Below, one piece after another: positions 1-64,000 of a DNA stretch of 64,000 nucleotides. This DNA comes from Chiloscyllium plagiosum (lineage: Eukaryota). The notes below the pieces were generated by a model. The model was not told where the DNA came from. It was given only the letters and a program-made list of their open reading frames with translations, and made no database searches. A program made the translations under genes and the position numbers. Location: assembly GCF_004010195.1 (NCBI RefSeq), contig NC_057719.1:17302893-17366892 (forward strand), in the 5' to 3' direction. Position 1 is the first letter of the stretch, and each line of letters opens with the position of its first letter.

Positions 1-1614
1 TGCTTGTTAAGTGGATGTGGCTGTAATCTAAACAGGGAAAATTATTATTTATACTCTAACAGGTCTACAGAAAGCGATCTCTGGTGAACCCAACCCAGCA
101 CATCTCAATTTACTGAATTAGCAATCTCAGTGGACACTGTCCACACCAAACACGTTTAAGAATCATTAATCAATTAAAGCTTAAGAATTAAAATCATGTG
201 GATTCAGAACCATTTCACCTTTACTTGAAAGATGTGCATCAGGTGAGTTTGGGTCTTCTCACATTGTAGTAACCTATTAGGAAAGAAGTTTTTGTCTTGC
301 CCCTTAGGTTTTGAACTTCAGGAGTTGGCACAAAATAAAGTAAGAAACTGGGTGGGCTTTTGCATTGGCTTGACTTGACGCTCATCCCATTGACTTGGTC
401 CTCATGCATTAATTCAGATTTCACTTCCGTGCTAATATTTGTGAACTTTTTCTTAAATTTTCAATGCACTGTTAACTGGAAGAGATTCCTCCCCATTAAT
501 GGATTGTCTTTTTGGGAATAATAGGATCATTTGTTTCTCTGAGATGCATGTGATGTGTCAGATTTTGGCTTCAAGACAAATCCAGGTTACTTTAAAAATT
601 GTGCGTCTCATGCTGTCAGTTCTCTCAATGTTCAGATCAGGGAGTTTAATTCTGAAATGATTTGTACTAAAAGAACCTGAGTATTAAAACATTATGTGTT
701 AACAACCAACTATTAAAAATTATCATTTTAAACAGGTTAGGCCACTTTGGTAATCTAGCTTAAAGTATTAATTGCTATTTAGTTCATAGGATCAGAATGC
801 ATATCTGGAATTTATATAGGATGGATCACTACTGTGGAGGAGAATTCTGTATTGTTGGACACAAACATTTTCACTGCAGATAATCTGAATCATAAAATGT
901 TCTCTTTTCAAAAAATGTGGCTTTATAACCATTGATGAATACCACTTCTTCTAGCTCCTTCTGGGTAGAGCTCACTGTAAACGGTTATGTACTTTATACA
1001 AGTTCAACATAACTCCTGCATCATAAAGCTAATATTTTGAAATGTTGCAATTCTGTAAAACGTTACACGCAACAGCTCTCAGGCACGACAAAACCACAAC
1101 AAAGCAACTCGACCAAGAATGCAACGGCAAAGAAAATCCCCTCACTGGCGGAAAAAATTGCAATGTTGCTGGCTAATTTCACCACAAGACAGTAACGTGT
1201 ACTTAAGAGCAAGACATTTGTCTGTCAGGTAGCTATTTTCACACATTGCCTTCTGCAATAACATACTGTTCAACATTAATAAGGTGTATTATCATGCAAG
1301 GACATGCAGTAAGGTGGCTGCAGGAACTGACTTCATAAGATTGACTCACCTAAGTCTCAATTCCATTCCCAATGGTCATGAATCCATGGTGCAAAACCCA
1401 GTGTCATAATAGTCTCCTTTAAGTATTTTTGGAACACATCCTTCGCCCTCCAGAGATAATCAGACTACAAAAAATTTACATGGAACTCACCTGGATGATT
1501 GATTGCTTGAGGCAACACACTCTTGCAGCATTGTTGGAAAAAAGCAGGAGACTGACACTAACTTGAGTTGAAATACTTGCACAGACTTGATGGGTTGAAT
1601 AGCCTCCTTTTGTT

Positions 1615-1805
1615 TAGATTAGATGAGATTGGATTCCCTACAGTGTGGAAACAGGCCCTTCGGCCCAACAAGTCCACACCGACCCTCCGAAGAGTAACCC
1701 ACCCAGACCCATTCCCCCCTGACTAATGTACCTAACACTGTTGGCAATTTAGCATGGCCAGTTCACCTAACCTGCACATCTTTGGACTGTGGTAGGAAAC
1801 CGAGT
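1615..1805 (-). mobile_element. HE1-type V-SINE, 5'-truncated
   Basis: (TAGAT)n tail, CR1-shared tail ccctacagtgtggaaacaggcccttcggccc and part of the V-domain; same sequence as the full copy at 25268-25580. Confidence 0.85.
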
Positions 1806-2169
1806 ATATAGCCATTAAACCCTTTGAATGAAACTATGTTCTTACTTACAAATGTTCCTGGTAGTTAGGGATCCGTAGCTGGAGTGCTATCACAACAATC
1901 CAATGATCTGAGCAGGCACCTACCAGCTAACAACTGGAAACTGTTTAGTGGTGTTCAACCAGCCAGGACCCTATTCACATTCCTCGCTTCCCAAACGGCT
2001 ACAACCTAGGGTGTTAATGCTTAGGCCAGAATCGTATATTTGAAGATATTCATGCTCTTGGTGGAGAAGTACCCACATTTGAAATGGAATTCTGCACTTC
2101 AAATGCTTCAGGTAAGGAGATTCAGAACTAGTTTAGACAGTCCAATGAACACCCTCATGCGTTTAACAT

Positions 2170-2291
2170 TATTTGGAGATGCCGGTGTTCGACTGGGGTG
2201 TACAAAGTTAAAAATCACACAACACCAGGTTATAGTCCAACAGGTTTAATTGGAAGCATTAGCTTTCGAAGCACTGCTCCTTCATCACGGC
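2170..2291 (-). mobile_element. Penelope-like terminal-repeat fragment, family B, with decayed hammerhead
   Basis: gttaaaaatcacacaacaccaggttatagtccaacagg motif shared with 42205, 49691 and 50068; minus strand reads gtgatga-aggagcagtgcttc-gaaa-gcta. Confidence 0.75.
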
Positions 2292-2902
2292 AAGCTCAAA
2301 GGGCTGAGTTGTCTTCTCCCATCCCTAGTTCCTACGTTCCTATGTTCCTTCTTTGTATTTGGTGTCAAACTGGAGCGATGTGAGTCTACTTCCTCCATTT
2401 TGCTTGTGAGTCATGGCCCACTCAGTTTGGATTTACACTGTCAGTTTAGAACCAATATCCACCATAAAGAAATACATAAGGCTTCCTGCTCTGAGTTAAC
2501 GAAGGAGCCTGACAGCAGACTCCGAACAGCTGATATATAGACCAGTGCAACATGGAAGCGTCTGCTGAATTTACTTACCTTAGACAAGGTGGTGATGGGG
2601 GTGGGAGCTTCACAATTGACCTCAACACTTCTGGGATTTCTCCCTGAGAAAATTAGCCCAACTTTTCAATGATGCCAATTTTGTGTCGTCAGTAACTGAG
2701 GTTGTAAATGGATCTGGCTATGATGAACTCTGCAGTGGAGTAACCCAACAACGCTCATAGCATGTAACTTTAATTGTTAGAAAGTAGCCATCCACAGAGT
2801 ACAATGAAACACATTCGTTATTGTCTAGCAAGCACCATTGAAGTAGACAATGGGACAGCTGATGATGTGATGGCTGTTTAGCACCAAGCAAGCTAAGAAG
2901 TT

Positions 2903-3366
2903 GGGAAGGATGTGGAAGCATTGGAAAAGGTGCAGAGGAGATTTACCAAGATGGTATGGTCTGGAGGGAAGGTGTTATGAAGAAAGGCTGAGAGACTTGA
3001 ACCTGTTCTCATTGGCAAGAAGAAGGCTAAGAGAGGATTTGATAGAGACATACAAGATGATCAGAGGATTAGACAGGGTAGACAGTGAAAGTCTTTTTCC
3101 TAGGATGATGATGTCAGCTTGTACGAGGGGCATAACTATAAATTGAGGGGTGATAGATTTAAGACAGATGTCAGAGGCAAATTCTTTACTCAGACTGGTA
3201 AGGGCATGGAATGCCCTACCTGCTAATGTAGTCAACTCAGCCACATTAGGGAGAATTAAACAATCCTTAGATAAGCACATTGATGATTTTGGGGTAGTTC
3301 ACAGGTCGGAGCAACATTGAGGGCCGAAGGGCCTGTTCTGCACTGTATTGTTCTATGTTCTATGTT
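2903..3366 (+). mobile_element. CR1/HER1 LINE 3' fragment
   Basis: Encodes YEERLRDLNLFSLARRRLREDLIETYKMIRGLDRVD (CR1 ORF2 C-terminus); ends in (GTTCTAT)n tail. Confidence 0.9.
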
Positions 3367-3995
3367 TCATATCTCCAGTATCTGCTGCAGTTCGTTGTTT
3401 TATTAAAAGATTGGTGCATTGCAAAGGCATGACGTTCATTCCTGAAGACTGAATCATTTTAAATCTCAGTATTAGTTTCAGTTGTACCAAATGCCATGAA
3501 GCACCTTTCCAACTCTGTTCCCAAAATCAGGCGAAGTCAGGGAAGTGATTAACTGGAGCACCGTTTCCGAACACAGCTTTAAACCCTATTTGTCTAAACT
3601 CTACCTGCATAGCACTGCACAAAGGATCTGACTTGCTCCTTTTCATTAAGGATATACTTGGATATGCCTTGACAATCTGATATTTGAGCTTCATCACTAA
3701 TCATTCTGCCTAACATTTGGGAATAACCTCCTCCGCTAGACCAAATGCTGTATCGGTGACATTATGTCACACTGTAACATGAGCTCACAGCTCTTGGAGC
3801 ATATTTCAGTTCACCTTTGGACAGCAGATGGGTTCAATATCCTACCTCCAGCTGATAGCCATTTCTAATGTATTTTGGTATTAGCTTGAACATGAGAGCA
3901 TTTGGCCATAATCTTTCAGGCAAATGGAACAATACATTAAAATTTCAAATGCAAAAATACTTTCAATTTTTTTTTTAATATGCAGCCATGTTATT

Positions 3996-4308
3996 GATTA
4001 GATTAGTTTCCCTACAGTATTGAAACAGGCCCTTCAGCCCAACAAGTCCACACCAACCCTCCGAAGAATAACCCACCCAGTCCCGAACCTATATTTACCC
4101 CTGACTAATCACCAAACACTATGGGCAATTTAGCATGGGCAATTCATCTGATCTGCACATCTTTTGAACTGTGGGAGGAAACCAGAGCACCCAGAGGAAA
4201 CCCACACAGATACAGGGAGAATGTGCAAACTCCACACAGACAGTCGTCCAAGGCGGTTGCCTGCCACTGTGAGACAGCATTGCTAACCATTGAGCCACCA
4301 TGCTGCCC
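3996..4308 (-). mobile_element. HE1-type V-SINE
   Basis: tRNA-like head, V-domain and TAGAT tail matching the other copies. Confidence 0.9.
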
Positions 4309-4639
4309 TATTTTATAGTTTTGGTTTCTAGTCAATTAGCTAACACTTACTTTGTCCCTGTCAATGAATCTGTGAAGTCCAGTTATCTGAACTGTTGATT
4401 ATTCACATGAATTCCTCACCTCCCAATTAGTTGAAATAATTGAAGTGACTGTTTTCAGACAACCATAGCCCAGATCGCACACTGACTCCATAAATTTTGA
4501 CCATCGTTGTTCAAAAGTACAAAGTCCTACATTCCCACCTTACATTATAATATCAGATATCATGTCATTCTTCTTCACAACAGTCTGACCTGATTTTTCA
4601 TAGAGCTTTCTCCCATACATATTGCACAGGCCACACAAA

Positions 4640-4920
4640 CAAATTGCATTTATTTCATGCCTTTAATGAGTAAAACTTCCTAAAGTGCTTCACAGCGACC
4701 TCAAACCATATAAAGAAATATGAGGACAGGTGACCAAATGCTCACTAAAAGATGTAGGATTTAAGGAATGACTTAAAGGACAGAAATAAGCTCAGAGAAG
4801 GGGCAGGAAGGGTATGTCAGAGGTTACAGCGTAGGCAGCTGAAGGCACAGACAACAACAGTGGAGTGAAGTGAATCAGAGATCAAAATGGTCAGAACTAG
4901 AGATTACTGCCCAGAGATGG
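4640..4920 (-). mobile_element. L2 LINE 3' end, decayed
   Basis: ttgcatttat...aaagtgcttcacag...ggcagctgaaggcac, similar to 7150-7380 and to the reverse complement of 53870-54190. Confidence 0.6.
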
Positions 4921-5164
4921 TGACGGTGAAAGTTAATCCCTACACTATTGACATTGGCTAGGACTCAATTCAAGTTTAATCAGGGTTGCAAGTTTCTGTC
5001 ATTGGTCTTCATGTGACTGAATGGGCTGATTCTCTACCCACTATCCATGAGGCAGGATATCCCAAGAGGCAGTGAGATGAGGATTTGATTCCTTTTCTGT
5101 CCTTCTTTGCTTCTGCCCTGATGTACCACCAACGCTCCAGTGTTTGAGTGTAACTATTGAAGAC

Positions 5165-5395
5165 ATGGCCCGGAAGAGAGACAAGCCAGCTCCTGTCTTT
5201 GCTGACAGTGACATGGCGGGTATTGGTGGGAGGGATGGCAGAGAGCGGGTAGCTAGTCCTTTTTCCATCTAGGACACCATGCCACCTGACGAAGGCAGCC
5301 TCGACACAGATTGCAGCCGAGATCGACGCAGTGTCCCATGTGACATGGGATGCCCAGCAGTGTAGGAAAATGATCTCCTGAGCCCTGCAAGGGCC
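5165..5395 (+). pseudogene. Harbinger-type Myb/SANT-like DNA-binding ORF remnant
   Basis: With one frameshift reads MARKRDKPAPVFADSDMA/VLVGGMAESG*LVLFPSRTPCHLTKAASTQIAAEIDAVSHVTWDAQQCRKMI, fitting the AP.F...D..VL....LFP.....IA.....VS......QCRK pattern of MSANTD/NAIF1-like domains. Confidence 0.7.
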
Positions 5396-6471
5396 TCCAT
5401 CTTCTCTCTGCACCCTCACATTTACATGACATAATCACTTTCAGTCTGTCATTATACATGCCTCTCACCAAACCTCAGGTACTACACCTTCCACTGCTGC
5501 AAGTATTATGATCCTCAAGGGCTTTCACCCAAAACATCCTCTCAAAAGGATGAAGCTTTCCTGCTTTCTGCCCTTCCGACTCACTCACTGGGGACACCTG
5601 ACCACTTCTGACGACAAACAGTTCCTCCATCTGCCTCTATTATGCTCAATCCCAAACCTTGGTCACACTGCAGAAATACAGGCTGAACCCAAATGACGTG
5701 AATCTATGACTCTGTGTTTGACATGTCAACAGCACCTCACCCCACCTACCACAATCTCCAGACTGATTGGGGCCACAGTTTGTACTGTAGGTCCAGTACA
5801 ATGTCCAAACTGTAAGGACTTGGACATCAAAACTCTGGTAGGTGATCATACCTGACTGACCACGGCCAACCTCCTGTAGCAAAAATGGACAATCCATTGA
5901 TTGACTGTGGTGGTACTCCAGCTGAATGTAGTCCCCCTCCAATTCACTAAGAACTGAACCCCTTTGACTTTCACAGGAGCGAGAGTAATAAAGTAATCTT
6001 CCACCCACCTACGGGAGAATTACATACCCAATCCCCAACCCCCCCCCCCCCCCGTTGTCACACCTTAATCTCATTTAACTCTCAGACAATTTCCCTCCAG
6101 TAATGGCTGGAAGGTCAGAGGAAGGGAGAAGCAACAGAAAATCAGGAAAACCACCAGAGATCTCCTGTTGTAACTATGTTGTGCACTAGGCCAACAGTTT
6201 CCTCAAATCAACCACACTAGCAGAAAAGTTCAAGGGATTTTAAGTGCCCATTTTGTCCAGTCACAGAAATCAAAATCTTTCAGTTTTTTTTAATTAATTA
6301 ACCCATTCAGAGGTGTTATGACATGCCTCTGGAACAGGTGGGACTTGAACTAAGACACACCCGACTCAGTGGTCGGGACAGCATCACAAGAGCCCCCAAT
6401 TGTAGATTCTTGTGCTTGTTTAGAGAATAATGCAATGGATCTGTCCACAATACTGGCCATGTCTCCAGATC

Positions 6472-6614
6472 CTGAAGATCCTGAATTTCCTGAAGAAGGG
6501 CCTGTGCCCGAAACGTCGAATCTCCTGTTCCCTGGATGCTGCCTGACCTGCTGTGCTGTTCCAGCAATAAAGTTTCAACTTTGATCTCCAGCATCTGCAG
6601 ACCTCACTTTCTCC
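6472..6614 (+). mobile_element. Penelope-like terminal repeat, family A, 10-bp TSD
   Basis: Ends cctcactttctcc; flanked by tctccagatc at 6462-6471 and 6615-6624. Confidence 0.85.
6486..6521 (+). ncRNA. Minimal type I hammerhead ribozyme (family A)
   Basis: tttc-CTGAAGA-a-GGGC-ctgt-GCCC-GAAA-cg-TC-gaat. Confidence 0.8.
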
Positions 6615-7149
6615 TCTCCAGATCAACTAAATCACCACCACCACAAGTTTCCACAGACTGTGTCTGTATTCGGTCCTGCAAAGGGTGTCTTAAAATTAAA
6701 CACAATTGCACTCTTATGTAAATTCTAACCTTGTGTTTTAAACAATACATTAAAAATATTTATTTACTCAGAAACCAACTACTGTAGTGTGCCCCGTGAA
6801 TTTAAAAATGGTTTCTCTTTTTTTAACAAATTTGCAGCAATTTCAAATTGGATTACAAATGAGTAGACAACCAGACACTTTCATGAAAAATGTTTATTTT
6901 TGTGATAAACTCATTTTCAGCTGTATTAATAAACAAAAAGCACAAGGTTACAGTTCTTATATACAGCAAGGAATGTATTTTTAATGCTGGAAGAAAAATA
7001 AACAATGACATTCCACAATGCTGATCGACTGATCTGACTCAAGAAAGATTTCATGTTCGGTAAGTTGAGCAGAAATGTGAACAATAAGAAAATTCGTGCA
7101 ATTTCAAATGCAATATGCACCCTGATTGTTGTTTGACCTCTAAATCCTT

Positions 7150-7990
7150 TAATGTACAAAAGCATTCCAAGCCATTGAACAGCACAATCATACAAAATTT
7201 AAAACCAAGCTACATAAGGAGATGTTAGACCAGATAACCAAAGTGGTAGATTTTAAGGTTCAGCTAAAAGGAGGAAAGTAAGTAGGAAATCAGAGCATTT
7301 AGGTGAGGAGTGAGGCAGAAATTCTAAAGGTTGGGCTCTAGGTAGCTGAAGGCATGACCAACAATGGTAGAATGAATTAGAAATGCAATCAGGTTTTATT
7401 GTCAAGTGTACTCAAGTACAGGATAGGAGAAAGTGAGGACTGCAGATGCTGAAGATCAGAGCTGAAAAATGTGTTGCTGGAAAAGGGCAGCAGGTCAGGC
7501 AGCATCCAAGGAGCAGGAGAGAAGGGCTTATGCCCGAAACATCAATTCTCCTGCTCCTTGGATGCTGCCTGACCTGCTGTGCTTTTCCAGCAACATATTT
7601 TTTAGCTCAAGTACAGGATACAGGAGTACAGTGAAAAGTGTCACCACTTGCAAAGGACATCATTACAAAATCTTAGGTACAAAATCGAAAAATAAATAAT
7701 TAAGAAGTTCAACGTTACACTTCTTGTCAGTACGAAGTAGTAATAAGACATAAAGTTAAGAGTTGCAAATTATAGTTCTTCTTTAGCCATGGGTCTGGGG
7801 TCACTCCACATTGGGCTTTCCCTATGAGGGATCGATCTCTCAATCTTCGCGTCTTTGCACTACTACCTCGCCATTGGCCGCTGAATGATTAAAATCCATG
7901 GGCGTCACAATTAGAAGAGCGTAAATCTCTCAGAGGTTTGCAAAACTGGAGGCAGCTACAAAGCAATGGGATGTAACGTGCATGTATGAA
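7150..7990 (-). mobile_element. L2 3' end (7150-7380 and 7880-7990) interrupted by a Rex-tail-like insert and a PLE palindrome
   Basis: L2-like sequence stops at agaatgaattagaaat and resumes at tgaatgattaaaatcc. Confidence 0.5.
7426..7605. mobile_element. Inverted pair of family A PLE repeats, 15-bp TSD
   Basis: ggagaaagtgaggactgcag... followed by the reverse arm; ctcaagtacaggata at 7411-7425 and 7606-7620. Confidence 0.85.
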
Positions 7991-9029
7991 GACAGTCTCC
8001 ATAGGCTTGCGGCCTGTGTTCTTGGCACTTACTCTAAAACCAGAATTAGGTTTTGGATTTCTGAATGTCCCCGTGACCTTTCTGCTAGTCAGTATCCAGG
8101 ACGATTTTCGTGCCTATGAACATGGTTTCTGTTGGGTGGATAGAGTTAAAGTTACACCCCTCCAAAGCTTATTTTATTTGCAAAAGAGAACTTGTTTAAT
8201 CTGGTAAATCAGATTGGTGAGGAAGGTTTGTCTCCGATCCATAGTGATAAAGATACACAGAACCGTTGCCTTTGAACCAATGCTATACAGTTCAGTCCAA
8301 TGCCTAAACCAATCTTTGCTCAGATGATTCTACCTAAAGATGAAATAACATTAAAACTTAAACGTCTCAAGAAAAGCCATTTGCAAAAGAACCAGTCAAA
8401 ACCAGTCACCACTCTTGTGTTGTAACTTTCCTGCTCAAACTTTGAGATGTATCTTAAATATCTTAAGGTTTTTGCTTGCTCTCTCCATCTGGGAGGCATC
8501 AAAATATCACAATAAACTCTATTTATTGCTAATATCTTTTTCGCAATATGAGATTAATGATTTTATTCTACTTTCCTGATTTACTTTAAAGTACTCTTCA
8601 GGATTTTACTGCCCTCCCCCAGAATTCCTCCTTGGATGGTAGGGGGCATGTGAAGTGGTTTCAGAGCCAGCTTTTACTTCCACCTTGAAATCGAGGAATT
8701 TCGGAGAGGACCACCCAATTTATATGTTGCCCTTTAATTCCAGGAAGGTGGCAGCAAGTGAGTTTTGCATCTCCTCCTCCCTCCATACCCTGTACATATA
8801 CCCCAGCATGTCCCCAGTGTTTTCTGCACATAGCCAGAGTATCATTAATATTCTGAGGGATGAAGACAGTGAGGTGACACATCCAGGGCGTCCACTGTAT
8901 TCCCATCCTTGCTTTCATTCCTGGAATTGGCATCAATGTCCTTCCTCAAGATGTCTTGTTTTCTGGGAGGAAAGCCAGTGTGGGCATTGGTACAGTGAAA
9001 AGCCAAGGTCTTCATCCCAGGGTAGTTGA

Positions 9030-9275
9030 GTACAAATCTAGACAGCATAGTTTTAAGGTGAGAGGGGAAAGATTTAAAGAGGCCCAAGGAGCAACTTTTT
9101 CACACCAGTAGTGTATGGAATGAGCTGCCAGAGGAAGTGGTGAAGGCTGATACAATTACAACATTTAAAAAGCATCTGGATGGGTACATAAGTAGGAAGG
9201 GTTGAGAGGAATATGGGAAAAATGTTGGCATAAGGGACTAGATCAGTTTAGGATATCTGGTCAGCATGGACAGGT
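9030..9275 (+). mobile_element. CR1/HER1 3' end; tail resumes at 10931-10971
   Basis: gtatggaatgagctgccagaggaagtgg...; continues after the insert as ccgaagggtccgtttctgtgctgtac. Confidence 0.85.
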
Positions 9276-9276
9276 T

Positions 9277-10925
9277 AAGAACAAAGGACCTTACAGCACA
9301 GGAACAAGTCCTTCGACCCTCCAAGCCTATGCTGATCCAGATCCCTATCTAAACCTGCCACCTATTTTCTAAGATCTTTATCCCTTTGCTCCCTGCCCAT
9401 TCATGATTATGTCTAGATACATCTTAAATGACGCTATCGTTCCCACCTCTACCACCTCCGCTGGCAGAATTTCCAGGCACCCACTGCATAAAGAACTTTC
9501 CACTTATATCTCCCCTAAACTTTCCCCTCTCACTTTGAACTCGTGCCCCTAATAATTGAATCCCCCACTCTGAGTAAAAGCTTCTTGCTATCCACCCTGT
9601 CTATACCTCTCATGATTTTGTAGATTTCAATGAGGTCCCCCCTCAACCTCCTTCTTTCCAATGAAAATAATCTGAATCTACTCAATCTCTCCTCATAGCT
9701 AGCACCATCCATATCAGGCAATATCCTGGAAAACCTCCTCTGCACCCTCTCCAAAGCATCCACATCCTTTTGGTAATGTGGCGACCAGAACTGTACGCAG
9801 TATGCCAAATGTGGTCGAACCAAAGTCTTATACAATTGTAACATGACCTGCTAACCCTTGTACTCAATACCCAATCTGATGAAGGAAAGCATGCCGTATG
9901 CCTTCTTGACCACTTTACTGACCTGCGTTGCCACCTTCAGGGAACAATGGACCTGAACACCCAGATCTCTCTGTGCATCAATTTTCCCCAGGACTTTTCC
10001 ATTTACTGTATAGTTCGCGCTGGAATTGCATCTTCCAAAATGCATCACCTCACATTTGTCCAGATTGAGCTCCATCTGCTATTTCTCTGCCCAACTCTCC
10101 AATCTGTCTCTAATCTGCTGTATTCTCTGACACTCCCCTTAACTATCTGCAACTCCACAAATCTTAGTGTTATCTACAAACTTGCTAATGAGGCAATCTA
10201 CACCTTCCTCCAAATCATTTATGTGTATCACAAACAGCAGCGGTCCTAGCACAGATCCCTGGGGGACACCATTGGTCATAGGTCTCCATTTTGTGAAGCT
10301 CCCTTCCCCTACTACTCTCTCTCTCCTGCTGCCCAGCCACTTCTCTATCCATCTAGCTAGAAGGTCCTGGACCACATGCAACTTCAGCTTCTCCATCAGC
10401 CGACCATGGGGAACCTTATCAAACACCTTACTAAAGACCATGTATATGACATCTACATCCCTTCCTCATCAATTAACTTTGTCACCTCTTCAAAGAATTC
10501 TATTAGGTTTGTAAGACATGACCTTCCCTGCACAAAACCATGTTGCCTATCACTGATAAGCCCATTTTCTTCCAAATGGGTATTTGTCCTATCCTTTAGT
10601 ATCTTCTCTAGTAGCTTCCCTTTCACTGAGGTCAGGCTCACAGGTCTGGATAATTACCTGGATTATCCCTGCTACCTTTCTTAAACAAGGAGACAACATT
10701 ATCAATTCTCCAGCCCTCTGGGACCTCCCCTACTTTCAAGGATGCTGCAAAGATACTGTTAAAGCCCCAGCTATTTCCTCTCTCGTTTCCCTGGGACAGT
10801 AACCTGGGATAGATCCCATCCGGTCCTGGGGACTTGTCCACCTTAATGTCTTTTAGAATACACAACACCTCCTCCCTCCTTATGCCAACTTGACCTAGAG
10901 TAATCAAAGATCTATTTCTAACCTC
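9277..10925 (-). mobile_element. CR1/HER1 LINE, RT-containing fragment, frameshifted
   Basis: DKSPGPDGIYPRLL, QHGFVQGRSCLTNLIEFFEEVT, FSKVFDKVPH, GVPQGSVLGPLLF and KFVDNTK motifs in successive frames. Confidence 0.95.
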
Positions 10926-11654
10926 AATATCCGAAGGGTCCGTTTCTGTGCTGTACAACCCTATGACTCTCGGAATAAGTGCCCCAGCAAATGCAGAGTG
11001 CCCATCCTGATCCTTTGGGGCTTGTGTAGGAAAAGCCTACAGTTATGTCACTTCAAGTTCAGCAGCATTCTCTGTACAAATGTTAATATACTCTACAGCC
11101 ACATTCCTTTAAAAGACATAACGTCTATTTCCATGCTGGTCCCTTTTTCCATTCTGCTGCTCTGTTCAGGGGCACATGCAGTGGTGGGTGTGGGCCGTCC
11201 GGTAGACTAGTGACAAGAAATGATCAGAGAATGGCATGTGTATTAAAGGAGCTGTAGTATACACAGTATACTGAAATATTCTGACTCCAAGTATGTATGT
11301 AGATTACGGTTGGATATTAATGGCATCCCCCAACATGCGTTTGGTAGCAGGTGCATCTGAACAGGTAGAAGATGGCATATGGGGGTCTCACCACCTCTGT
11401 CTCCACTTCCAATTACATTTGTGCAGATATACTTGATGTCCTTTGCTAATGCCCAGTTAAAGACCTCATGCCACTGCCTCTGGTGTTAACATGGGAAAAT
11501 GGGCACCATGCCACACAGGGGCATTGAAGCAGATTTCTTGGTGAGGGGTTGCCTGCAGGCTCTGGTGGAGGCCTTGATTCCAGAATCACATTATTATGAC
11601 AGTGTTCAGGAGGCCACTTGGCTCATTCTACTTACAATGGTTCTATTAACTAGT

Positions 11655-12540
11655 GTCAATCTCTTGCCTTTTCCCCTTATCCGTGAACACCATAACTGTC
11701 CAAAACAAACGCAGTATCCTCTTAAATGCCTCCACCATACTTTCAGCCTGTGCATTCCATACCCTAACTAGTCGCTGTGCGAGACATGCTTTTTCTCATA
11801 TCACCCTTCCTTTTTTTGCACATCATTTTAGATCTTGAGGGTGGCACAGTGGAGCACTGGTTAGTACTACAGTCTCACAGCACCAGGGACCTGGGTTTGA
11901 TTTTAGCCTCAGGCAACTGTCTGTGTGGGGTTTGCACATTCTCCCCGTGTCTGTGTGGGTTTCCACCGGGTGCTCTGGTTTCCTCCCACAGTCCAAAGGT
12001 GTGCAGGTCAGATGGATTGGCCATGCTAAATTGTCCGTTAGCGTTAGGTGCATTAGTCAGAGGGAAATTGGTCTTGGTGGGTTACTCTTCAGAGGGCCAG
12101 TATGGACTGGTGGGGCCTAATGGCCTGCTTCCACACTATAGGGAATCTAATCGATGCTCTCTGTTCTTGTTTCTTTTAGAAGTGGAAAGAGCCACACCCT
12201 ATTCTAGCCCACTGAGGATTTTGAATACCTCAATCAGATCTCCTCTCAGCTTTCTTCTCTCTAGGACAACAGTCCCAAAGTTTTTCAATCTATTGACATG
12301 AAACTGAAGTTTCTCATTCCTGGCATAGTTCTTGAAAATTGCTTCTGCCCTTTCAGAAATGCATTCACATCCTTCCTGTAATGTGGTGCCCACGACGGTT
12401 CACAGTACTCCAGCTGAAATCTAAAAAGCGTCTTGCACAAGTTCAATATCACCTCTTTCCTCTTGTACTCTATGCCCCTATTAATAAAGCCAAGGACGCT
12501 GTCTGTTGTATAGATTGCTCTCTCCATTGTCCGGCCACCT
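11655..12540 (-). mobile_element. CR1 LINE 3' fragment split by SINE
   Basis: GFINRGIEYKRKEVILNLCKTL and LERRKLRGDLIEVFKILSG. Confidence 0.85.
11839..12152 (+). mobile_element. HE1-type V-SINE inserted in CR1
   Basis: gggtggcacagtgg head, V-domain, aatctaatc tail. Confidence 0.9.
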
Positions 12541-12852
12541 CCTGTTCTGGGGTTAACCTGCTACTGCCGAGCTGGCTGCCTGATTGGCATTTAAATCGAT
12601 GGGCTTTCTCTAAAAGAGGGGACAAAGCCTGCCAGTTCTCCAGCCAGTGAGAATTCAGTCCTCCCCTTTACACCCAGCTTTAGGTGTGAGAATAAGCCAA
12701 GGCACTGTGTGTATGTCTCCTTCGGCGGTGGTTCATATAGCTGGATAAATACTGTTCTCGGAGAAAGTGAGGTCTGCAGATGCTGGAGATCAAAGTTGAA
12801 ACTTTATTGCTGGAACAGCACAGCAGGTCAGGCAGCATCCAGGGAACAGGAG

Positions 12853-12888
12853 ATTCGACGTTTCGGGCACAGGCCCTTCTTCAGGAAT
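12853..12888 (-). ncRNA. Minimal hammerhead ribozyme (family A), intact
   Basis: Minus strand: ATTC-CTGAAGA-a-GGGC-ctgt-GCCC-GAAA-cg-TC-GAAT. Confidence 0.85.
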
Positions 12889-13332
12889 GAGCAGAGAGTG
12901 TTCAGCAGGAGAAGATAAAAGGTAGGGAGGAGGGACTTGGAGGAGGGGAGTTGGAAATGTGATAGGTGGAAAGAGGTCAAGGTGAGGGTGATAGGTCGGA
13001 GTAGGACGGAGGCGGAGAGGTCAAGAAGAAGACTACAGGTCAGGAAGGCNNNNNNNNNNNNNNNNNNNNNNNNNNNNNNNNNNNNNNNNNNNNNNNNNNN
13101 NNNNNNNNNNNNNNNNNNNNNNNNNNNNNNNNNNNNNNNNNNNNAAAGGGTAACTAGTCCAGCCCGGCACCGCCTTCCTGACCTGCAGTCTTCTTCTTGA
13201 CCTCTCCGCCTCCATCCTACTCCGACCTATCACCCTCACCTTGACCTCTTTCCACCTATCACATTTCCAACGCCCCTCCTCCAAGTCCCTCCTCCCTACC
13301 TTTTATCTTCTCCTGCTGAACACTCTCTGCTC

Positions 13333-13368
13333 ATTCCTGAAGAAGGGCCTGTGCCCGAAACGTCGAAT
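13333..13368 (+). ncRNA. Minimal hammerhead ribozyme (family A), intact
   Basis: ATTC-CTGAAGA-a-GGGC-ctgt-GCCC-GAAA-cg-TC-GAAT; perfect 4-bp stems I and II, GUC cleavage triplet. Confidence 0.85.
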
Positions 13369-13529
13369 CTCCTGTTCCCTGGATGCTGCCTGACCTGCTG
13401 TGCTGTTCCAGCAATAAAGTTTCAACTAAATACTGTTCTCCCCTTACTTTTAGTGAAACTGCCCTTCATCTCATTTATAAATGTAGGACGATGCAGTAGT
13501 GACTATCCATAACAATTTATAGAACATTA

Positions 13530-13790
13530 GTGGCCACAAATATAAGATTGTCACTAATAAATCTGATAAGCAATTCAGGGTAATCCTCTTTACTGGGGCA
13601 AGGGTGAGAATGTGGACAGCCTGCCACATGAAGTGGTTGAGGCAAGTAGCATTGACACATTTACATAGGCAAACATTTAAAGAAGATAGGCTGAAGGTAT
13701 CTACTGATAGGAATAGGCTTCTGTTAGGAATGAAAGCCACCATTGCTCTGAAAGGCCTATTTCTGTCCTCTAGCATTTTATGTCATATAT
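13530..13790 (+). mobile_element. Old CR1 3' fragment
   Basis: tataagattgtcactaataaatc...gtgagaatgtggacagcctgccac resembles a CR1 3' end. Confidence 0.55.
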
Positions 13791-14821
13791 CCTAGAATTG
13801 TTTAACTGCTTTGAGCATTATCTAGACATTAAAAATGCAGAGTCTAGTCTCACTATCAAGCCTTCATTTTTCCTAAATCTCCTTATGCTAATCTATCACA
13901 TGTGCATTACTATGTAGCACTTGACGTTAAACTCTGCTCGCCATTTGTCTGACAATCTGAAAACCAGTCAAAATCCTGCCATAAACTCTTAGCTGAAGCC
14001 TCAATGTCTACAGCTTTCCTCATTTCGGCATTATCAGTAAATCAGACAAGCTTGCATTTGTTTTTTCTTGCTGTGCAGGTCATCTATAGAGATTCGAAGT
14101 GACACACACCTTATGAAAAGGGAAGAGGCTACATTTTGTACCCATGTTCTTAGGCATGAATAAAACTGATTGAATAATTTGAGTTATGTAAAACAGCATG
14201 CTTCAGGTCACAGTCATTCTGAGCTCCATTTTAAACATTGCAAAAGTCATTTTGAGATCAAGCTTTGTAACAGCAGAGCAAGCATCCAGCCCTATTGCTG
14301 TGCAATGTTAACTAAAAGGGAAAGGACATGATCTTACTGTGAAATATGCTGAGTTTTCCAGTGCCACTTTGCATTAGGTAGTATTGCATGATTTGTGTGT
14401 AATTCTGTGGGCTGGTGATGTCAATAAAGCGTCTGAGCTACTGTCAGTGATTTCTGGGGCACAGCAGCTGCCCACTACTCCATAACAGAGTGGCATGCCA
14501 GTGCCACAAAGCCGTTCGCGGTTGCAAGTTCAGGTGCTCCCAGTGGCATTCTGTTTGTAAGTGAAATTTGTACCTCGACTGGGAATCGGAAGGAAATAAC
14601 CTCTTTAACCTTTCCTGCACAGCATGAGACCATTTCCTCCCCAGCACGCTCATACAAAAGGGGCACCATTGCATTTGTTTCACAAGTGTTTATTCGATGG
14701 GTGTACACGGCACCAAATGATAAAGGGAGGCCACGGGTCAGGTTTGGCACAGTCACTCAGCAAAATATACAATAAAGGCTCAGTGCTGCATCATCAGAGA
14801 CCCTGGTTTCCAGCAAGCAGC

Positions 14822-14988
14822 AAAGAGGATATGTCATGGCCACCCATGTAATGTGATTTATATCTCCACAATTGAGACCGAGCAGATAACTCACGAGTGA
14901 CAAATTCGCAGGAGAGAGAGAGAAACTGTCGGCCACACTAGTGGAAATATAAATCATATCACACAGGTGTCTATGACAAGCCTCATTT
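14822..14988. repeat. Imperfect long inverted repeat (about 65-bp arms) in otherwise unique DNA
   Basis: gaggatatgtcatggccacccatgtaatgtgatttatatctccacaattgagaccgagcag pairs with ctgtcggccacactagtggaaatataaatcatatcacacaggtgtctatgacaagcctc. Confidence 0.75.
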
Positions 14989-15465
14989 TACGCACACCGC
15001 AGTTTAATTACTGCTTCCAAAACGGAATTATTTTGTGTATTAATAACTGAGTTGTATTTTTAATATTGCTTTGCATATGTGTGAAACAGGCCAAATTGCA
15101 AGCTCCTTTAACATATCATGGGCACATTGTTACGCAGCCCCCACCTTAAGAAAAATAATTTAACGAGCCTTTGATGAAAATAGAGGAAGCAAGATACTAG
15201 CCAAAAGATTCTGCTGCACGTATGTCCAGCGCAATTAGTTTACTTACACACTTTGTAACTTAAGGAAAAGGGCAAAGTAGCATTGCCAGGATTGCAGTTC
15301 TAGTCAGAACTCTAGTTGTTCCATTCTAGTATCTCAGTGGAGACCATTCTGCTGATGATGAAATGTTGAAAATGTGTACTGCATTGAACTACATCTGGCC
15401 CTTAAGATGCAGGACTAAACGAGGTGTGTTTGCATGGAGGTAGGTAAAATCTGCAGTAGGGCATT

Positions 15466-15762
15466 TAGATTAGATTAGATTCCCTACAGTGTGGAAACAG
15501 GCCCTTCGGCCCAACAACTCCACACCGACCCTCCGAAGAGTAATCCACCCCCCTCTGACTAATGCAACGAACACTATGGACAATTTAACACGGCCAATTC
15601 ACCTGACCTACACATCTTAGGAATGTGGGAGGAAACCAGAGCACCTGGAGGAAACCCACACAGACACAGGGAGAATGTGCAAACTCCACACAGGGTGGTA
15701 TTGAACCTGGGACCCTTGTGCTGTGAGGCAGCAGTGCTAACCACTGACCCACCATGCCACCC
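15466..15762 (-). mobile_element. HE1-type V-SINE
   Basis: Head, V-domain and (TAGAT)n tail. Confidence 0.9.
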
Positions 15763-15944
15763 ACAACTTTAGCCCAACTTGTTCAAATGTTAACACACCT
15801 CACAGGCATGGTTTTTTCACATCTATCGCTATGGCATTTTTCCTGAATGTAACATTGAATTTGTTAGTGGCTAACTTATAGCTCCTAGTTTTGGTCTACC
15901 ATAAATAGAAATATTTACTCTGTGCCTGACGTACAAAACCTTTT

Positions 15945-16023
15945 GGAGAAAGTGAGAACTGCAGATGCTGGAGAGTCAGAGTTGAAAAGTGTGGCGCTGG
16001 AAAAGCACAACAGGTCAGGCAGC
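15945..16023 (-). mobile_element. Family A PLE terminal stub, no ribozyme
   Basis: ggagaaagtgagaactgcagatgctgg...; acctttt repeated at 15938-15944 and 16024-16030. Confidence 0.8.
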
Positions 16024-16255
16024 ACCTTTTAACAATTTAGGAAAAGAATCCCACCTGGTTTAAACTTTCTCAATTGGTATAATCTTGTAGATTCCAAATT
16101 TGCATCTTTTAATGTAGAGGGAGTTCATAGAAGACTAGAGGTTCCAATTACCTTTCTTTAAATAAATTTTTATTTTGAAAAACCAACGCAGGTGATTTTC
16201 ATGACTTCCAACCGAGTTGGAGGAGAACACAGTCTTTCCCTCCCTTGCTAATCCA

Positions 16256-16465
16256 GAAGTCGTATGGCACCAGGTTTTAGACCAACAGGTTTATTTGAAA
16301 TCACAAGCTTTTGGAGTGCTGCAACTTCATCAGGTGAAGTCATGTGAAGGAGCAGTGTTCCAAAAGCTTGTGATTTCAAATAAACCTGTCGGACTATAAC
16401 CTGGTGTCGTGTGACTTCTGACTTTGTCAACACCAGTCTAACACCAGCATCTCCAAATCATCTCT
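16256..16465. mobile_element. Inverted pair of family B PLE repeats with decayed hammerheads
   Basis: Minus strand TCAC-CTGATGA...aaaa-gc-tt-GTGA; ctaatcca at 16248-16255 and 16466-16473. Confidence 0.8.
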
Positions 16466-17164
16466 CTAATCCAACCATTGTCTGAGTCAGAACATCAATT
16501 GAAATGCTTTACCCAGCTACCAATATGGCCAATATTTACTTTATCCATGTTAATTTAGAATAAAAAGATCCATTAACTAGGTTGCTTTAATCAACCACAA
16601 AATTATTGATTTAAGAAAACCAGATTTATTTGGCAAAGATCAAAAGCTGACTGACGCAGTTTGAGAAAGGAAATTATAAATACTTCTAAATATCCCCAAT
16701 GCAGACACACGACAATTAAAGAAAAGAACTTTCACTGCAGAGTTTAAATTTTAAGAAGAAATACTGGTTAGTTCATCAAGGAACAAAGGATGCGTATGAA
16801 ATATTCAAGATGGCTTTCAGTCATCATCTTAACACACATTGACAATTGTCACTAAACATGGAATGTTGTCACTGGGATCTTTGCAGATGCAGTTTGCTCA
16901 GGTAATGTCAAGAATTAAGAGGCTTTTCAGGAGAACAGCTGCATCAGTTTTTTCAAATTGGTGTTCTCACAAAGTCAAAGTCTGTCTGTGACCTACTGGT
17001 CTCTAAACAATAATAGCCAAACAAAACTTCATTCCTAACTACCATTAATGTAGGCACACGATTTCCAGTAAACAAGCCCAAGCTATTAACTTGTGCCACA
17101 TGTCTTGCAATAGGTGTCCTTTAAGTAACCTCTTTTAAAAAAAGAAATCTCTTCTTCATCAACT

Positions 17165-17440
17165 AAATACAAAATACTGTGGATGCTAGAAATCTGAAAC
17201 AGGCACAGAGAATACTGGAGAAACTCAACAGGTCTGGCAGCATCTGGAAGGAGAAACAGAATTAATGTTTCAAGTCAGTGACCCTTCATCAAAACTGAAA
17301 GATGCTGGATTTTTTTTAATATACTTTTGCCAAAGTTGAAGGATGGATGAAGAGAACAGATGGTGCAGATGACAAGGTGGTTGTCAGTGATAGTGAAAGA
17401 GAAAAAGAGATGTGAAGTGAGTGTCATATCTTGTCTGTCT
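17165..17440 (-). mobile_element. Family C PLE 3' end, decayed hammerhead
   Basis: aaaatactgtggatgctagaaatctgaaac...; minus strand ttgatga-agggtcactgactt-gaaa-ca-tt. Confidence 0.7.
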
Positions 17441-18388
17441 GTTCAAATGAACTATTGTCCACAACCTTTGAACAGAAACCATTAAGAAACATTAGCAATG
17501 AAATTTTTTAATAATATATGCGAAACTGTGATACCATACCCATGGAAATATGTGATGTATTGCTAAGGACTGTTGGCCTTAACTACAAATATTCAGTTAG
17601 GAAACTACACAACGACACTCTTTATTTTCAAGGTCCACTAACTGGAGGTTTCCTGTTGCTAGGCAGACTGAGGAAAAGGATCGGATTTCTTTTTAAAGCA
17701 AATAAGAAACACCTGTCATCATTGTTCACCCATGTTGCAGCTTGGTGCCCTGCGATTTCACTGTTCCATGTTACAGGAATGCAAACTGAGTGCAGCTACA
17801 GTTATTAAGCTGCGGTTAGCTACTACACTGACCCCTCCATTTGTGGCCAGTAACAAGAGGCCCTAATTGGGTCTTGGCTTGGTGCTGGTGTTATCACTGT
17901 GGTTTGTGGTGAGAGAGTCTACTCATGCCTGATCTAATCCAACTTCAGCCTGTAATTTTATCATGAGATCTTGCTTCCCCAGTGTTGGATAATATTGAAC
18001 ACCACCCATTTCAGTAAAAGACTATATACATTAAGTTTAGATAATAGTCTCTTAATGACACGAGCCATTACTTCTATTTGAGTTGATTGTTATAGCTTTA
18101 GGATTTGCTTTCCTTTCAACAACCTTACCATTTCCTCTCTCTAAGCTGTTCCATATTGGTGGAACAACATTGGCAAAGTCCTGGAATGCAGGTACCTTAG
18201 CAGAGACATTGATGCATTGAAGTGAATGAAGGATAACACAGTAGGGATCATTGCAGTCTGAGCAATTATAGTGGCAGATTCGAAACTGGATTTACCTTCA
18301 TTTGAGGAAAGAAAGTTGAGAGAGATGGCAGTTCAACTTTTTAAATTCAGTTGAACTTCACAACATGAATGCATTAAAAAAACGTTTG

Positions 18389-18428
18389 CTCTCTCTCTCT
18401 CTCTGCCTCTCTCTCTCTCTTTCTCTCG
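18389..18428. repeat. (CT)n microsatellite
   Basis: ctctctctct tract. Confidence 0.9.
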
Positions 18429-18429
18429 C

Positions 18430-18830
18430 CCCCCACCTTTTTCCTCTCCTCTTCCCCCTTTGCTATCCTTCTCCCCTGTTTTCCATTTTGCCTTTGCTTC
18501 ACCAATCCCCCCCCCCATCTCCCAAATATTTTGTCATATAGCACTGGCTTCAGCCTTGGTCATTCACAGCTCCTAATCTCCCTATAATCTCTCTATGCAC
18601 TGTCATTATCACCTCTTTATTGCTACCTTTGCTTCTGGAGCCATGACTCCCCTTCTCTCAGCCCAGTATAAATACCTCCCTATTTCTCCCTCTTTTTAGC
18701 TTTGACAAAGGGCCAGTTCGACTCGAAACATCAGCTCTTTTCTCTCCTTACAGATGCTGCCAGACCTGCTGAGATTTTCCAGCATTTTCTCTTTTGGTTT
18801 CAGATTCCATCATCTGCAGTAATTTTCTTT
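18430..18830 (+). mobile_element. Family C-related PLE 3' end, decayed hammerhead
   Basis: GCT-ttgacaa-agggccagttcgactc-GAAA-ca-TC-AGC followed by cagatgctgccagacctgctgag...catctgcag. Confidence 0.7.
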
Positions 18831-19044
18831 TTTTAAAAAAAAGTTTTCATTGGAGATCAATCAAAAATAGCCATCTTGGGCTGGGAAAGGAGAGAGTTGG
18901 TGTCAGGTTGAGGGAAAAAAAATAAAAAATAAATTAAAAAAAAACATATGATGTTCTTGGTCACTTAAGTTTATTATATAATATTGAAAGAATGCCAGGA
19001 ACATCAAACGTAAACAGTTTAGTTCTTAGAATCCACTAAGTACT

Positions 19045-19232
19045 TACAGAGAAACAGAAAAATTCTGCCGAAGTTCAGCAGGTCTCCCAGCTTCTGTGGA
19101 GATGCTCAGAGTTAACATTTTGAGCCTGGTGTGAACCTTTTTCTGAATTATCAGACTCAAAACATCACCTCTATTGCTCCAGCATTTTCTGATTAATTTT
19201 GCATTTTCAGCACCTGCAGTACTATGCACTTA
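19045..19232. mobile_element. Inverted pair of family C PLE repeats, old
   Basis: aacagaaaaattctgccgaagttcagcaggtc..., then reverse arm ending cagcacctgcagtac. Confidence 0.6.
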
Positions 19233-19458
19233 TTCAAGATGATAATTTGCTGAGGATAATGGATAATATTGATGCAAGTTTAAAATGCAATTTTTCTAAT
19301 GCTTTTAATTTTTAAAACAGAGGCACAATACTTTCTTTTATATCAAAAGTTCATTTCTTTCAAATTCCTGAGGGATTCACTGTTCTGCATTGAAACAGAC
19401 TTGTTTCAAGGATAATCAATTACATTGTGTCTATTAATCGCATTCTAACGTCTGTAAG

Positions 19459-19795
19459 ATCATAGAATCCCTACAGTGTGTAAGCAGGCCATTCAGCTCA
19501 TTAGGTTGACACCAACCATCCGAAGAGCATCCCACCCAGACCAACCCAACTATTCAATGCATGTATCGCTGCATTTCCCATGACTAATCCACCTAGCCCA
19601 CACATCCCTGGACACTATTCACCTAACTTGCGCATCTTTGGATTGTAGGAGGAAACCAGAGCACCCGGCGCAAACCCACACAGACACAGGGACAATATGC
19701 AAACTCCACACAGACAGTCACCCAAAGGTGGATACAAACCCGGGTCCCTGCTGCTGTGAGGCAGCAGTGCTAGCCACTGAGCCACTGTGCAGCCC
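19459..19795 (-). mobile_element. HE1-type V-SINE variant
   Basis: Head and V-domain; catagaatccctacagtgtg tail. Confidence 0.85.
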
Positions 19796-20222
19796 ATGGG
19801 GTAATGGTAGAAGTCTTTATTTACTTTCTGACCCAACAAAAGACCACAGTGGGCTTTCTAGATTTTGCTAAACGGTAACCTTATCTTTTAGGGTCACCTT
19901 TTCTAGTTGCCCTGATTATTTTTTAAGTTTTCTCCAGAAGCCAAGCTCCAAATGAAGACAACCCACCATGAAGGAAAACAAAATGGCAATGTTGTAATAA
20001 ACAATCAATAAGTCTTCATTAATTGCTGTTGCTCAATGTTCCACCTCCCAACATCTCTTGCACGAAATATCTGAAATGCCATTGAAGTATTTAATCAAGT
20101 TGACCTCACATTATTGTACAAAAGTCAACATATTTTGGCCACAGTTCATTTGAAACAATATCCTAGCTGGTGCTCGGCTGGCATTACCCACCACACAGGC
20201 TTTGCCAAGCAACAGGGTACCA

Positions 20223-20316
20223 ATTCCTGATGAAGGGCTTTTGCCCGAAACATCGATTTTCCTGCTTCTCTGATGCTGCCTGAACTGCTGCACTTTTCCA
20301 GCAATACATTTTTCAG
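20223..20316 (+). mobile_element. Family A PLE fragment with hammerhead at 20223-20258
   Basis: attc-CTGATGA-a-GGGC-tttt-GCCC-GAAA-ca-TC-gatt. Confidence 0.8.
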
Positions 20317-21693
20317 ATATGATGAAATGACCAAGGTATTGAATAGGTATTTGTGTTGGTCTTCACAGTGGAGGACACGAATAACATGTCAGTTATTGAC
20401 AAAGCGACAAAGGTAAGTGAGGACCTGGAAACAATCATTATTATGGAAGAGGTAGGGTTGGGCAAGCTAATGAAGCTAGGGATAGACAAATCTCCTGGCC
20501 CTGATGGAATGTATCCCACAGTATTAAAAGAGATAGTGGGAGAAATAGCAAGTGCACTTGTGGTAATTTTCCAAAATTCACTGGACTCTGGACTCAAAGG
20601 CCTTCGATAAGCTGCTGCACAAGAGGCTGCTGCATAAGATGAAGATGCATGGCATTTCAGGTAAAGTATTAGTATGGATAGTGGAATTGGTTAACTAACA
20701 GGAAGCAAAGAGTGGGGATAAATGAGTGTTATTCTGATTGGCAAAAGGTAACTAGTGGCGTGCCTCAGGTATCAGTGTTGGGACTGCAATTATTCACAAT
20801 TTATATAGATGATTTGGAGTTGAGGACCACATGTAGTGTGTCAAAGTTTGCAGATGACACTAAGATGAGAGGCAGAGCAAAGTGTGCAGGGACTGTGAAA
20901 CTTTGCGGAAGAATGTAGGTACATTGAGTGAGTAGGCAAAGATCTGGCAGATGGAATACAATGTTACTAAATGTGAAGTCATCCATTTTGGTAGGAATAA
21001 CAGTAAAAAGGATTATTAATTGAATGGTAAAAAGTTGCAGCATGCTGCTATGCAAATGGACCTGGGTGTCCTTGTGTATGAATCACAGAGAGTTGGTCTG
21101 CAGGTACAACAAGTAATTAAGAAGGCAAATGGAATTTTGCCCTTCATTGCTAAAGGGATTGAACTTAAAGACAGGGAGGTTATGATACAGCTGTTCGCGG
21201 TGCTGGTGAGGCCACACCTGGAGCACTGTGTGCAGTTTTTGGTCTCCTTATTTGAGAAAGGATGTACTGGCACAGAGGCAGTGCAGAGGGGGTTCACTAT
21301 GTTGATTCCAGAATTGAAGGAGTTGGTTTATGAGGAGAGACTGTGTAGACTGAGTTTATATTCATTGAAATTTAGAAAAATGAGGAGGGATCTTATAGAA
21401 ACATATAAAATTATGAAGGGAATAGATAAGATAGAAGTAGAGAGGATGTTCTTCACTCAGAGGGTTGTAAATCTATAGAATTCCCTGCCCTGTGAAGTGT
21501 TTGACACTACTTCCTTAAATATTTCTAAAGCTAAGATAGATTTTTTTTTTGAACAATAAAGGAATTAAGGGATATGGTGAGAGGGCGGGTAAGTGGAGCT
21601 GAGACCATGAAAAGATCCACCATGATCTTATTGAATGGTGGAGCAGGCTTGAGGGGCCAGAGGCCTACTCCTGTTCCTACTTCTTATGTTCTT
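20317..21693 (+). mobile_element. CR1 LINE RT fragment with internal deletions
   Basis: DKSPGPDGMYP, SGVPQVSVLGLQLFTIYIDDL, KFADDTK and LVRPHLEHCVQF; (CTTATGTT) tail. Confidence 0.95.
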
Positions 21694-21749
21694 GGGCAGC
21701 TGGTCAAAACTTACCACCTTCAATCCATCCATATCATTCTAAGAACCTA

Positions 21750-22073
21750 ATTGATTTGATTTGAACAGATTTGATTTATTATTGTCACATGTACCTAGGT
21801 ACAGTGAAAAGTTTTTTTTTGTGTGCAGTAGAGTCAGATGATACCATACGAAGTGCATAATGGTAATAGAACAGATGGAGGCATAGATGCACTGAAGGTG
21901 CACAATAAGCGAGACCAACATAAAATTTAAAATTTGAGACGTCTATTCAGAATTCTAATAATAAGCTAGAAGAAGCTGTTCTTGAATCTGTTGGAATGTC
22001 TGTTTAAGCTTTTTTTAAATCTTTAACCTGAAGGAAGAAGTTGGAAGAGATTATAACTGGAGTGAGAAGTGCC
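21750..22073 (-). mobile_element. Rex1/Babar-like LINE 3' end; resumes at about 24735-24870
   Basis: (GATTT)n-ttattattgtcacatgtacc...gaagaagctgttcttgaatctg; continues as ttggctgccttcacaaggcaacaagaagtatagatggagtc. Confidence 0.6.
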
Positions 22074-22207
22074 ATAGAGTCACAGAGACATACAGCACGG
22101 AAACAGACTCTTCGGTCCAAATTGTCCATGCCGACCAGAAATCATAAATTAATCTAGTCCCATTCGCCAGCACTTGGCCCATATCCCTCTAAACCCTTCC
22201 TATTCAA
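22074..22207 (-). mobile_element. CR1/HER1 3' tail; continues at 24335-24730
   Basis: catagagtcacagag tail; the sequence resumes after the plus-strand insert. Confidence 0.85.
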
Positions 22208-24333
22208 TAAACCCTTGGCAAGAACTTTCGAAAACTGATTGGAGGCAGATGTTCGCAGGTAAAGGGACGGCTGGAAAATTGGAAGCCTTCAGAAATGAGA
22301 TAACAAGAATCCAGAGAAAGTATATTCCCATCAGGGTGAAAGGAATGGCTGGTAGGTATAGGGAATGCTGGATGACTAAAGAAATTGAGGGTTTGGTTAA
22401 GAAAAAGAAGGAAGTATGTCTCAGGTATAGACAGGATAGATCGAGTGAATCCTTAGAAGAATATAAAGGAAGTAGGAGTATACTTAAGAGGGAAATCAGG
22501 AGGGCAAAAAGGGGACATGAGATAGCATTGGCAAATAGAATTAAAGAGAATCCAAAGGGTTTTTACAAATATATTAAGGACAAAAGGGTAACTAGGGAGA
22601 GAATAGGGCCCCTCAAAGTTCAGCAAGGTGGCCTTTGTGTGGAGTCACAGAAAATGGGGGAGATACTAAATGAATATTTTGCATCAGTATTTACTGTGGA
22701 AAAGGATATGGAAAATAGAGACTGCAAGGAAATAGATGGTGATATCTTGCAAAATGTCCAGATTACAGAGGAGGGAGTGCTGGATGTCTTGAAATGGTTA
22801 AAAGTGGATAAATCCCCAGGACCTGATCAGGTGTACCTGAGAGTTCTGTGGGAAGCTAGAGAAGCGATTGCTGGGCCTCTTGCTGAGATATTTGTATCAT
22901 CGATAGTCACAGGTGAGGTGCCGGAAGACTGGAGGTTAGCAAACATGGTGCCACTGTTTAAAAGGGCGGTAAAGACAAGCCAGGGAACTATANNNNNNNN
23001 NNNNNNNNNNNNNNNNNNNNNNNNNNNNNNNNNNNNNNNNNNNNNNNNNNNNNNNNNNNNNNNNNNNNNNNNNNNNNNNNNNNNNNNNNNNNNNNNNNNN
23101 NNNNNNNNNNNNNNNNNNNNNNNNNNNNNNNNNNNNNNNNNNNNNNNNNNNNNNNNNNNNNNNNNNNNNNNNNNNNNNNNNNNNNNNNNNNNNNNNNNNN
23201 NNNNNNNNNNNNNNNNNNNNNNNNNNNNNNNNNNNNNNNNNNNNNNNNNNNNNNNNNNNNNNNNNNNNNNNNNNNNNNNNNNNNNNNNNNNNNNNNNNNN
23301 NNNNNNNNNNNNNNNNNNNNNNNNNNNNNNNNNNNNNNNNNNNNNNNNNNNNNNNNNNNNNNNNNNNNNNNNNNNNNNNNNNNNNNNNNNNNNNNNNNNN
23401 NNNNNNNNNNNNNNNNNNNNNNNNNNNNNNNNNNNNNNNNNNNNNNNNNNNNNNNNNNNNNNNNNNNNNNNNNNNNNNNNNNNNNNNNNNNNNNNNNNNN
23501 NNNNNNNNNNNNNNNNNNNNNNNNNNNNNNNNNNNNNNNNNNNNNNNNNNNNNNNNNNNNNNNNNNNNNNNNNNNNNNNNNNNNNNNNNNNNNNNNNNNN
23601 NNNNNNNNNNNNNNNNNNNNNNNNNNNNNNNNNNNNNNNNNNNNNNNNNNNNNNNNNNNNNNNNNNNNNNNNNNNNNNNNNNNNNNNNNNNNNNNNNNNN
23701 NNNNNNNNNNNNNNNNNNNNNNNNNNNNNNNNNNNNNNNNNNNNNNNNNNNNNNNNNNNNNNNNNNNNNNNNNNNNNNNNNNNNNNNNNNNNNNNNNNNN
23801 NNNNNNNNNNNNNNNNNNNNNNNNNNNNNNNNNNNNNNNNNNNNNNNNNNNNNNNNNNNNNNNNNNNNNNNNNNNNNNNNNNNNNNNNNNNNNNNNNNNN
23901 NNNNNNNNNNNNNNNNNNNNNNNNNNNNNNNNNNNNNNNNNNNNNNNNNNNNNNNNNNNNNNNNNNNNNNNNNNNNNNNNNNNNNNNNNTAGGGTAAATA
24001 GGCAAAGTCTTTTCCCTGGGGTCGGGAAGTCCAGAACTAGAGGGCATAGCTTTAGGGTGAGAGGGGAAAGATAAGGAGAGACCTAAGGGGCAACTTTTTC
24101 ACGCAAAGGTGGTACGTGTATGGAATGAGCTGCCAGAGGATGTGGTGGAGGCTGGTACAATTGCAACATTTAAGAGGCATTTGGATGGGTATATGAATAG
24201 GAAGGGTTTGGAGGGATATAAGTCGGGTGCTGGCAGGTGGGACTAGATTGGGTTGGGAATATCTGGTCGGCATGGACGAGTTGGACCGAAGGGTCTGTTT
24301 CCATGCTGTACATCTCTATGACTCTATGACTCT
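22208..24333 (+). mobile_element. Young CR1/HER1 LINE (ORF2 linker and RT start; middle in gap)
   Basis: About 260 open codons including NRIKENPKGFYKYIK, DKSPGPDQVY and VPEDWRLANMVPLFK; (CTATGACT)n tail. Confidence 0.95.
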
Positions 24334-24334
24334 A

Positions 24335-24730
24335 AGATGTCTTTAACATTGTACCAACCTCCATCGATTTCTCTGGCAGCTCATTCCATACATGCACCAC
24401 CCTCTGCATGAAATAGTTGTCCTTTAGGTCCCCTTTACATCTTTCTTTTCTCACCTTAAACCTATGCCCTTTAGTTCTGGATTCACCCATCCTAGGGAAA
24501 AGACATTTGAATATTTATCCTATCTATTCCCCTCAGGATTTTATTAACTTCTATAAGGTCGGCCCTCAGCCTTTGAGGTTCCTGGGAAAACAGCCCCAGC
24601 CTATTCAGCCTCTGTCTACAGCTCAAACCCTCCAATCCTGGCAACATCCTTGTCAACCCTTTCAAGTTTCACAACATCCTTCCTATAGGACTGAGACCAG
24701 AATTACACACAGTATTCCAAACGATGTTCT
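24335..24730 (-). mobile_element. CR1/HER1 3' fragment
   Basis: ctctggcagctcattccatac...; reverse complement of the CR1 3' end. Confidence 0.85.
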
Positions 24731-25267
24731 GTACCCTTTGTTTATGTTTGGCTGCCTTCACAAGGCAACAAGAAGTATAGATGGAGTCAATGGATGGAAG
24801 TTTGGCTCAAATGGTGGACACATTGCTGTTGAATGCTGTAGTCTGGGACAGAACGGAAAGGGGAGCTGAAGGATAACATTTGGTGCTTTTGTTTGTAGGA
24901 CAAATGGGTTAAATGTGAAAATATTAGTAAAAAGCTTGGATTTTTAAAATCTGTACATTATAGGAAACATTACACAATCTCTCTGAAGCAAAACAATGAA
25001 CACGTCTGAGTCCATTAGATGTGGCACAAACGGAATATAAATATTCAATGTAATCCCACTTTTTAAGATGAAGGTCCTTCTCCCAGAATTTTGTCTGACA
25101 AGGACATGGCTGAGGTTTCTCAAGTTATTACAGTTCTAGGTGGATACCCAAATTGTTCAGCTCCCAAGTGTGGAGGTATGGACTGGCTGCATTCTTTACT
25201 CACCCAACACCTCAACTGGTCACCACAAGGATAATGCAAAAAGCATCCTTCCCTTGTGGATGTCTTT

Positions 25268-25580
25268 TAGATTAGATTACATTACAGTGTGGAAACAGGC
25301 CCTTCGGCCCAACAAGTCCACACCGACCCGCCGAAGCGAAACCCATCCATATCCCTACATTTACCCCTTACCTAACACTACGGGCAATTTAGTATGGCCA
25401 ATTCACCTGACCCTGCACATCTTTGGACTGTGGGAGGAAACCGGAGCACCAGGAGGAAACCCACGCAGACACGGGAAGAACGTGCAAACTCCACACAGTC
25501 AGTCGCCTGAGGCGGGAATTGAACCCGGGTCTCTAGCGCTGTGAGGCAGCAGTGCTAACCACTGTGCCACCGTGCCGCCC
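25268..25580 (-). mobile_element. Full-length, near-intact HE1-type V-SINE
   Basis: GGGCGGCACGGTGGCACAGTGG head (A box), GGTTCAATTCC (B box), V-domain, (AATCT)n tail; CpGs retained. Confidence 0.95.
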
Positions 25581-27824
25581 ATCTCTAAGATGAAATGAAT
25601 TTACACCTTTAAAGGAGCCAAATTAACTGGTTTTCTTGAGTTAATAAAATCAGGTGTTTTAAGTTATTAAACACCAAAAACAAATGCAAGATATGTACAC
25701 ATAGCTTAGGACTAAGAGTGATCAAGAAAAGATAAAAGTTAAAAGATCAGTCTTCCTTGATGGTTTGTGAGGAGTAGATAGTGGAAAGTTGAACAGTGAA
25801 TTTTGGGATTCTTGACTTGCATAGATATTTGAAATCCTTTTGAGGATGGCTGTTGGCAGTACTCAGAGCGAGAGATTCCTTCAATTGTCATGCTTCATTT
25901 TGACTGACATGCTGGCTAATTGGCTCCTAGCACTCAGAGTGACAGAATTCTTCCACCTGCAATGCAGGGGGTCTAGTGGATGGCTTTTTGGCTCTGACCT
26001 TCACAACACACTAGCACTTGAACACAGGCTAGTGCACACAAAACACAGTTCACTAATACACCTTCTTCCACAAGTACACCTTTTCCCACTAATGCATATT
26101 GAGCAGGGTTGAAACTGGTTTGCATATTCCTGGAAGTGCAAAACATTTTTAAAAATCTGAAAGAGATGATTTTAAGCTGAGAAGAAGGATGGTAGTCAGC
26201 CTCTTTCATTTGCTCTTCCTGTTTCTCTCACTCTCTGTGTTTCTGTCTCTGTCTTTCTTTGTTTCATTTTCCCTCCATTCTACAGGTACAATATATTCCA
26301 CAAAGAACTTTGCCAGAGACCATCTTTACATCTGCAGTCTTTTTATTTTGTTTGTAATATGCCTATTTCAAATAAAACACTTATGGAATTACACGCTAAG
26401 AAATATCCATAGTACTTTATGGGATCCATCCACTATGGTCCATTTTCTCAACCTTTTAAATGGATGGTCAGTAAATCACATGCTCATATTTACAATATGC
26501 ACTGCCACTACATCATGTCACAAATTTCAGAAATTACCCCTTTAATCTCTCTACCCATCCCAGATAACCTCTCTGTAACTTGAAGAGCTCAGACAGAAAT
26601 AATAACTTGCAAAACGCAGCAGTCAATTTAAAAGTGAGAGCTTACAATGCACATCATTAATATTGAGAGTGACCAAATATAAAAGAAGGATTTAACTGGT
26701 CATATTATTAAATATTTACTTGCTCATCCTTATTGTATTTGCATTTGGGCGCCATTCAGTGATTCCAGCACTTTAATTTTTATAAATATCAGGCAAAGTT
26801 AAGTGCTTTCCTTTCTCAAGGACCGGTTGTAATGGAATGGCTGCTGGTGTCATGAAGTATTTTATATCTCTTTAAAAATGATTTATGACTTATTGTTTAA
26901 CATTTTCGACTGTATAAATAAATCCCACTGCATGGATAACAAAAGGCCAGAGAATCCACAATGAAGCTCAAGCCTGTTCTCCGATTCCCAGTATTCAGGG
27001 ATCTGTATTTCAGATGTTGCAGATTGTCATCACTTCAAGATTTTTCAATTTAAGTAGTTACTGGAATGCAACTTGTTCATTCGAAATAAATAGACCTAAA
27101 GCAGCACGTGTTCTGAGCAATGTGGGCTATGATGAGATGAGTGCTAGATTGGTTCTCTCAATGTAACATCCCTGCTTTGTTCAACTAACCAACAGTGAGT
27201 TACCAATTGACGCTCTTTATGATTTGTTAAACGGCTTGTAAACAAACTGACTTGCTACAGCTTGTGATCCTACCAAGCTCACTACACAAACTATCCATCG
27301 GAAAAATCCGACATGCGAAGCAGAGCAAGTTCCCGGCAGGTTCAACTTGCTACTTGCTTCAAAAGACCTCAGTGTTTGCCCCTGGCCACCACCACCTCAG
27401 GCCAAATTGATGGGTACATGCAGCCCACATCCACAGACGTAAAGACGCCAGCCTTTACAAACCCTCATGGCACATCTCTGATCCACTTACACAGTGTGCT
27501 CAGGGACAGGCACCAGGCTCACTGTCAAAGTGCTCACTCACTCTGAGCCCATCTGGATGCTCACAGCCTCCCGGCCTTGCATTACCTTGCTTTGTCTTAA
27601 AGCGCTTTGCCTGCTAAGCCTGAAATACCTGCTTCATATCATTACTGTCCCATCATGCCATTTAGGACAGACATGAGGGAGCTTGACGCAGTAGTCAGCT
27701 GGCCTTGGTCCAAATGATGTCATCCTCCTGCAGATATTCTGGCCACCGTACATGACAGTAAGAGGAGACTTTTAGCTTCAAACAGGTGAAGGCACAAGTG
27801 CAGCTCCATCACAGTAAAGTTAAA

Positions 27825-28928
27825 TAAGCAACATAGCATCCTGAGGGGTCCTGACAGGGTAGATGTGAAAGGATTTTTACTCTTATGGAAGTATCTATAA
27901 CTCATGGTCCCTCAAGGTCTCCCATGTAAAACAGAGATTAGGCAAAAAAAATTCTCTCCATAAGACCATAAGGTATAAAAGCAGAGTGAGGCCAATCAGC
28001 CCATCAAGTCTGCTCCACCATTTGATTCATGGCTTATGTTTCTCAACTCCATTCTCCTGCCTTCTCCCTATTCACCCTTCATCCTATTAATCAGGAACTT
28101 ATCTCTGTTTTAAATACACTCAATGACTTGGTCTCCACAACCTCTGTGGCAATCCACAAAGTCACCACTCAGGCTGAAGAAATTCCTCCTTATCTCAGTT
28201 CTCAAGGGTCATCCCTTCACTCTGAGTCGGAGACATAAAAACTGCAGATGCTGGAATCCAAGGTAGACAAGTAGGAGGCTGGAAGAACCCAGCAAACCAG
28301 ACAGCTTCAGGACAAGGTGAAGTCAACGTTTCGGGTGCAACCCTTCTTCAAGATCAAGAAGGGTTATACCTGAAACGTTGACTTCTCTACCTCAAGTTAC
28401 TGCCTGGCTTGCTGTGTTCTTCCAGCTTCTTGCTTGTCTACCATCCCTTCACTCTAAGGCTGTGCACTTGGGACATAGCCTCCCCCAGTCATGGAAGCAT
28501 CTTCTCCATGTCCACTCTATCCAGGCCTCTCGGTATTCTGCAAATTTCAGTCAGATCCCCCTCCCCCATCTTTCTAAACTCTATTGAGCACAGACCCAGA
28601 GTTCTCAACCGCCCCTCATATGACAAGCTCTTCATCCCCAGATCATTCTTGTAAACCTCCTCTGGAACGTCTCCAATCCAGCACATCTTTCCTCGGAGGG
28701 TCATGAGACTTTGAAACACTCTTCCTGAAACGATAGTTGAAGCAGATTCCTTGAATATTTTTAAGGCAGAGGGAGGTCAAATTCTTGCTATGCAAGGGAT
28801 GAGTGGTTCTCATGGTTAAATGGGAATGCAGATTTCAGGTTCCTGTCAGATCAGCCACGATTGGAAGAATGACAGAACAATTTTGAGGGGCTGAATGGCT
28901 CCTTCCTGCTGCCAATTCTTATTATGTT
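27825..28928. mobile_element. Nested CR1 fragments: plus-strand 27825-27958 and 28695-28928, minus-strand 27959-28690
   Basis: LSYEGRLRTLGLCSIEFRKM..DLTEICRIPRGLDRVD on minus strand; cataagaccataag tail. Confidence 0.8.
28227..28441. mobile_element. Inverted pair of a divergent family A-like PLE repeat, 14-bp TSD
   Basis: Minus strand ttgaaga-a-gggt-tgc-accc-GAAA-cg-TT-gac; catcccttcactct at 28210-28223 and 28442-28455. Confidence 0.75.
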
Positions 28929-28939
28929 TGTTAATAGTA

Positions 28940-29432
28940 CAGCAAACCCTTTTATTAAGCAGCCCTTATGGGACCAGGAATGTGCCAGTTAGTCAAACAT
29001 TCACGTTGATCAAGAGGTCCACATAATCAACGTACAAACAGACATTAAGTAATAGAAACAAAATGCAGGGAGTATGCACATGACTATTATACTTTATTTA
29101 TAGCATAAATCAGTTAAATAATAATGCAACTTTGCTGTAACTAAAACTTATCGACACACAGCCTTCTTATTCACACCCTCAAATGACTACTCAGACATCG
29201 CTATAGATTGCAATATTTGAGGTGAAACTTACTCAAAATTGAATGAACTGTTGGAATTTCATGTGGCTATTCAATTGAATAACAAGTATATTTGCACCAA
29301 GGGGAATAAATTAGAAAACTATAATAAGTGGACAGAATAATATAATAAACTTTGCGCAATTTGAAATAGATAACTTATGCTGGTTTATCGAGAGTGCCGC
29401 TTCATAGGGTGCAGGTTTAAACACGTTTGCTG
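28940..29432. mobile_element. Tc1/mariner (Tigger/pogo-like) non-autonomous element
   Basis: TA|CAGCAAAC...GTTTGCTG|TA termini. Confidence 0.65.
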
Positions 29433-29494
29433 TACTTCAACCCAAGATGTGTGAACTCCACTAAAACAGCATGCTCCAATTCCAGCACAGTGTT

Positions 29495-29770
29495 CCTAAG
29501 ATACGGGACCCAAACTGCTCACAATATTCCAAATGCAGTCTGACCAGAGCCTCAGCAGTACATCTCTGCTCTTGTATTCTAGCCCTCTTGAAATCAATGT
29601 GAATATTGCATGTACTTTCCTAACTGCCAAGTGAACCTGCATGTTGACCTGAAGCGAATCCTGAACTCGGACCTCCAAGTCCCTTGTACTTCAGATTTCT
29701 GAAGCTGTTCCTCATTCAGAAAATAGTCTCTGCCTATATTCTTTCTACCAAAATATATAACCTCACAATT
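29495..29770 (-). mobile_element. CR1 fragment
   Basis: ISRGLEYKSRDVLLRL and CEVIYFGRKN. Confidence 0.85.
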
Positions 29771-32700
29771 TGGCAGAACGCGTGGCAAAAATTATTAGGG
29801 CCCAAAGCTTCACCTTGTTTCCACATGGAGGGGAAAGTCAGAAAGTTCAATTTCCTTTTTTCTCTTTCTCAAAAAAAATAAATAAACTGCAACCAGAGGA
29901 GAGGGTCGGTATTGAATTTGACAATGAATACTGTGAACTAAATGTGCGCAATGGACAAGGGAAGTGAATGAAAATTATGCTTTTAAGCTCTCTTCTTGCA
30001 TTGAAAAATATTAATCTGTAGAAGCATCAGAACTTGCAGCACAGCCATAACCCTAACTCTTTGTATTCCTCATTATTGCTAGCCAAAGGCAACAAGGGCA
30101 GAAAATAAAATTACTGAACAATTAGTAGCAATTTCCCATTGATGCTAGGCCCAATGTGCTTGAAACCTTTGTTTGTTGGTTAATTTAGCATGAGTTGTTA
30201 AAAAAAATCCCTTATTGCATATTTAATCAAATATCCCGTACTGTTTTCCCAGAAAGAGTACAACTAACAGACTATAGATTGAAAACACACTTTTAGCTGA
30301 GACTTGGCTTTAAATTGCTGCTTTTACATTAGACCAAGGCGAGAAGCAGGTCACTCCATTTATTTCTTTTATATAATTCACTTGTGTTTTACATTCCCCT
30401 GGTGTCTGTGGTGTTTCGAAGGTGACTATCAAGAACTGGTAGATCCTTTTCTGTGTGATTTTCTCGCCAATGGGAGGATGGGGGGCCTGAATGGGATTGC
30501 AGTGAAATCTGAGAAAGCCTTTGTTCCTACAGCTGTGCTTGTCAAGTTATATGGACAAAACAACGCAAATAATACCATTATTGTTTGCCTGGCAGCCACC
30601 GACAGAAGGTGAACTTGGACCAGACCCAAGGTCTGTTCGTGGTCAGCTGGGGACCCCAGTGTCTGGACAGGTTGTTTGTCGAGAAGTACAAGTCCTCAGG
30701 CAGGTTTCTTCGAAAGGCCTTCTGCTCCAGTAATGTAATTAAGCCTTTGCTCCTCCAAAACCTTGCAAGATAACGCAAAATTATTCTGGGATGGTGTTTG
30801 TGGGGAATGTTTGAGCACATTTTCAGGAAACTGCTGTATGCCGAATTTTAAACCATTTGTTCACCAGCTCACTGGAAAACAGATTAAACCAACACTCAGA
30901 GCGACTTCAAATGAACGTGCTAGTTACAAACGTCTCTCCTGCAAATGATCTTCATTATTCATTTGTGTACAAATAGTAGATCTATCTGCTCCTTATCAAA
31001 TGATCTTTCTAGCAGCTTTGGAGGCAGATGCATCTCTTCTCATCAGTATGAAGGCTAATAAATTGTATCCTCTGTGAAATACTTGCAGTCTGGTAAGGGG
31101 AAAGCTGTCAGTACCATTCAGAACTTCTTGCGTTTAACCTGAAACCCAGAAAATGAACCTCAAAAGCTCGAGCGGAATAGGAAAGTTAATTTCTCAGGCA
31201 GAGGCAATATCTTTAAGCGCACGTGTGTTTATCATGCTGCCCCACTGTGTCAAACCTGCAATGTCATACAACCGGACAGACACTACAAGTACCGGGGTTT
31301 CTGGCAAATTGCAAAACCACTTCCAGTTGAATCTAGGGCACTTTTTTCTTTTGCAGGTTGGGAAAGAATTTGATCTGTGCAACATTTCAAAAACAACTTT
31401 TGATAAAGACACCACAAGACACAGTGACTGCTTGTGTAGCCTTAGAGCTGCAGGCTATCATTCTACAATACAAGGCACACCCTAAGAAACATGGAAGCCT
31501 CACCTCTCTAATGAGTTAAGCAATTGGGCAGGCCGTAATTGCTTAATAATGACCAATATAATGTGGCTTAAAACAAGAGATTATTCCGACGCAAAATGTA
31601 TGTAAAGTTTACACGCTTGCATTTCCTAAATCCAACTATGGGATGAAAAAGGCAATTGAAGTGAAAAAAAGTGTTTTAAGACTTTTTATGGCACAGGTGT
31701 GTTTGTCATATTTGCATTCAGCACTGTCAGGCCTGTTAGCATGCAGTGAGACACTACAACTGGGCTTTCTTCAAAACCTGTCCGCAAATGCTAACAGCCT
31801 TCATAAATGGTGTGTTTTTTTAATGTTCACTCGGCAGCTATTAGATGCAAAGCTGGGGGAAACAACAAAAAAATGCGCGGTTAAAGCGAGCTGTCTGGGG
31901 GCAGAGAGGCTGGGGAACAGCCATTGTCTTAGGCGTCAGATTTGCTGAACTTTCAGTATAATGGAGCTGGCGTTTGGAGCTGTGCCAATAACTGACATTC
32001 TGGTATTTACATCTGTTTATCCTCCCTGTTAACCACTTTAATGCTTTTGGTCGACACAGGTGCTGAAATAGTCTGGACAAAAGTTTTACACACTTGCAAT
32101 ATATAAAAAAAAACCTTTGATCACCTCCCTTGCACCCCCCCCCCCCCCCACCAACCCAGTCTCTGCACGACTAATTTTGGTTCATGATGTGAATTTACCA
32201 GTTCCTGCCATTTCCACAGCAGATCAGGGTTCCTAATGCTGAATGTATACATTTTAAACAGGGTAATAAAGATGCTAGCCAAATGAACAGCCTGGAATTT
32301 TGCAGTTAAAAATCTAAAACTTGTGAAATGATTTCTACCAATTGCCAGGTCACTTTAGCACGCACGTACTCCCTTAACTGGGCTCATGATATCTCACTCA
32401 TTGGGGTGATCTTTACTCCAGTTGACCTGCAAAGCTCAAACATCGCCAGCCAGTTCCAAACAAAGCAAATGTACATATAAGTTTGGACGTAGAAAGCTGG
32501 TACAAAAGGTTGATGTGTTTCCTCAAAAAGTAAGAGAGGGAGAGAGACTTCTATAGTTAAAGGAATACAATGAAAAAAAACTTGCATTTTATAGCATCCC
32601 ATCTTATTGAAATATGTCAAATCCTGTAGTTTTTCTGCCACAATGACTATAGGCATATTGTTAGGTCCAGTGATGATCCACACCAAGATATTACCTAAGA

Positions 32701-32819
32701 AAACACAGAACAAGAAGAGTTCATGTGGCTTTACTGTCACTTACAAATTTTTCTCTGATGTATTAAGCCAACAGAGTGAGCTGGATAATATTAGGTAAAG
32801 CCCTCAAGGATGAAGTGAC

Positions 32820-32972
32820 CATAAACCTCTATAAGGTTATCCCTCAGCCTCCAACGCTCCAGGGAAAACAGCCCCAGCCTATTCAGCCTCACCTTATAGC
32901 TCAAACCCACCAACCCTGGCAACATCCTTGTAAATCTTTCCTGAACCCTTTCAAGTTTCACAACATCATTCC
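32820..32972 (-). mobile_element. CR1/HER1 fragment
   Basis: ccctcagcctccaacgctccagggaaaacagccccagcc, as in 24560-24680. Confidence 0.85.
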
Positions 32973-33229
32973 TGTGGGATTATTGTCCTTTCTCCGATCA
33001 CCTTCAAAGTCTGAGATAACTCCCAGAATATTATGTTTCAATATGTAATGAATTTCACCCTTTTAAACCCACCCCTCTGAAGCTGCCTCGACACCTACTT
33101 GGGTATGACATTCCAGCATCTCTCTCTCTCTCTCTGCACACACAACAACCAAATTTACAGTCAGCTTTTGGCAGTATGTTCTTTCTGTTTAAAAACAAGT
33201 TCAATATGTCCACAAGTGATCAAGAATTG

Positions 33230-33590
33230 TGATCTGTGGTCATAATTCGTATCTCAGTTTAAAGATGTGACAGTGAATGTAGCCAAGAAGATCAATAGCA
33301 GTCACTGGGCAGGTCTCATCATTTTTCTGGAGCAGGAGCCTTCAAAGCAAAAACCCATTTTCCGCTCAGTAGGAACGTGGAATATTCTTCAAATTGTATC
33401 ATGAGTTATTTTACTTCTACCTGAGAGGGCAGACAGGGATTCAGTTTAAAATCCCATCAATGCGACAGCACCTCCAACAAGTCTGACACTGAGGAGTCAG
33501 TCAGGGCTTGGTGTTCTGGACTGAAGGGTGGCTTGATCCATCTTCTTAGTCAGAAACCAGAGTACTCACAATGAACCAAACTGACATCAA
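33230..33590 (-). mobile_element. Deu-domain SINE (SacSINE1/AmnSINE1-like), decayed
   Basis: cctgagagggcagacagggattcagtttaaaatcccatc...gacagcacctccaaca; reverse of 60410-60735. Confidence 0.6.
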
Positions 33591-34163
33591 AGTGAACATG
33601 GTATGAGCAATCTTTGGCAAATTTCAAAAATAATTTGTAATACTAGTTTCTCAATTTGGAATGCACACTAATCAAAACTATTGTACAGTGCAGTTACCTG
33701 CTAATATTTTATCTTATACCCACCTATTTTGTCATCTCCTCTCCCTCCTAATAATCAGGTCTAATAGGCCTGTGCGTGGGAGGCAATTTGGACTGGTAGA
33801 CTGATGAGTGGGTGGCAATCTGGGCACCAGCTTAATAGAAAGGCCAGACAGGGTGGGACCATTTCACAAGTCTGTGCTTGAGGGCAGTGAGGAATATGAT
33901 AGGCTTGGTCATAATTTCAATGTGGCAAATGTCATGTATATGTAACGTATGCAAAAATCTTTCCTGTTCATGCGTATACACATTGAAACTCGTAGATTTA
34001 AAGATGTATCGTTTAATCTGGCTGCATTGATTCTGCAAAGCAGAAAAAGTGAGCAAACAAATCAACTTCCTTCCTTTACATGAGATTCAGAGAAAACATC
34101 TGGCTAATTGCTCAATCAAAGACAATCATTTGAGGCAAGAAAGAATGGTGAGTGAGAATCAAA

Positions 34164-35604
34164 GGGTGGGATCTTATAGGGATCTGAGTGACGTGGTCTA
34201 ACTCAAGGTGTATGGTTGAATCATCCAGGCCTATTTTGATATTGGGGGCAGCTCGCTGAATGTTTTATGTATCTGCAGAGCAACAATACTAGACAGCAGG
34301 GAGTTGCTGGTTTAAGCTAGGATTGTAGCTTGTTAAGTGTCATATGAATACTGACATTTGCCTCATTAATATATAGCTCCCAGACTTGTCAAATGCTCTG
34401 AATAAACCAGGCATTGAGAAATTTCAATACGTCAGTCAGCGTGGGTACCTGGCATTTTCAGCTCATCATTGCTCCAAAGGACCTCTACATTGGGCACCAA
34501 CATCTCAGAGCACACTGCATGGGCACCAGCCACACACACTCCATGTACACGGATATTGGCATCTGATATGTGCCAACCTCATGCCACATCTCCACTCCCC
34601 TTACAGGATGCTTCTCAACTTAAAAATTGTATCTTGACCTGATCCAACTATCGTTATAATGCTGCTGCAAGGACTCTGTGTGTTCAGGGGCATGCACACA
34701 GGGGCATGCACACCAGATGCAGCCTGGTCTTGGAATGGACCAGGCTGCACCTCTGGGCTATTAGGTTATTGTCAAAGTGCTCACTCACCCTGTTGCAGGA
34801 ATCTTGTCCTTCTGGAATTACGAAAAGGTAGGTATTAAGGGAACTGAAAGTGGTTGGTGCCACTGTTATCTTTTTATGCAGGTGGTGGCTGTGCCAAGCA
34901 AGGAAAGAGGGCATCCAGGGTTAGTGGTGTCAGCGGTTGGCATGGGTGAGGGAGAGTGAGAAAGTTGCTGAGACAATAGTGAGAGGGATGGAGCATGAGA
35001 CTTGGTGTGAGGTGGGTATAGCAGCAGAGATGAGGGTATTGAAAGAAGATGGCGACACTTCAGCTGGTGGAGTGGAGAAGAACATTGACCTTCTTCTGAC
35101 CTTGCCGGGCATTCTCTCAAACCACTGAGACTGCACTAAGCTGGGGAGAGAACTGAGCGTGATCTAGTGTTGTGGCCTCCTCTGTTGTCCCGGGGAAGAG
35201 GATGTTCCACCTCTGCACTCCCTCGTTCACAAAGTTCTCAAGGTCCATGCCGCAAAGTCAGGTAACATATTTCTCTGCCGTGCCCAAATTAAATACCAGG
35301 AACCATGCAGGGCAGTTCCAATCCAACAGGGCTTATTTGGGTACACAATGACACTTTAAAGGCAGCAGCAGGGATGCTGAAAAATTCTGGAAAATCCCAG
35401 CAGCGCCGGGTTGTTCAAAGAACTGCATGTGGTAAGATGGGACTAGAATCAGACAAGAGGAACACCACTGAGGCAGGGTAGGTAGCTAATGAGTTGAGTT
35501 TGGTAAAATATGGGAAGAAACCCCAGCCAGCCTCACTGAGAAAATCCCTCCACAAACTCAATATAACTCACAAATAGCCAAAACAAAAAGGTCAGATTCA
35601 GGCC
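34164..35604 (-). mobile_element. Harbinger-like DNA transposon relic with Myb/SANT remnant at 35060-35281
   Basis: Minus strand (T)AEKYVT*LCGMDLENFVNEGVQRWNILFPGD.../QLSAVSVV*ENARQGQKKVNVLLHST; outer limits uncertain. Confidence 0.6.
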
Positions 35605-35934
35605 ATTTTCTCTACACTTTTGGATAATGCCCTGTTGGATATAAAATACAGCCAGCTTGATACTTTTATCGTTATCATGACTTGGCCACGTGATATTGGT
35701 CATCCAGGGAGAACCACTCCAGGTTCTCCAATCTATCCACATAACATTTAAGGATCCAGTCCTCTCAAAATCCTTCACATCCTACTGACAGTGTTCAGCA
35801 CAGAATTGGACACAATACCCCAGTTGAGACTGAGCTTTTAGAACTTGATTATAACATCGGTATTTTTGTACTCCACACCTTTCTCTTTCTGCTAACCACG
35901 TTGTCAAACTGCTACCTTCTATGATTTATCTACC

Positions 35935-36082
35935 TGTACTTCATGTGAACTTTATGCTGCCCTTTGTATGATTGTGTAGTTTGTGCTGTCCATGTAGCAC
36001 CTTGGTCCTGGAGGAACACTGTGTTGTTTTTTTCACTGTATCAGTTGTATACGGTAGAAATGACAAAGAAAAGCTACTCTAC
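35935..36082 (+). mobile_element. Rex1-like LINE 3' tail
   Basis: tgtagcaccttggtcctggaggaac...gaaatgacaaagaaaagc. Confidence 0.6.
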
Positions 36083-36264
36083 ACTGAATCCATAAGGAGG
36101 TCAAACCCATTTCATTATTCCTGACAGGAAGGTAACTTTCCTCTTCCATTTAGGTCTTTGCTTTAGCTACAAGTTTATTTCTTTTTGTTACTATCCCCCT
36201 TTAAGAGGCTGTTCCATAGTTTGCTCATCAAGTGATTGGCTGAAAGGAGTGCAGTGAATAAAGA

Positions 36265-36385
36265 GGTTCTGAAGAACCTGTTCGGAAGGAGACACACACT
36301 GGACTTGAAGCATTAACTGTGTTTCTCTCTCCACGGATGCTGCCAGATCTGCTGAGTTTCTCCAGCATTCTCTATGTTTGTATCT
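36265..36385 (+). mobile_element. Family C PLE fragment, followed by (CA)n to 36410
   Basis: gttctgaaga...ctggacttgaagcattaactgtgtttctctctccacggatgctgccaga. Confidence 0.7.
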
Positions 36386-36729
36386 CACACAGACACACAC
36401 ACACACACACAGGCAAGCGAATGGACAAATACAAACATCAGCTTTCATTCACAGCCAGCAAAGAGAAGTTGCAATCAAGCTGATCCGAGGCAGGAGCTCA
36501 CACCCACAATGTAAAGCCAAATTCACTAACATGAGCAAATAATATTTTACAGTCCACAATCCTATGCCACATCCAGTTCTAATCTATTAGAAGCGGCTGT
36601 CAGTCTTGTTTGACTTGTAGCACCTGATGCAGCTGAGCTCTGTCAGAAGCGAGGACATTCCCAATATCATTGAACACCTCCTTCTCTTCAAAAGGCTCCT
36701 CACATTCCCCCAACCTCCTCAGCAACCAG

Positions 36730-37732
36730 CATAAGACCATAAGATACAGAAGCAGAATTAGGCCATTTGGTCCATCACGTCTACTCCACCATTTGATTCA
36801 TGGCTGATATGTTTCTCAACCCCATTTTCCTGCCTTCTCCCCATAACCCTTGATTCTAGTAATCAGGAACTCATCTATATCTCTCTTAATTATACTCAAT
36901 GTCTTGGCCTCCACAGCCTCCTGAGGCAATGAGTTCCACAGATTCGCCATCCTCTGACTGAAGAAATCCCTCATTTCAGTTCTAATTCTCCCTCATCTCT
37001 TCCCTTCCATCTGAGGCTGTGCCCTCAGGTCTTAGTCTCTCCAACTAGTAGAAATACCTTTATTTAAATCTTTAGACATTCTGCATGGTTCAGTCAGATT
37101 CCTTCCCTCCTATCCTTTTAAACTCCATGGAGTATAGACTCAGAGTTCACAACTGTTCGTTGTATGACAAGCCCTTCATCCTTGGATCATTCTTGTAAAT
37201 CTCCTCTGGACCCTTTCTAACTCCAACACTTCCTTCCTTAGATATGGACCCAAACTGCTCACAACATTGCAAATAGTGTCTGACCAGAGTCTTATAGAGC
37301 CTCAACATTACATGCCTGCACTTATATTCAAGCTGACTTATGAATGCAAACGTTTCATTTGCCTTCCTAACTGCCAATGGAACCTGCATTTTAATCTTAG
37401 GAGAATGTGAACTAGGACTCCCAAGTCCCTTTGTGCTTCAGACTATCGAAGCCTTTCCCCTCTATTCTTGCTACCAAAGTGCATAACCTCACATGTTCCC
37501 ACATTGTGTTTCATTTACCAATTCTTTGACCACTCTCCTAGCTTGTCCAAGTCCTTCTGCAGCCTCCTCACTTCCTCAACACTACCTGCTCCTCCACCTG
37601 TCTTTGTGTCATCTGCAAACATAGCACCAATACCCTCAGTTCCTTTGCCTAGATCATTAATGTATAATGTGAATGGCTGTGGCCCCAAAACTGACTGATG
37701 CAGAACTCCACTAGTCGATGGTTGCCACCCTA
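36730..37732 (-). mobile_element. CR1 LINE RT/3' fragment
   Basis: SVLGPQPFTLYINDL, MFADDTK and LRLYKTLVRH; cataagaccataag tail. Confidence 0.9.
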
Positions 37733-37734
37733 TC

Positions 37735-37965
37735 ACAGTGCAAAGATGTGCAAGTTAGGTCAATTGGTCATGCTAAATTGCGCTGTAGTATCCAGGAATG
37801 CACAGGCTCGGTGGACTAGCCATTGAAAATTTAGGGTTACATGGATGGGGGAGAAGGGAGAGGAGGGGTGCGTTGGGTCTGGATGGGATGCTCTCCGGAG
37901 GGTTGGTGCAGACTCAATAGGCCTAATTGGCCAGCTTCCACACTGTAAGAATCCCATGATTCTGT
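37735..37965 (+). mobile_element. HE1-type SINE 3' half
   Basis: caaagatgtgcaagttaggtcaattggtcatgctaaattg... to tail. Confidence 0.8.
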
Positions 37966-38024
37966 GGTTTTTGTTCCACAGATGCTACCAGACCTGCAGC
38001 GGTTCCCAATGTCCTCTGTATATG

Positions 38025-38375
38025 TTCCCAAACACTACAGTCCTGGCTGCAGCATTGACATTATCATGGGGGAAAGAAATGAGTCAGTGTGATGAATCAG
38101 GGTTGAATGAATTTGTGGGGGTGCAACTGAGAGATCCCCCACAGGTCACCGTGGAGGGACCCCTGAGTGTAGAAATCCAAAGCAGCTATCACCTTCACAG
38201 CCAGCAGGGGAGGTGGCTTCCCACCCTTACAGCTCTCAGGTCCAGCTCTAACAGCTGGAAAAGTTCCGTCACTGTGTCCCAGGATATATATATTACCTGT
38301 ATTGACATCGCACCTTGATCATCCCTAGGCAATCCATTCAGGGTCAGAAATCCCAGGGCCATACATCCCGAGGGG
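38025..38375 (-). pseudogene. Harbinger (HARBI1-like) transposase N-terminal remnant
   Basis: Across frameshifts: MDCLGMIKVRCQYR*/ISWDTVTELFQLLELDLRAVRVGSH/PLLAVKVIAALDFYTQGSLHGDLWGISQLHPHKFIQ...FPHDNVNAAARTVVFG, fitting the HARBI1 pattern LS.ETV..LC.LL..DL...H.LP...KV..AL.FY..GS....GD..GISQ. Confidence 0.8.
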
Positions 38376-38744
38376 CTCTGTGGCTGCAATCTCTCACTGA
38401 ATTGGGCGTTCCTTGTTCCTCTGTGGGGACCTGCTGCTGATCCTTGGCTTGACATTGGCGCTGATCCTCTAGCATCCGCCGTCACTTTCCTACGAAGATA
38501 GCCACAGTGAACAACATGCCAACAGTGAACAACAGGACCCTGGAAAGGAGTTACATCAGGAACATAAGGAGGGAAAGAGGTGCTTAGATCTGAAAAGGAG
38601 GGAGTAGTGGAATACCCTGCAGATGAGGGCTGCACATGCTCCTCCACACAGTGAGACACACTGTACCCCAATAATGAAGACCATGTCTCCATCCTTCAGT
38701 CAGTTTCACCTTCAGCTTGGTGAAGGCGTTACTCTGGCCGAATT

Positions 38745-39090
38745 TTTTTTATTCGTTCATTCAAGGGATGTGGGCTTCTCTGGACAGGCAGCATTTATTG
38801 CAATCCCTAATTGTCCAGAGGGCAATTAAGAGTCAACCATATTGCTGTGGGTCTGGAGTCACATGTAAGCCAGACCAGGTAAAGATGACAGATTTCCTTC
38901 CCTAAAGGACATTAGTGAACCAGTTGGGGTTTTCCAACAATCGACAATGGATTCATGGTTATCATTAGCTCCTTGATTCAAGATATTTATTGAATTAAAA
39001 TTCCACCATCTGCCGTGGGGAGCTTCGAACCTGGGTCCCCAGAACATTACCTGGGTCTCCGGATTAACAGTACAATCAGGTCTAATATAA
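38745..39090 (-). mobile_element. tRNA-derived SINE, second family
   Basis: B-box-like GGTTCGAAGCTCC on minus strand; related sequence near 47910-48290, 50310-50630 and 58345-58440. Confidence 0.6.
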
Positions 39091-40279
39091 CCAGTGTTTC
39101 TTCAACGCAAATTGGCTTTAACATAGTTAATGAATTTAGACTGTTATTTGCACAACGCGAACTTTCCTCATCTGTATTAGCTATAACACAATTCCAGCCC
39201 TAATAGTTTAAGTGGCGTGGCTATTACGTGATATTCATATCATATGAGATCTCATGAGAACGGAACCATCATGTTATATCAGAATTGACTGTACAGTAGT
39301 AATACCACTAAGCCATTCCTTCCCTGATTTTCTCCCCCATTCCCTTAAAGACCAATATTTCACATCAAGTTGAGCAGTGCCTGCTGCATTCTGAAATCTT
39401 TCCTATCCCAGGCCCACAGAAAACATTCAATCCTGCACTGCATTTAAGTACAGACCATCGTTAAACTGACATGTCAGATGGTGAAGTGATGTGTGGTTCC
39501 CATTGCAACTTTCAAAGTTCCATGAATAATGACCAGCATTGGCCTTCTTTTACATTATTGCTGCTAACCATTGAGGTGCCAGTGTTGAATTGGCAAGCAC
39601 CAATGACATGGTATAAATCTCCTTTTGACTAACAACTGTTCCCTATGTACCCTCACCATATAAGCATAGCAAATGGGCAATGAAACGATTGCAAGTGGGC
39701 TTTGCAAATAGCTGCTCTGCGTATTCTTTCAGTATTTTACCATCCAGCAAACGTGCATGCTTCGGCCCATCAACGTGACACCGACTCTCCCCACCCTGCA
39801 TATTGTCCCAACCATTTTTTAGTTGCATTCCACATTTAGAGAACATCAAGTGATGGCAGGGAATGCAGTTCCTGGTAGGTACCATCAACACTGGGCTTCA
39901 CCTACTCACCAAATAATTCCCCACAGGCTCCATGCTCCCTATTAGTTCACTCTACCTCAGCAATGAATTCCATTCATCCTGCCCTGGTGGAGACCAAATA
40001 CATTGAACTTCTCCTATAACTATCCTCCGTGCCTCCTGAACCCTGGCATTACATCTTAAATATGCCCACCCTGCTCTTGAATGCTAACCCTACGGAGGCT
40101 AGAGTGATGGTCACTGCCAACTTCCTTTTGCTTACTATGATCTGTGATTCTGTTCTGCATACCTGTCATATATTTTAATGGAGATAGCTATTGTTAGGCA
40201 CTTGCGTGACATGAATGCAGCTTGCCACTTGTCAGCTCAATCCTGGTGCTTAAGAATTCACTTGTACAAAATTCATTAA

Positions 40280-41342
40280 GTGTGGTGATTTCTTTTAAGA
40301 CATAGCATTGGAGCATAACTTCCAAAAGAGTAAGGGGTTTCTGTTTATGTTGGGAGAGCTTACGAGTGATCTAACAATGCAGTGCATTAGGCTTTCCGAC
40401 AGATGATTCCAGAATTGATTTTTAAGCTAGGCAAAACACTTATAGCTTGAAAAAACAAAGCTTTTTACTTTTGTTTTGGAGCAGTTTGCAGAGGTCTAAA
40501 ACTAGATGTGCAAAACATTTCCTTCTGAGAAAGGGAGGTAGTTTATGGACTGTTAAGAAAGAGGTTATCTCAGCGTTCAGAGTGTAGCTTGAAGCTCCAG
40601 ACCAGCCGTGTTTGGTTAAAACCCCAACAGGGCTATTTGAAGCTGAGGAAATTTAAACTCTAATATTTGAAGGCTTGGGGAAAAGGCTATTGGTTTTCAT
40701 GACTGGGAATTGAAGCCATAGCTGAGTGAAAGGCTATGTGGGATAAGGAAGGGAATTCTCTCTGGTGTTTGATCACTGTAATGAGTTGCTGTTGAGATAA
40801 TGGGATTGTATGCTTCATGTGTGTTTAAAAATGTGGTACATGAAAACAATTTGGTTTATTCGCTTTTATCTTCATTTCTTTCAAACTTCTGTTTATTGTT
40901 AAAACCAAATCTGCAACATGGCATGCCTGTGTTTTGATGAGAGAGCACCTCAATAATATCAAAAACAAAAATCTATCAAGCCATTTTTCAACTTGGGATC
41001 TGATTTGTTTAGTGGTTAGCACTGCTGCTTCACAGCGCCAGAGACCCGGGTTCAATTCCCGCCTCAGGCAACTGTCTGTGTGGAGTTTGCACGTTCTCCC
41101 CGTGTCTGCGTGGGTTTCCTCCGGGCGCACCGGTTTCCTCCCACAGTCCAAAGATGTGCAGGTTAGGTGAATTGGCCATACTAAATTGCCCGTAATGTTA
41201 GGTGAAGGGGTAAATGTAGAGGAATGGGTCTGGGTGGGTTGCTCTTCGGAGGGTCGGTGTGGGCTTGTTGGGCCGAAGGGCCTGTTTCCACACTGTAAGT
41301 AATCTAATCTAATCTAATCTAAAAAAAACTGGAATAATAACA
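40280..41342 (+). mobile_element. Possible solo LTR interrupted near its end by a SINE
   Basis: Starts near TGTGG; tgggatctgatttgt before the SINE and ctggaataatAACA after it. Confidence 0.35.
41010..41321 (+). mobile_element. HE1-type V-SINE, young
   Basis: B box GGTTCAATTCC, V-domain, (AATCT)4 tail. Confidence 0.95.
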
Positions 41343-41362
41343 CAGATCTTCCCTTTTCATGC

Positions 41363-41519
41363 AAAGTCAAGAGTGTGGTGTTGGAAAAGCTTTCTTGATG
41401 AAGGGCTTATGCTTGAAACGTTGATTCTCCTGCTCCTCGGGTGCTGCCTGACCTGCTGTGCTTTTCCAGCACCACACTCTCGACTCTGATCTCAAGCATG
41501 TGTAATCCTCACTTTCTCC
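41363..41519. mobile_element. Family A PLE repeat with short inverted stub
   Basis: gagtgtggtgttggaaaagc, then ttgatga-agggcttatgctt-gaaa-cg-tt...cctcactttctcc. Confidence 0.8.
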
Positions 41520-41614
41520 TTTTTATACCAAGCACAGGTATAAAAATAGAAACTTGTACATGGGTTTTTAATGCATTCACTCGAGATTTTTTTGTACTGT
41601 AAATCATGTTGGGC

Positions 41615-41990
41615 TGACAGATGATCTTATAGAGGCTTATAAAATCATAAGGGATAGAGATAGGGTAAATAGACAAGGTCTTTTCCCTGGGGTGGGGGCA
41701 TCCAGAACTATAGTGTGTAGGTTTAGAGCAAGTGGGGAAAACATTTGAAAGGGACCTAAGGGGCAACTTTTTCATGCAAAGAGTGGTCCGTGTATGGAAT
41801 GAGCTACCAGAGGAAGTGGTGGAGGCTGGTACAATTGCAACATTTAAAAGGCATTTGGATGGGTATATGAATAGGAAGGGTTTGGAGGGATATGGCCCAA
41901 GTGCTGGCAAATGGAACTAGATTAGGTTAGGATATCTGGTCAGCATGGACGAGTTAAATCAAAAAGTCTATGCGTCTCTTTGACTCTATG
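41615..41990 (+). mobile_element. CR1/HER1 3' end
   Basis: RGNFFMQRVVRVWNELPEEVVEAGTIATFKRHLDGYM. Confidence 0.9.
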
Positions 41991-42205
41991 TCCCTAGAGT
42001 TGTACAGAAATGTTTTTTGGGAATATGGACATGGTGATTTGTGACTTATTTATTAGCAAAGGAACTTACAGCAATGGCCGTTCTAGTTGACCATGTCAGA
42101 CATTTGCCTGCCAAGCTGACACGGCTCTTCACTATAATTCATTACACCTGAAGGGCTTTAAAGCATTTCTGAAATGTGATAAGAAGATGCTGTAGAAGTA
42201 TAAGG

Positions 42206-42304
42206 TTAAAAATCACACAACACCAGGTTATAGTCCAACAGGTTTAATTGGAAGCACACTAGCTTTCGGAGCGACGCTCCTTCATTAGGTGATTGTCCGA
42301 ATCA
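42206..42304 (-). mobile_element. Family B PLE repeat, 13-bp TSD
   Basis: Minus strand CAC-ctaatga-a-GGAGC-gtc-GCTCC-GAAA-gc-TA-GTG; tagaagtataagg at 42193-42205 and 42305-42317. Confidence 0.85.
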
Positions 42305-43230
42305 TAGAAGTATAAGGCTTTACTAAGACATTTGGTGCACCATGAAGATTGTTAGCGGTAAGTTTATAAATAAAGAATCTTGGTAGCTAGCCAGACTGAG
42401 CATGGTTAAAATAAGAGAAGCAGGTTGGGAATAGGAGTGATGTAAAACACTCCTCCATGTTTTTCTACAACACTTTCCCTGCCTGCTCATGCACGATTTT
42501 CTCTAACGACCCTTCCTATTCTTGGCCACCTCATATTTATTAATGGCATAGGGATGGGGAGGGTCTGGTTGGGGTGCTGTTCAGTGGGTTGGTACAGACT
42601 CGGTGGGCTGAATGGCCTGTTTCTGCACTGTAGGGATTCTATGATGTGACCTGCCATCCCTGAGTGACACTACCCAAGATTCAGCCTGCACATAAAAACA
42701 CCTGGCTCCACTTCAGTGCAAGTCTACATCTTCCACTGACATCAAATTACTGGAGTGCTTATCTGGTAACCAGTTTAAGATGAGCATTAAAAACCTTCAA
42801 GTCAATACTGGGGAAGACTAAAAGCGACTGTTTTATATAGCACATACTGTCAGCCAGCGACTGGCTCACTCTGTCTCTGCAGACTGCTGAACAAAATTAT
42901 TCATAACAGTGGTGATGTACTTTACCCAAAATGAGCTACTGACCATATATCCACATCATCACTGAGACTGGTTATATCTACCACTGTAACATTGTCCTAC
43001 ATCACCCTGGACTCAGCTGAAACCCTCATCCAGAATTATGTAACATCTCAACCTGATTATATATCTTCTGGCCAACCTCGCACATTTCACTTTCTATAAA
43101 CAGAACTACAGAAGTCTTACAATGCAGAATGAGGCCATTCGGCCTACTTGCCTGTGGTGGCTTTTGAAATGAGCAGAAAATGTGTTGCTGGAAAAGCGCA
43201 GCAGGTCAGGCAGCAACCAAGGAACAGGAG

Positions 43231-43266
43231 AATCGACGTTTCGGGCATAAGCCCTTCTTCAGGAAT
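43231..43266 (-). ncRNA. Minimal hammerhead ribozyme (family A)
   Basis: attc-CTGAAGA-a-GGGC-ttat-GCCC-GAAA-cg-TC-gatt. Confidence 0.8.
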
Positions 43267-43872
43267 GAGGAAAGTGTGTCCAGCAGGCTAAGATAAAAGG
43301 TAGGGAGGAGGGACTCCTCCATCGCCAGACAATGCAGGTCCTTGGACTCCTCCATCGCCAGACCATGGCAACATGGCTTTTGGGTTGGTGGGGGGTGTGG
43401 ACCTGACGAGGGAGTGGTCTTTTCAGAACGCTGATAGGGGAGGGGAGGGAAATATATCCCTGGTGGTGGGGTCTGTTTGGAGGTGGCGGAAATGACGNNN
43501 NNNNNNNNNNNNNNNNNNNNNNNNNNNNNNNNNNNNNNNNNNNNNNNNNNNNNNNNNNNNNNNNNNNNNNNNNNNNNNNNNNNNNNNNNNNNNNNNNNNN
43601 NNNNNNNNNNNNNNNNNNNNNNNNNNNNNNNNNNNNNNNNNNNNNNNNNNNNNNNNNNNNNNNNNNNNNNNNNNNNNNNNNNNNNNNNNNNNNNNNNNNN
43701 NNNNNNNNNNNNNNNNNNNNNNNNNNNNNNNNNNNNNNNNNNNNNNNNNNNNNNNNNNNNNNNNNNNNNNNNNNNNNNNNNNNNNNNNNNNNNNNNNNNN
43801 NNNNNNNNNNNNNNNNNNNNAATGTGTTGCTGGAAAAGCGCAGCAGGTCAGGCAGCATCCAAGGAGCAGGAG

Positions 43873-43908
43873 AATCGACGTTTCGGGCATAAGCCCTTCT
43901 TCAGGAAT
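43873..43908 (-). ncRNA. Minimal hammerhead ribozyme (family A)
   Basis: Same motif as 43231-43266. Confidence 0.8.
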
Positions 43909-43967
43909 GAGGAAAGTGTGTCCCTCCTCCCTACCTTTTATCTTAGCCTGCTTGGCCTACTTTCCTC

Positions 43968-44003
43968 ATTCCTGAAGAAGGGCTTATGCCCGAAACGTCG
44001 ATT
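43968..44003 (+). ncRNA. Minimal hammerhead ribozyme (family A)
   Basis: attc-CTGAAGA-a-GGGC-ttat-GCCC-GAAA-cg-TC-gatt. Confidence 0.8.
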
Positions 44004-44595
44004 CTCCTGCTCCTTGGATGCTGCCTGACCTGCTGCGCTTTTCCAGCAACACATTTTCAGCTCTGATCTCCAGCATCTGCAGTCCTCACTTTCACCTCTT
44101 TTGAAATGAGCACAATTATCCAGAGCCAGTTTCCTGCTTTATCCACATACCCTTGCATATTATTTTCACCCAAACAAATAAACCTCATCCCAATCTCTTA
44201 TTGCATGTACACTGACATGCTCAAACTCTCTGTTACCTTTGCACAGACCTACATTGGCTCCTGGTTAAAGAATACCTCAACTTTAAAATTTGTATCCTTG
44301 CTATTAATTACTTCAGAAGCCTCTTCTATTCATCATTCTATAGCCCTCTTTGGGCCCACAGTCCTCCGAGATCTCTGCTCCTTGGTGTTGAATCTTTAAT
44401 GTCTGTACCTTCAGTAGCCAAAACCTCAACCTTTGAAGCTCCCTTCATAAAACACACCTCTCTACATGTCCTTTCTTAAAGCCTACGCCTTGACCAAGCT
44501 CTGCCCTAATATTTCCTTGTGCTCTCAGTGTCAAATGTCATTCAGTCTTCTAATTACTTGCCTTTTTTAATAATGTACTCGTGAAACACCTTAGA

Positions 44596-45352
44596 TCTGT
44601 TGTAGGCTGCAGCGGGACATTGACAGGATGCAGAGATGGGCTGAGAGGTGGCAGATGGAGTTCAACCTGGATAAATGCGAATTTGAAAGCTGTGTACAGG
44701 ATTAAGGATAGGACTCTTGGCAGTGTGGAGGAACAGAGGGATCTTGGTGTGCAGGTACATAGATCCCTTAAAATGGCCACCCAAGTGGACAGGGTTGTTA
44801 AGGAAGCATATGGTGTTTTGGCTTTCATTAACAGGGGGATTGAGTTTAAGAATCGTGAGATCTTGTTGCAGCTCTATAAAACTTTGGTTAGACCGCACTT
44901 GGAATACTGCGTCCAGTTCTGGTCGCCCTATTATAGGAAAGATGTGGATGCTTTGGAGAGCGTTCAGAGGAGGTTTACCAGGATGCTGCCTGGAGTGGAG
45001 GGCTTATCTTATGAAGAGAGGTTCACTGAGCTTGGACTTTTTTCATTGGAGAAAAGGAGAAGGAGAGGGGACCTGATTGAGGTGTACAAGATAATGAGAG
45101 GCATAGATAGAGTCGATAGCCAGAGACTATTTCCCAGGGCAGAAATGACTAAAACGAGGGATCATAGCTTTAAGCTGGTTAGAGGAAAGTATAGAGGGGA
45201 TGTCAGAGGCAGGTTCTTTACACAGAGAGTTGAGAGACTACTGGACATGCATATGGTCACAGAAATTTGAGGGTGCATACATGAGGATCAGTGGTCGGCA
45301 CAACATCGTGGGCTGAAGGGCCTGTTCTGTGCTGCACTGTTCTATGTTCTAT
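44596..45352 (+). mobile_element. CR1 LINE 3' fragment, young
   Basis: Open frame QRDLGVQVH...LLQLYKTLVRPHLEYCVQFWSP...GRFFTQRV; (GTTCTAT)n tail. Confidence 0.95.
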
Positions 45353-46631
45353 CTGTTGGCTATTGGTGCTTTATTAATGCAAGCAGTTGTTGCTACACTG
45401 AGAATCCCTCAATGTTAAAAGGGTTAATTATCCAGTAGTGCCTTCTTGAATTGAAATTTCAGATTCATAGCTGTGAGGATGTTCTGTTACTGAAAAGGGG
45501 TGTCATTGGGTTTACTGAAATGTAGTCGAACTTGTTTTGCTGGATTTTTCATTCAACCATTTCTAAAAAGGTATTTCAGTACACAACCCTACATCATTTC
45601 AATGGACAGTATTGCTTATATGATAGCTTTTGTTCAAGGATATGAGGCTCAAGGTTATACCAGATAAAGCCAACATTCCAAAGAACTCTTTAGTAAAGAG
45701 CTGAAGGATCAGGGGCCACCAAGGAATTAAGATGAGATAAATATTTGAAAGTTTCTTTTCTAATTCTTTCACCCATCTCTCCCTCCATTCACTGAACAAT
45801 TCACCTTCTGCCTCTGATTCAGGTTTGAGACACTCACATAAATCTCAATCTCCAGAAGACTGAAAAAGAATCAGTAATAGTGAAAGGAATGAGTGCCTCA
45901 GGCTTAAATTGAGGCCTACCAATGCATAAAGTCATTCAGTAATTGTTGTATAACCATCCAACATCATTCACATTTACTGTGTGTTTTTGTTAAGCCATTG
46001 GCTCATAAACTGATCTGATAAGGTACAGCTGTCATTTGACATGAACGTGCAAAAAGAAGGAAGCAACCTTGGAAGGACTTCCTGTGACTAAAATTCCTGC
46101 TCTTATGATATAAAAACAACAATCAACACATCATAAAAGTAGTACTTCTGTCCTCTTTTATGCACAAATAAAGGAGCATATGTCAGCTTTGCAGAAGATC
46201 TGTGAAATATTATTGGCAAATTATGATGGCCATCTGAGACATCAGACAAGTCACTATTGTGTCCTCAACAGCCATCTGTTTCATCATCTGCACATCTTCT
46301 CATTTCAATTACTCTTACCTGGTGAGGTGGACATTGGCTTTGTGTAGTTTAAAGAGGGTTCAGTGTGGTAGCAGTCACTGACCAAGTCCAATGTAGATAA
46401 TGATGTGGTAAAATTTTGCCAATTGTGTACTTTATATTGTGTGCAAATTGAATGGCAATCATTATTGAATAAAACTCTGGAACAGGAATCATTAAACACG
46501 CAAGTTACTTTGCCAGATACTTTTTTAACAGTCATCTTAGGAAGGTTTAGCATATTAATGGTGTCATTATGTTTAGTATGGTAGGATTTGATGTTTAGTA
46601 CATTAATGGTACTATCAATCCAGTTGTTGTT

Positions 46632-47625
46632 CATAGAGTCATACAGTGCAGAAAAGGCTCTTCGGCCCATTGAGTCTACATTGACATGACTACCACTAAA
46701 ATCATGCTAATTCCAGTTCCTTGCACTTGTCCCACATCCTTGAAAGTTATGTATTTCAAGTTAGGAAACAGTGAGGACTGCAGATGCAGAAGAGTCAGAG
46801 TCGAATATTCTGGCGCTAGAAAAGTACAGCAGGTCAGGCAGCATCCAAGGAGTAGGGCAGTAGGTCTTCATCAGGAATGGGGAGGGGCAAGGGGGCTGAG
46901 AGATATATAGGAGGGTAGGAGTGGGGATGGTGGAAAGGTAGGTGGGATGGCGATAGTTGGATGAAGGTTGGAGTTGATTGTGATAGGTCGGTGGGGAGGG
47001 TGGAGCGGATGGTTTTCGGCTTCCACTACTTTCCCAGGCATTGCATTCCAGATTCGCCTCTGAGTGAAAAGGTGTTTTCTCAAATCCCTTCTGAACCTCC
47101 TGTCCCTTACTTGAAAACTATATCCTCTTGTAATTGACCTCTCAACCAAGGGGAACAGCTGCTCTCTATTCACCCTGAGCATACTCTTCATAATCTTATA
47201 CACCTCAATCATGTCCCGTCTCAGTCTTCTCTGCTCTAAAGAAACAATTCAAGCCTATCTAATCTCTCCTTGTAGTACAATTTCTCCAACACAGGCAACA
47301 TCCTGTTGCCTCCCCACGCTGTACCGCCCCAGTGTTATCACATCCTTCCTGTAGTGAGGTGACAAGAACTGTACTTTAGCTGTGTCCTGACCCACGCTGT
47401 GTGCAACTCCTTGCTCTTATACTTTTTGCCATGATTAATGAAAGCAAGTGTCCCACATACCTGCTTAACTATCCTGTACATGTTCTCTGCCTAGTTCAGG
47501 GATCTGTTAATACTTAACCCAAGATCTCTCTGTTCCTCTAAGCCACCCAGTCTCCTGCCATTCATTGAATACTCCTTCATCTCGTTTCTTCCTCCAAAGT
47601 GCATCAATTTTCACTCATCAGGGTA
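46632..47625 (-). mobile_element. CR1 3' fragment interrupted by a family A PLE (about 46762-47010)
   Basis: IEVYKIMK...FTQRRIWNAMPGKVVEAE; the insert starts aggaaacagtgaggactgcagatg. Confidence 0.85.
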
Positions 47626-48047
47626 GTCATTATTTCATCCAATTTCTTCAAGTTTTATTTTCAGTGGAAAATGATCAAAAATGTCACTTGAATTTATTAA
47701 TTATTGTCCTGTATTCTACTCAATGGTAGCATCAGTCTTCCCTCAGCTCTGTTGCCACTCAGTTTCAGCAAGGTGACTGAAATGCCAAAGCTCCAGACCA
47801 GTCAGCGCTGAAACTGGAAATAGTCCGAAAGTAAAACATGCCTAAAAGTTTGGAGAGAGCTCATTGGCCATCGTTCTTGGGGCCTTAGCCTGAGCCAAAT
47901 CCTTTAGGAGGAGTGAGTGGTACAGTGGTGAACCCATTGGGTTAGTTCCCTAGAACTCCAGGCTCATGTCCAGGTGAAATGAGGTCACAATCCAAACAGG
48001 GTAGGTAATCAAATTTGAATTCAATATCTTAAATCATTTTGAACAAG

Positions 48048-48269
48048 AAGCTAATTTAATGACAACCATGCAGCAAACATCAATTGCCATGTGTGGACAA
48101 AAAAAAAATCAATTAAATTCAGTTCACGGAGAAAGTGAGGTCTGCAGATGCTGGAGATCAAAGTTGAAACTTTATTGCTGGAACAGCACAAAGCTAATTT
48201 AATGACAACCATGCAGCAAACATCAATTGCCATGTGTGGACAAAAAAAAATCAATTAAATTCAGTTCAC
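48048..48269. repeat. 80/79-bp direct duplication flanking a 63-bp family A PLE stub (48128-48190)
   Basis: aagctaatttaatgac...attcagttcac at 48048-48127 and 48191-48269, differing only in A-run length. Confidence 0.9.
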
Positions 48270-48642
48270 CTACTGTACACCAGGTCTCAAAGATTAAGAA
48301 CTTGTGCTACTAGAACATAAAGTGCTAAGAGAATTTGATAGTTTCTGGGTTAACCAAATTTTTAATAGTTATCCCTTTATGCTCGACTAGTGGTCTTGAT
48401 TAGCTTGACGATATGCATGGCTGGTGGGAGTGAAAGATTGATGAGCAAATGAAATTCAAAGGAATTAGGCTCGGGGTGTCACAATGAAGGATTGAAATTC
48501 TAGAGGCCTTAAGGAGACTCAAAAGGTACCTCAGCGTGCTAACAGCTTTTGCTAAACCTGAAGAGGAAGGATGCTATAGTTCAAAGAGAGGGGAAGGCAG
48601 AGAGAGTCATATGCAAGCACGTGGGGGAGTGCACCTTCAAGA

Positions 48643-48800
48643 CGTTTTTGTGGTTCTGTTCGCCGAGCTGGGAACTTGTGTTGCAGACGTTTCATCCCCT
48701 GTCTAGGTGACATCCTCAGTGCTTGGGAGCCTCCTGTGAAGTGCTTCTGTGATGTTTCCTCCAGCATCTATAGTGGTTTGTCTCTGCCGCTTCCGGTTGT
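48643..48800 (-). mobile_element. Probable PLE terminal repeat, family D
   Basis: Carries a hammerhead; tcaaga on both sides; sequence unlike families A-C. Confidence 0.6.
48683..48722 (-). ncRNA. Minimal hammerhead ribozyme (family D)
   Basis: GCA-CTGAGGA-t-gtcacct-agac-aggggat-GAAA-cg-TC-TGC. Confidence 0.75.
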
Positions 48801-49686
48801 CAAGAAGTAGATACATTCAGGGTTGTCCTTCATGCCACTCCAAGATGGCATCCCCACGAGACTTTGTCACATGCCCAGACAGAAACAGGGCAGAGTGAAG
48901 CTGTGCCAGCTCCTCTGATGCACATTGGTTAACATCCTTACAGCATTCATTTTGACTCTGCATTTGGCTTGCTGCAGACCAAATCCATGGAAAATAATTC
49001 CTAACAATTACCACAAAGTGTGTTTGTTGATATCAGGAAGTGTATTTGGTGGCATTAGACGTCACTGGTTAATTAATGACCTAGTGTACCTTTCCCCATA
49101 TAACACCACATATATATATATCACTTTGAAAATTGGTGCTTTGGAACTACCTTGTATCTAGACGTGAAGTCTCCTGTAACTTTCAAAGTTGAAAGTTCAG
49201 TATGCATTAATAAGCTGGTAAACAAGCTCTCGTCACATGCAAAAACATATATAATATTGATATTATTTATATAGATACCACCTCTTGCACAGTCTGAGCT
49301 GTTGCATCATGTCTGTAGTTTCCTACTTGTCTTCTAATAACCTCAGGTTGGAGACAATTCCTACTGGGAAACCCATTGACACCAATAGTTGTTTGCTGAA
49401 GCAATAAAAGTGGAAAAAAATTGGAACTGGTCAGGAACACAAAAGAAAGTAGGAAATATTTATCCAAATTGGCATTAAGATTGCAAAATGAAACTTTTCC
49501 CAGCAATTTAAATTCACTTCGGGGTACTCCACATCATTTGGAAATGTGCCCAGGAAGCTAATTTTGATCAATGCATCTTTTTGTTTAAAGTGGGATAAAT
49601 GCAACGTAAAGAAAAGATATACCAGGCATGATAATGACATGCCCACATCTCCTGTTTGTGGTAACAAAACACCTGACTGATTCAGG

Positions 49687-49904
49687 GAGAGTTAAAAATC
49701 TCACAACACCAGGTTATAGTCCAACAGGTTTCTTTGGAAGTACAAGCTTTTGGAGCACCGCTCCTTCATTAGGTAGCTGGCTACCTGATGAAGGAACAGC
49801 GCTCTGAAAGCTAGTGCTTCCAAATAAACCTGTTGGACTATAACCTGGTGTTGTGAGATTTGTAAATTTGTCTACCCCAGTCCAACACAGGCTCCTACTC
49901 ACCA
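49687..49904. mobile_element. Inverted pair of family B PLE repeats, 9-bp TSD
   Basis: tgattcagg at 49678-49686 and 49905-49913; hammerhead remnants on both strands. Confidence 0.85.
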
Positions 49905-50030
49905 TGATTCAGGCAGGGCATTCACTCCACCCTCTGCCCCAACTCACTGGACACAGAACCAGCACCAACAAGGCAGGAACATGACACAATTAAACACTGC
50001 CACTCCTGTCTTCACCAACTGGTAATCATG

Positions 50031-50242
50031 ATTTGGAGTTGACAGTGTTGGACTGGGGTGTACAAAGTTAAAAATCACACAACACCAGGTTATAGTCCAA
50101 CAGGTTTAATTGGAAGCACTAGCTTTCAGAGCGCTGCTCCTTCATCAGGTGGCTGTGGTATATCTGATGAAGGAGCAACATTCCGAAAGCTAGTGCTTCC
50201 AATTAAACCTGTTGGACTATAACCTGGTGTTGTGTGGTCTTT
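50031..50242. mobile_element. Inverted pair of family B PLE repeats, 14-bp TSD
   Basis: aactggtaatcatg at 50017-50030 and 50243-50256. Confidence 0.9.
50117..50151 (-). ncRNA. Minimal hammerhead ribozyme (family B); mirror copy on plus strand at 50161-50195
   Basis: CAC-CTGATGA-a-GGAGC-agc-GCTCt-GAAA-gc-TA-GTG. Confidence 0.75.
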
Positions 50243-50784
50243 AACTGGTAATCATGTGGTGTATAGGCAGAAATGCCAGTTGCCTTTAGGCCGTTGAAGA
50301 TTCTGTAAGGTACAGAAGTATGTTGTAATTATCCTGATGTTATGAGTTAAAATCTCAGCATGGTCAGTTGCAAACTTGAATTTGATATTGCTAGCAATTT
50401 ATGGGTCGGCACCAGAAAGCAATCGATAAAGTGGCCCGATAGGTGTGAAAACAAACCTGACACATTTCAAGGAATGGAATTTGTCAACCCTACCCTGCCT
50501 TGTCTACATGTGACTTCATTCCCACATTCTAGGTTTACATTAATGCCTTCAGGGAAACTTGGGATGGGCACGAAAAACAGTCTTGTGAATGTTGCCTACA
50601 CTCAAGGAATGAATTTTAAAAGAAGTTAAGGACAATTGAACAGAAAATCCCTCTAATGATATGTAAATCTAAAAAGGTTCTAAACTAGTGTATGCTCAGA
50701 AAATCCAAATGTGTTGCATTAAAGTTTAGCTTCAATTTTCAAAACAAAGAAATCTTTACAGAACCAAATCAGAAGCAGGCCATT

Positions 50785-51987
50785 GGAGAAAGGGAGGAGT
50801 GCAGATGCTGGAGATCAGAGTCGAGGCGTGTGGTGCTGGAAAAGCACAGCAGGGCAGGCAGCATCCGAGGAGCAGGAGAATCAGGAATGAGGGGGTGGCA
50901 CAAGGGGGCTGTGAGAGAAATGGGAGGAGGAGTGAGCCTGGGGGAAGGTAGCTGGGATAACGATAGATTAGATTAGATTAGATTCCCTAACAGTTCACAC
51001 CGACCCTCCGAAGAGTAACCCACCCAGACCCTTTTCCCCTCTGACTAATGCACCTAACACTGGGCAATTTAGCATGGCCAATTCACCTGACTTGCACATA
51101 GAGTCATAGAGATGTACAGCATGGAAACAGACCCTTCGGTCCAACCCGTCCATGCCGACCGTGGGAGGAAACCGGAGCACCCGGAGGAAACCCATGCAAA
51201 CATGGGGAGAATGTGCAAACTCCACACTGAGGCTGGAATCGAACCTGGGACCCTGGTACTGTGAGGCAGCAGTGCTAACCACTGGGCCACTGAATTTGGG
51301 GGTGAAGATGATAGGTCAGAGAGGAGGGTGGAGCGGATAGGTAGAAGGAAGATGGACAGGTAGGACTGGTCAAGAGGGCGGTGCCGAGTTGGAAGGTTGG
51401 ATGTGGGATAAGGTGGGAGGCAGGGAGTTGTGGAAACTGGTGAAATCCGCATTGATCCCATGCAGTTGGAGAGTCCTAAGGCAGAAAATGAGGCGTTCTT
51501 CCTCCAGGCATCGAGTGATTATCATTTGGCAGTAGAGAAGTCATCACCTTCCTCCCCACCAACCCTTTAGAATCCTCATTTTCCATCTCACCAACCTCCA
51601 GACAGAAACCCCCCCGGTCCTCATCTTCCACCCCACCAACCTCTGGATACATTACCTCTGTCCAATGTCCCAAAGGATCCTTCCACATCTGACAGAGATT
51701 TACCTGCACTTCCACACACATCATTTATTGTGTTCAATGCTCCCAATCGTGTCCTCGACATTGGGGAGACAGGATGCCAACTTGCGGAACGTTTCAGGGA
51801 ACATCTCTGGGACATACGCACTAAACAACCCCACCGCCCTGTGGTCGAACACTTTAACTCCCCCTCCCACTCCACCAAGGCATGCAAGTTCTGGGCCTCC
51901 TCCACACCAGGAGGGTTCTGTCTGGAAGTTGGTGGGATGGAAGGTGAGGATTCTGAAGGTTGATGGGGAGGAAGGTGATGACTTCTC
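50785..51987. mobile_element. Penelope-like element relic: family A terminus, ORF C-terminus and inverted GIY-YIG segment
   Basis: Minus 51430-51520 TRCLEEERLIFCLRTLQLHGINADFTSF; plus 51655-51900 QRFTCTSTHIIYCVQCSQ/DIGETGCQLAERFREHLWDIRTKQPHRPVVEHFNSPSHS. Confidence 0.9.
50964..51293 (-). mobile_element. HE1-type SINE inside the PLE, itself carrying a CR1 tail (51098-51160)
   Basis: SINE sequence interrupted by catagagtcatagagatgtacagcatggaaacag...gccgacc. Confidence 0.85.
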
Positions 51988-52024
51988 AACAGGTGGATAG
52001 GTGGATAAAGTGATTAAGAAGATA

Positions 52025-52614
52025 CAGTAGAACCTTGATTATCCAAATAAGACAAACGAGGAGTATTTTGTTCAGATAATTGGTCGTTCGGATAACCAAT
52101 CTGATCATAAAGAAGAGGTAATTTGAGTGCCGGTTATCTGAACATGCCTCGGTTATCTGGCAATGCCCCTCCATAATGCCGATTAACTGATAACTGAATA
52201 CTGAATTGCCTAGTGACGTTTTTATGGCACCTTGAGATCTTCTTCGGATAATCCAGAATTTTGGATAACTGAGGTTTAGATTAGTTTTTTTTTAAGATTA
52301 GATTATATTACAGTGTGGAAACAGGCCCTTCGGCCCAACAAGTCCACACCAACCCACCAAAGCGTAACCCCCCCCCATACCTCTACATTTACCCCTTACC
52401 TAACACTACAGGCAATTTAGCATGGCCAATTCACCTGACCTGCACATCTTTGGACTGTGGGAGGAAACCGGAGCACCCGGAGGAAACCCACGCAGACACG
52501 GAGAGAATGTGCAAACTCCACACAGTCAGTCGCCTGAGGCGGGAAATGAACCCGGATCTCTGGCGTTGTGAGGCAGCAGTGCTAACCACTGTGCCACCGT
52601 GCCGCCCACGATTG
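52025..52614. mobile_element. Tigger-like MITE with SINE inserted in the right TIR
   Basis: TA|CAGTAGAACCTTGATTATCC...GGATAACTGAGGTT[SINE]ATTG|TA; internal ttcggataa repeats. Confidence 0.7.
52277..52607 (-). mobile_element. Full-length HE1-type V-SINE
   Basis: Closely similar to 25268-25580. Confidence 0.95.
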
Positions 52615-52619
52615 TAGTG

Positions 52620-53220
52620 TTTATGGGATACTTGACTTTATTAGTCGAGGCATAGAGTTTAAGAGCTGAGAGGTGATGCTGGAACTGTATAAAATGTTTG
52701 TTAGTACACAGCTAGAGTATTATGCGCAATTCTGGAATCCAAATTACAGGACGTTTGTGATAGAACTGGAAAGAGTACAGAGAAGGTATGCTTAGGCTGA
52801 AGAGTTTCAGATAAGATGTAAGATTTGTCAAACTGGGGTTGTTTTTTCTTAGAGTAGAGGAGATTGGGAGGAGGCATGATTGAGATGTACAAAGTAAAGA
52901 GAAGCATAGATAGGGTAGACTGAAAGAAACATTTTCCCCTTGGTGGAGGGATCAATGACATGGATTAAAGTAAGGGGCAGAAGGTTTGAACAAAATGTGA
53001 GGAGAAGTTCTTTTCATCTAGAGGGTGGTGGGAAAGTGGAATTCACTGCCTATATGGGAGGTAGAGGCAGAAATCCTCATAACATTGAGAAAGTATTCAG
53101 ATGTGCACTGGTGAGGCATACAAGGCTGTGGGCCAAGTGCTGGAAAATGGGATTACGATAGTCAGGGAGTCATTTTTAACCAGCATAGATTTCTCTGTGC
53201 TACAGACCTCCATGACTCTA
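52620..53220 (+). mobile_element. CR1 3' fragment, decayed
   Basis: ggcatagagtttaagagc...ctggaactgtataaaatg...; catgactct tail. Confidence 0.8.
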
Positions 53221-53869
53221 ACTTTACTTGTTAGAGTTCAGAGTTCTGAAAGAATACTTGCCGTCCCCAATCCCCACACTCCACACCCTCATCTCCACAA
53301 CATTCCCCAACCCATCACAAAACCCGTACACAATTTTTTAAAAAAAAAATCAAGCTTTTTTTTCTTTTTGTCAGAGTGAAACAACAGGTTAATACAGACC
53401 AGGCCAGTACAACACCTCGAGTTTTTCGTTTAATCACTGTTTTTCTCCCTGAATGTTTGCATAAATGTCTGATGAAGGTACCTGCAACAGTTGCTTCTTG
53501 ATTTATGGTAATGTTCAGAAATCATTCACATAATAAATCTTCCTTTTCAGGATACTGCATATCTCTTTGCAGTTTGATTTACCGGGCAAAGGAGGAAAGA
53601 TTGTTGCAGGAATTTTGGAGCTGAGCCAGGCTGCCCATCGGGGAATAGTTATGTGATTAGTACAACCTGACAGATTCAACAGTGTGACACCAAATAAGTG
53701 GAGTGTATTTCCTAGGATTCATACCAGCTCTCCCCCCCCAACCCACCACCTAACAGATGGGTGCTTTGTTTTTCCTGAACAAACATCAGACATGCATTGG
53801 AGCTGGTGTTGAATGTGTTATAGGCAGGTTTGTGTCAGTAACATAGAACTGTTGATCCAGGTAAAATAA

Positions 53870-54190
53870 TCAACATTCCCTCATCCTCTGAAATTCCTGC
53901 ATTCCTCTAATTCTGACCTCCTGCACACCCCCTAATTATAATCACTCCAATGATGGCTTTCAGCTGCCAAAGCCCTAAACTCGAATTCTCTTCCTAAACC
54001 TCTTCACCTGCCTCTCTACCTCTCTTTCTCTCATCCCTTAAGAAGTGCCTTCAAGGACTTTGACCAATCTTTTGATCATATATCCTTGTATATCTCTTTA
54101 TGTTTCATTATGAAGTAGTGTTTAATGACTCTCCAGTGATGGGAAGTTTTACTCGGTGCTATATAAATACACGGTTGTAGTTATTGTTGA
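53870..54190 (+). mobile_element. L2 3' end
   Basis: ttcagctgccaaagccctaaac...gtgctatataaatac..ttgt terminus. Confidence 0.6.
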
Positions 54191-54227
54191 AGGGAGAGAA
54201 TGAGAAGGGGACTCAGTTCACACTTCA

Positions 54228-54330
54228 GATCAGCTCTGATGAAGAGTTGTTTAGACTCAAAGCATCAGCTTGCTCTCTCTCTATGGATGCTGCCTAACCT
54301 GCTGTGATCTCCAGCATTTTATGTTTTCAA
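54228..54330 (+). mobile_element. Family C-related PLE fragment with decayed hammerhead
   Basis: GCT-CTGATGA-a-GAGTT-gttta-GACTC-aaag-ca-TC-AGC. Confidence 0.7.
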
Positions 54331-54985
54331 TCAATGCAAAGGATCTGAAAGGAAGGTATCCCTTGTTTAATCTTAATAATAGCAGTGATAAATGCATGGT
54401 TGCAAATCATGTAACCACAGAATGTGATGCATCATGCTTTCGATCTAAATATTTGTCATTTTCCAAGACGTTGCATGTCTTTTGGGTGAGGTGGAGACAC
54501 TGTGATGCACAGAAGTGTGGGACAGACCCAAAGAATTATGGTCATGTTGAGCGCTGCTCTTACAATTCAACGCAAATACAATTTTGGAGGCAGAAACCTG
54601 GTGCTGGATTTTCACTTTTGAGGGCAGGAAACAGAGGGCAATATTTTGTTTTGCTACCAATCCAGATCCACCAGAGTGGGGTGGAAGTAGTGAGTTTTGG
54701 ATTTAAGGATGGTGTGTAGGAATTTAAATATCCAGAGGCCAATCAGAGGACTTTAAGCTTTGAGAAGCAGTAGGTTTTAATTAAAGGCAAGTAAGAGAGA
54801 GGATTCATCAAAAATATTGTTAAATCTCTAATTTAAAAAAAAATGTCTCACTCAGATCCCCACTGAGTGTGCATTTTGGAAAGATGTTGGTGGAGTTGGG
54901 GTTAAAGTGGGGTCTCTCACTGCAAGGCATTGGCCACAGAGTCACAGAGCTTTCACAGCATGGGAACAGGTCATTCAGCCCATCA

Positions 54986-55354
54986 CGGCACGGTGGCTCA
55001 ATGGTTAGCACTGCTGCTTCATTGCAGAGACCCGGGTTCGATTCCACCCTCAGATGGATGTCTGTGTGGAGTTTGTGTGTTCTTCCCATGTCTACATGGG
55101 TTTCCTTTGGGTGCTCCAGTTTTCTCCCATTTTCTCTAGTTTTCATCGTAGTCCAAAGATGATCAGGTTAAGTCGATTGGTCATGCTAAATTGCCCACGG
55201 TGTCCATGGATGTGCAGGCTAGATGGAGTAGCATTGGGAAATGCAGGGTGACAGGGTAGGGGGTAGATCTGGATGGGATGCTGTTCAGAGGGTCGTTGTG
55301 GTCTCAATGAGCTGATTGGCCTGCTTTCACATTGTAGCAACTTTATGATTCTAT
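54986..55354 (+). mobile_element. HE1-type V-SINE variant
   Basis: ggcacggtggctcaatgg head, GGTTCGATTCC B box, V-domain. Confidence 0.85.
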
Positions 55355-55499
55355 GTCCATGCTGCTCATCAAGCATCTATCTACTCTGATCCCATTTTCC
55401 AGCACTTGGAACAAACCTCATATGTTACTGTGTTCTAAGTGCTCATCTAAATACCTCCTTTTATCTCTTGAGTGTTCCTGCCTCCATCAGCCTTTTAGG

Positions 55500-56756
55500 T
55501 AATCATGTCTCACAAACTTGATTGAGTTTTTTGAAGAAATAACAAAGAGGATTGATGAGGGCAGAGCGGTAGACGTGATCTATATGGACTTCACTAAGGC
55601 GTTTGACAAGATTCCCCATGGGAGACTGGTTAGCAAGGTTGGATCTCATGATCAGGAGGACTCGCTATTTGGATATAGAACTAGCTCAAAGGTAGAAGTC
55701 AGAGGGTGGTGCTGGAGGGTTTCTTTTCAGACTGGAGGCCAATGACCAGAAGTGTGCCGCAAGGATCGGTGCTGGGTCCACTACGTTTCATCATTTATAT
55801 AAATGATTTTGGATGTGAGCTTAAGAGATATAGTTACTAAGTTTGCAGATGATACCAAAATTGGAGGTGTAGTGGACAGTGAAGAAGTTTACCTCGGCTT
55901 ACAATGGGATCTTGATCAGATGAGCCAATGGGCTGAGGAGTGGCAAATGGAATTTAATTTAGATAAATGCAAGGTGCTGCATTTTGGGAAAGCAAATCTT
56001 AAGAGGATTTATACACTTAATGGTAAGGTCCTAGGGCATGTTTTTGAACAAAGAGACCTTGGACTGCAGGTTCATGTCTTCTTGAAAGTGGAGTCGCAGG
56101 TAGATAGGATAGTGAAGAAGGTGTTTGGTATGCTTTCCTTTATTGGTCAGAGTATTGTGTACACGAGTTGGGAGGTCATGTTGTGGCTGTACAGGAAATT
56201 GGTTAGGCCACTGCTGGAATATTTTGTGCAATTCTGGTCTCCTTCCTATTGGAATGATGTTGGGAAATTTGAAAAGGTTCAGAAAAATTTACAAGGATGT
56301 TGCCAGGGTTGGAGGATTTGAGCTATAGGGAGAGGTTGAATTAGCTCTGGCTGTTTTCCCTGGAGTGTCGGAGGGGTGACCTTTATAGAGGTTTACAAAA
56401 TCATGAGGAGCATGGATAGGGTAAATAGGCAAAGAGTTTTCCCTGGAGTGGGGGAGTCCAGAACTAGAGGGCATAGGTTTAGGGTGAGAGGGGAAAGATA
56501 TAAAAGAGACCTAAGGGCCAACTTTTTCACGCAGAGGGTGGTGCATGTATGGAATGAGCTGCCAGAGGAAGTAACGGAGGCTGATTCAATTGCAAAATTT
56601 AAAAGGCATCTGGATGGGTATACGAATAGGAAGGGTTTGTAGGGATATGGGCCGGGTGCTGGCAGGTGGGACTAGATTGGGTTGGGATATCTGGTCGACA
56701 TGGACGAGTTGGACTGAAGGATCTGTTTTCGTGTTGAACATCTCTATGACTCTGAC
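55500..56756 (+). mobile_element. CR1/HER1 LINE RT to 3' end
   Basis: IEFFEEITKRIDEGRAVDVIYMDFTKAFDKIPH, KFADDTKIGG and WNELPEEV. Confidence 0.95.
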
Positions 56757-56924
56757 TCTCTAGGTGAAAGGTTTTCTCCACTTCCCTCTAAATCTTCTGC
56801 TCGTCATCTTAAAACTGTGATCCCTGGTTTTAGACCCATCTACTAAGGAGAAAAGATCCTATCTACATTATTAATGTTCACCAGAACCTTGTGCAATCTG
56901 CCGTCTCCCATCTCAGTCTTGGAG

Positions 56925-57715
56925 AGTCATAGAAGTTTAAAGCATGGAAACAGTCCCTCATTCCCAAGTCATCCATGCTGCCCAGTTTTCACAACTATAC
57001 TCGTCCCATTTGCCTGTGGATGCTGCCTGACCAGCTGTGCTTTTCCAGCACCACACCTTTCAACCCATATCAGTCCATACCTATCCCATCCATGTCCCTG
57101 TCCAAATGTTTCTTAAATGATGAAATTGTACTCGCTTCCACCAATACCTCTGGTAGCCTGTTCCAGACACTCACCACTCTCTGTGAAAATGTTGCCCCTC
57201 TCGACCCTTTTGTATCTCTCCCCTCTCACTTTAAACCTATGCCCTCTATAGTTTTGGACTCCCCTACCACCAGGAAAAGTAGTTGGCTATCTACTTTATC
57301 TATGCCTGTCATTTTATAGATGTCGAAGAGTGTGGTGCTGGAAAAGCACAGCTGGTTAGGCAGCATCCCAGGCACAGAAGAGTTGAGTGTAGGCCCTTCA
57401 TCAGGAATGAGGCTTGTGGGCCAAGGGGGCTGTGAGATAAATTGGAGTGGAGGTGGGGCTTGCGGGGAAGGTAGCTGGGAATGCAATAGGTCCATGAAGG
57501 TGGGATCTCTTGTCTGCTCCAAGGCAAACAACCCTGAGGTGTGTAGTGTCTCTACATAGCTGAATCAATCCACCCAAAGCAACATCCTGGTTAATCTCCT
57601 CTGCACTCCATCCAGTACAAACACATCCTTCCTACAGTGTGGTGATCAGAATAATTCAGCTGTGGCCTAACTTGTGCTATAAACAGCTTCATTGTAACCT
57701 CCCTACTCTTGTTTT
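56925..57715 (-). mobile_element. CR1 3' fragment with two family A PLE inserts (57016-57057 and 57322-57505)
   Basis: CR1 tail reverse complement interrupted by ggatgctgcctgacc.. and gagtgtggtgctggaaaagc.. Confidence 0.8.
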
Positions 57716-58189
57716 CATTGCTTGGAGTCAGACTGGGCTCTTAATAAGCAGCTACTCACCACTTGTCCCTGATCCACCTCCATAAACATGCTCCGTGGGG
57801 CAGAGGAAACCAGAATGCCGGCCCACAAAGTTATCCTGAGGCCCCATCTGCCTCCAAAAATTCTACCTTTGGTGTCAGTGAAAACTTTGGTACCTGACAT
57901 AGCTCAATGATAAATAAACCCCTTGTCCCAGCTGTAGAAGGGGCCTCACCCTCCACTGTTAGTGCAGTATGTGGTGGTTTGAAAAGCTAAATATTTTGTG
58001 ACCAGTTGGTTCCCTGCATTGTGATTGCAGCACAGCATCCAATTCCTTAATAATATTTTGATACTTGACTCCTCTTAATTTCAGTTAAAACAAACATCAA
58101 AACAGCCAGTTTCAGTACTGAGGTCACTGCCCTCCACCAGATTAGTTGTAAAAACCCAGAGAGTGAAAAAGAAAGAGATTTGATTCAGA

Positions 58190-58312
58190 GGTGTATGTGT
58201 GACCGTGTGAGTGTGTATGTGTGCGTTTGTGCATGTGTTTGCGTGCGTATGTGTGTCTCTATGTGCTTGTATGTGTTTGTGTGCAGACTCACGTGTGTAT
58301 GCGTGTGTGTGT
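58190..58312. repeat. Degenerate (GT)n microsatellite
   Basis: gtgtatgtgtgcgtttgtgc... Confidence 0.85.
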
Positions 58313-58445
58313 AGTTTTGAATTTATTAATTCTGTACCCTGCCAAGGGCAGTATTTATTACCCATTTTTTTGGTCCCTCGTGGCCATAAGAAGGTGAAGA
58401 TGAGCCAATCGTTTTAAACCACTGCAATCCTTTTGAGTGTGGCAT

Positions 58446-59005
58446 CATAGAGTCATAGAGCATGGAAACGATTCCTTCAGTCCAACCAGTCCACATTGAT
58501 CATGTTCCCAAACTAAAATAGTGACCTGCCTGCACTTGGCCCATGTCCCTCCAAACCCTTCCTATTCATGTACTTATCTATCTTTTAAATATTGTAATGG
58601 TACCTGTATCCAACACTTCCTCTGGCAGTTCATTCCACACATGACCCACTCTGTGTAAAAAAAATTAAAAAAAAGAAGTTGCCCCTGGTATCCTTTTTAA
58701 ACCATCCACTCATCTTAAAAATATACCTCCTAGTTTTGAACTCCCCCACCAGAGGGAAAAGACCTTTTACTATTCATCTTATCTATGCCCCTCATGATTT
58801 TGTAAAACCTTAATAGGGTCACACCTCAAACTCCTACGCTCCAGTGAAAAAAGTCCCAATCTTTCAGTCTATTTTTTAATATCTCAAAATGTTCTGTTCC
58901 CAGCAACATCCTGATAAATCTTTTCTGAACCCTGTCCAGTTTAATAGGCAACCAGAGCACATTACACAGTACTCCAGAAGAGGCATGAGCAATGTCCTGT
59001 CCAAC
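58446..59005 (-). mobile_element. CR1/HER1 3' fragment
   Basis: catagagtcatagag tail; KLDRVQKRFIRMLLG. Confidence 0.85.
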
Positions 59006-59227
59006 GTGTCGATGCACCCACATGCTGTTAGGAAGAAGGTTCCAAGATTTTAATCCAGTGACTGTGAAGAAATGACACCAGGATGTGTATGTTCTTGTCA
59101 GTCTTAGCATCTTAGGTCAATGCTAGGTAGTGCGTCTAATTTCATTCCTTTTCTTAGACTTTGTAGCATTGTTACAATGACTGGTGAGTGTCTTTCTGGG
59201 CCATTTCAGAAGACATTTAAAACATGG

Positions 59228-59473
59228 AAAAAGTGAGGACTGCAGATGCTGGAAATCAGAGTTTACATCAGAGTGGTGCTGGAAAAGCACGGCAGGTCAG
59301 GCAGCATCCGAGGAGCAGGAAAATCGATGTTTCGGTCAAAAGCCCTTCATCAGGAATGAATCATTCGGGCAAAAGCCCTTCAATCCTGATGAAAGGCTTT
59401 TGCCCGAAACGTCGATTTTCCTGCACGTCAGATGCTACCTGACCTGCTGTGCTTTTTCCAGCACCACTCTCAC
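59228..59473. mobile_element. Inverted pair of family A PLE repeats with hammerheads (59322-59357 minus, 59382-59417 plus)
   Basis: ttaaaacatgg / ttaaagcatgg flanks at 59217-59227 and 59474-59484. Confidence 0.85.
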
Positions 59474-60409
59474 TTAAAGCATGGCGACAATGCAAGTGTG
59501 TGCCTGCATGTGTCTGGAATCATATCAATAAGGATGGGATCATGGAAACAGAATCAGATGTGGCTACCCACCCCCAACCAAACATTAGAAAACAGCTTGT
59601 TGACAGTCACTGTCTGGACATAGGCAACAAACAGGCCAAAAATTGCTAGCTGTTGCCTGATGGAATAGAAGGAAGAAGCAGAGAGTCATAGTGGCTGGTG
59701 GGGTCAAAAGGACTTCAATCATTTTTTCCTCTGGGCAGAAAACTCTCAGTTCCACTCAAAATCAGCTGAAGCAATTTACAAAAATCGAACTTAAAGGAAA
59801 GATTGTGTTCAAGAATTGCTTTGAAAGTACTCCTGTAAGGGAGTTGAATCACCTGAACTTAGCAGAAGCAATACAATGTCGGGCTGATGTGAAAAGATAG
59901 ATGACTCATAAATGCCGTTTCATGTGAGAAAGTGTCTGGTCAATCACATTCAGAGCTTTGGCAACAATTCTACATCAAAATGACAATTGACTGCACTCTC
60001 TTGAATCGAACTGAGCATCTCTCATTCAGCTTAGTATTGTCAGCCAATATCATAATCATCTCCATAGGACTCAAGCCAAATGTTGCCAGCGGGTCAGATT
60101 TGATAGCAGTGCATAGTGAGTAAAACTGTACTCAGGGATTTTCAAAACTTGCCTTCTTTCCTGAACCTTTGGGCTTGGAAAAACAAAAACAGATGCCAGC
60201 ATGACAGACACAAAGTGGGAAGCCATGGACCTGAACCTTTCCATCTCCTGGTGGCAGCCACGGCATCAGGAGGAAGCAGTGCTGGGTGGGTCAGAAATAA
60301 TAGAGATCCTGCCATTCAAGCCCATAGCAGCCTAGCTGTGAGTTGCACAATGAGTAGCATCTTTGCTTCTGACACCCTGGAGACCTAAGCACAATAAACA
60401 GGTTAATAT

Positions 60410-60735
60410 TGCAATGCAGCACTCAGGGAGTACTGCACTGTTGGAGGTGTTATCTTTTTGATGAGAAGTTCAACTAGAACCTCATTTACCCTGACATGTG
60501 AATGTAAACAATCCCAATGCAGAATTTTAAAGCAATTTTCTCTCTGGCAGATATTTGTCCCTGAAGCAGGATCATGGAAACAGGTGACATTGTTTCTTAT
60601 CGTCTTTGTTGTTTGTGGGATCTCACTGTGCACAAATTGTCTGCTACAGTTTCCACATTACAAACATCACTACAGTTCAAAAATGCCTCCTGGGGTCATG
60701 AAATCTGCTGTACGACTGTAAGTCTTTCTTTCCTG
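60410..60735 (+). mobile_element. Deu-domain SINE (SacSINE1/AmnSINE1-like)
   Basis: agggagtactgcactgttggaggtgttatctttttgatgagaagtt...gttgtttgtgggatctcactgtgcacaaattg...cattaca. Confidence 0.7.
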
Positions 60736-61379
60736 TTCTCCTGCAGTTCGAATTGTTTTTCAAAGCACTTGACAGAGTCAGGCAGTAAATCCAACAAATA
60801 CGACTCCAATGAGTAAATCACTCCAAATGAGAAAGACAGCTCATATTTCTAGACCTGACCAATACTCCTTTTCTTCTTGCTAGTTGCCTGCTGGTACTGA
60901 GTTACTCCCTGCAGCAATATTGACAGAGGGGTCAGGGGACACTTCGTAGCCTCCACTGTGTTTCTCTCCCCGCCCCCCCCAACTTCGTAGGGGTCAAAGC
61001 TAAGCATGGAGAGGCAGGACTGTATGGGGTAACGGTGGTGAACAATCCAGGCAGCAATAATGTAATTCATTCTAAAGTAGCTAAAAGCTTTTCAGTATAG
61101 AATCTAATATGTCACAGAGGGCCAGGTGAGATATACGAATGAGCTTGTGATTTAATTCTCAAAGTGCAAAGTGTGATGACTTTCTTTTAAGTGTTTTATT
61201 GCATCTTGAAGTGAATCCTAAGAACCGAAAAGGTTGAATCAAAATCCAACTAGTTGTACCCCAGTGAAGTTTGTATTTCATTTCAAGTCCATGTGGAGCC
61301 AGGGAAGGAAAGAGATCTGTTTAAAAATAATGAGGAAAGATTTATGGTTGTTTATGATCAGTCACCATTATTCAAAACT

Positions 61380-61510
61380 GATGTTCTGAAGAAGGGTCAC
61401 TGGACTCAAAACCCCATCTCTACTTTCTCTCCACAGATGCTGTCAGACCTGCTGAGTTTCTCCAGTAATTTCTGTTTGTCTCAGATTTCCAGCATCCATT
61501 ATTCTTGTTT
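61380..61510 (+). mobile_element. Family C PLE terminus with decayed hammerhead
   Basis: gtt-CTGAAGA-a-GGGTC-actg-GACTC-aaaa. Confidence 0.75.
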
Positions 61511-61714
61511 CATTCTCCTGTTCATGATGTTTACTTTGGCTAAAAATGGTAGTTGAGGGGAGAGTGTTGATGTATGAGAGGGTTTAAAAGTGTCTTTCCT
61601 TTCAAACATATTTCCCAAAGTTTCACTTTCTGAGGTTTGCTTGCAATGCAAGCTTCAGTGGAGCTTCTGTCAGAAATATGGTGAGGCGAGATTGTTTGTC
61701 TTGATGAGGTAATC

Positions 61715-62270
61715 ACAGAACAAGACTATTCAGCCCATTGTTCTATACTGAGTGCCAATCCCCTGCCTTTCCCCTATATCCCCTTCTATCCAAATAATCA
61801 TTCAATGCCCTTTTGAATGCCTCAATTGAACCTGCCTCCACTTTATTTCCAGGCTGTGCATTCAGGACCCAAACTATTTGTTGTGTGAAAAAATTTTACC
61901 TTACATCACCTTTGCTTAATATGCACATCACTTTAAATCTCTGCCCTCTTACTTACTTACTTGTATGATTGGGAACTGCTTGTCCCTATCTTCTCTATCA
62001 AGCCTACTCATGATTTTGAAAACCCCAATCAAATCTCTGCTCAGCGTTCTTCTCTCCAAGAGCAGTCACAGCTCCTTCAATCTGTTCTTAAAACTGAAGT
62101 CACTCAGTTTGGGAACAATTCTTGCAAATTACTTGTACACTTTCTCCAATGCATTCACATCTGTCCTGTAATGTGGCAGCCACACCTGTGCAAGATACCC
62201 CAGCTGAGGTTTAACAAGTGAGTGAAACAAGTTCACTTTCTTGTTCTTGCAGTCTATGACCCTATTAAAC
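61715..62270 (-). mobile_element. CR1 3' fragment; appears to resume at 63028-63167
   Basis: tcaattgaacctgcctccac...ccctattaaa, then tcctgccaccttcaat...ccaaagtgcatc. Confidence 0.75.
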
Positions 62271-62338
62271 AGGTGTGAATACTTTAAGGCCATAAGACCA
62301 TAAGACTATGTTATGCTTCGTTGATGTAAAGGGAGAAC

Positions 62339-63026
62339 AAAGTTAAAAATCACACACCCACACAGGTCCTCTTTCATACCTGTGATCTCTCTCAGATACA
62401 CACACACCCATACTCACGTGTACACCCTCTCACAGGCGTATACTATCCATCACACATGCATGTGCGCACACACACGTGCATTCACACACTCTCACTCTCA
62501 CTCTCACTCTCACTCACACACCACACACACGCGCACACACACACACACAAAGTGTATGGGGTGAATTTGTATTTGCAGATGTATTGTATTCTATTTTGTT
62601 CAAAAAGCACACAATATGTAGGCAGTCAGTCCAGGTGACATTTTAAAAATTCCTACTTTTAGAAATAGAACAGGTCTGACTGAAGGTTGGAAGACAGACA
62701 GACTCTAACCCTGCACCATTAATGCATTGTCTGAGCTAAGATGTCACCTTTTTTTATATAAAGCCTTAAGTTATCTCAGGATTGTGACTTGAAAGAAGTT
62801 CTGGGATTTACATATCGAAACCTGTAACCTATCTAAAGATTTAACAGCTATGTAGGTTTGTTCATTGCATCGCATCAGTTGTATGGCACTTTAATTTTTT
62901 ATTATGAACTTTGTGTCCTATAATCCTGTCCCATTAGCTACCTGACGAAGAAGCAGCACTCCGAAAGCTTGTACTTCCAATTAAACCTGTTGGACTATAA
63001 CCTGGTGTTGTGTGATTATTAACTTT
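62339..63026 (+). mobile_element. Long family B PLE 3' segment with internal (CA)/(CTCACT) tract and hammerhead at 62939-62973
   Basis: TAC-CTGACGA-agaagcagcactcc-GAAA-gc-TT-GTA; 18-bp inverted ends aaagttaaaaatcacaca / tgtgtgattattaacttt. Confidence 0.75.
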
Positions 63027-63167
63027 ATGCCTCCTATCCATCTGTCCTGCCACCTTCAATAATCATATACACCCAGCTCTCTCTGCTCCTGTACCCCACT
63101 TTAGAATTACACCCTCTATTTTACATTATCTTTCAATGTTTTTCTGACCAAAGTGCATCATATCAGT

Positions 63168-63376
63168 GAGGAGAAAGTGAGGTCTGCAGATGCTGGAGAT
63201 CAGAGCTGGAAATGTGTTGCTGGAAAAGCGCAGCAGGTCAGGCAGCATCCAGGGAACAGGAGAATTGACGTTTCGGGCATAAGCCTGAAGAAGGGCTAAT
63301 GCCCGAAACGTCGATTCTCCTGTTCCCTGGATGCTGCCTGACCTGCTGCGCTTTTCCAGCAACACATTTCCAGCTC
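63168..63376. mobile_element. Inverted pair of family A PLE repeats, 14-bp TSD
   Basis: tgcatcatatcagt at 63154-63167 and 63377-63390; CTGAAGA-a-GGGC-taat-GCCC-GAAA-cg-TC core from 63285. Confidence 0.9.
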
Positions 63377-64000
63377 TGCATCATATCAGTCACCTCTGCA
63401 GTAAACCTTACCTGCCAACTGTCCACCTATTCCACCACCTTGTCTCCTTATAATTCTTCCAATTAAGTGTCTTCTGCTTTTATGATTATGAACATTTTGT
63501 CATTACGTGAGTTTACTGCTCATGATCAAACACAAAATGAAGGAGATTCATGTGGTATGAATATGTCAACTATAAGCTGCATAAGATTGCCATATCATTG
63601 TTGTTTAAATTATTTCCCAACAGATCAATATTAATTTGTAAGAACCATCTGCTACATTTTAGTATGTTAGCAATTGCATTGCATCCACTTCAAGTCTGCA
63701 TTAGCTGGATGTGAATGGGTTAATCATCTAGTAAATAGGATTCCACGTTTTGAAGGAAGAGCAGCCCAGGCTGCCGAGAAAGGTTGATGTCAAAGGTCAG
63801 GGTCAGTGACTGTAGCAAAGGTCTAGCATAGTGGCAGCTCACTGACAGCCCTAGACTTGACTTGGTGCTGACCTGCATCTGTCAAGGAGGTCGTGTGGTT
63901 CATGGTCAGGTCCACAATACTGCAACCTGAGCCTTGCACTTCCTGTTGCTATGGTAATCTCTTGTCCCCTCCCCCCCCCCCCTCCCTGCTGCAACCCTGC

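Follow-up and report, generated by a model that had tools for sequence, protein, structure and literature searches.

Minimal type I hammerhead motifs in stubs of Penelope-like retrotransposons from the genome of the shark Chiloscyllium plagiosum

A stretch of 64,000 nucleotides of the Chiloscyllium plagiosum genome (NC_057719.1, positions 17,302,893 to 17,366,892; here called the window) is populated by short repeats carrying a hammerhead-like core, which raises the question of what these repeats are and whether their copies work as ribozymes. The reading that we favour, with a probability of about 0.8, is that these are type I hammerheads of the minimal kind, located at the 3' pseudo-LTR (pLTR) ends of endonuclease-bearing Penelope-like retrotransposons, and that uncut RNA was the likely template of the scattered stubs, which are probably idle.

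Hammerhead cores in the window

An earlier note on this DNA had described about 25 repeats of four families; their presence, number and family structure stood, and we counted 40 fragments of five groups (A with subfamilies, B, C, D and E), which are listed here together with broken coding pieces by window position and strand.

2167 to 2287, minus: group B stub with tailed 3' end; starts within the core, C3 missing
6487 to 6617, plus: solo tailed stub of group A2 with its exact core at 6490, starting at the 5' strand of stem I; its 5' junction recurs in contigs from other sequencing runs, in which no empty allele was seen
7425 to 7608, both: group A inverted pair with a 15-bp target-site duplication (TSD) and truncated cores; the minus arm (7425-7520) is tailed, the plus arm (7520-7608) short
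12760 to 13427, both: group A2 inverted pair, tailed and short, with 3' UTR arms flanking a 95-N gap; exact cores in both arms (12884 minus, 13337 plus), 14-bp TSD
15945 to 16024, minus: group A tail fragment without hammerhead
16268 to 16461, both: group B inverted pair, GAAA changed to AAAA in each arm
17192 to 17298, minus: group E stub, core decayed
18708 to 18813, plus: group E stub, core decayed
19050 to 19115, minus: group E fragment below the core
20223 to 20316, plus: group A stub, exact core at 20227, palindrome destroyed by CpG decay
28241 to 28444, both: inverted pair of group D (A-related) with a 14-bp TSD, its cores either decayed or truncated
36297 to 36373, plus: group E fragment
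41392 to 41520, plus: group A stub, tailed, C3 mutated
42205 to 42296, minus: group B stub, short end, G5 mutated
43171 to 44098, both: group A complex insertion with a 15-bp TSD; a 323-N gap separates the two minus arms (43171-43315, 43821-43920), the plus arm spans 43925-44098, and exact cores lie at 43262, 43904 and 43972
43375 to 43497, minus: broken fragment of a group A Penelope ORF, region between reverse transcriptase (RT) and endonuclease
46763 to 47000, minus: old group A copy, second half of the hammerhead deleted
48128 to 48190, minus: group A2 tail fragment
48643 to 48802, minus: group C (Poseidon-type) end, short, exact core at 48719
49690 to 49909, both: group B inverted pair with an exact plus-strand core at 49785 and a decayed minus-strand one at 49772
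50024 to 50246, both: group B inverted pair, exact cores at 50148 minus and 50164 plus, 14-bp TSD; 379 nt from the preceding pair (same-strand exact cores 49785 and 50164)
50785 to 50882, minus: group A end, truncated at about +29
51397 to 51903: broken GIY-YIG endonuclease pieces of group A type (51397-51537 minus, 51651-51903 plus)
57017 to 57491: two old pieces of group A, 57017-57062 on plus and 57325-57491 on minus, the latter having lost its GAAA
59214 to 59470, both: group A inverted pair, cores intact, stem II mismatched, TSD not found
61383 to 61477, plus: group E stub, decayed
62692 to 63030, plus: group B end whose 3' UTR is long; the core at 62942 has a mismatched stem II
63167 to 63377, both: group A inverted pair with a 14-bp TSD; the minus arm is tailed and its core truncated, the plus arm is short with an exact core at 63285

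Thirty of the 40 fragments reach the hammerhead region. The exact core is retained in 12 of these 30, core and palindrome in 11, and core, palindrome and a stem I of at least 3 bp in only 7, so that the claim that most copies retain the full geometry was too strong. The geometry as first given also omitted an extra nucleotide between A9 and stem II, which is present in 111 of 117 motifs from a 1.35-Mb genome sample (99 of them A); a descriptor lacking it found just two motifs in the window and was dropped. Our strict descriptor (CUGANGA, 0-1 extra nucleotide, stem II of at least 3 bp, GAAA-NN-UH) matched 12 times per 62,585 non-N bases of the window, against a mean of 0.14 and a maximum of 2 in 100 dinucleotide shuffles, and 117 times in the genome sample, against a shuffle mean of 4. 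The sampled motifs comprised 78 with G-C, 30 with G-U and 9 with A-U. The ACGU and AGCU connectors stand as described: the 15.1-16.1 palindrome, without a stem III, is found in 77 of the 117, and 33 of the 40 non-palindromic motifs read ACAT or ATGT, the products of CpG decay of ACGT.

Stem II is 4-5 bp and stem I 2-4 bp long, the commonest A subfamily having just two contiguous pairs in stem I followed by a U-U mismatch. Stem I differs between groups (ATTC/GAAT in A2, CAC/GTG in B, GCA/TGC in C, AGTT/AACT in E) and stem II pairs vary among A, B, C, D and E (pairs read by eye, not from the MAFFT alignment). The core does not vary, a pattern that speaks for selection in the source elements. No hammerhead match was returned by Rfam for the window at E<=10; the Rfam matches were sub-threshold, of miRNA type and located on inverted-pair fold-backs, which attract false miRNA calls. 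The fourteen ORFs of the window gave one weak RT match and no host gene.

Judged by their sequence, the motifs are real minimal type I hammerhead cores of Penelope-like elements, a known kind whose class and architecture are already published. The available parts of Cervera and De la Pena 2014 (PMC4209133) report such min-HHRs in metazoan Penelope-like pLTRs, about 9,000 in Xenopus tropicalis and 4,000 in the coelacanth, and no shark is named in the searched text and supplements. Compared with these, the stems here are shorter and the number is larger (~3x10^5, counted with a different descriptor).

Penelope-like coding frames upstream of the stubs

Longer copies elsewhere in the genome join the stub ends of groups A, B, C and E to RT and GIY-YIG frames, which bears out the attribution to the minimal type I hammerhead of Penelope-like elements. 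Upstream of group A ends are RT, a CX4CxxC linker and GIY-YIG frames; group B ends have the same frames (locus L095), group E ends have RT/GIY-YIG pieces with a 36-64% match to the A protein, and group C ends have an RT followed by a GIY-YIG-like frame, without the linker. Group D is linked to A by DNA similarity alone, no ORF being shown for it. Pfam RVT_1 matched C (E=4e-9) and A (E=5e-3), and Pfam GIY-YIG matched A at E=2e-4 and 4e-4, just under Pfam's cutoff; the endonuclease pieces of B and C had no Pfam match, and a PDB search with the C RT returned weak matches to group II intron RTs and nothing else. A CX2-5CxxC linker between RT and endonuclease is characteristic of the Neptune clade (motif as defined in PMC8557442), and it reads CNRKKCKTC in A and CHGNHCKTC in B. 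By their translated frames, A, B and E are assigned to the Neptune type (linker seen in A and B; Nematis also has the linker) and C to the Poseidon type (Penelope/Poseidon clade), its L128 frame running from the RT thumb through to GIY-YIG with the Zn-finger linker absent. Neither 283 tail ends nor 30 N-terminal loci, many of which have assembly gaps, yielded a full-length copy in which a 5' pLTR leads into the ORF.

The closest precedent in vitro is the Anolis Poseidon element PAc, which shows two internal RT start sites, cuts both strands and inserts with no cleavage by the hammerhead (Frangieh et al. 2024, PMC11167929). As in PAc, group C has an ATG at core A9 (locus L070) with a frame open through the tail; a frame through pLTR and tail, open from an ATG, is also a feature of endonuclease-bearing (EN+) PLEs and is shown here for C. 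Unlike PAc, groups A, B and E are of the Neptune type and the stop codon of the upstream ORF in C also lies within the stem II loop.

Insertion structure and the 5' ends of stubs

Most copies are 5'-truncated stubs, mostly of 90-130 nt and often in outward-facing inverted pairs; nine such pairs, six with 14-15 bp TSDs, lie in the window, and the copies are thus not just scattered monomers. In A and B the 3' ends are bimodal, at about +80-92 and +120-128 (~35-40 nt apart), and tight pairs combine one short and one tailed arm in 45/53 cases for A and 24/26 for B, where about half would be expected if the arms were independent. The same combination occurred in 21/21 rows (19 distinct loci) of long TSD-bounded inversions, at loci chosen by ORF queries, and in 2/7 pairs of group E, for which the threshold is uncertain. 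Flanks share at least 10 nt in 36 of 75 pairs, peaking at 14-15, against a maximum of 9 for mismatched flanks. Small insertions outnumber overlaps at pair junctions (gap of at least 0 in 39/53 A pairs). Complex insertions of EN+ PLEs contain an inverted 5'-truncated pLTR, a 30-40 bp tail and a TSD (PMC8557442; PMC3846280), and the present copies resemble them in their outward inverted arms, one-sided tail and palindromic junctions. Their TSDs (14-15 bp in A/B, 11-13 bp in C) differ from the 8-10 bp of rotifer EN+ PLEs, and relative to the precedent the one-short-one-tailed rule is quantified here and most insertions are ~200-nt fold-backs ending at the hammerhead edge.

Scored against real upstream references, the 5' ends of copies crowd the 5' edge of the hammerhead, with a termination of 0.043 per nt at -12..+8, 0.004 per nt at the cut site and 0.002-0.005 further upstream. 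Among the 135 A copies starting at the edge, 75 abut an inverted partner, 46 have unique flanks and 14 share upstream sequence, indicating that the pile-up is not just due to missing upstream references. Group C had 3/13 5' ends at -12..+8 and no peak in this small sample. The predicted cut site is spanned by 202/240 A, 67/84 B and 58/61 E copies, and 51/240 A copies extend beyond -30. Copies spanning the site could alternatively derive from RNA that was cut and re-ligated. A cleavage footprint in the 5' ends was rejected, there being no excess at +26..+33. Splicing into an acceptor at this edge (AG lies near -4 in some B copies and at -2 in E) was also rejected as a general cause, since A has no AG and no shared upstream exon appears.

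The one in vitro study is matched in vivo by these copies on two points: the uncut RNA template and the two RT start sites, which correspond to the short and tailed ends. By analogy with the anole Poseidon, the element protein, as a dimer, would nick both target strands ~14-15 nt apart, and each 3'-OH would prime internal reverse transcription, one at the short site and the other at the tail site. Both cDNAs would usually stop near the 5' edge of the hammerhead, most likely the start of the RNA, and would then be joined head-to-head via microhomology or end joining. A more tentative extension, possible although doubtful, is that the hammerhead of Neptune-type elements lies at the very 5' end of the RNA, so that internal reverse transcription yields a self-contained ~130-nt mini-element outnumbering its parent, each cut strand being primed at a different start site; if true, >10^5 insertion footprints would demonstrate in vivo that Penelope transposition includes no ribozyme cleavage step.

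The 5' pile-up may instead mark a structural or protein-induced RT stop at a folded or protein-bound hammerhead rather than an RNA end, with short inverted words in stem I and core (TTC/GAA) favouring the head-to-head join. The peak is indeed broad (about 20 nt), several junctions overlap by 2-10 nt within the core region, and strand-switch joints at 43968/43979 recur in RNA reads; however, a structure block would be expected 3' of the stems, a region of low termination (0.004-0.009 per nt), and most junctions are insertions rather than overlaps, so we hold this explanation only tentatively.

An unlikely alternative is that the ~130-nt unit between hammerhead and tail end propagates itself as a non-autonomous, SINE-like element with an internal promoter at the 5' edge of the hammerhead, transcribed into its flank and mobilised in trans, as internal starts of reverse transcription would allow. 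A constant 5' edge and constant 3' ends delimit the unit, ORF-bearing copies are far fewer than stubs, and the words TCATTC (A) and TCAGTT (E) at the edge, which we take to be initiator-like from the Inr consensus, also favour it. The internal promoter of the D. virilis 3' pLTR can drive outward transcription (PMC2377424). Nevertheless, solo 5' ends showed no excess of untemplated cap-G (14/51 vs 27% background), no stub-specific subfamily has been shown, a 2% subsample contained no RNA reads from the unique flanks of one stub, and initiation of a master mRNA at the 5' pLTR, or an RT stop, would leave the same footprint. No read starts piled up at the edge in one single-cell library, and this result, the missing G excess and the peak width of about 20 nt also count against an RNA start at the edge in the favoured model.

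Decay, activity and number of the copies

The further proposal of a dense population of working ribozymes acting as dimers was not upheld. It is very improbable that a large share of copies cleave transcripts of the host by dimerising, between molecules or with a close neighbour, via the ACGU/AGCU palindrome, although about 2x10^5 motifs per genome are estimated to keep core and palindrome, RNA reads carry copies of both strands (2,950 reads), and same-strand exact B cores occur 379 nt apart. The core adenines are under-mutated relative to downstream adenines (A, 13/774 vs 53/934, p=1e-5; B, p=0.048), which may reflect some selection or leftover subfamily variation downstream, but core C, G and U mutate at the same level as downstream C, G and U. 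The catalytic G12 is deaminated in 29/169 A and 15/62 B copies, like other CpGs (p=0.14 and 0.16), and the palindromic CpG likewise decays freely. Among the 77 intact palindromic motifs of the genome sample, only 9 have a same-strand partner within 1 kb, whereas 37 have an antisense copy within 300 nt; inverted pairs are predicted to fold into one long hairpin (-123 to -187 kcal/mol) that sequesters the motif. Minimum-free-energy folding, a method unable to show a dimeric core, gave no hammerhead dimer and was left out of account on this point. No read-end pile-up was present at the cut site in one single-cell polyA library, a type ill-suited for detecting cleavage. In the available parts of the published work, monomers did not cleave and dimers did so little (PMC4209133), and one of nine Xenopus dimers cleaved (bioRxiv 2026.07.22.740005). 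On the favoured reading, selection would keep the hammerhead in source elements, with cleavage there requiring dimerisation or the aid of a protein, and the scattered stubs, likely idle as ribozymes, would be its fossils. The fold-backs are a likely large source of dsRNA in host transcripts.

Non-LTR retrozymes, which according to the accessible parts of the sources reach up to 120,000 copies in axolotl (PMC7229834; bioRxiv 10.64898/2026.07.22.740005), are likewise short repeats of PLE origin that lack coding sequence, carry type I hammerheads and have large TSDs. They form head-to-tail tandems with canonical hammerheads and circular RNA, whereas the stubs here are solo or head-to-head; the window holds no head-to-tail tandem hammerhead array, few intact motifs (9/77) have a same-strand partner within 1 kb, and the stubs thus do not show the retrozyme arrangement.

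The expectation of a very large genome-wide number was supported: the 117 strict motifs in 1.35 Mb correspond to 87 exact cores per Mb, or ~2-3x10^5 motifs in 3.56 Gb (~3x10^5 by direct extrapolation), and the window, at ~190/Mb (12 per 62.6 kb), is about twice as dense. We found no shark hammerhead count in the literature, in which Lunse et al. (RNA Biol 14:1499) may include sharks and the accessible part of bioRxiv 2026.07.22.740005 has one chondrichthyan among the genomes analysed. The estimate exceeds the published per-genome counts that we found (9,000 in Xenopus; up to 120,000 axolotl retrozymes), and the copies constitute a large natural data set on the role of the Penelope hammerhead and on the origin of the tail and the inversion.

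Hammerhead motifs in the window and in the genome

The motifs are minimal hammerheads that belong to Penelope-like elements (PLEs), an already known kind, on truncated insertions that are mostly fossils. A descriptor admitting no extra nucleotide after CUGANGA recovered two motifs in the window; with 0-1 extra nucleotide, a stem II of at least 3 bp and GAAA-NN-UH (the exact core), 12 were recovered, against a mean of 0.14 in 100 shuffles. Eleven of the 12 had a palindromic connector, ACGU or AGCU (shuffle mean 0.06), and seven motifs had a stem I of at least 3 bp (shuffle mean 0.01). Of the 40 fragments given by family-based mapping, 30 extend as far as the hammerhead region. The earlier estimate of about 25 repeats from four families was right in its count, with four or five groups (A to E, each a group of PLE ends), but its view that most retain the hammerhead geometry fared less well, the exact core being kept in only 12 of these 30.

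No hammerhead family was found in the window by Rfam at E<=10; the best matches were to miRNA models on inverted pairs (two outward-facing arms), all below the gathering score, with a best E=1e-9. In annotation, Penelope inverted pairs could be taken wrongly for miRNA precursors.

Rfam miRNA-model matches on Penelope fold-backs
43874-44001, miRNA-model match
7482-7583, miRNA-model match
63235-63344, miRNA-model match
50105-50202, miRNA-model match
59320-59417, miRNA-model match
28320-28384, miRNA-model match

For the whole genome, we took 140 10-kb stretches from large contigs only, placed at fixed round offsets. They make up a non-random sample of 1,351,261 non-N bases, with five shuffles as control. 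The sample held 117 exact cores (shuffle mean 4), 77 palindromic motifs (1.2), 60 motifs with a stem I of at least 2 bp (0) and 32 with at least 3 bp (0), and at least one exact core was present in 72 of the 140 stretches. The density in this large-contig sample, 87 exact cores per Mb (bootstrap 70-106), extrapolates over the 3.56-Gb assembly to about 3.0x10^5 exact cores per genome, bearing out the expectation of very large numbers; the same non-random sample gives about 2.0x10^5 palindromic motifs, about 1.5x10^5 with a stem I of at least 2 bp and about 0.8x10^5 with at least 3 bp. Including decayed fragments, the sample contained 175 A, 62 B, 45 E and 10 C per Mb. Published counts include about 9,000 hammerheads in Xenopus tropicalis and 4,000 in coelacanth, obtained with another descriptor (PMC4209133), and up to 120,000 retrozymes in axolotl (PMC7229834); whale shark introns are already reported to carry a Penelope expansion (bioRxiv 443036), and a tandem-retrozyme screen took in one chondrichthyan (bioRxiv 2026.07.22.740005). 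A shark hammerhead census was not found in the literature searched, which covered the relevant papers partially. The motif count and footprint statistics are useful to Penelope specialists.

Parent elements and reading frames

The A copy at 43262 is preceded upstream by a broken reading frame, whose genomic relatives encode a reverse transcriptase (RT), a CX4CxxC linker and a GIY-YIG domain, the match to the last falling just under the Pfam curated cutoff; A-type frames stop 100-300 nt ahead of the A hammerhead. In relatives of B, a distinct ORF that also bears a linker precedes a long CA-rich 3' UTR, E pieces show a distant match to the A protein, and D is tied to A by DNA similarity only. 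Relatives of C have a clear RT (Pfam RVT_1, E=4e-9) and an endonuclease without the linker. By the linker motif rule for assigning PLE clades, as set out in PMC8557442, A and B would be Neptune-type, E likely Neptune-type and C Penelope/Poseidon-type. No full-length copy with a 5' Penelope pseudo-LTR (pLTR) was found among the genomic relatives searched.

In group C, the upstream ORF has its stop codon inside the stem II loop of the hammerhead, and an ATG at A9 of the core starts a frame open through the tail, an arrangement of the ATG that is also reported for anole Poseidon (PMC11167929). One C hammerhead contains both this stop and the ATG in another frame (48719, minus strand; genomic loci L128, L133 and L070). 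Over their N-terminal region many A ORF copies share 97-99% identity (loci L179-L207), indicating that one A subfamily is young; assembly gaps often lie inside these copies. A long A copy (L136:1611-5079 and 6033-7446; G000:C7:43016000-43024500) stands directly downstream of large exons on the same strand that by eye resemble titin Ig/FN3 repeats. CA/CT microsatellite-like tracts of variable length belong to the B 3' UTR (window 62487-62549; L038 and L112).

Insertion anatomy and the ends of copies

Counted from core C3, the 3' ends of A and B copies are bimodal, at about +80-92 (short) and +120-128 (tailed), and C copies end at about +75 and +107; these short and tailed ends match the pair of internal sites at which RT was found in vitro to start in anole Poseidon (PMC11167929). 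One short and one tailed arm were present in 45 of 53 tight outward-facing A pairs, among which one locus is probably represented twice, in 24 of 26 such B pairs and in 2 of 7 E pairs, where the length threshold is uncertain, and long duplication-bounded inversions combined the two in all 21 rows, which represent 19 distinct loci. Flanks shared at least 10 nt in 36 of 75 pairs, with a peak at 14-15 and a maximum of 9 for mismatched flanks, and 14-15 bp duplications occur at six of the nine inverted pairs of the window; therefore, each inverted pair represents one insertion, a layout already known for PLEs (PMC8557442 and PMC3846280).

At 49690-50246 two independent B inverted pairs are separated by 115 nt, which places a couple of exact plus-strand cores at a spacing of 379 nt and makes the locus a natural test case for cis-dimer cleavage. 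The window has three N gaps (13050-13144, 22993-23989 and 43498-43820), of which two interrupt Penelope inverted insertions, so that the minus arms at 43171 and 43821 may stem from a duplication in the assembly.

The predicted scissile bond follows +28 in A and +29 in B. With copy ends taken from BLAST and uncertain by a few bases, termination at the cut site was 0.004 per nt in A and 0.009 in B, not above the stretch immediately 5', and the site was spanned by 202 of 240 A, 67 of 84 B, 58 of 61 E and 14 of 14 C copies; the templates of the copies were therefore uncut or re-ligated. At -12..+8, which takes in stem I's 5' strand together with the first core box, termination was 0.043 for A and for B and 0.073 for E, with no 5'-end peak there in C (n=14). 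Among 135 A copies starting near the hammerhead edge, 75 adjoin an inverted partner, 46 a unique flank and 14 shared upstream sequence, which was absorbed by a later reference. As the cause of these ends we infer, as first choice, an RNA start, because initiator-like words occur at the edge in A and E and Penelope of D. virilis has an internal promoter in its pLTR (PMC2377424); the breadth of the 5'-end peak and the absence of a cap-G excess (14 of 51 5' ends) argue against it.

State of the copies, transcripts and other repeats

Between groups the core is constant and the stems change in pairs; the source elements were therefore under selection. Among copies, with subfamily-diagnostic positions removed, C, G and U of the core mutate at the same level as those downstream. 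G12, the general base of the hammerhead, lies in a CpG and is deaminated in 29/169 A, 15/62 B and 5/14 C copies, no differently from other CpGs (p=0.14 in A, p=0.16 in B); the palindromic CpG is mutated at 67 of 350 positions. The lower mutation of core adenines than of downstream ones (A, 1.7% vs 5.7%, p=1e-5; B, p=0.048) is not fully explained. A same-strand partner lies within 1 kb of 9 of 77 intact palindromic motifs and an antisense copy within 300 nt of 37. For three pairs of the window, the predicted fold is a hairpin of 80-100 bp (-123 to -187 kcal/mol) in which the motif is taken up.

In one single-cell polyA run with the same species label, 2,950 reads matched an A copy on both strands, 94% of them continuing into unlike sequence, so many copies are passively present in transcripts. 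As a test of cleavage or of start sites this run is weak; it gave no pile-up of molecule starts or ends on that A copy and no reads on the unique flanks at 5900-7200. The 5' junction of the 5'-truncated copy at 6487 is spanned by contigs of two other runs and so is not an assembly artefact.

An abundant repeat of about 340 nt (families D6-D10, D13, D15 and D16) resembles the shark HE1/V-SINE type. A weak RT match at 55803-56318 (E=1e-4) and a 221-nt dispersed repeat are probably LINE fragments.

Other repeats in the window
1608-1802, ~340-nt repeat
3993-4298, ~340-nt repeat
11839-12038, ~340-nt repeat
15465-15776, ~340-nt repeat
19452-19796, ~340-nt repeat
25263-25581, ~340-nt repeat
41011-41328, ~340-nt repeat
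50985-51290, ~340-nt repeat
52289-52608, ~340-nt repeat
9056-9276, 221-nt repeat
24061-24281, 221-nt repeat
41735-41955, 221-nt repeat
56490-56710, 221-nt repeat
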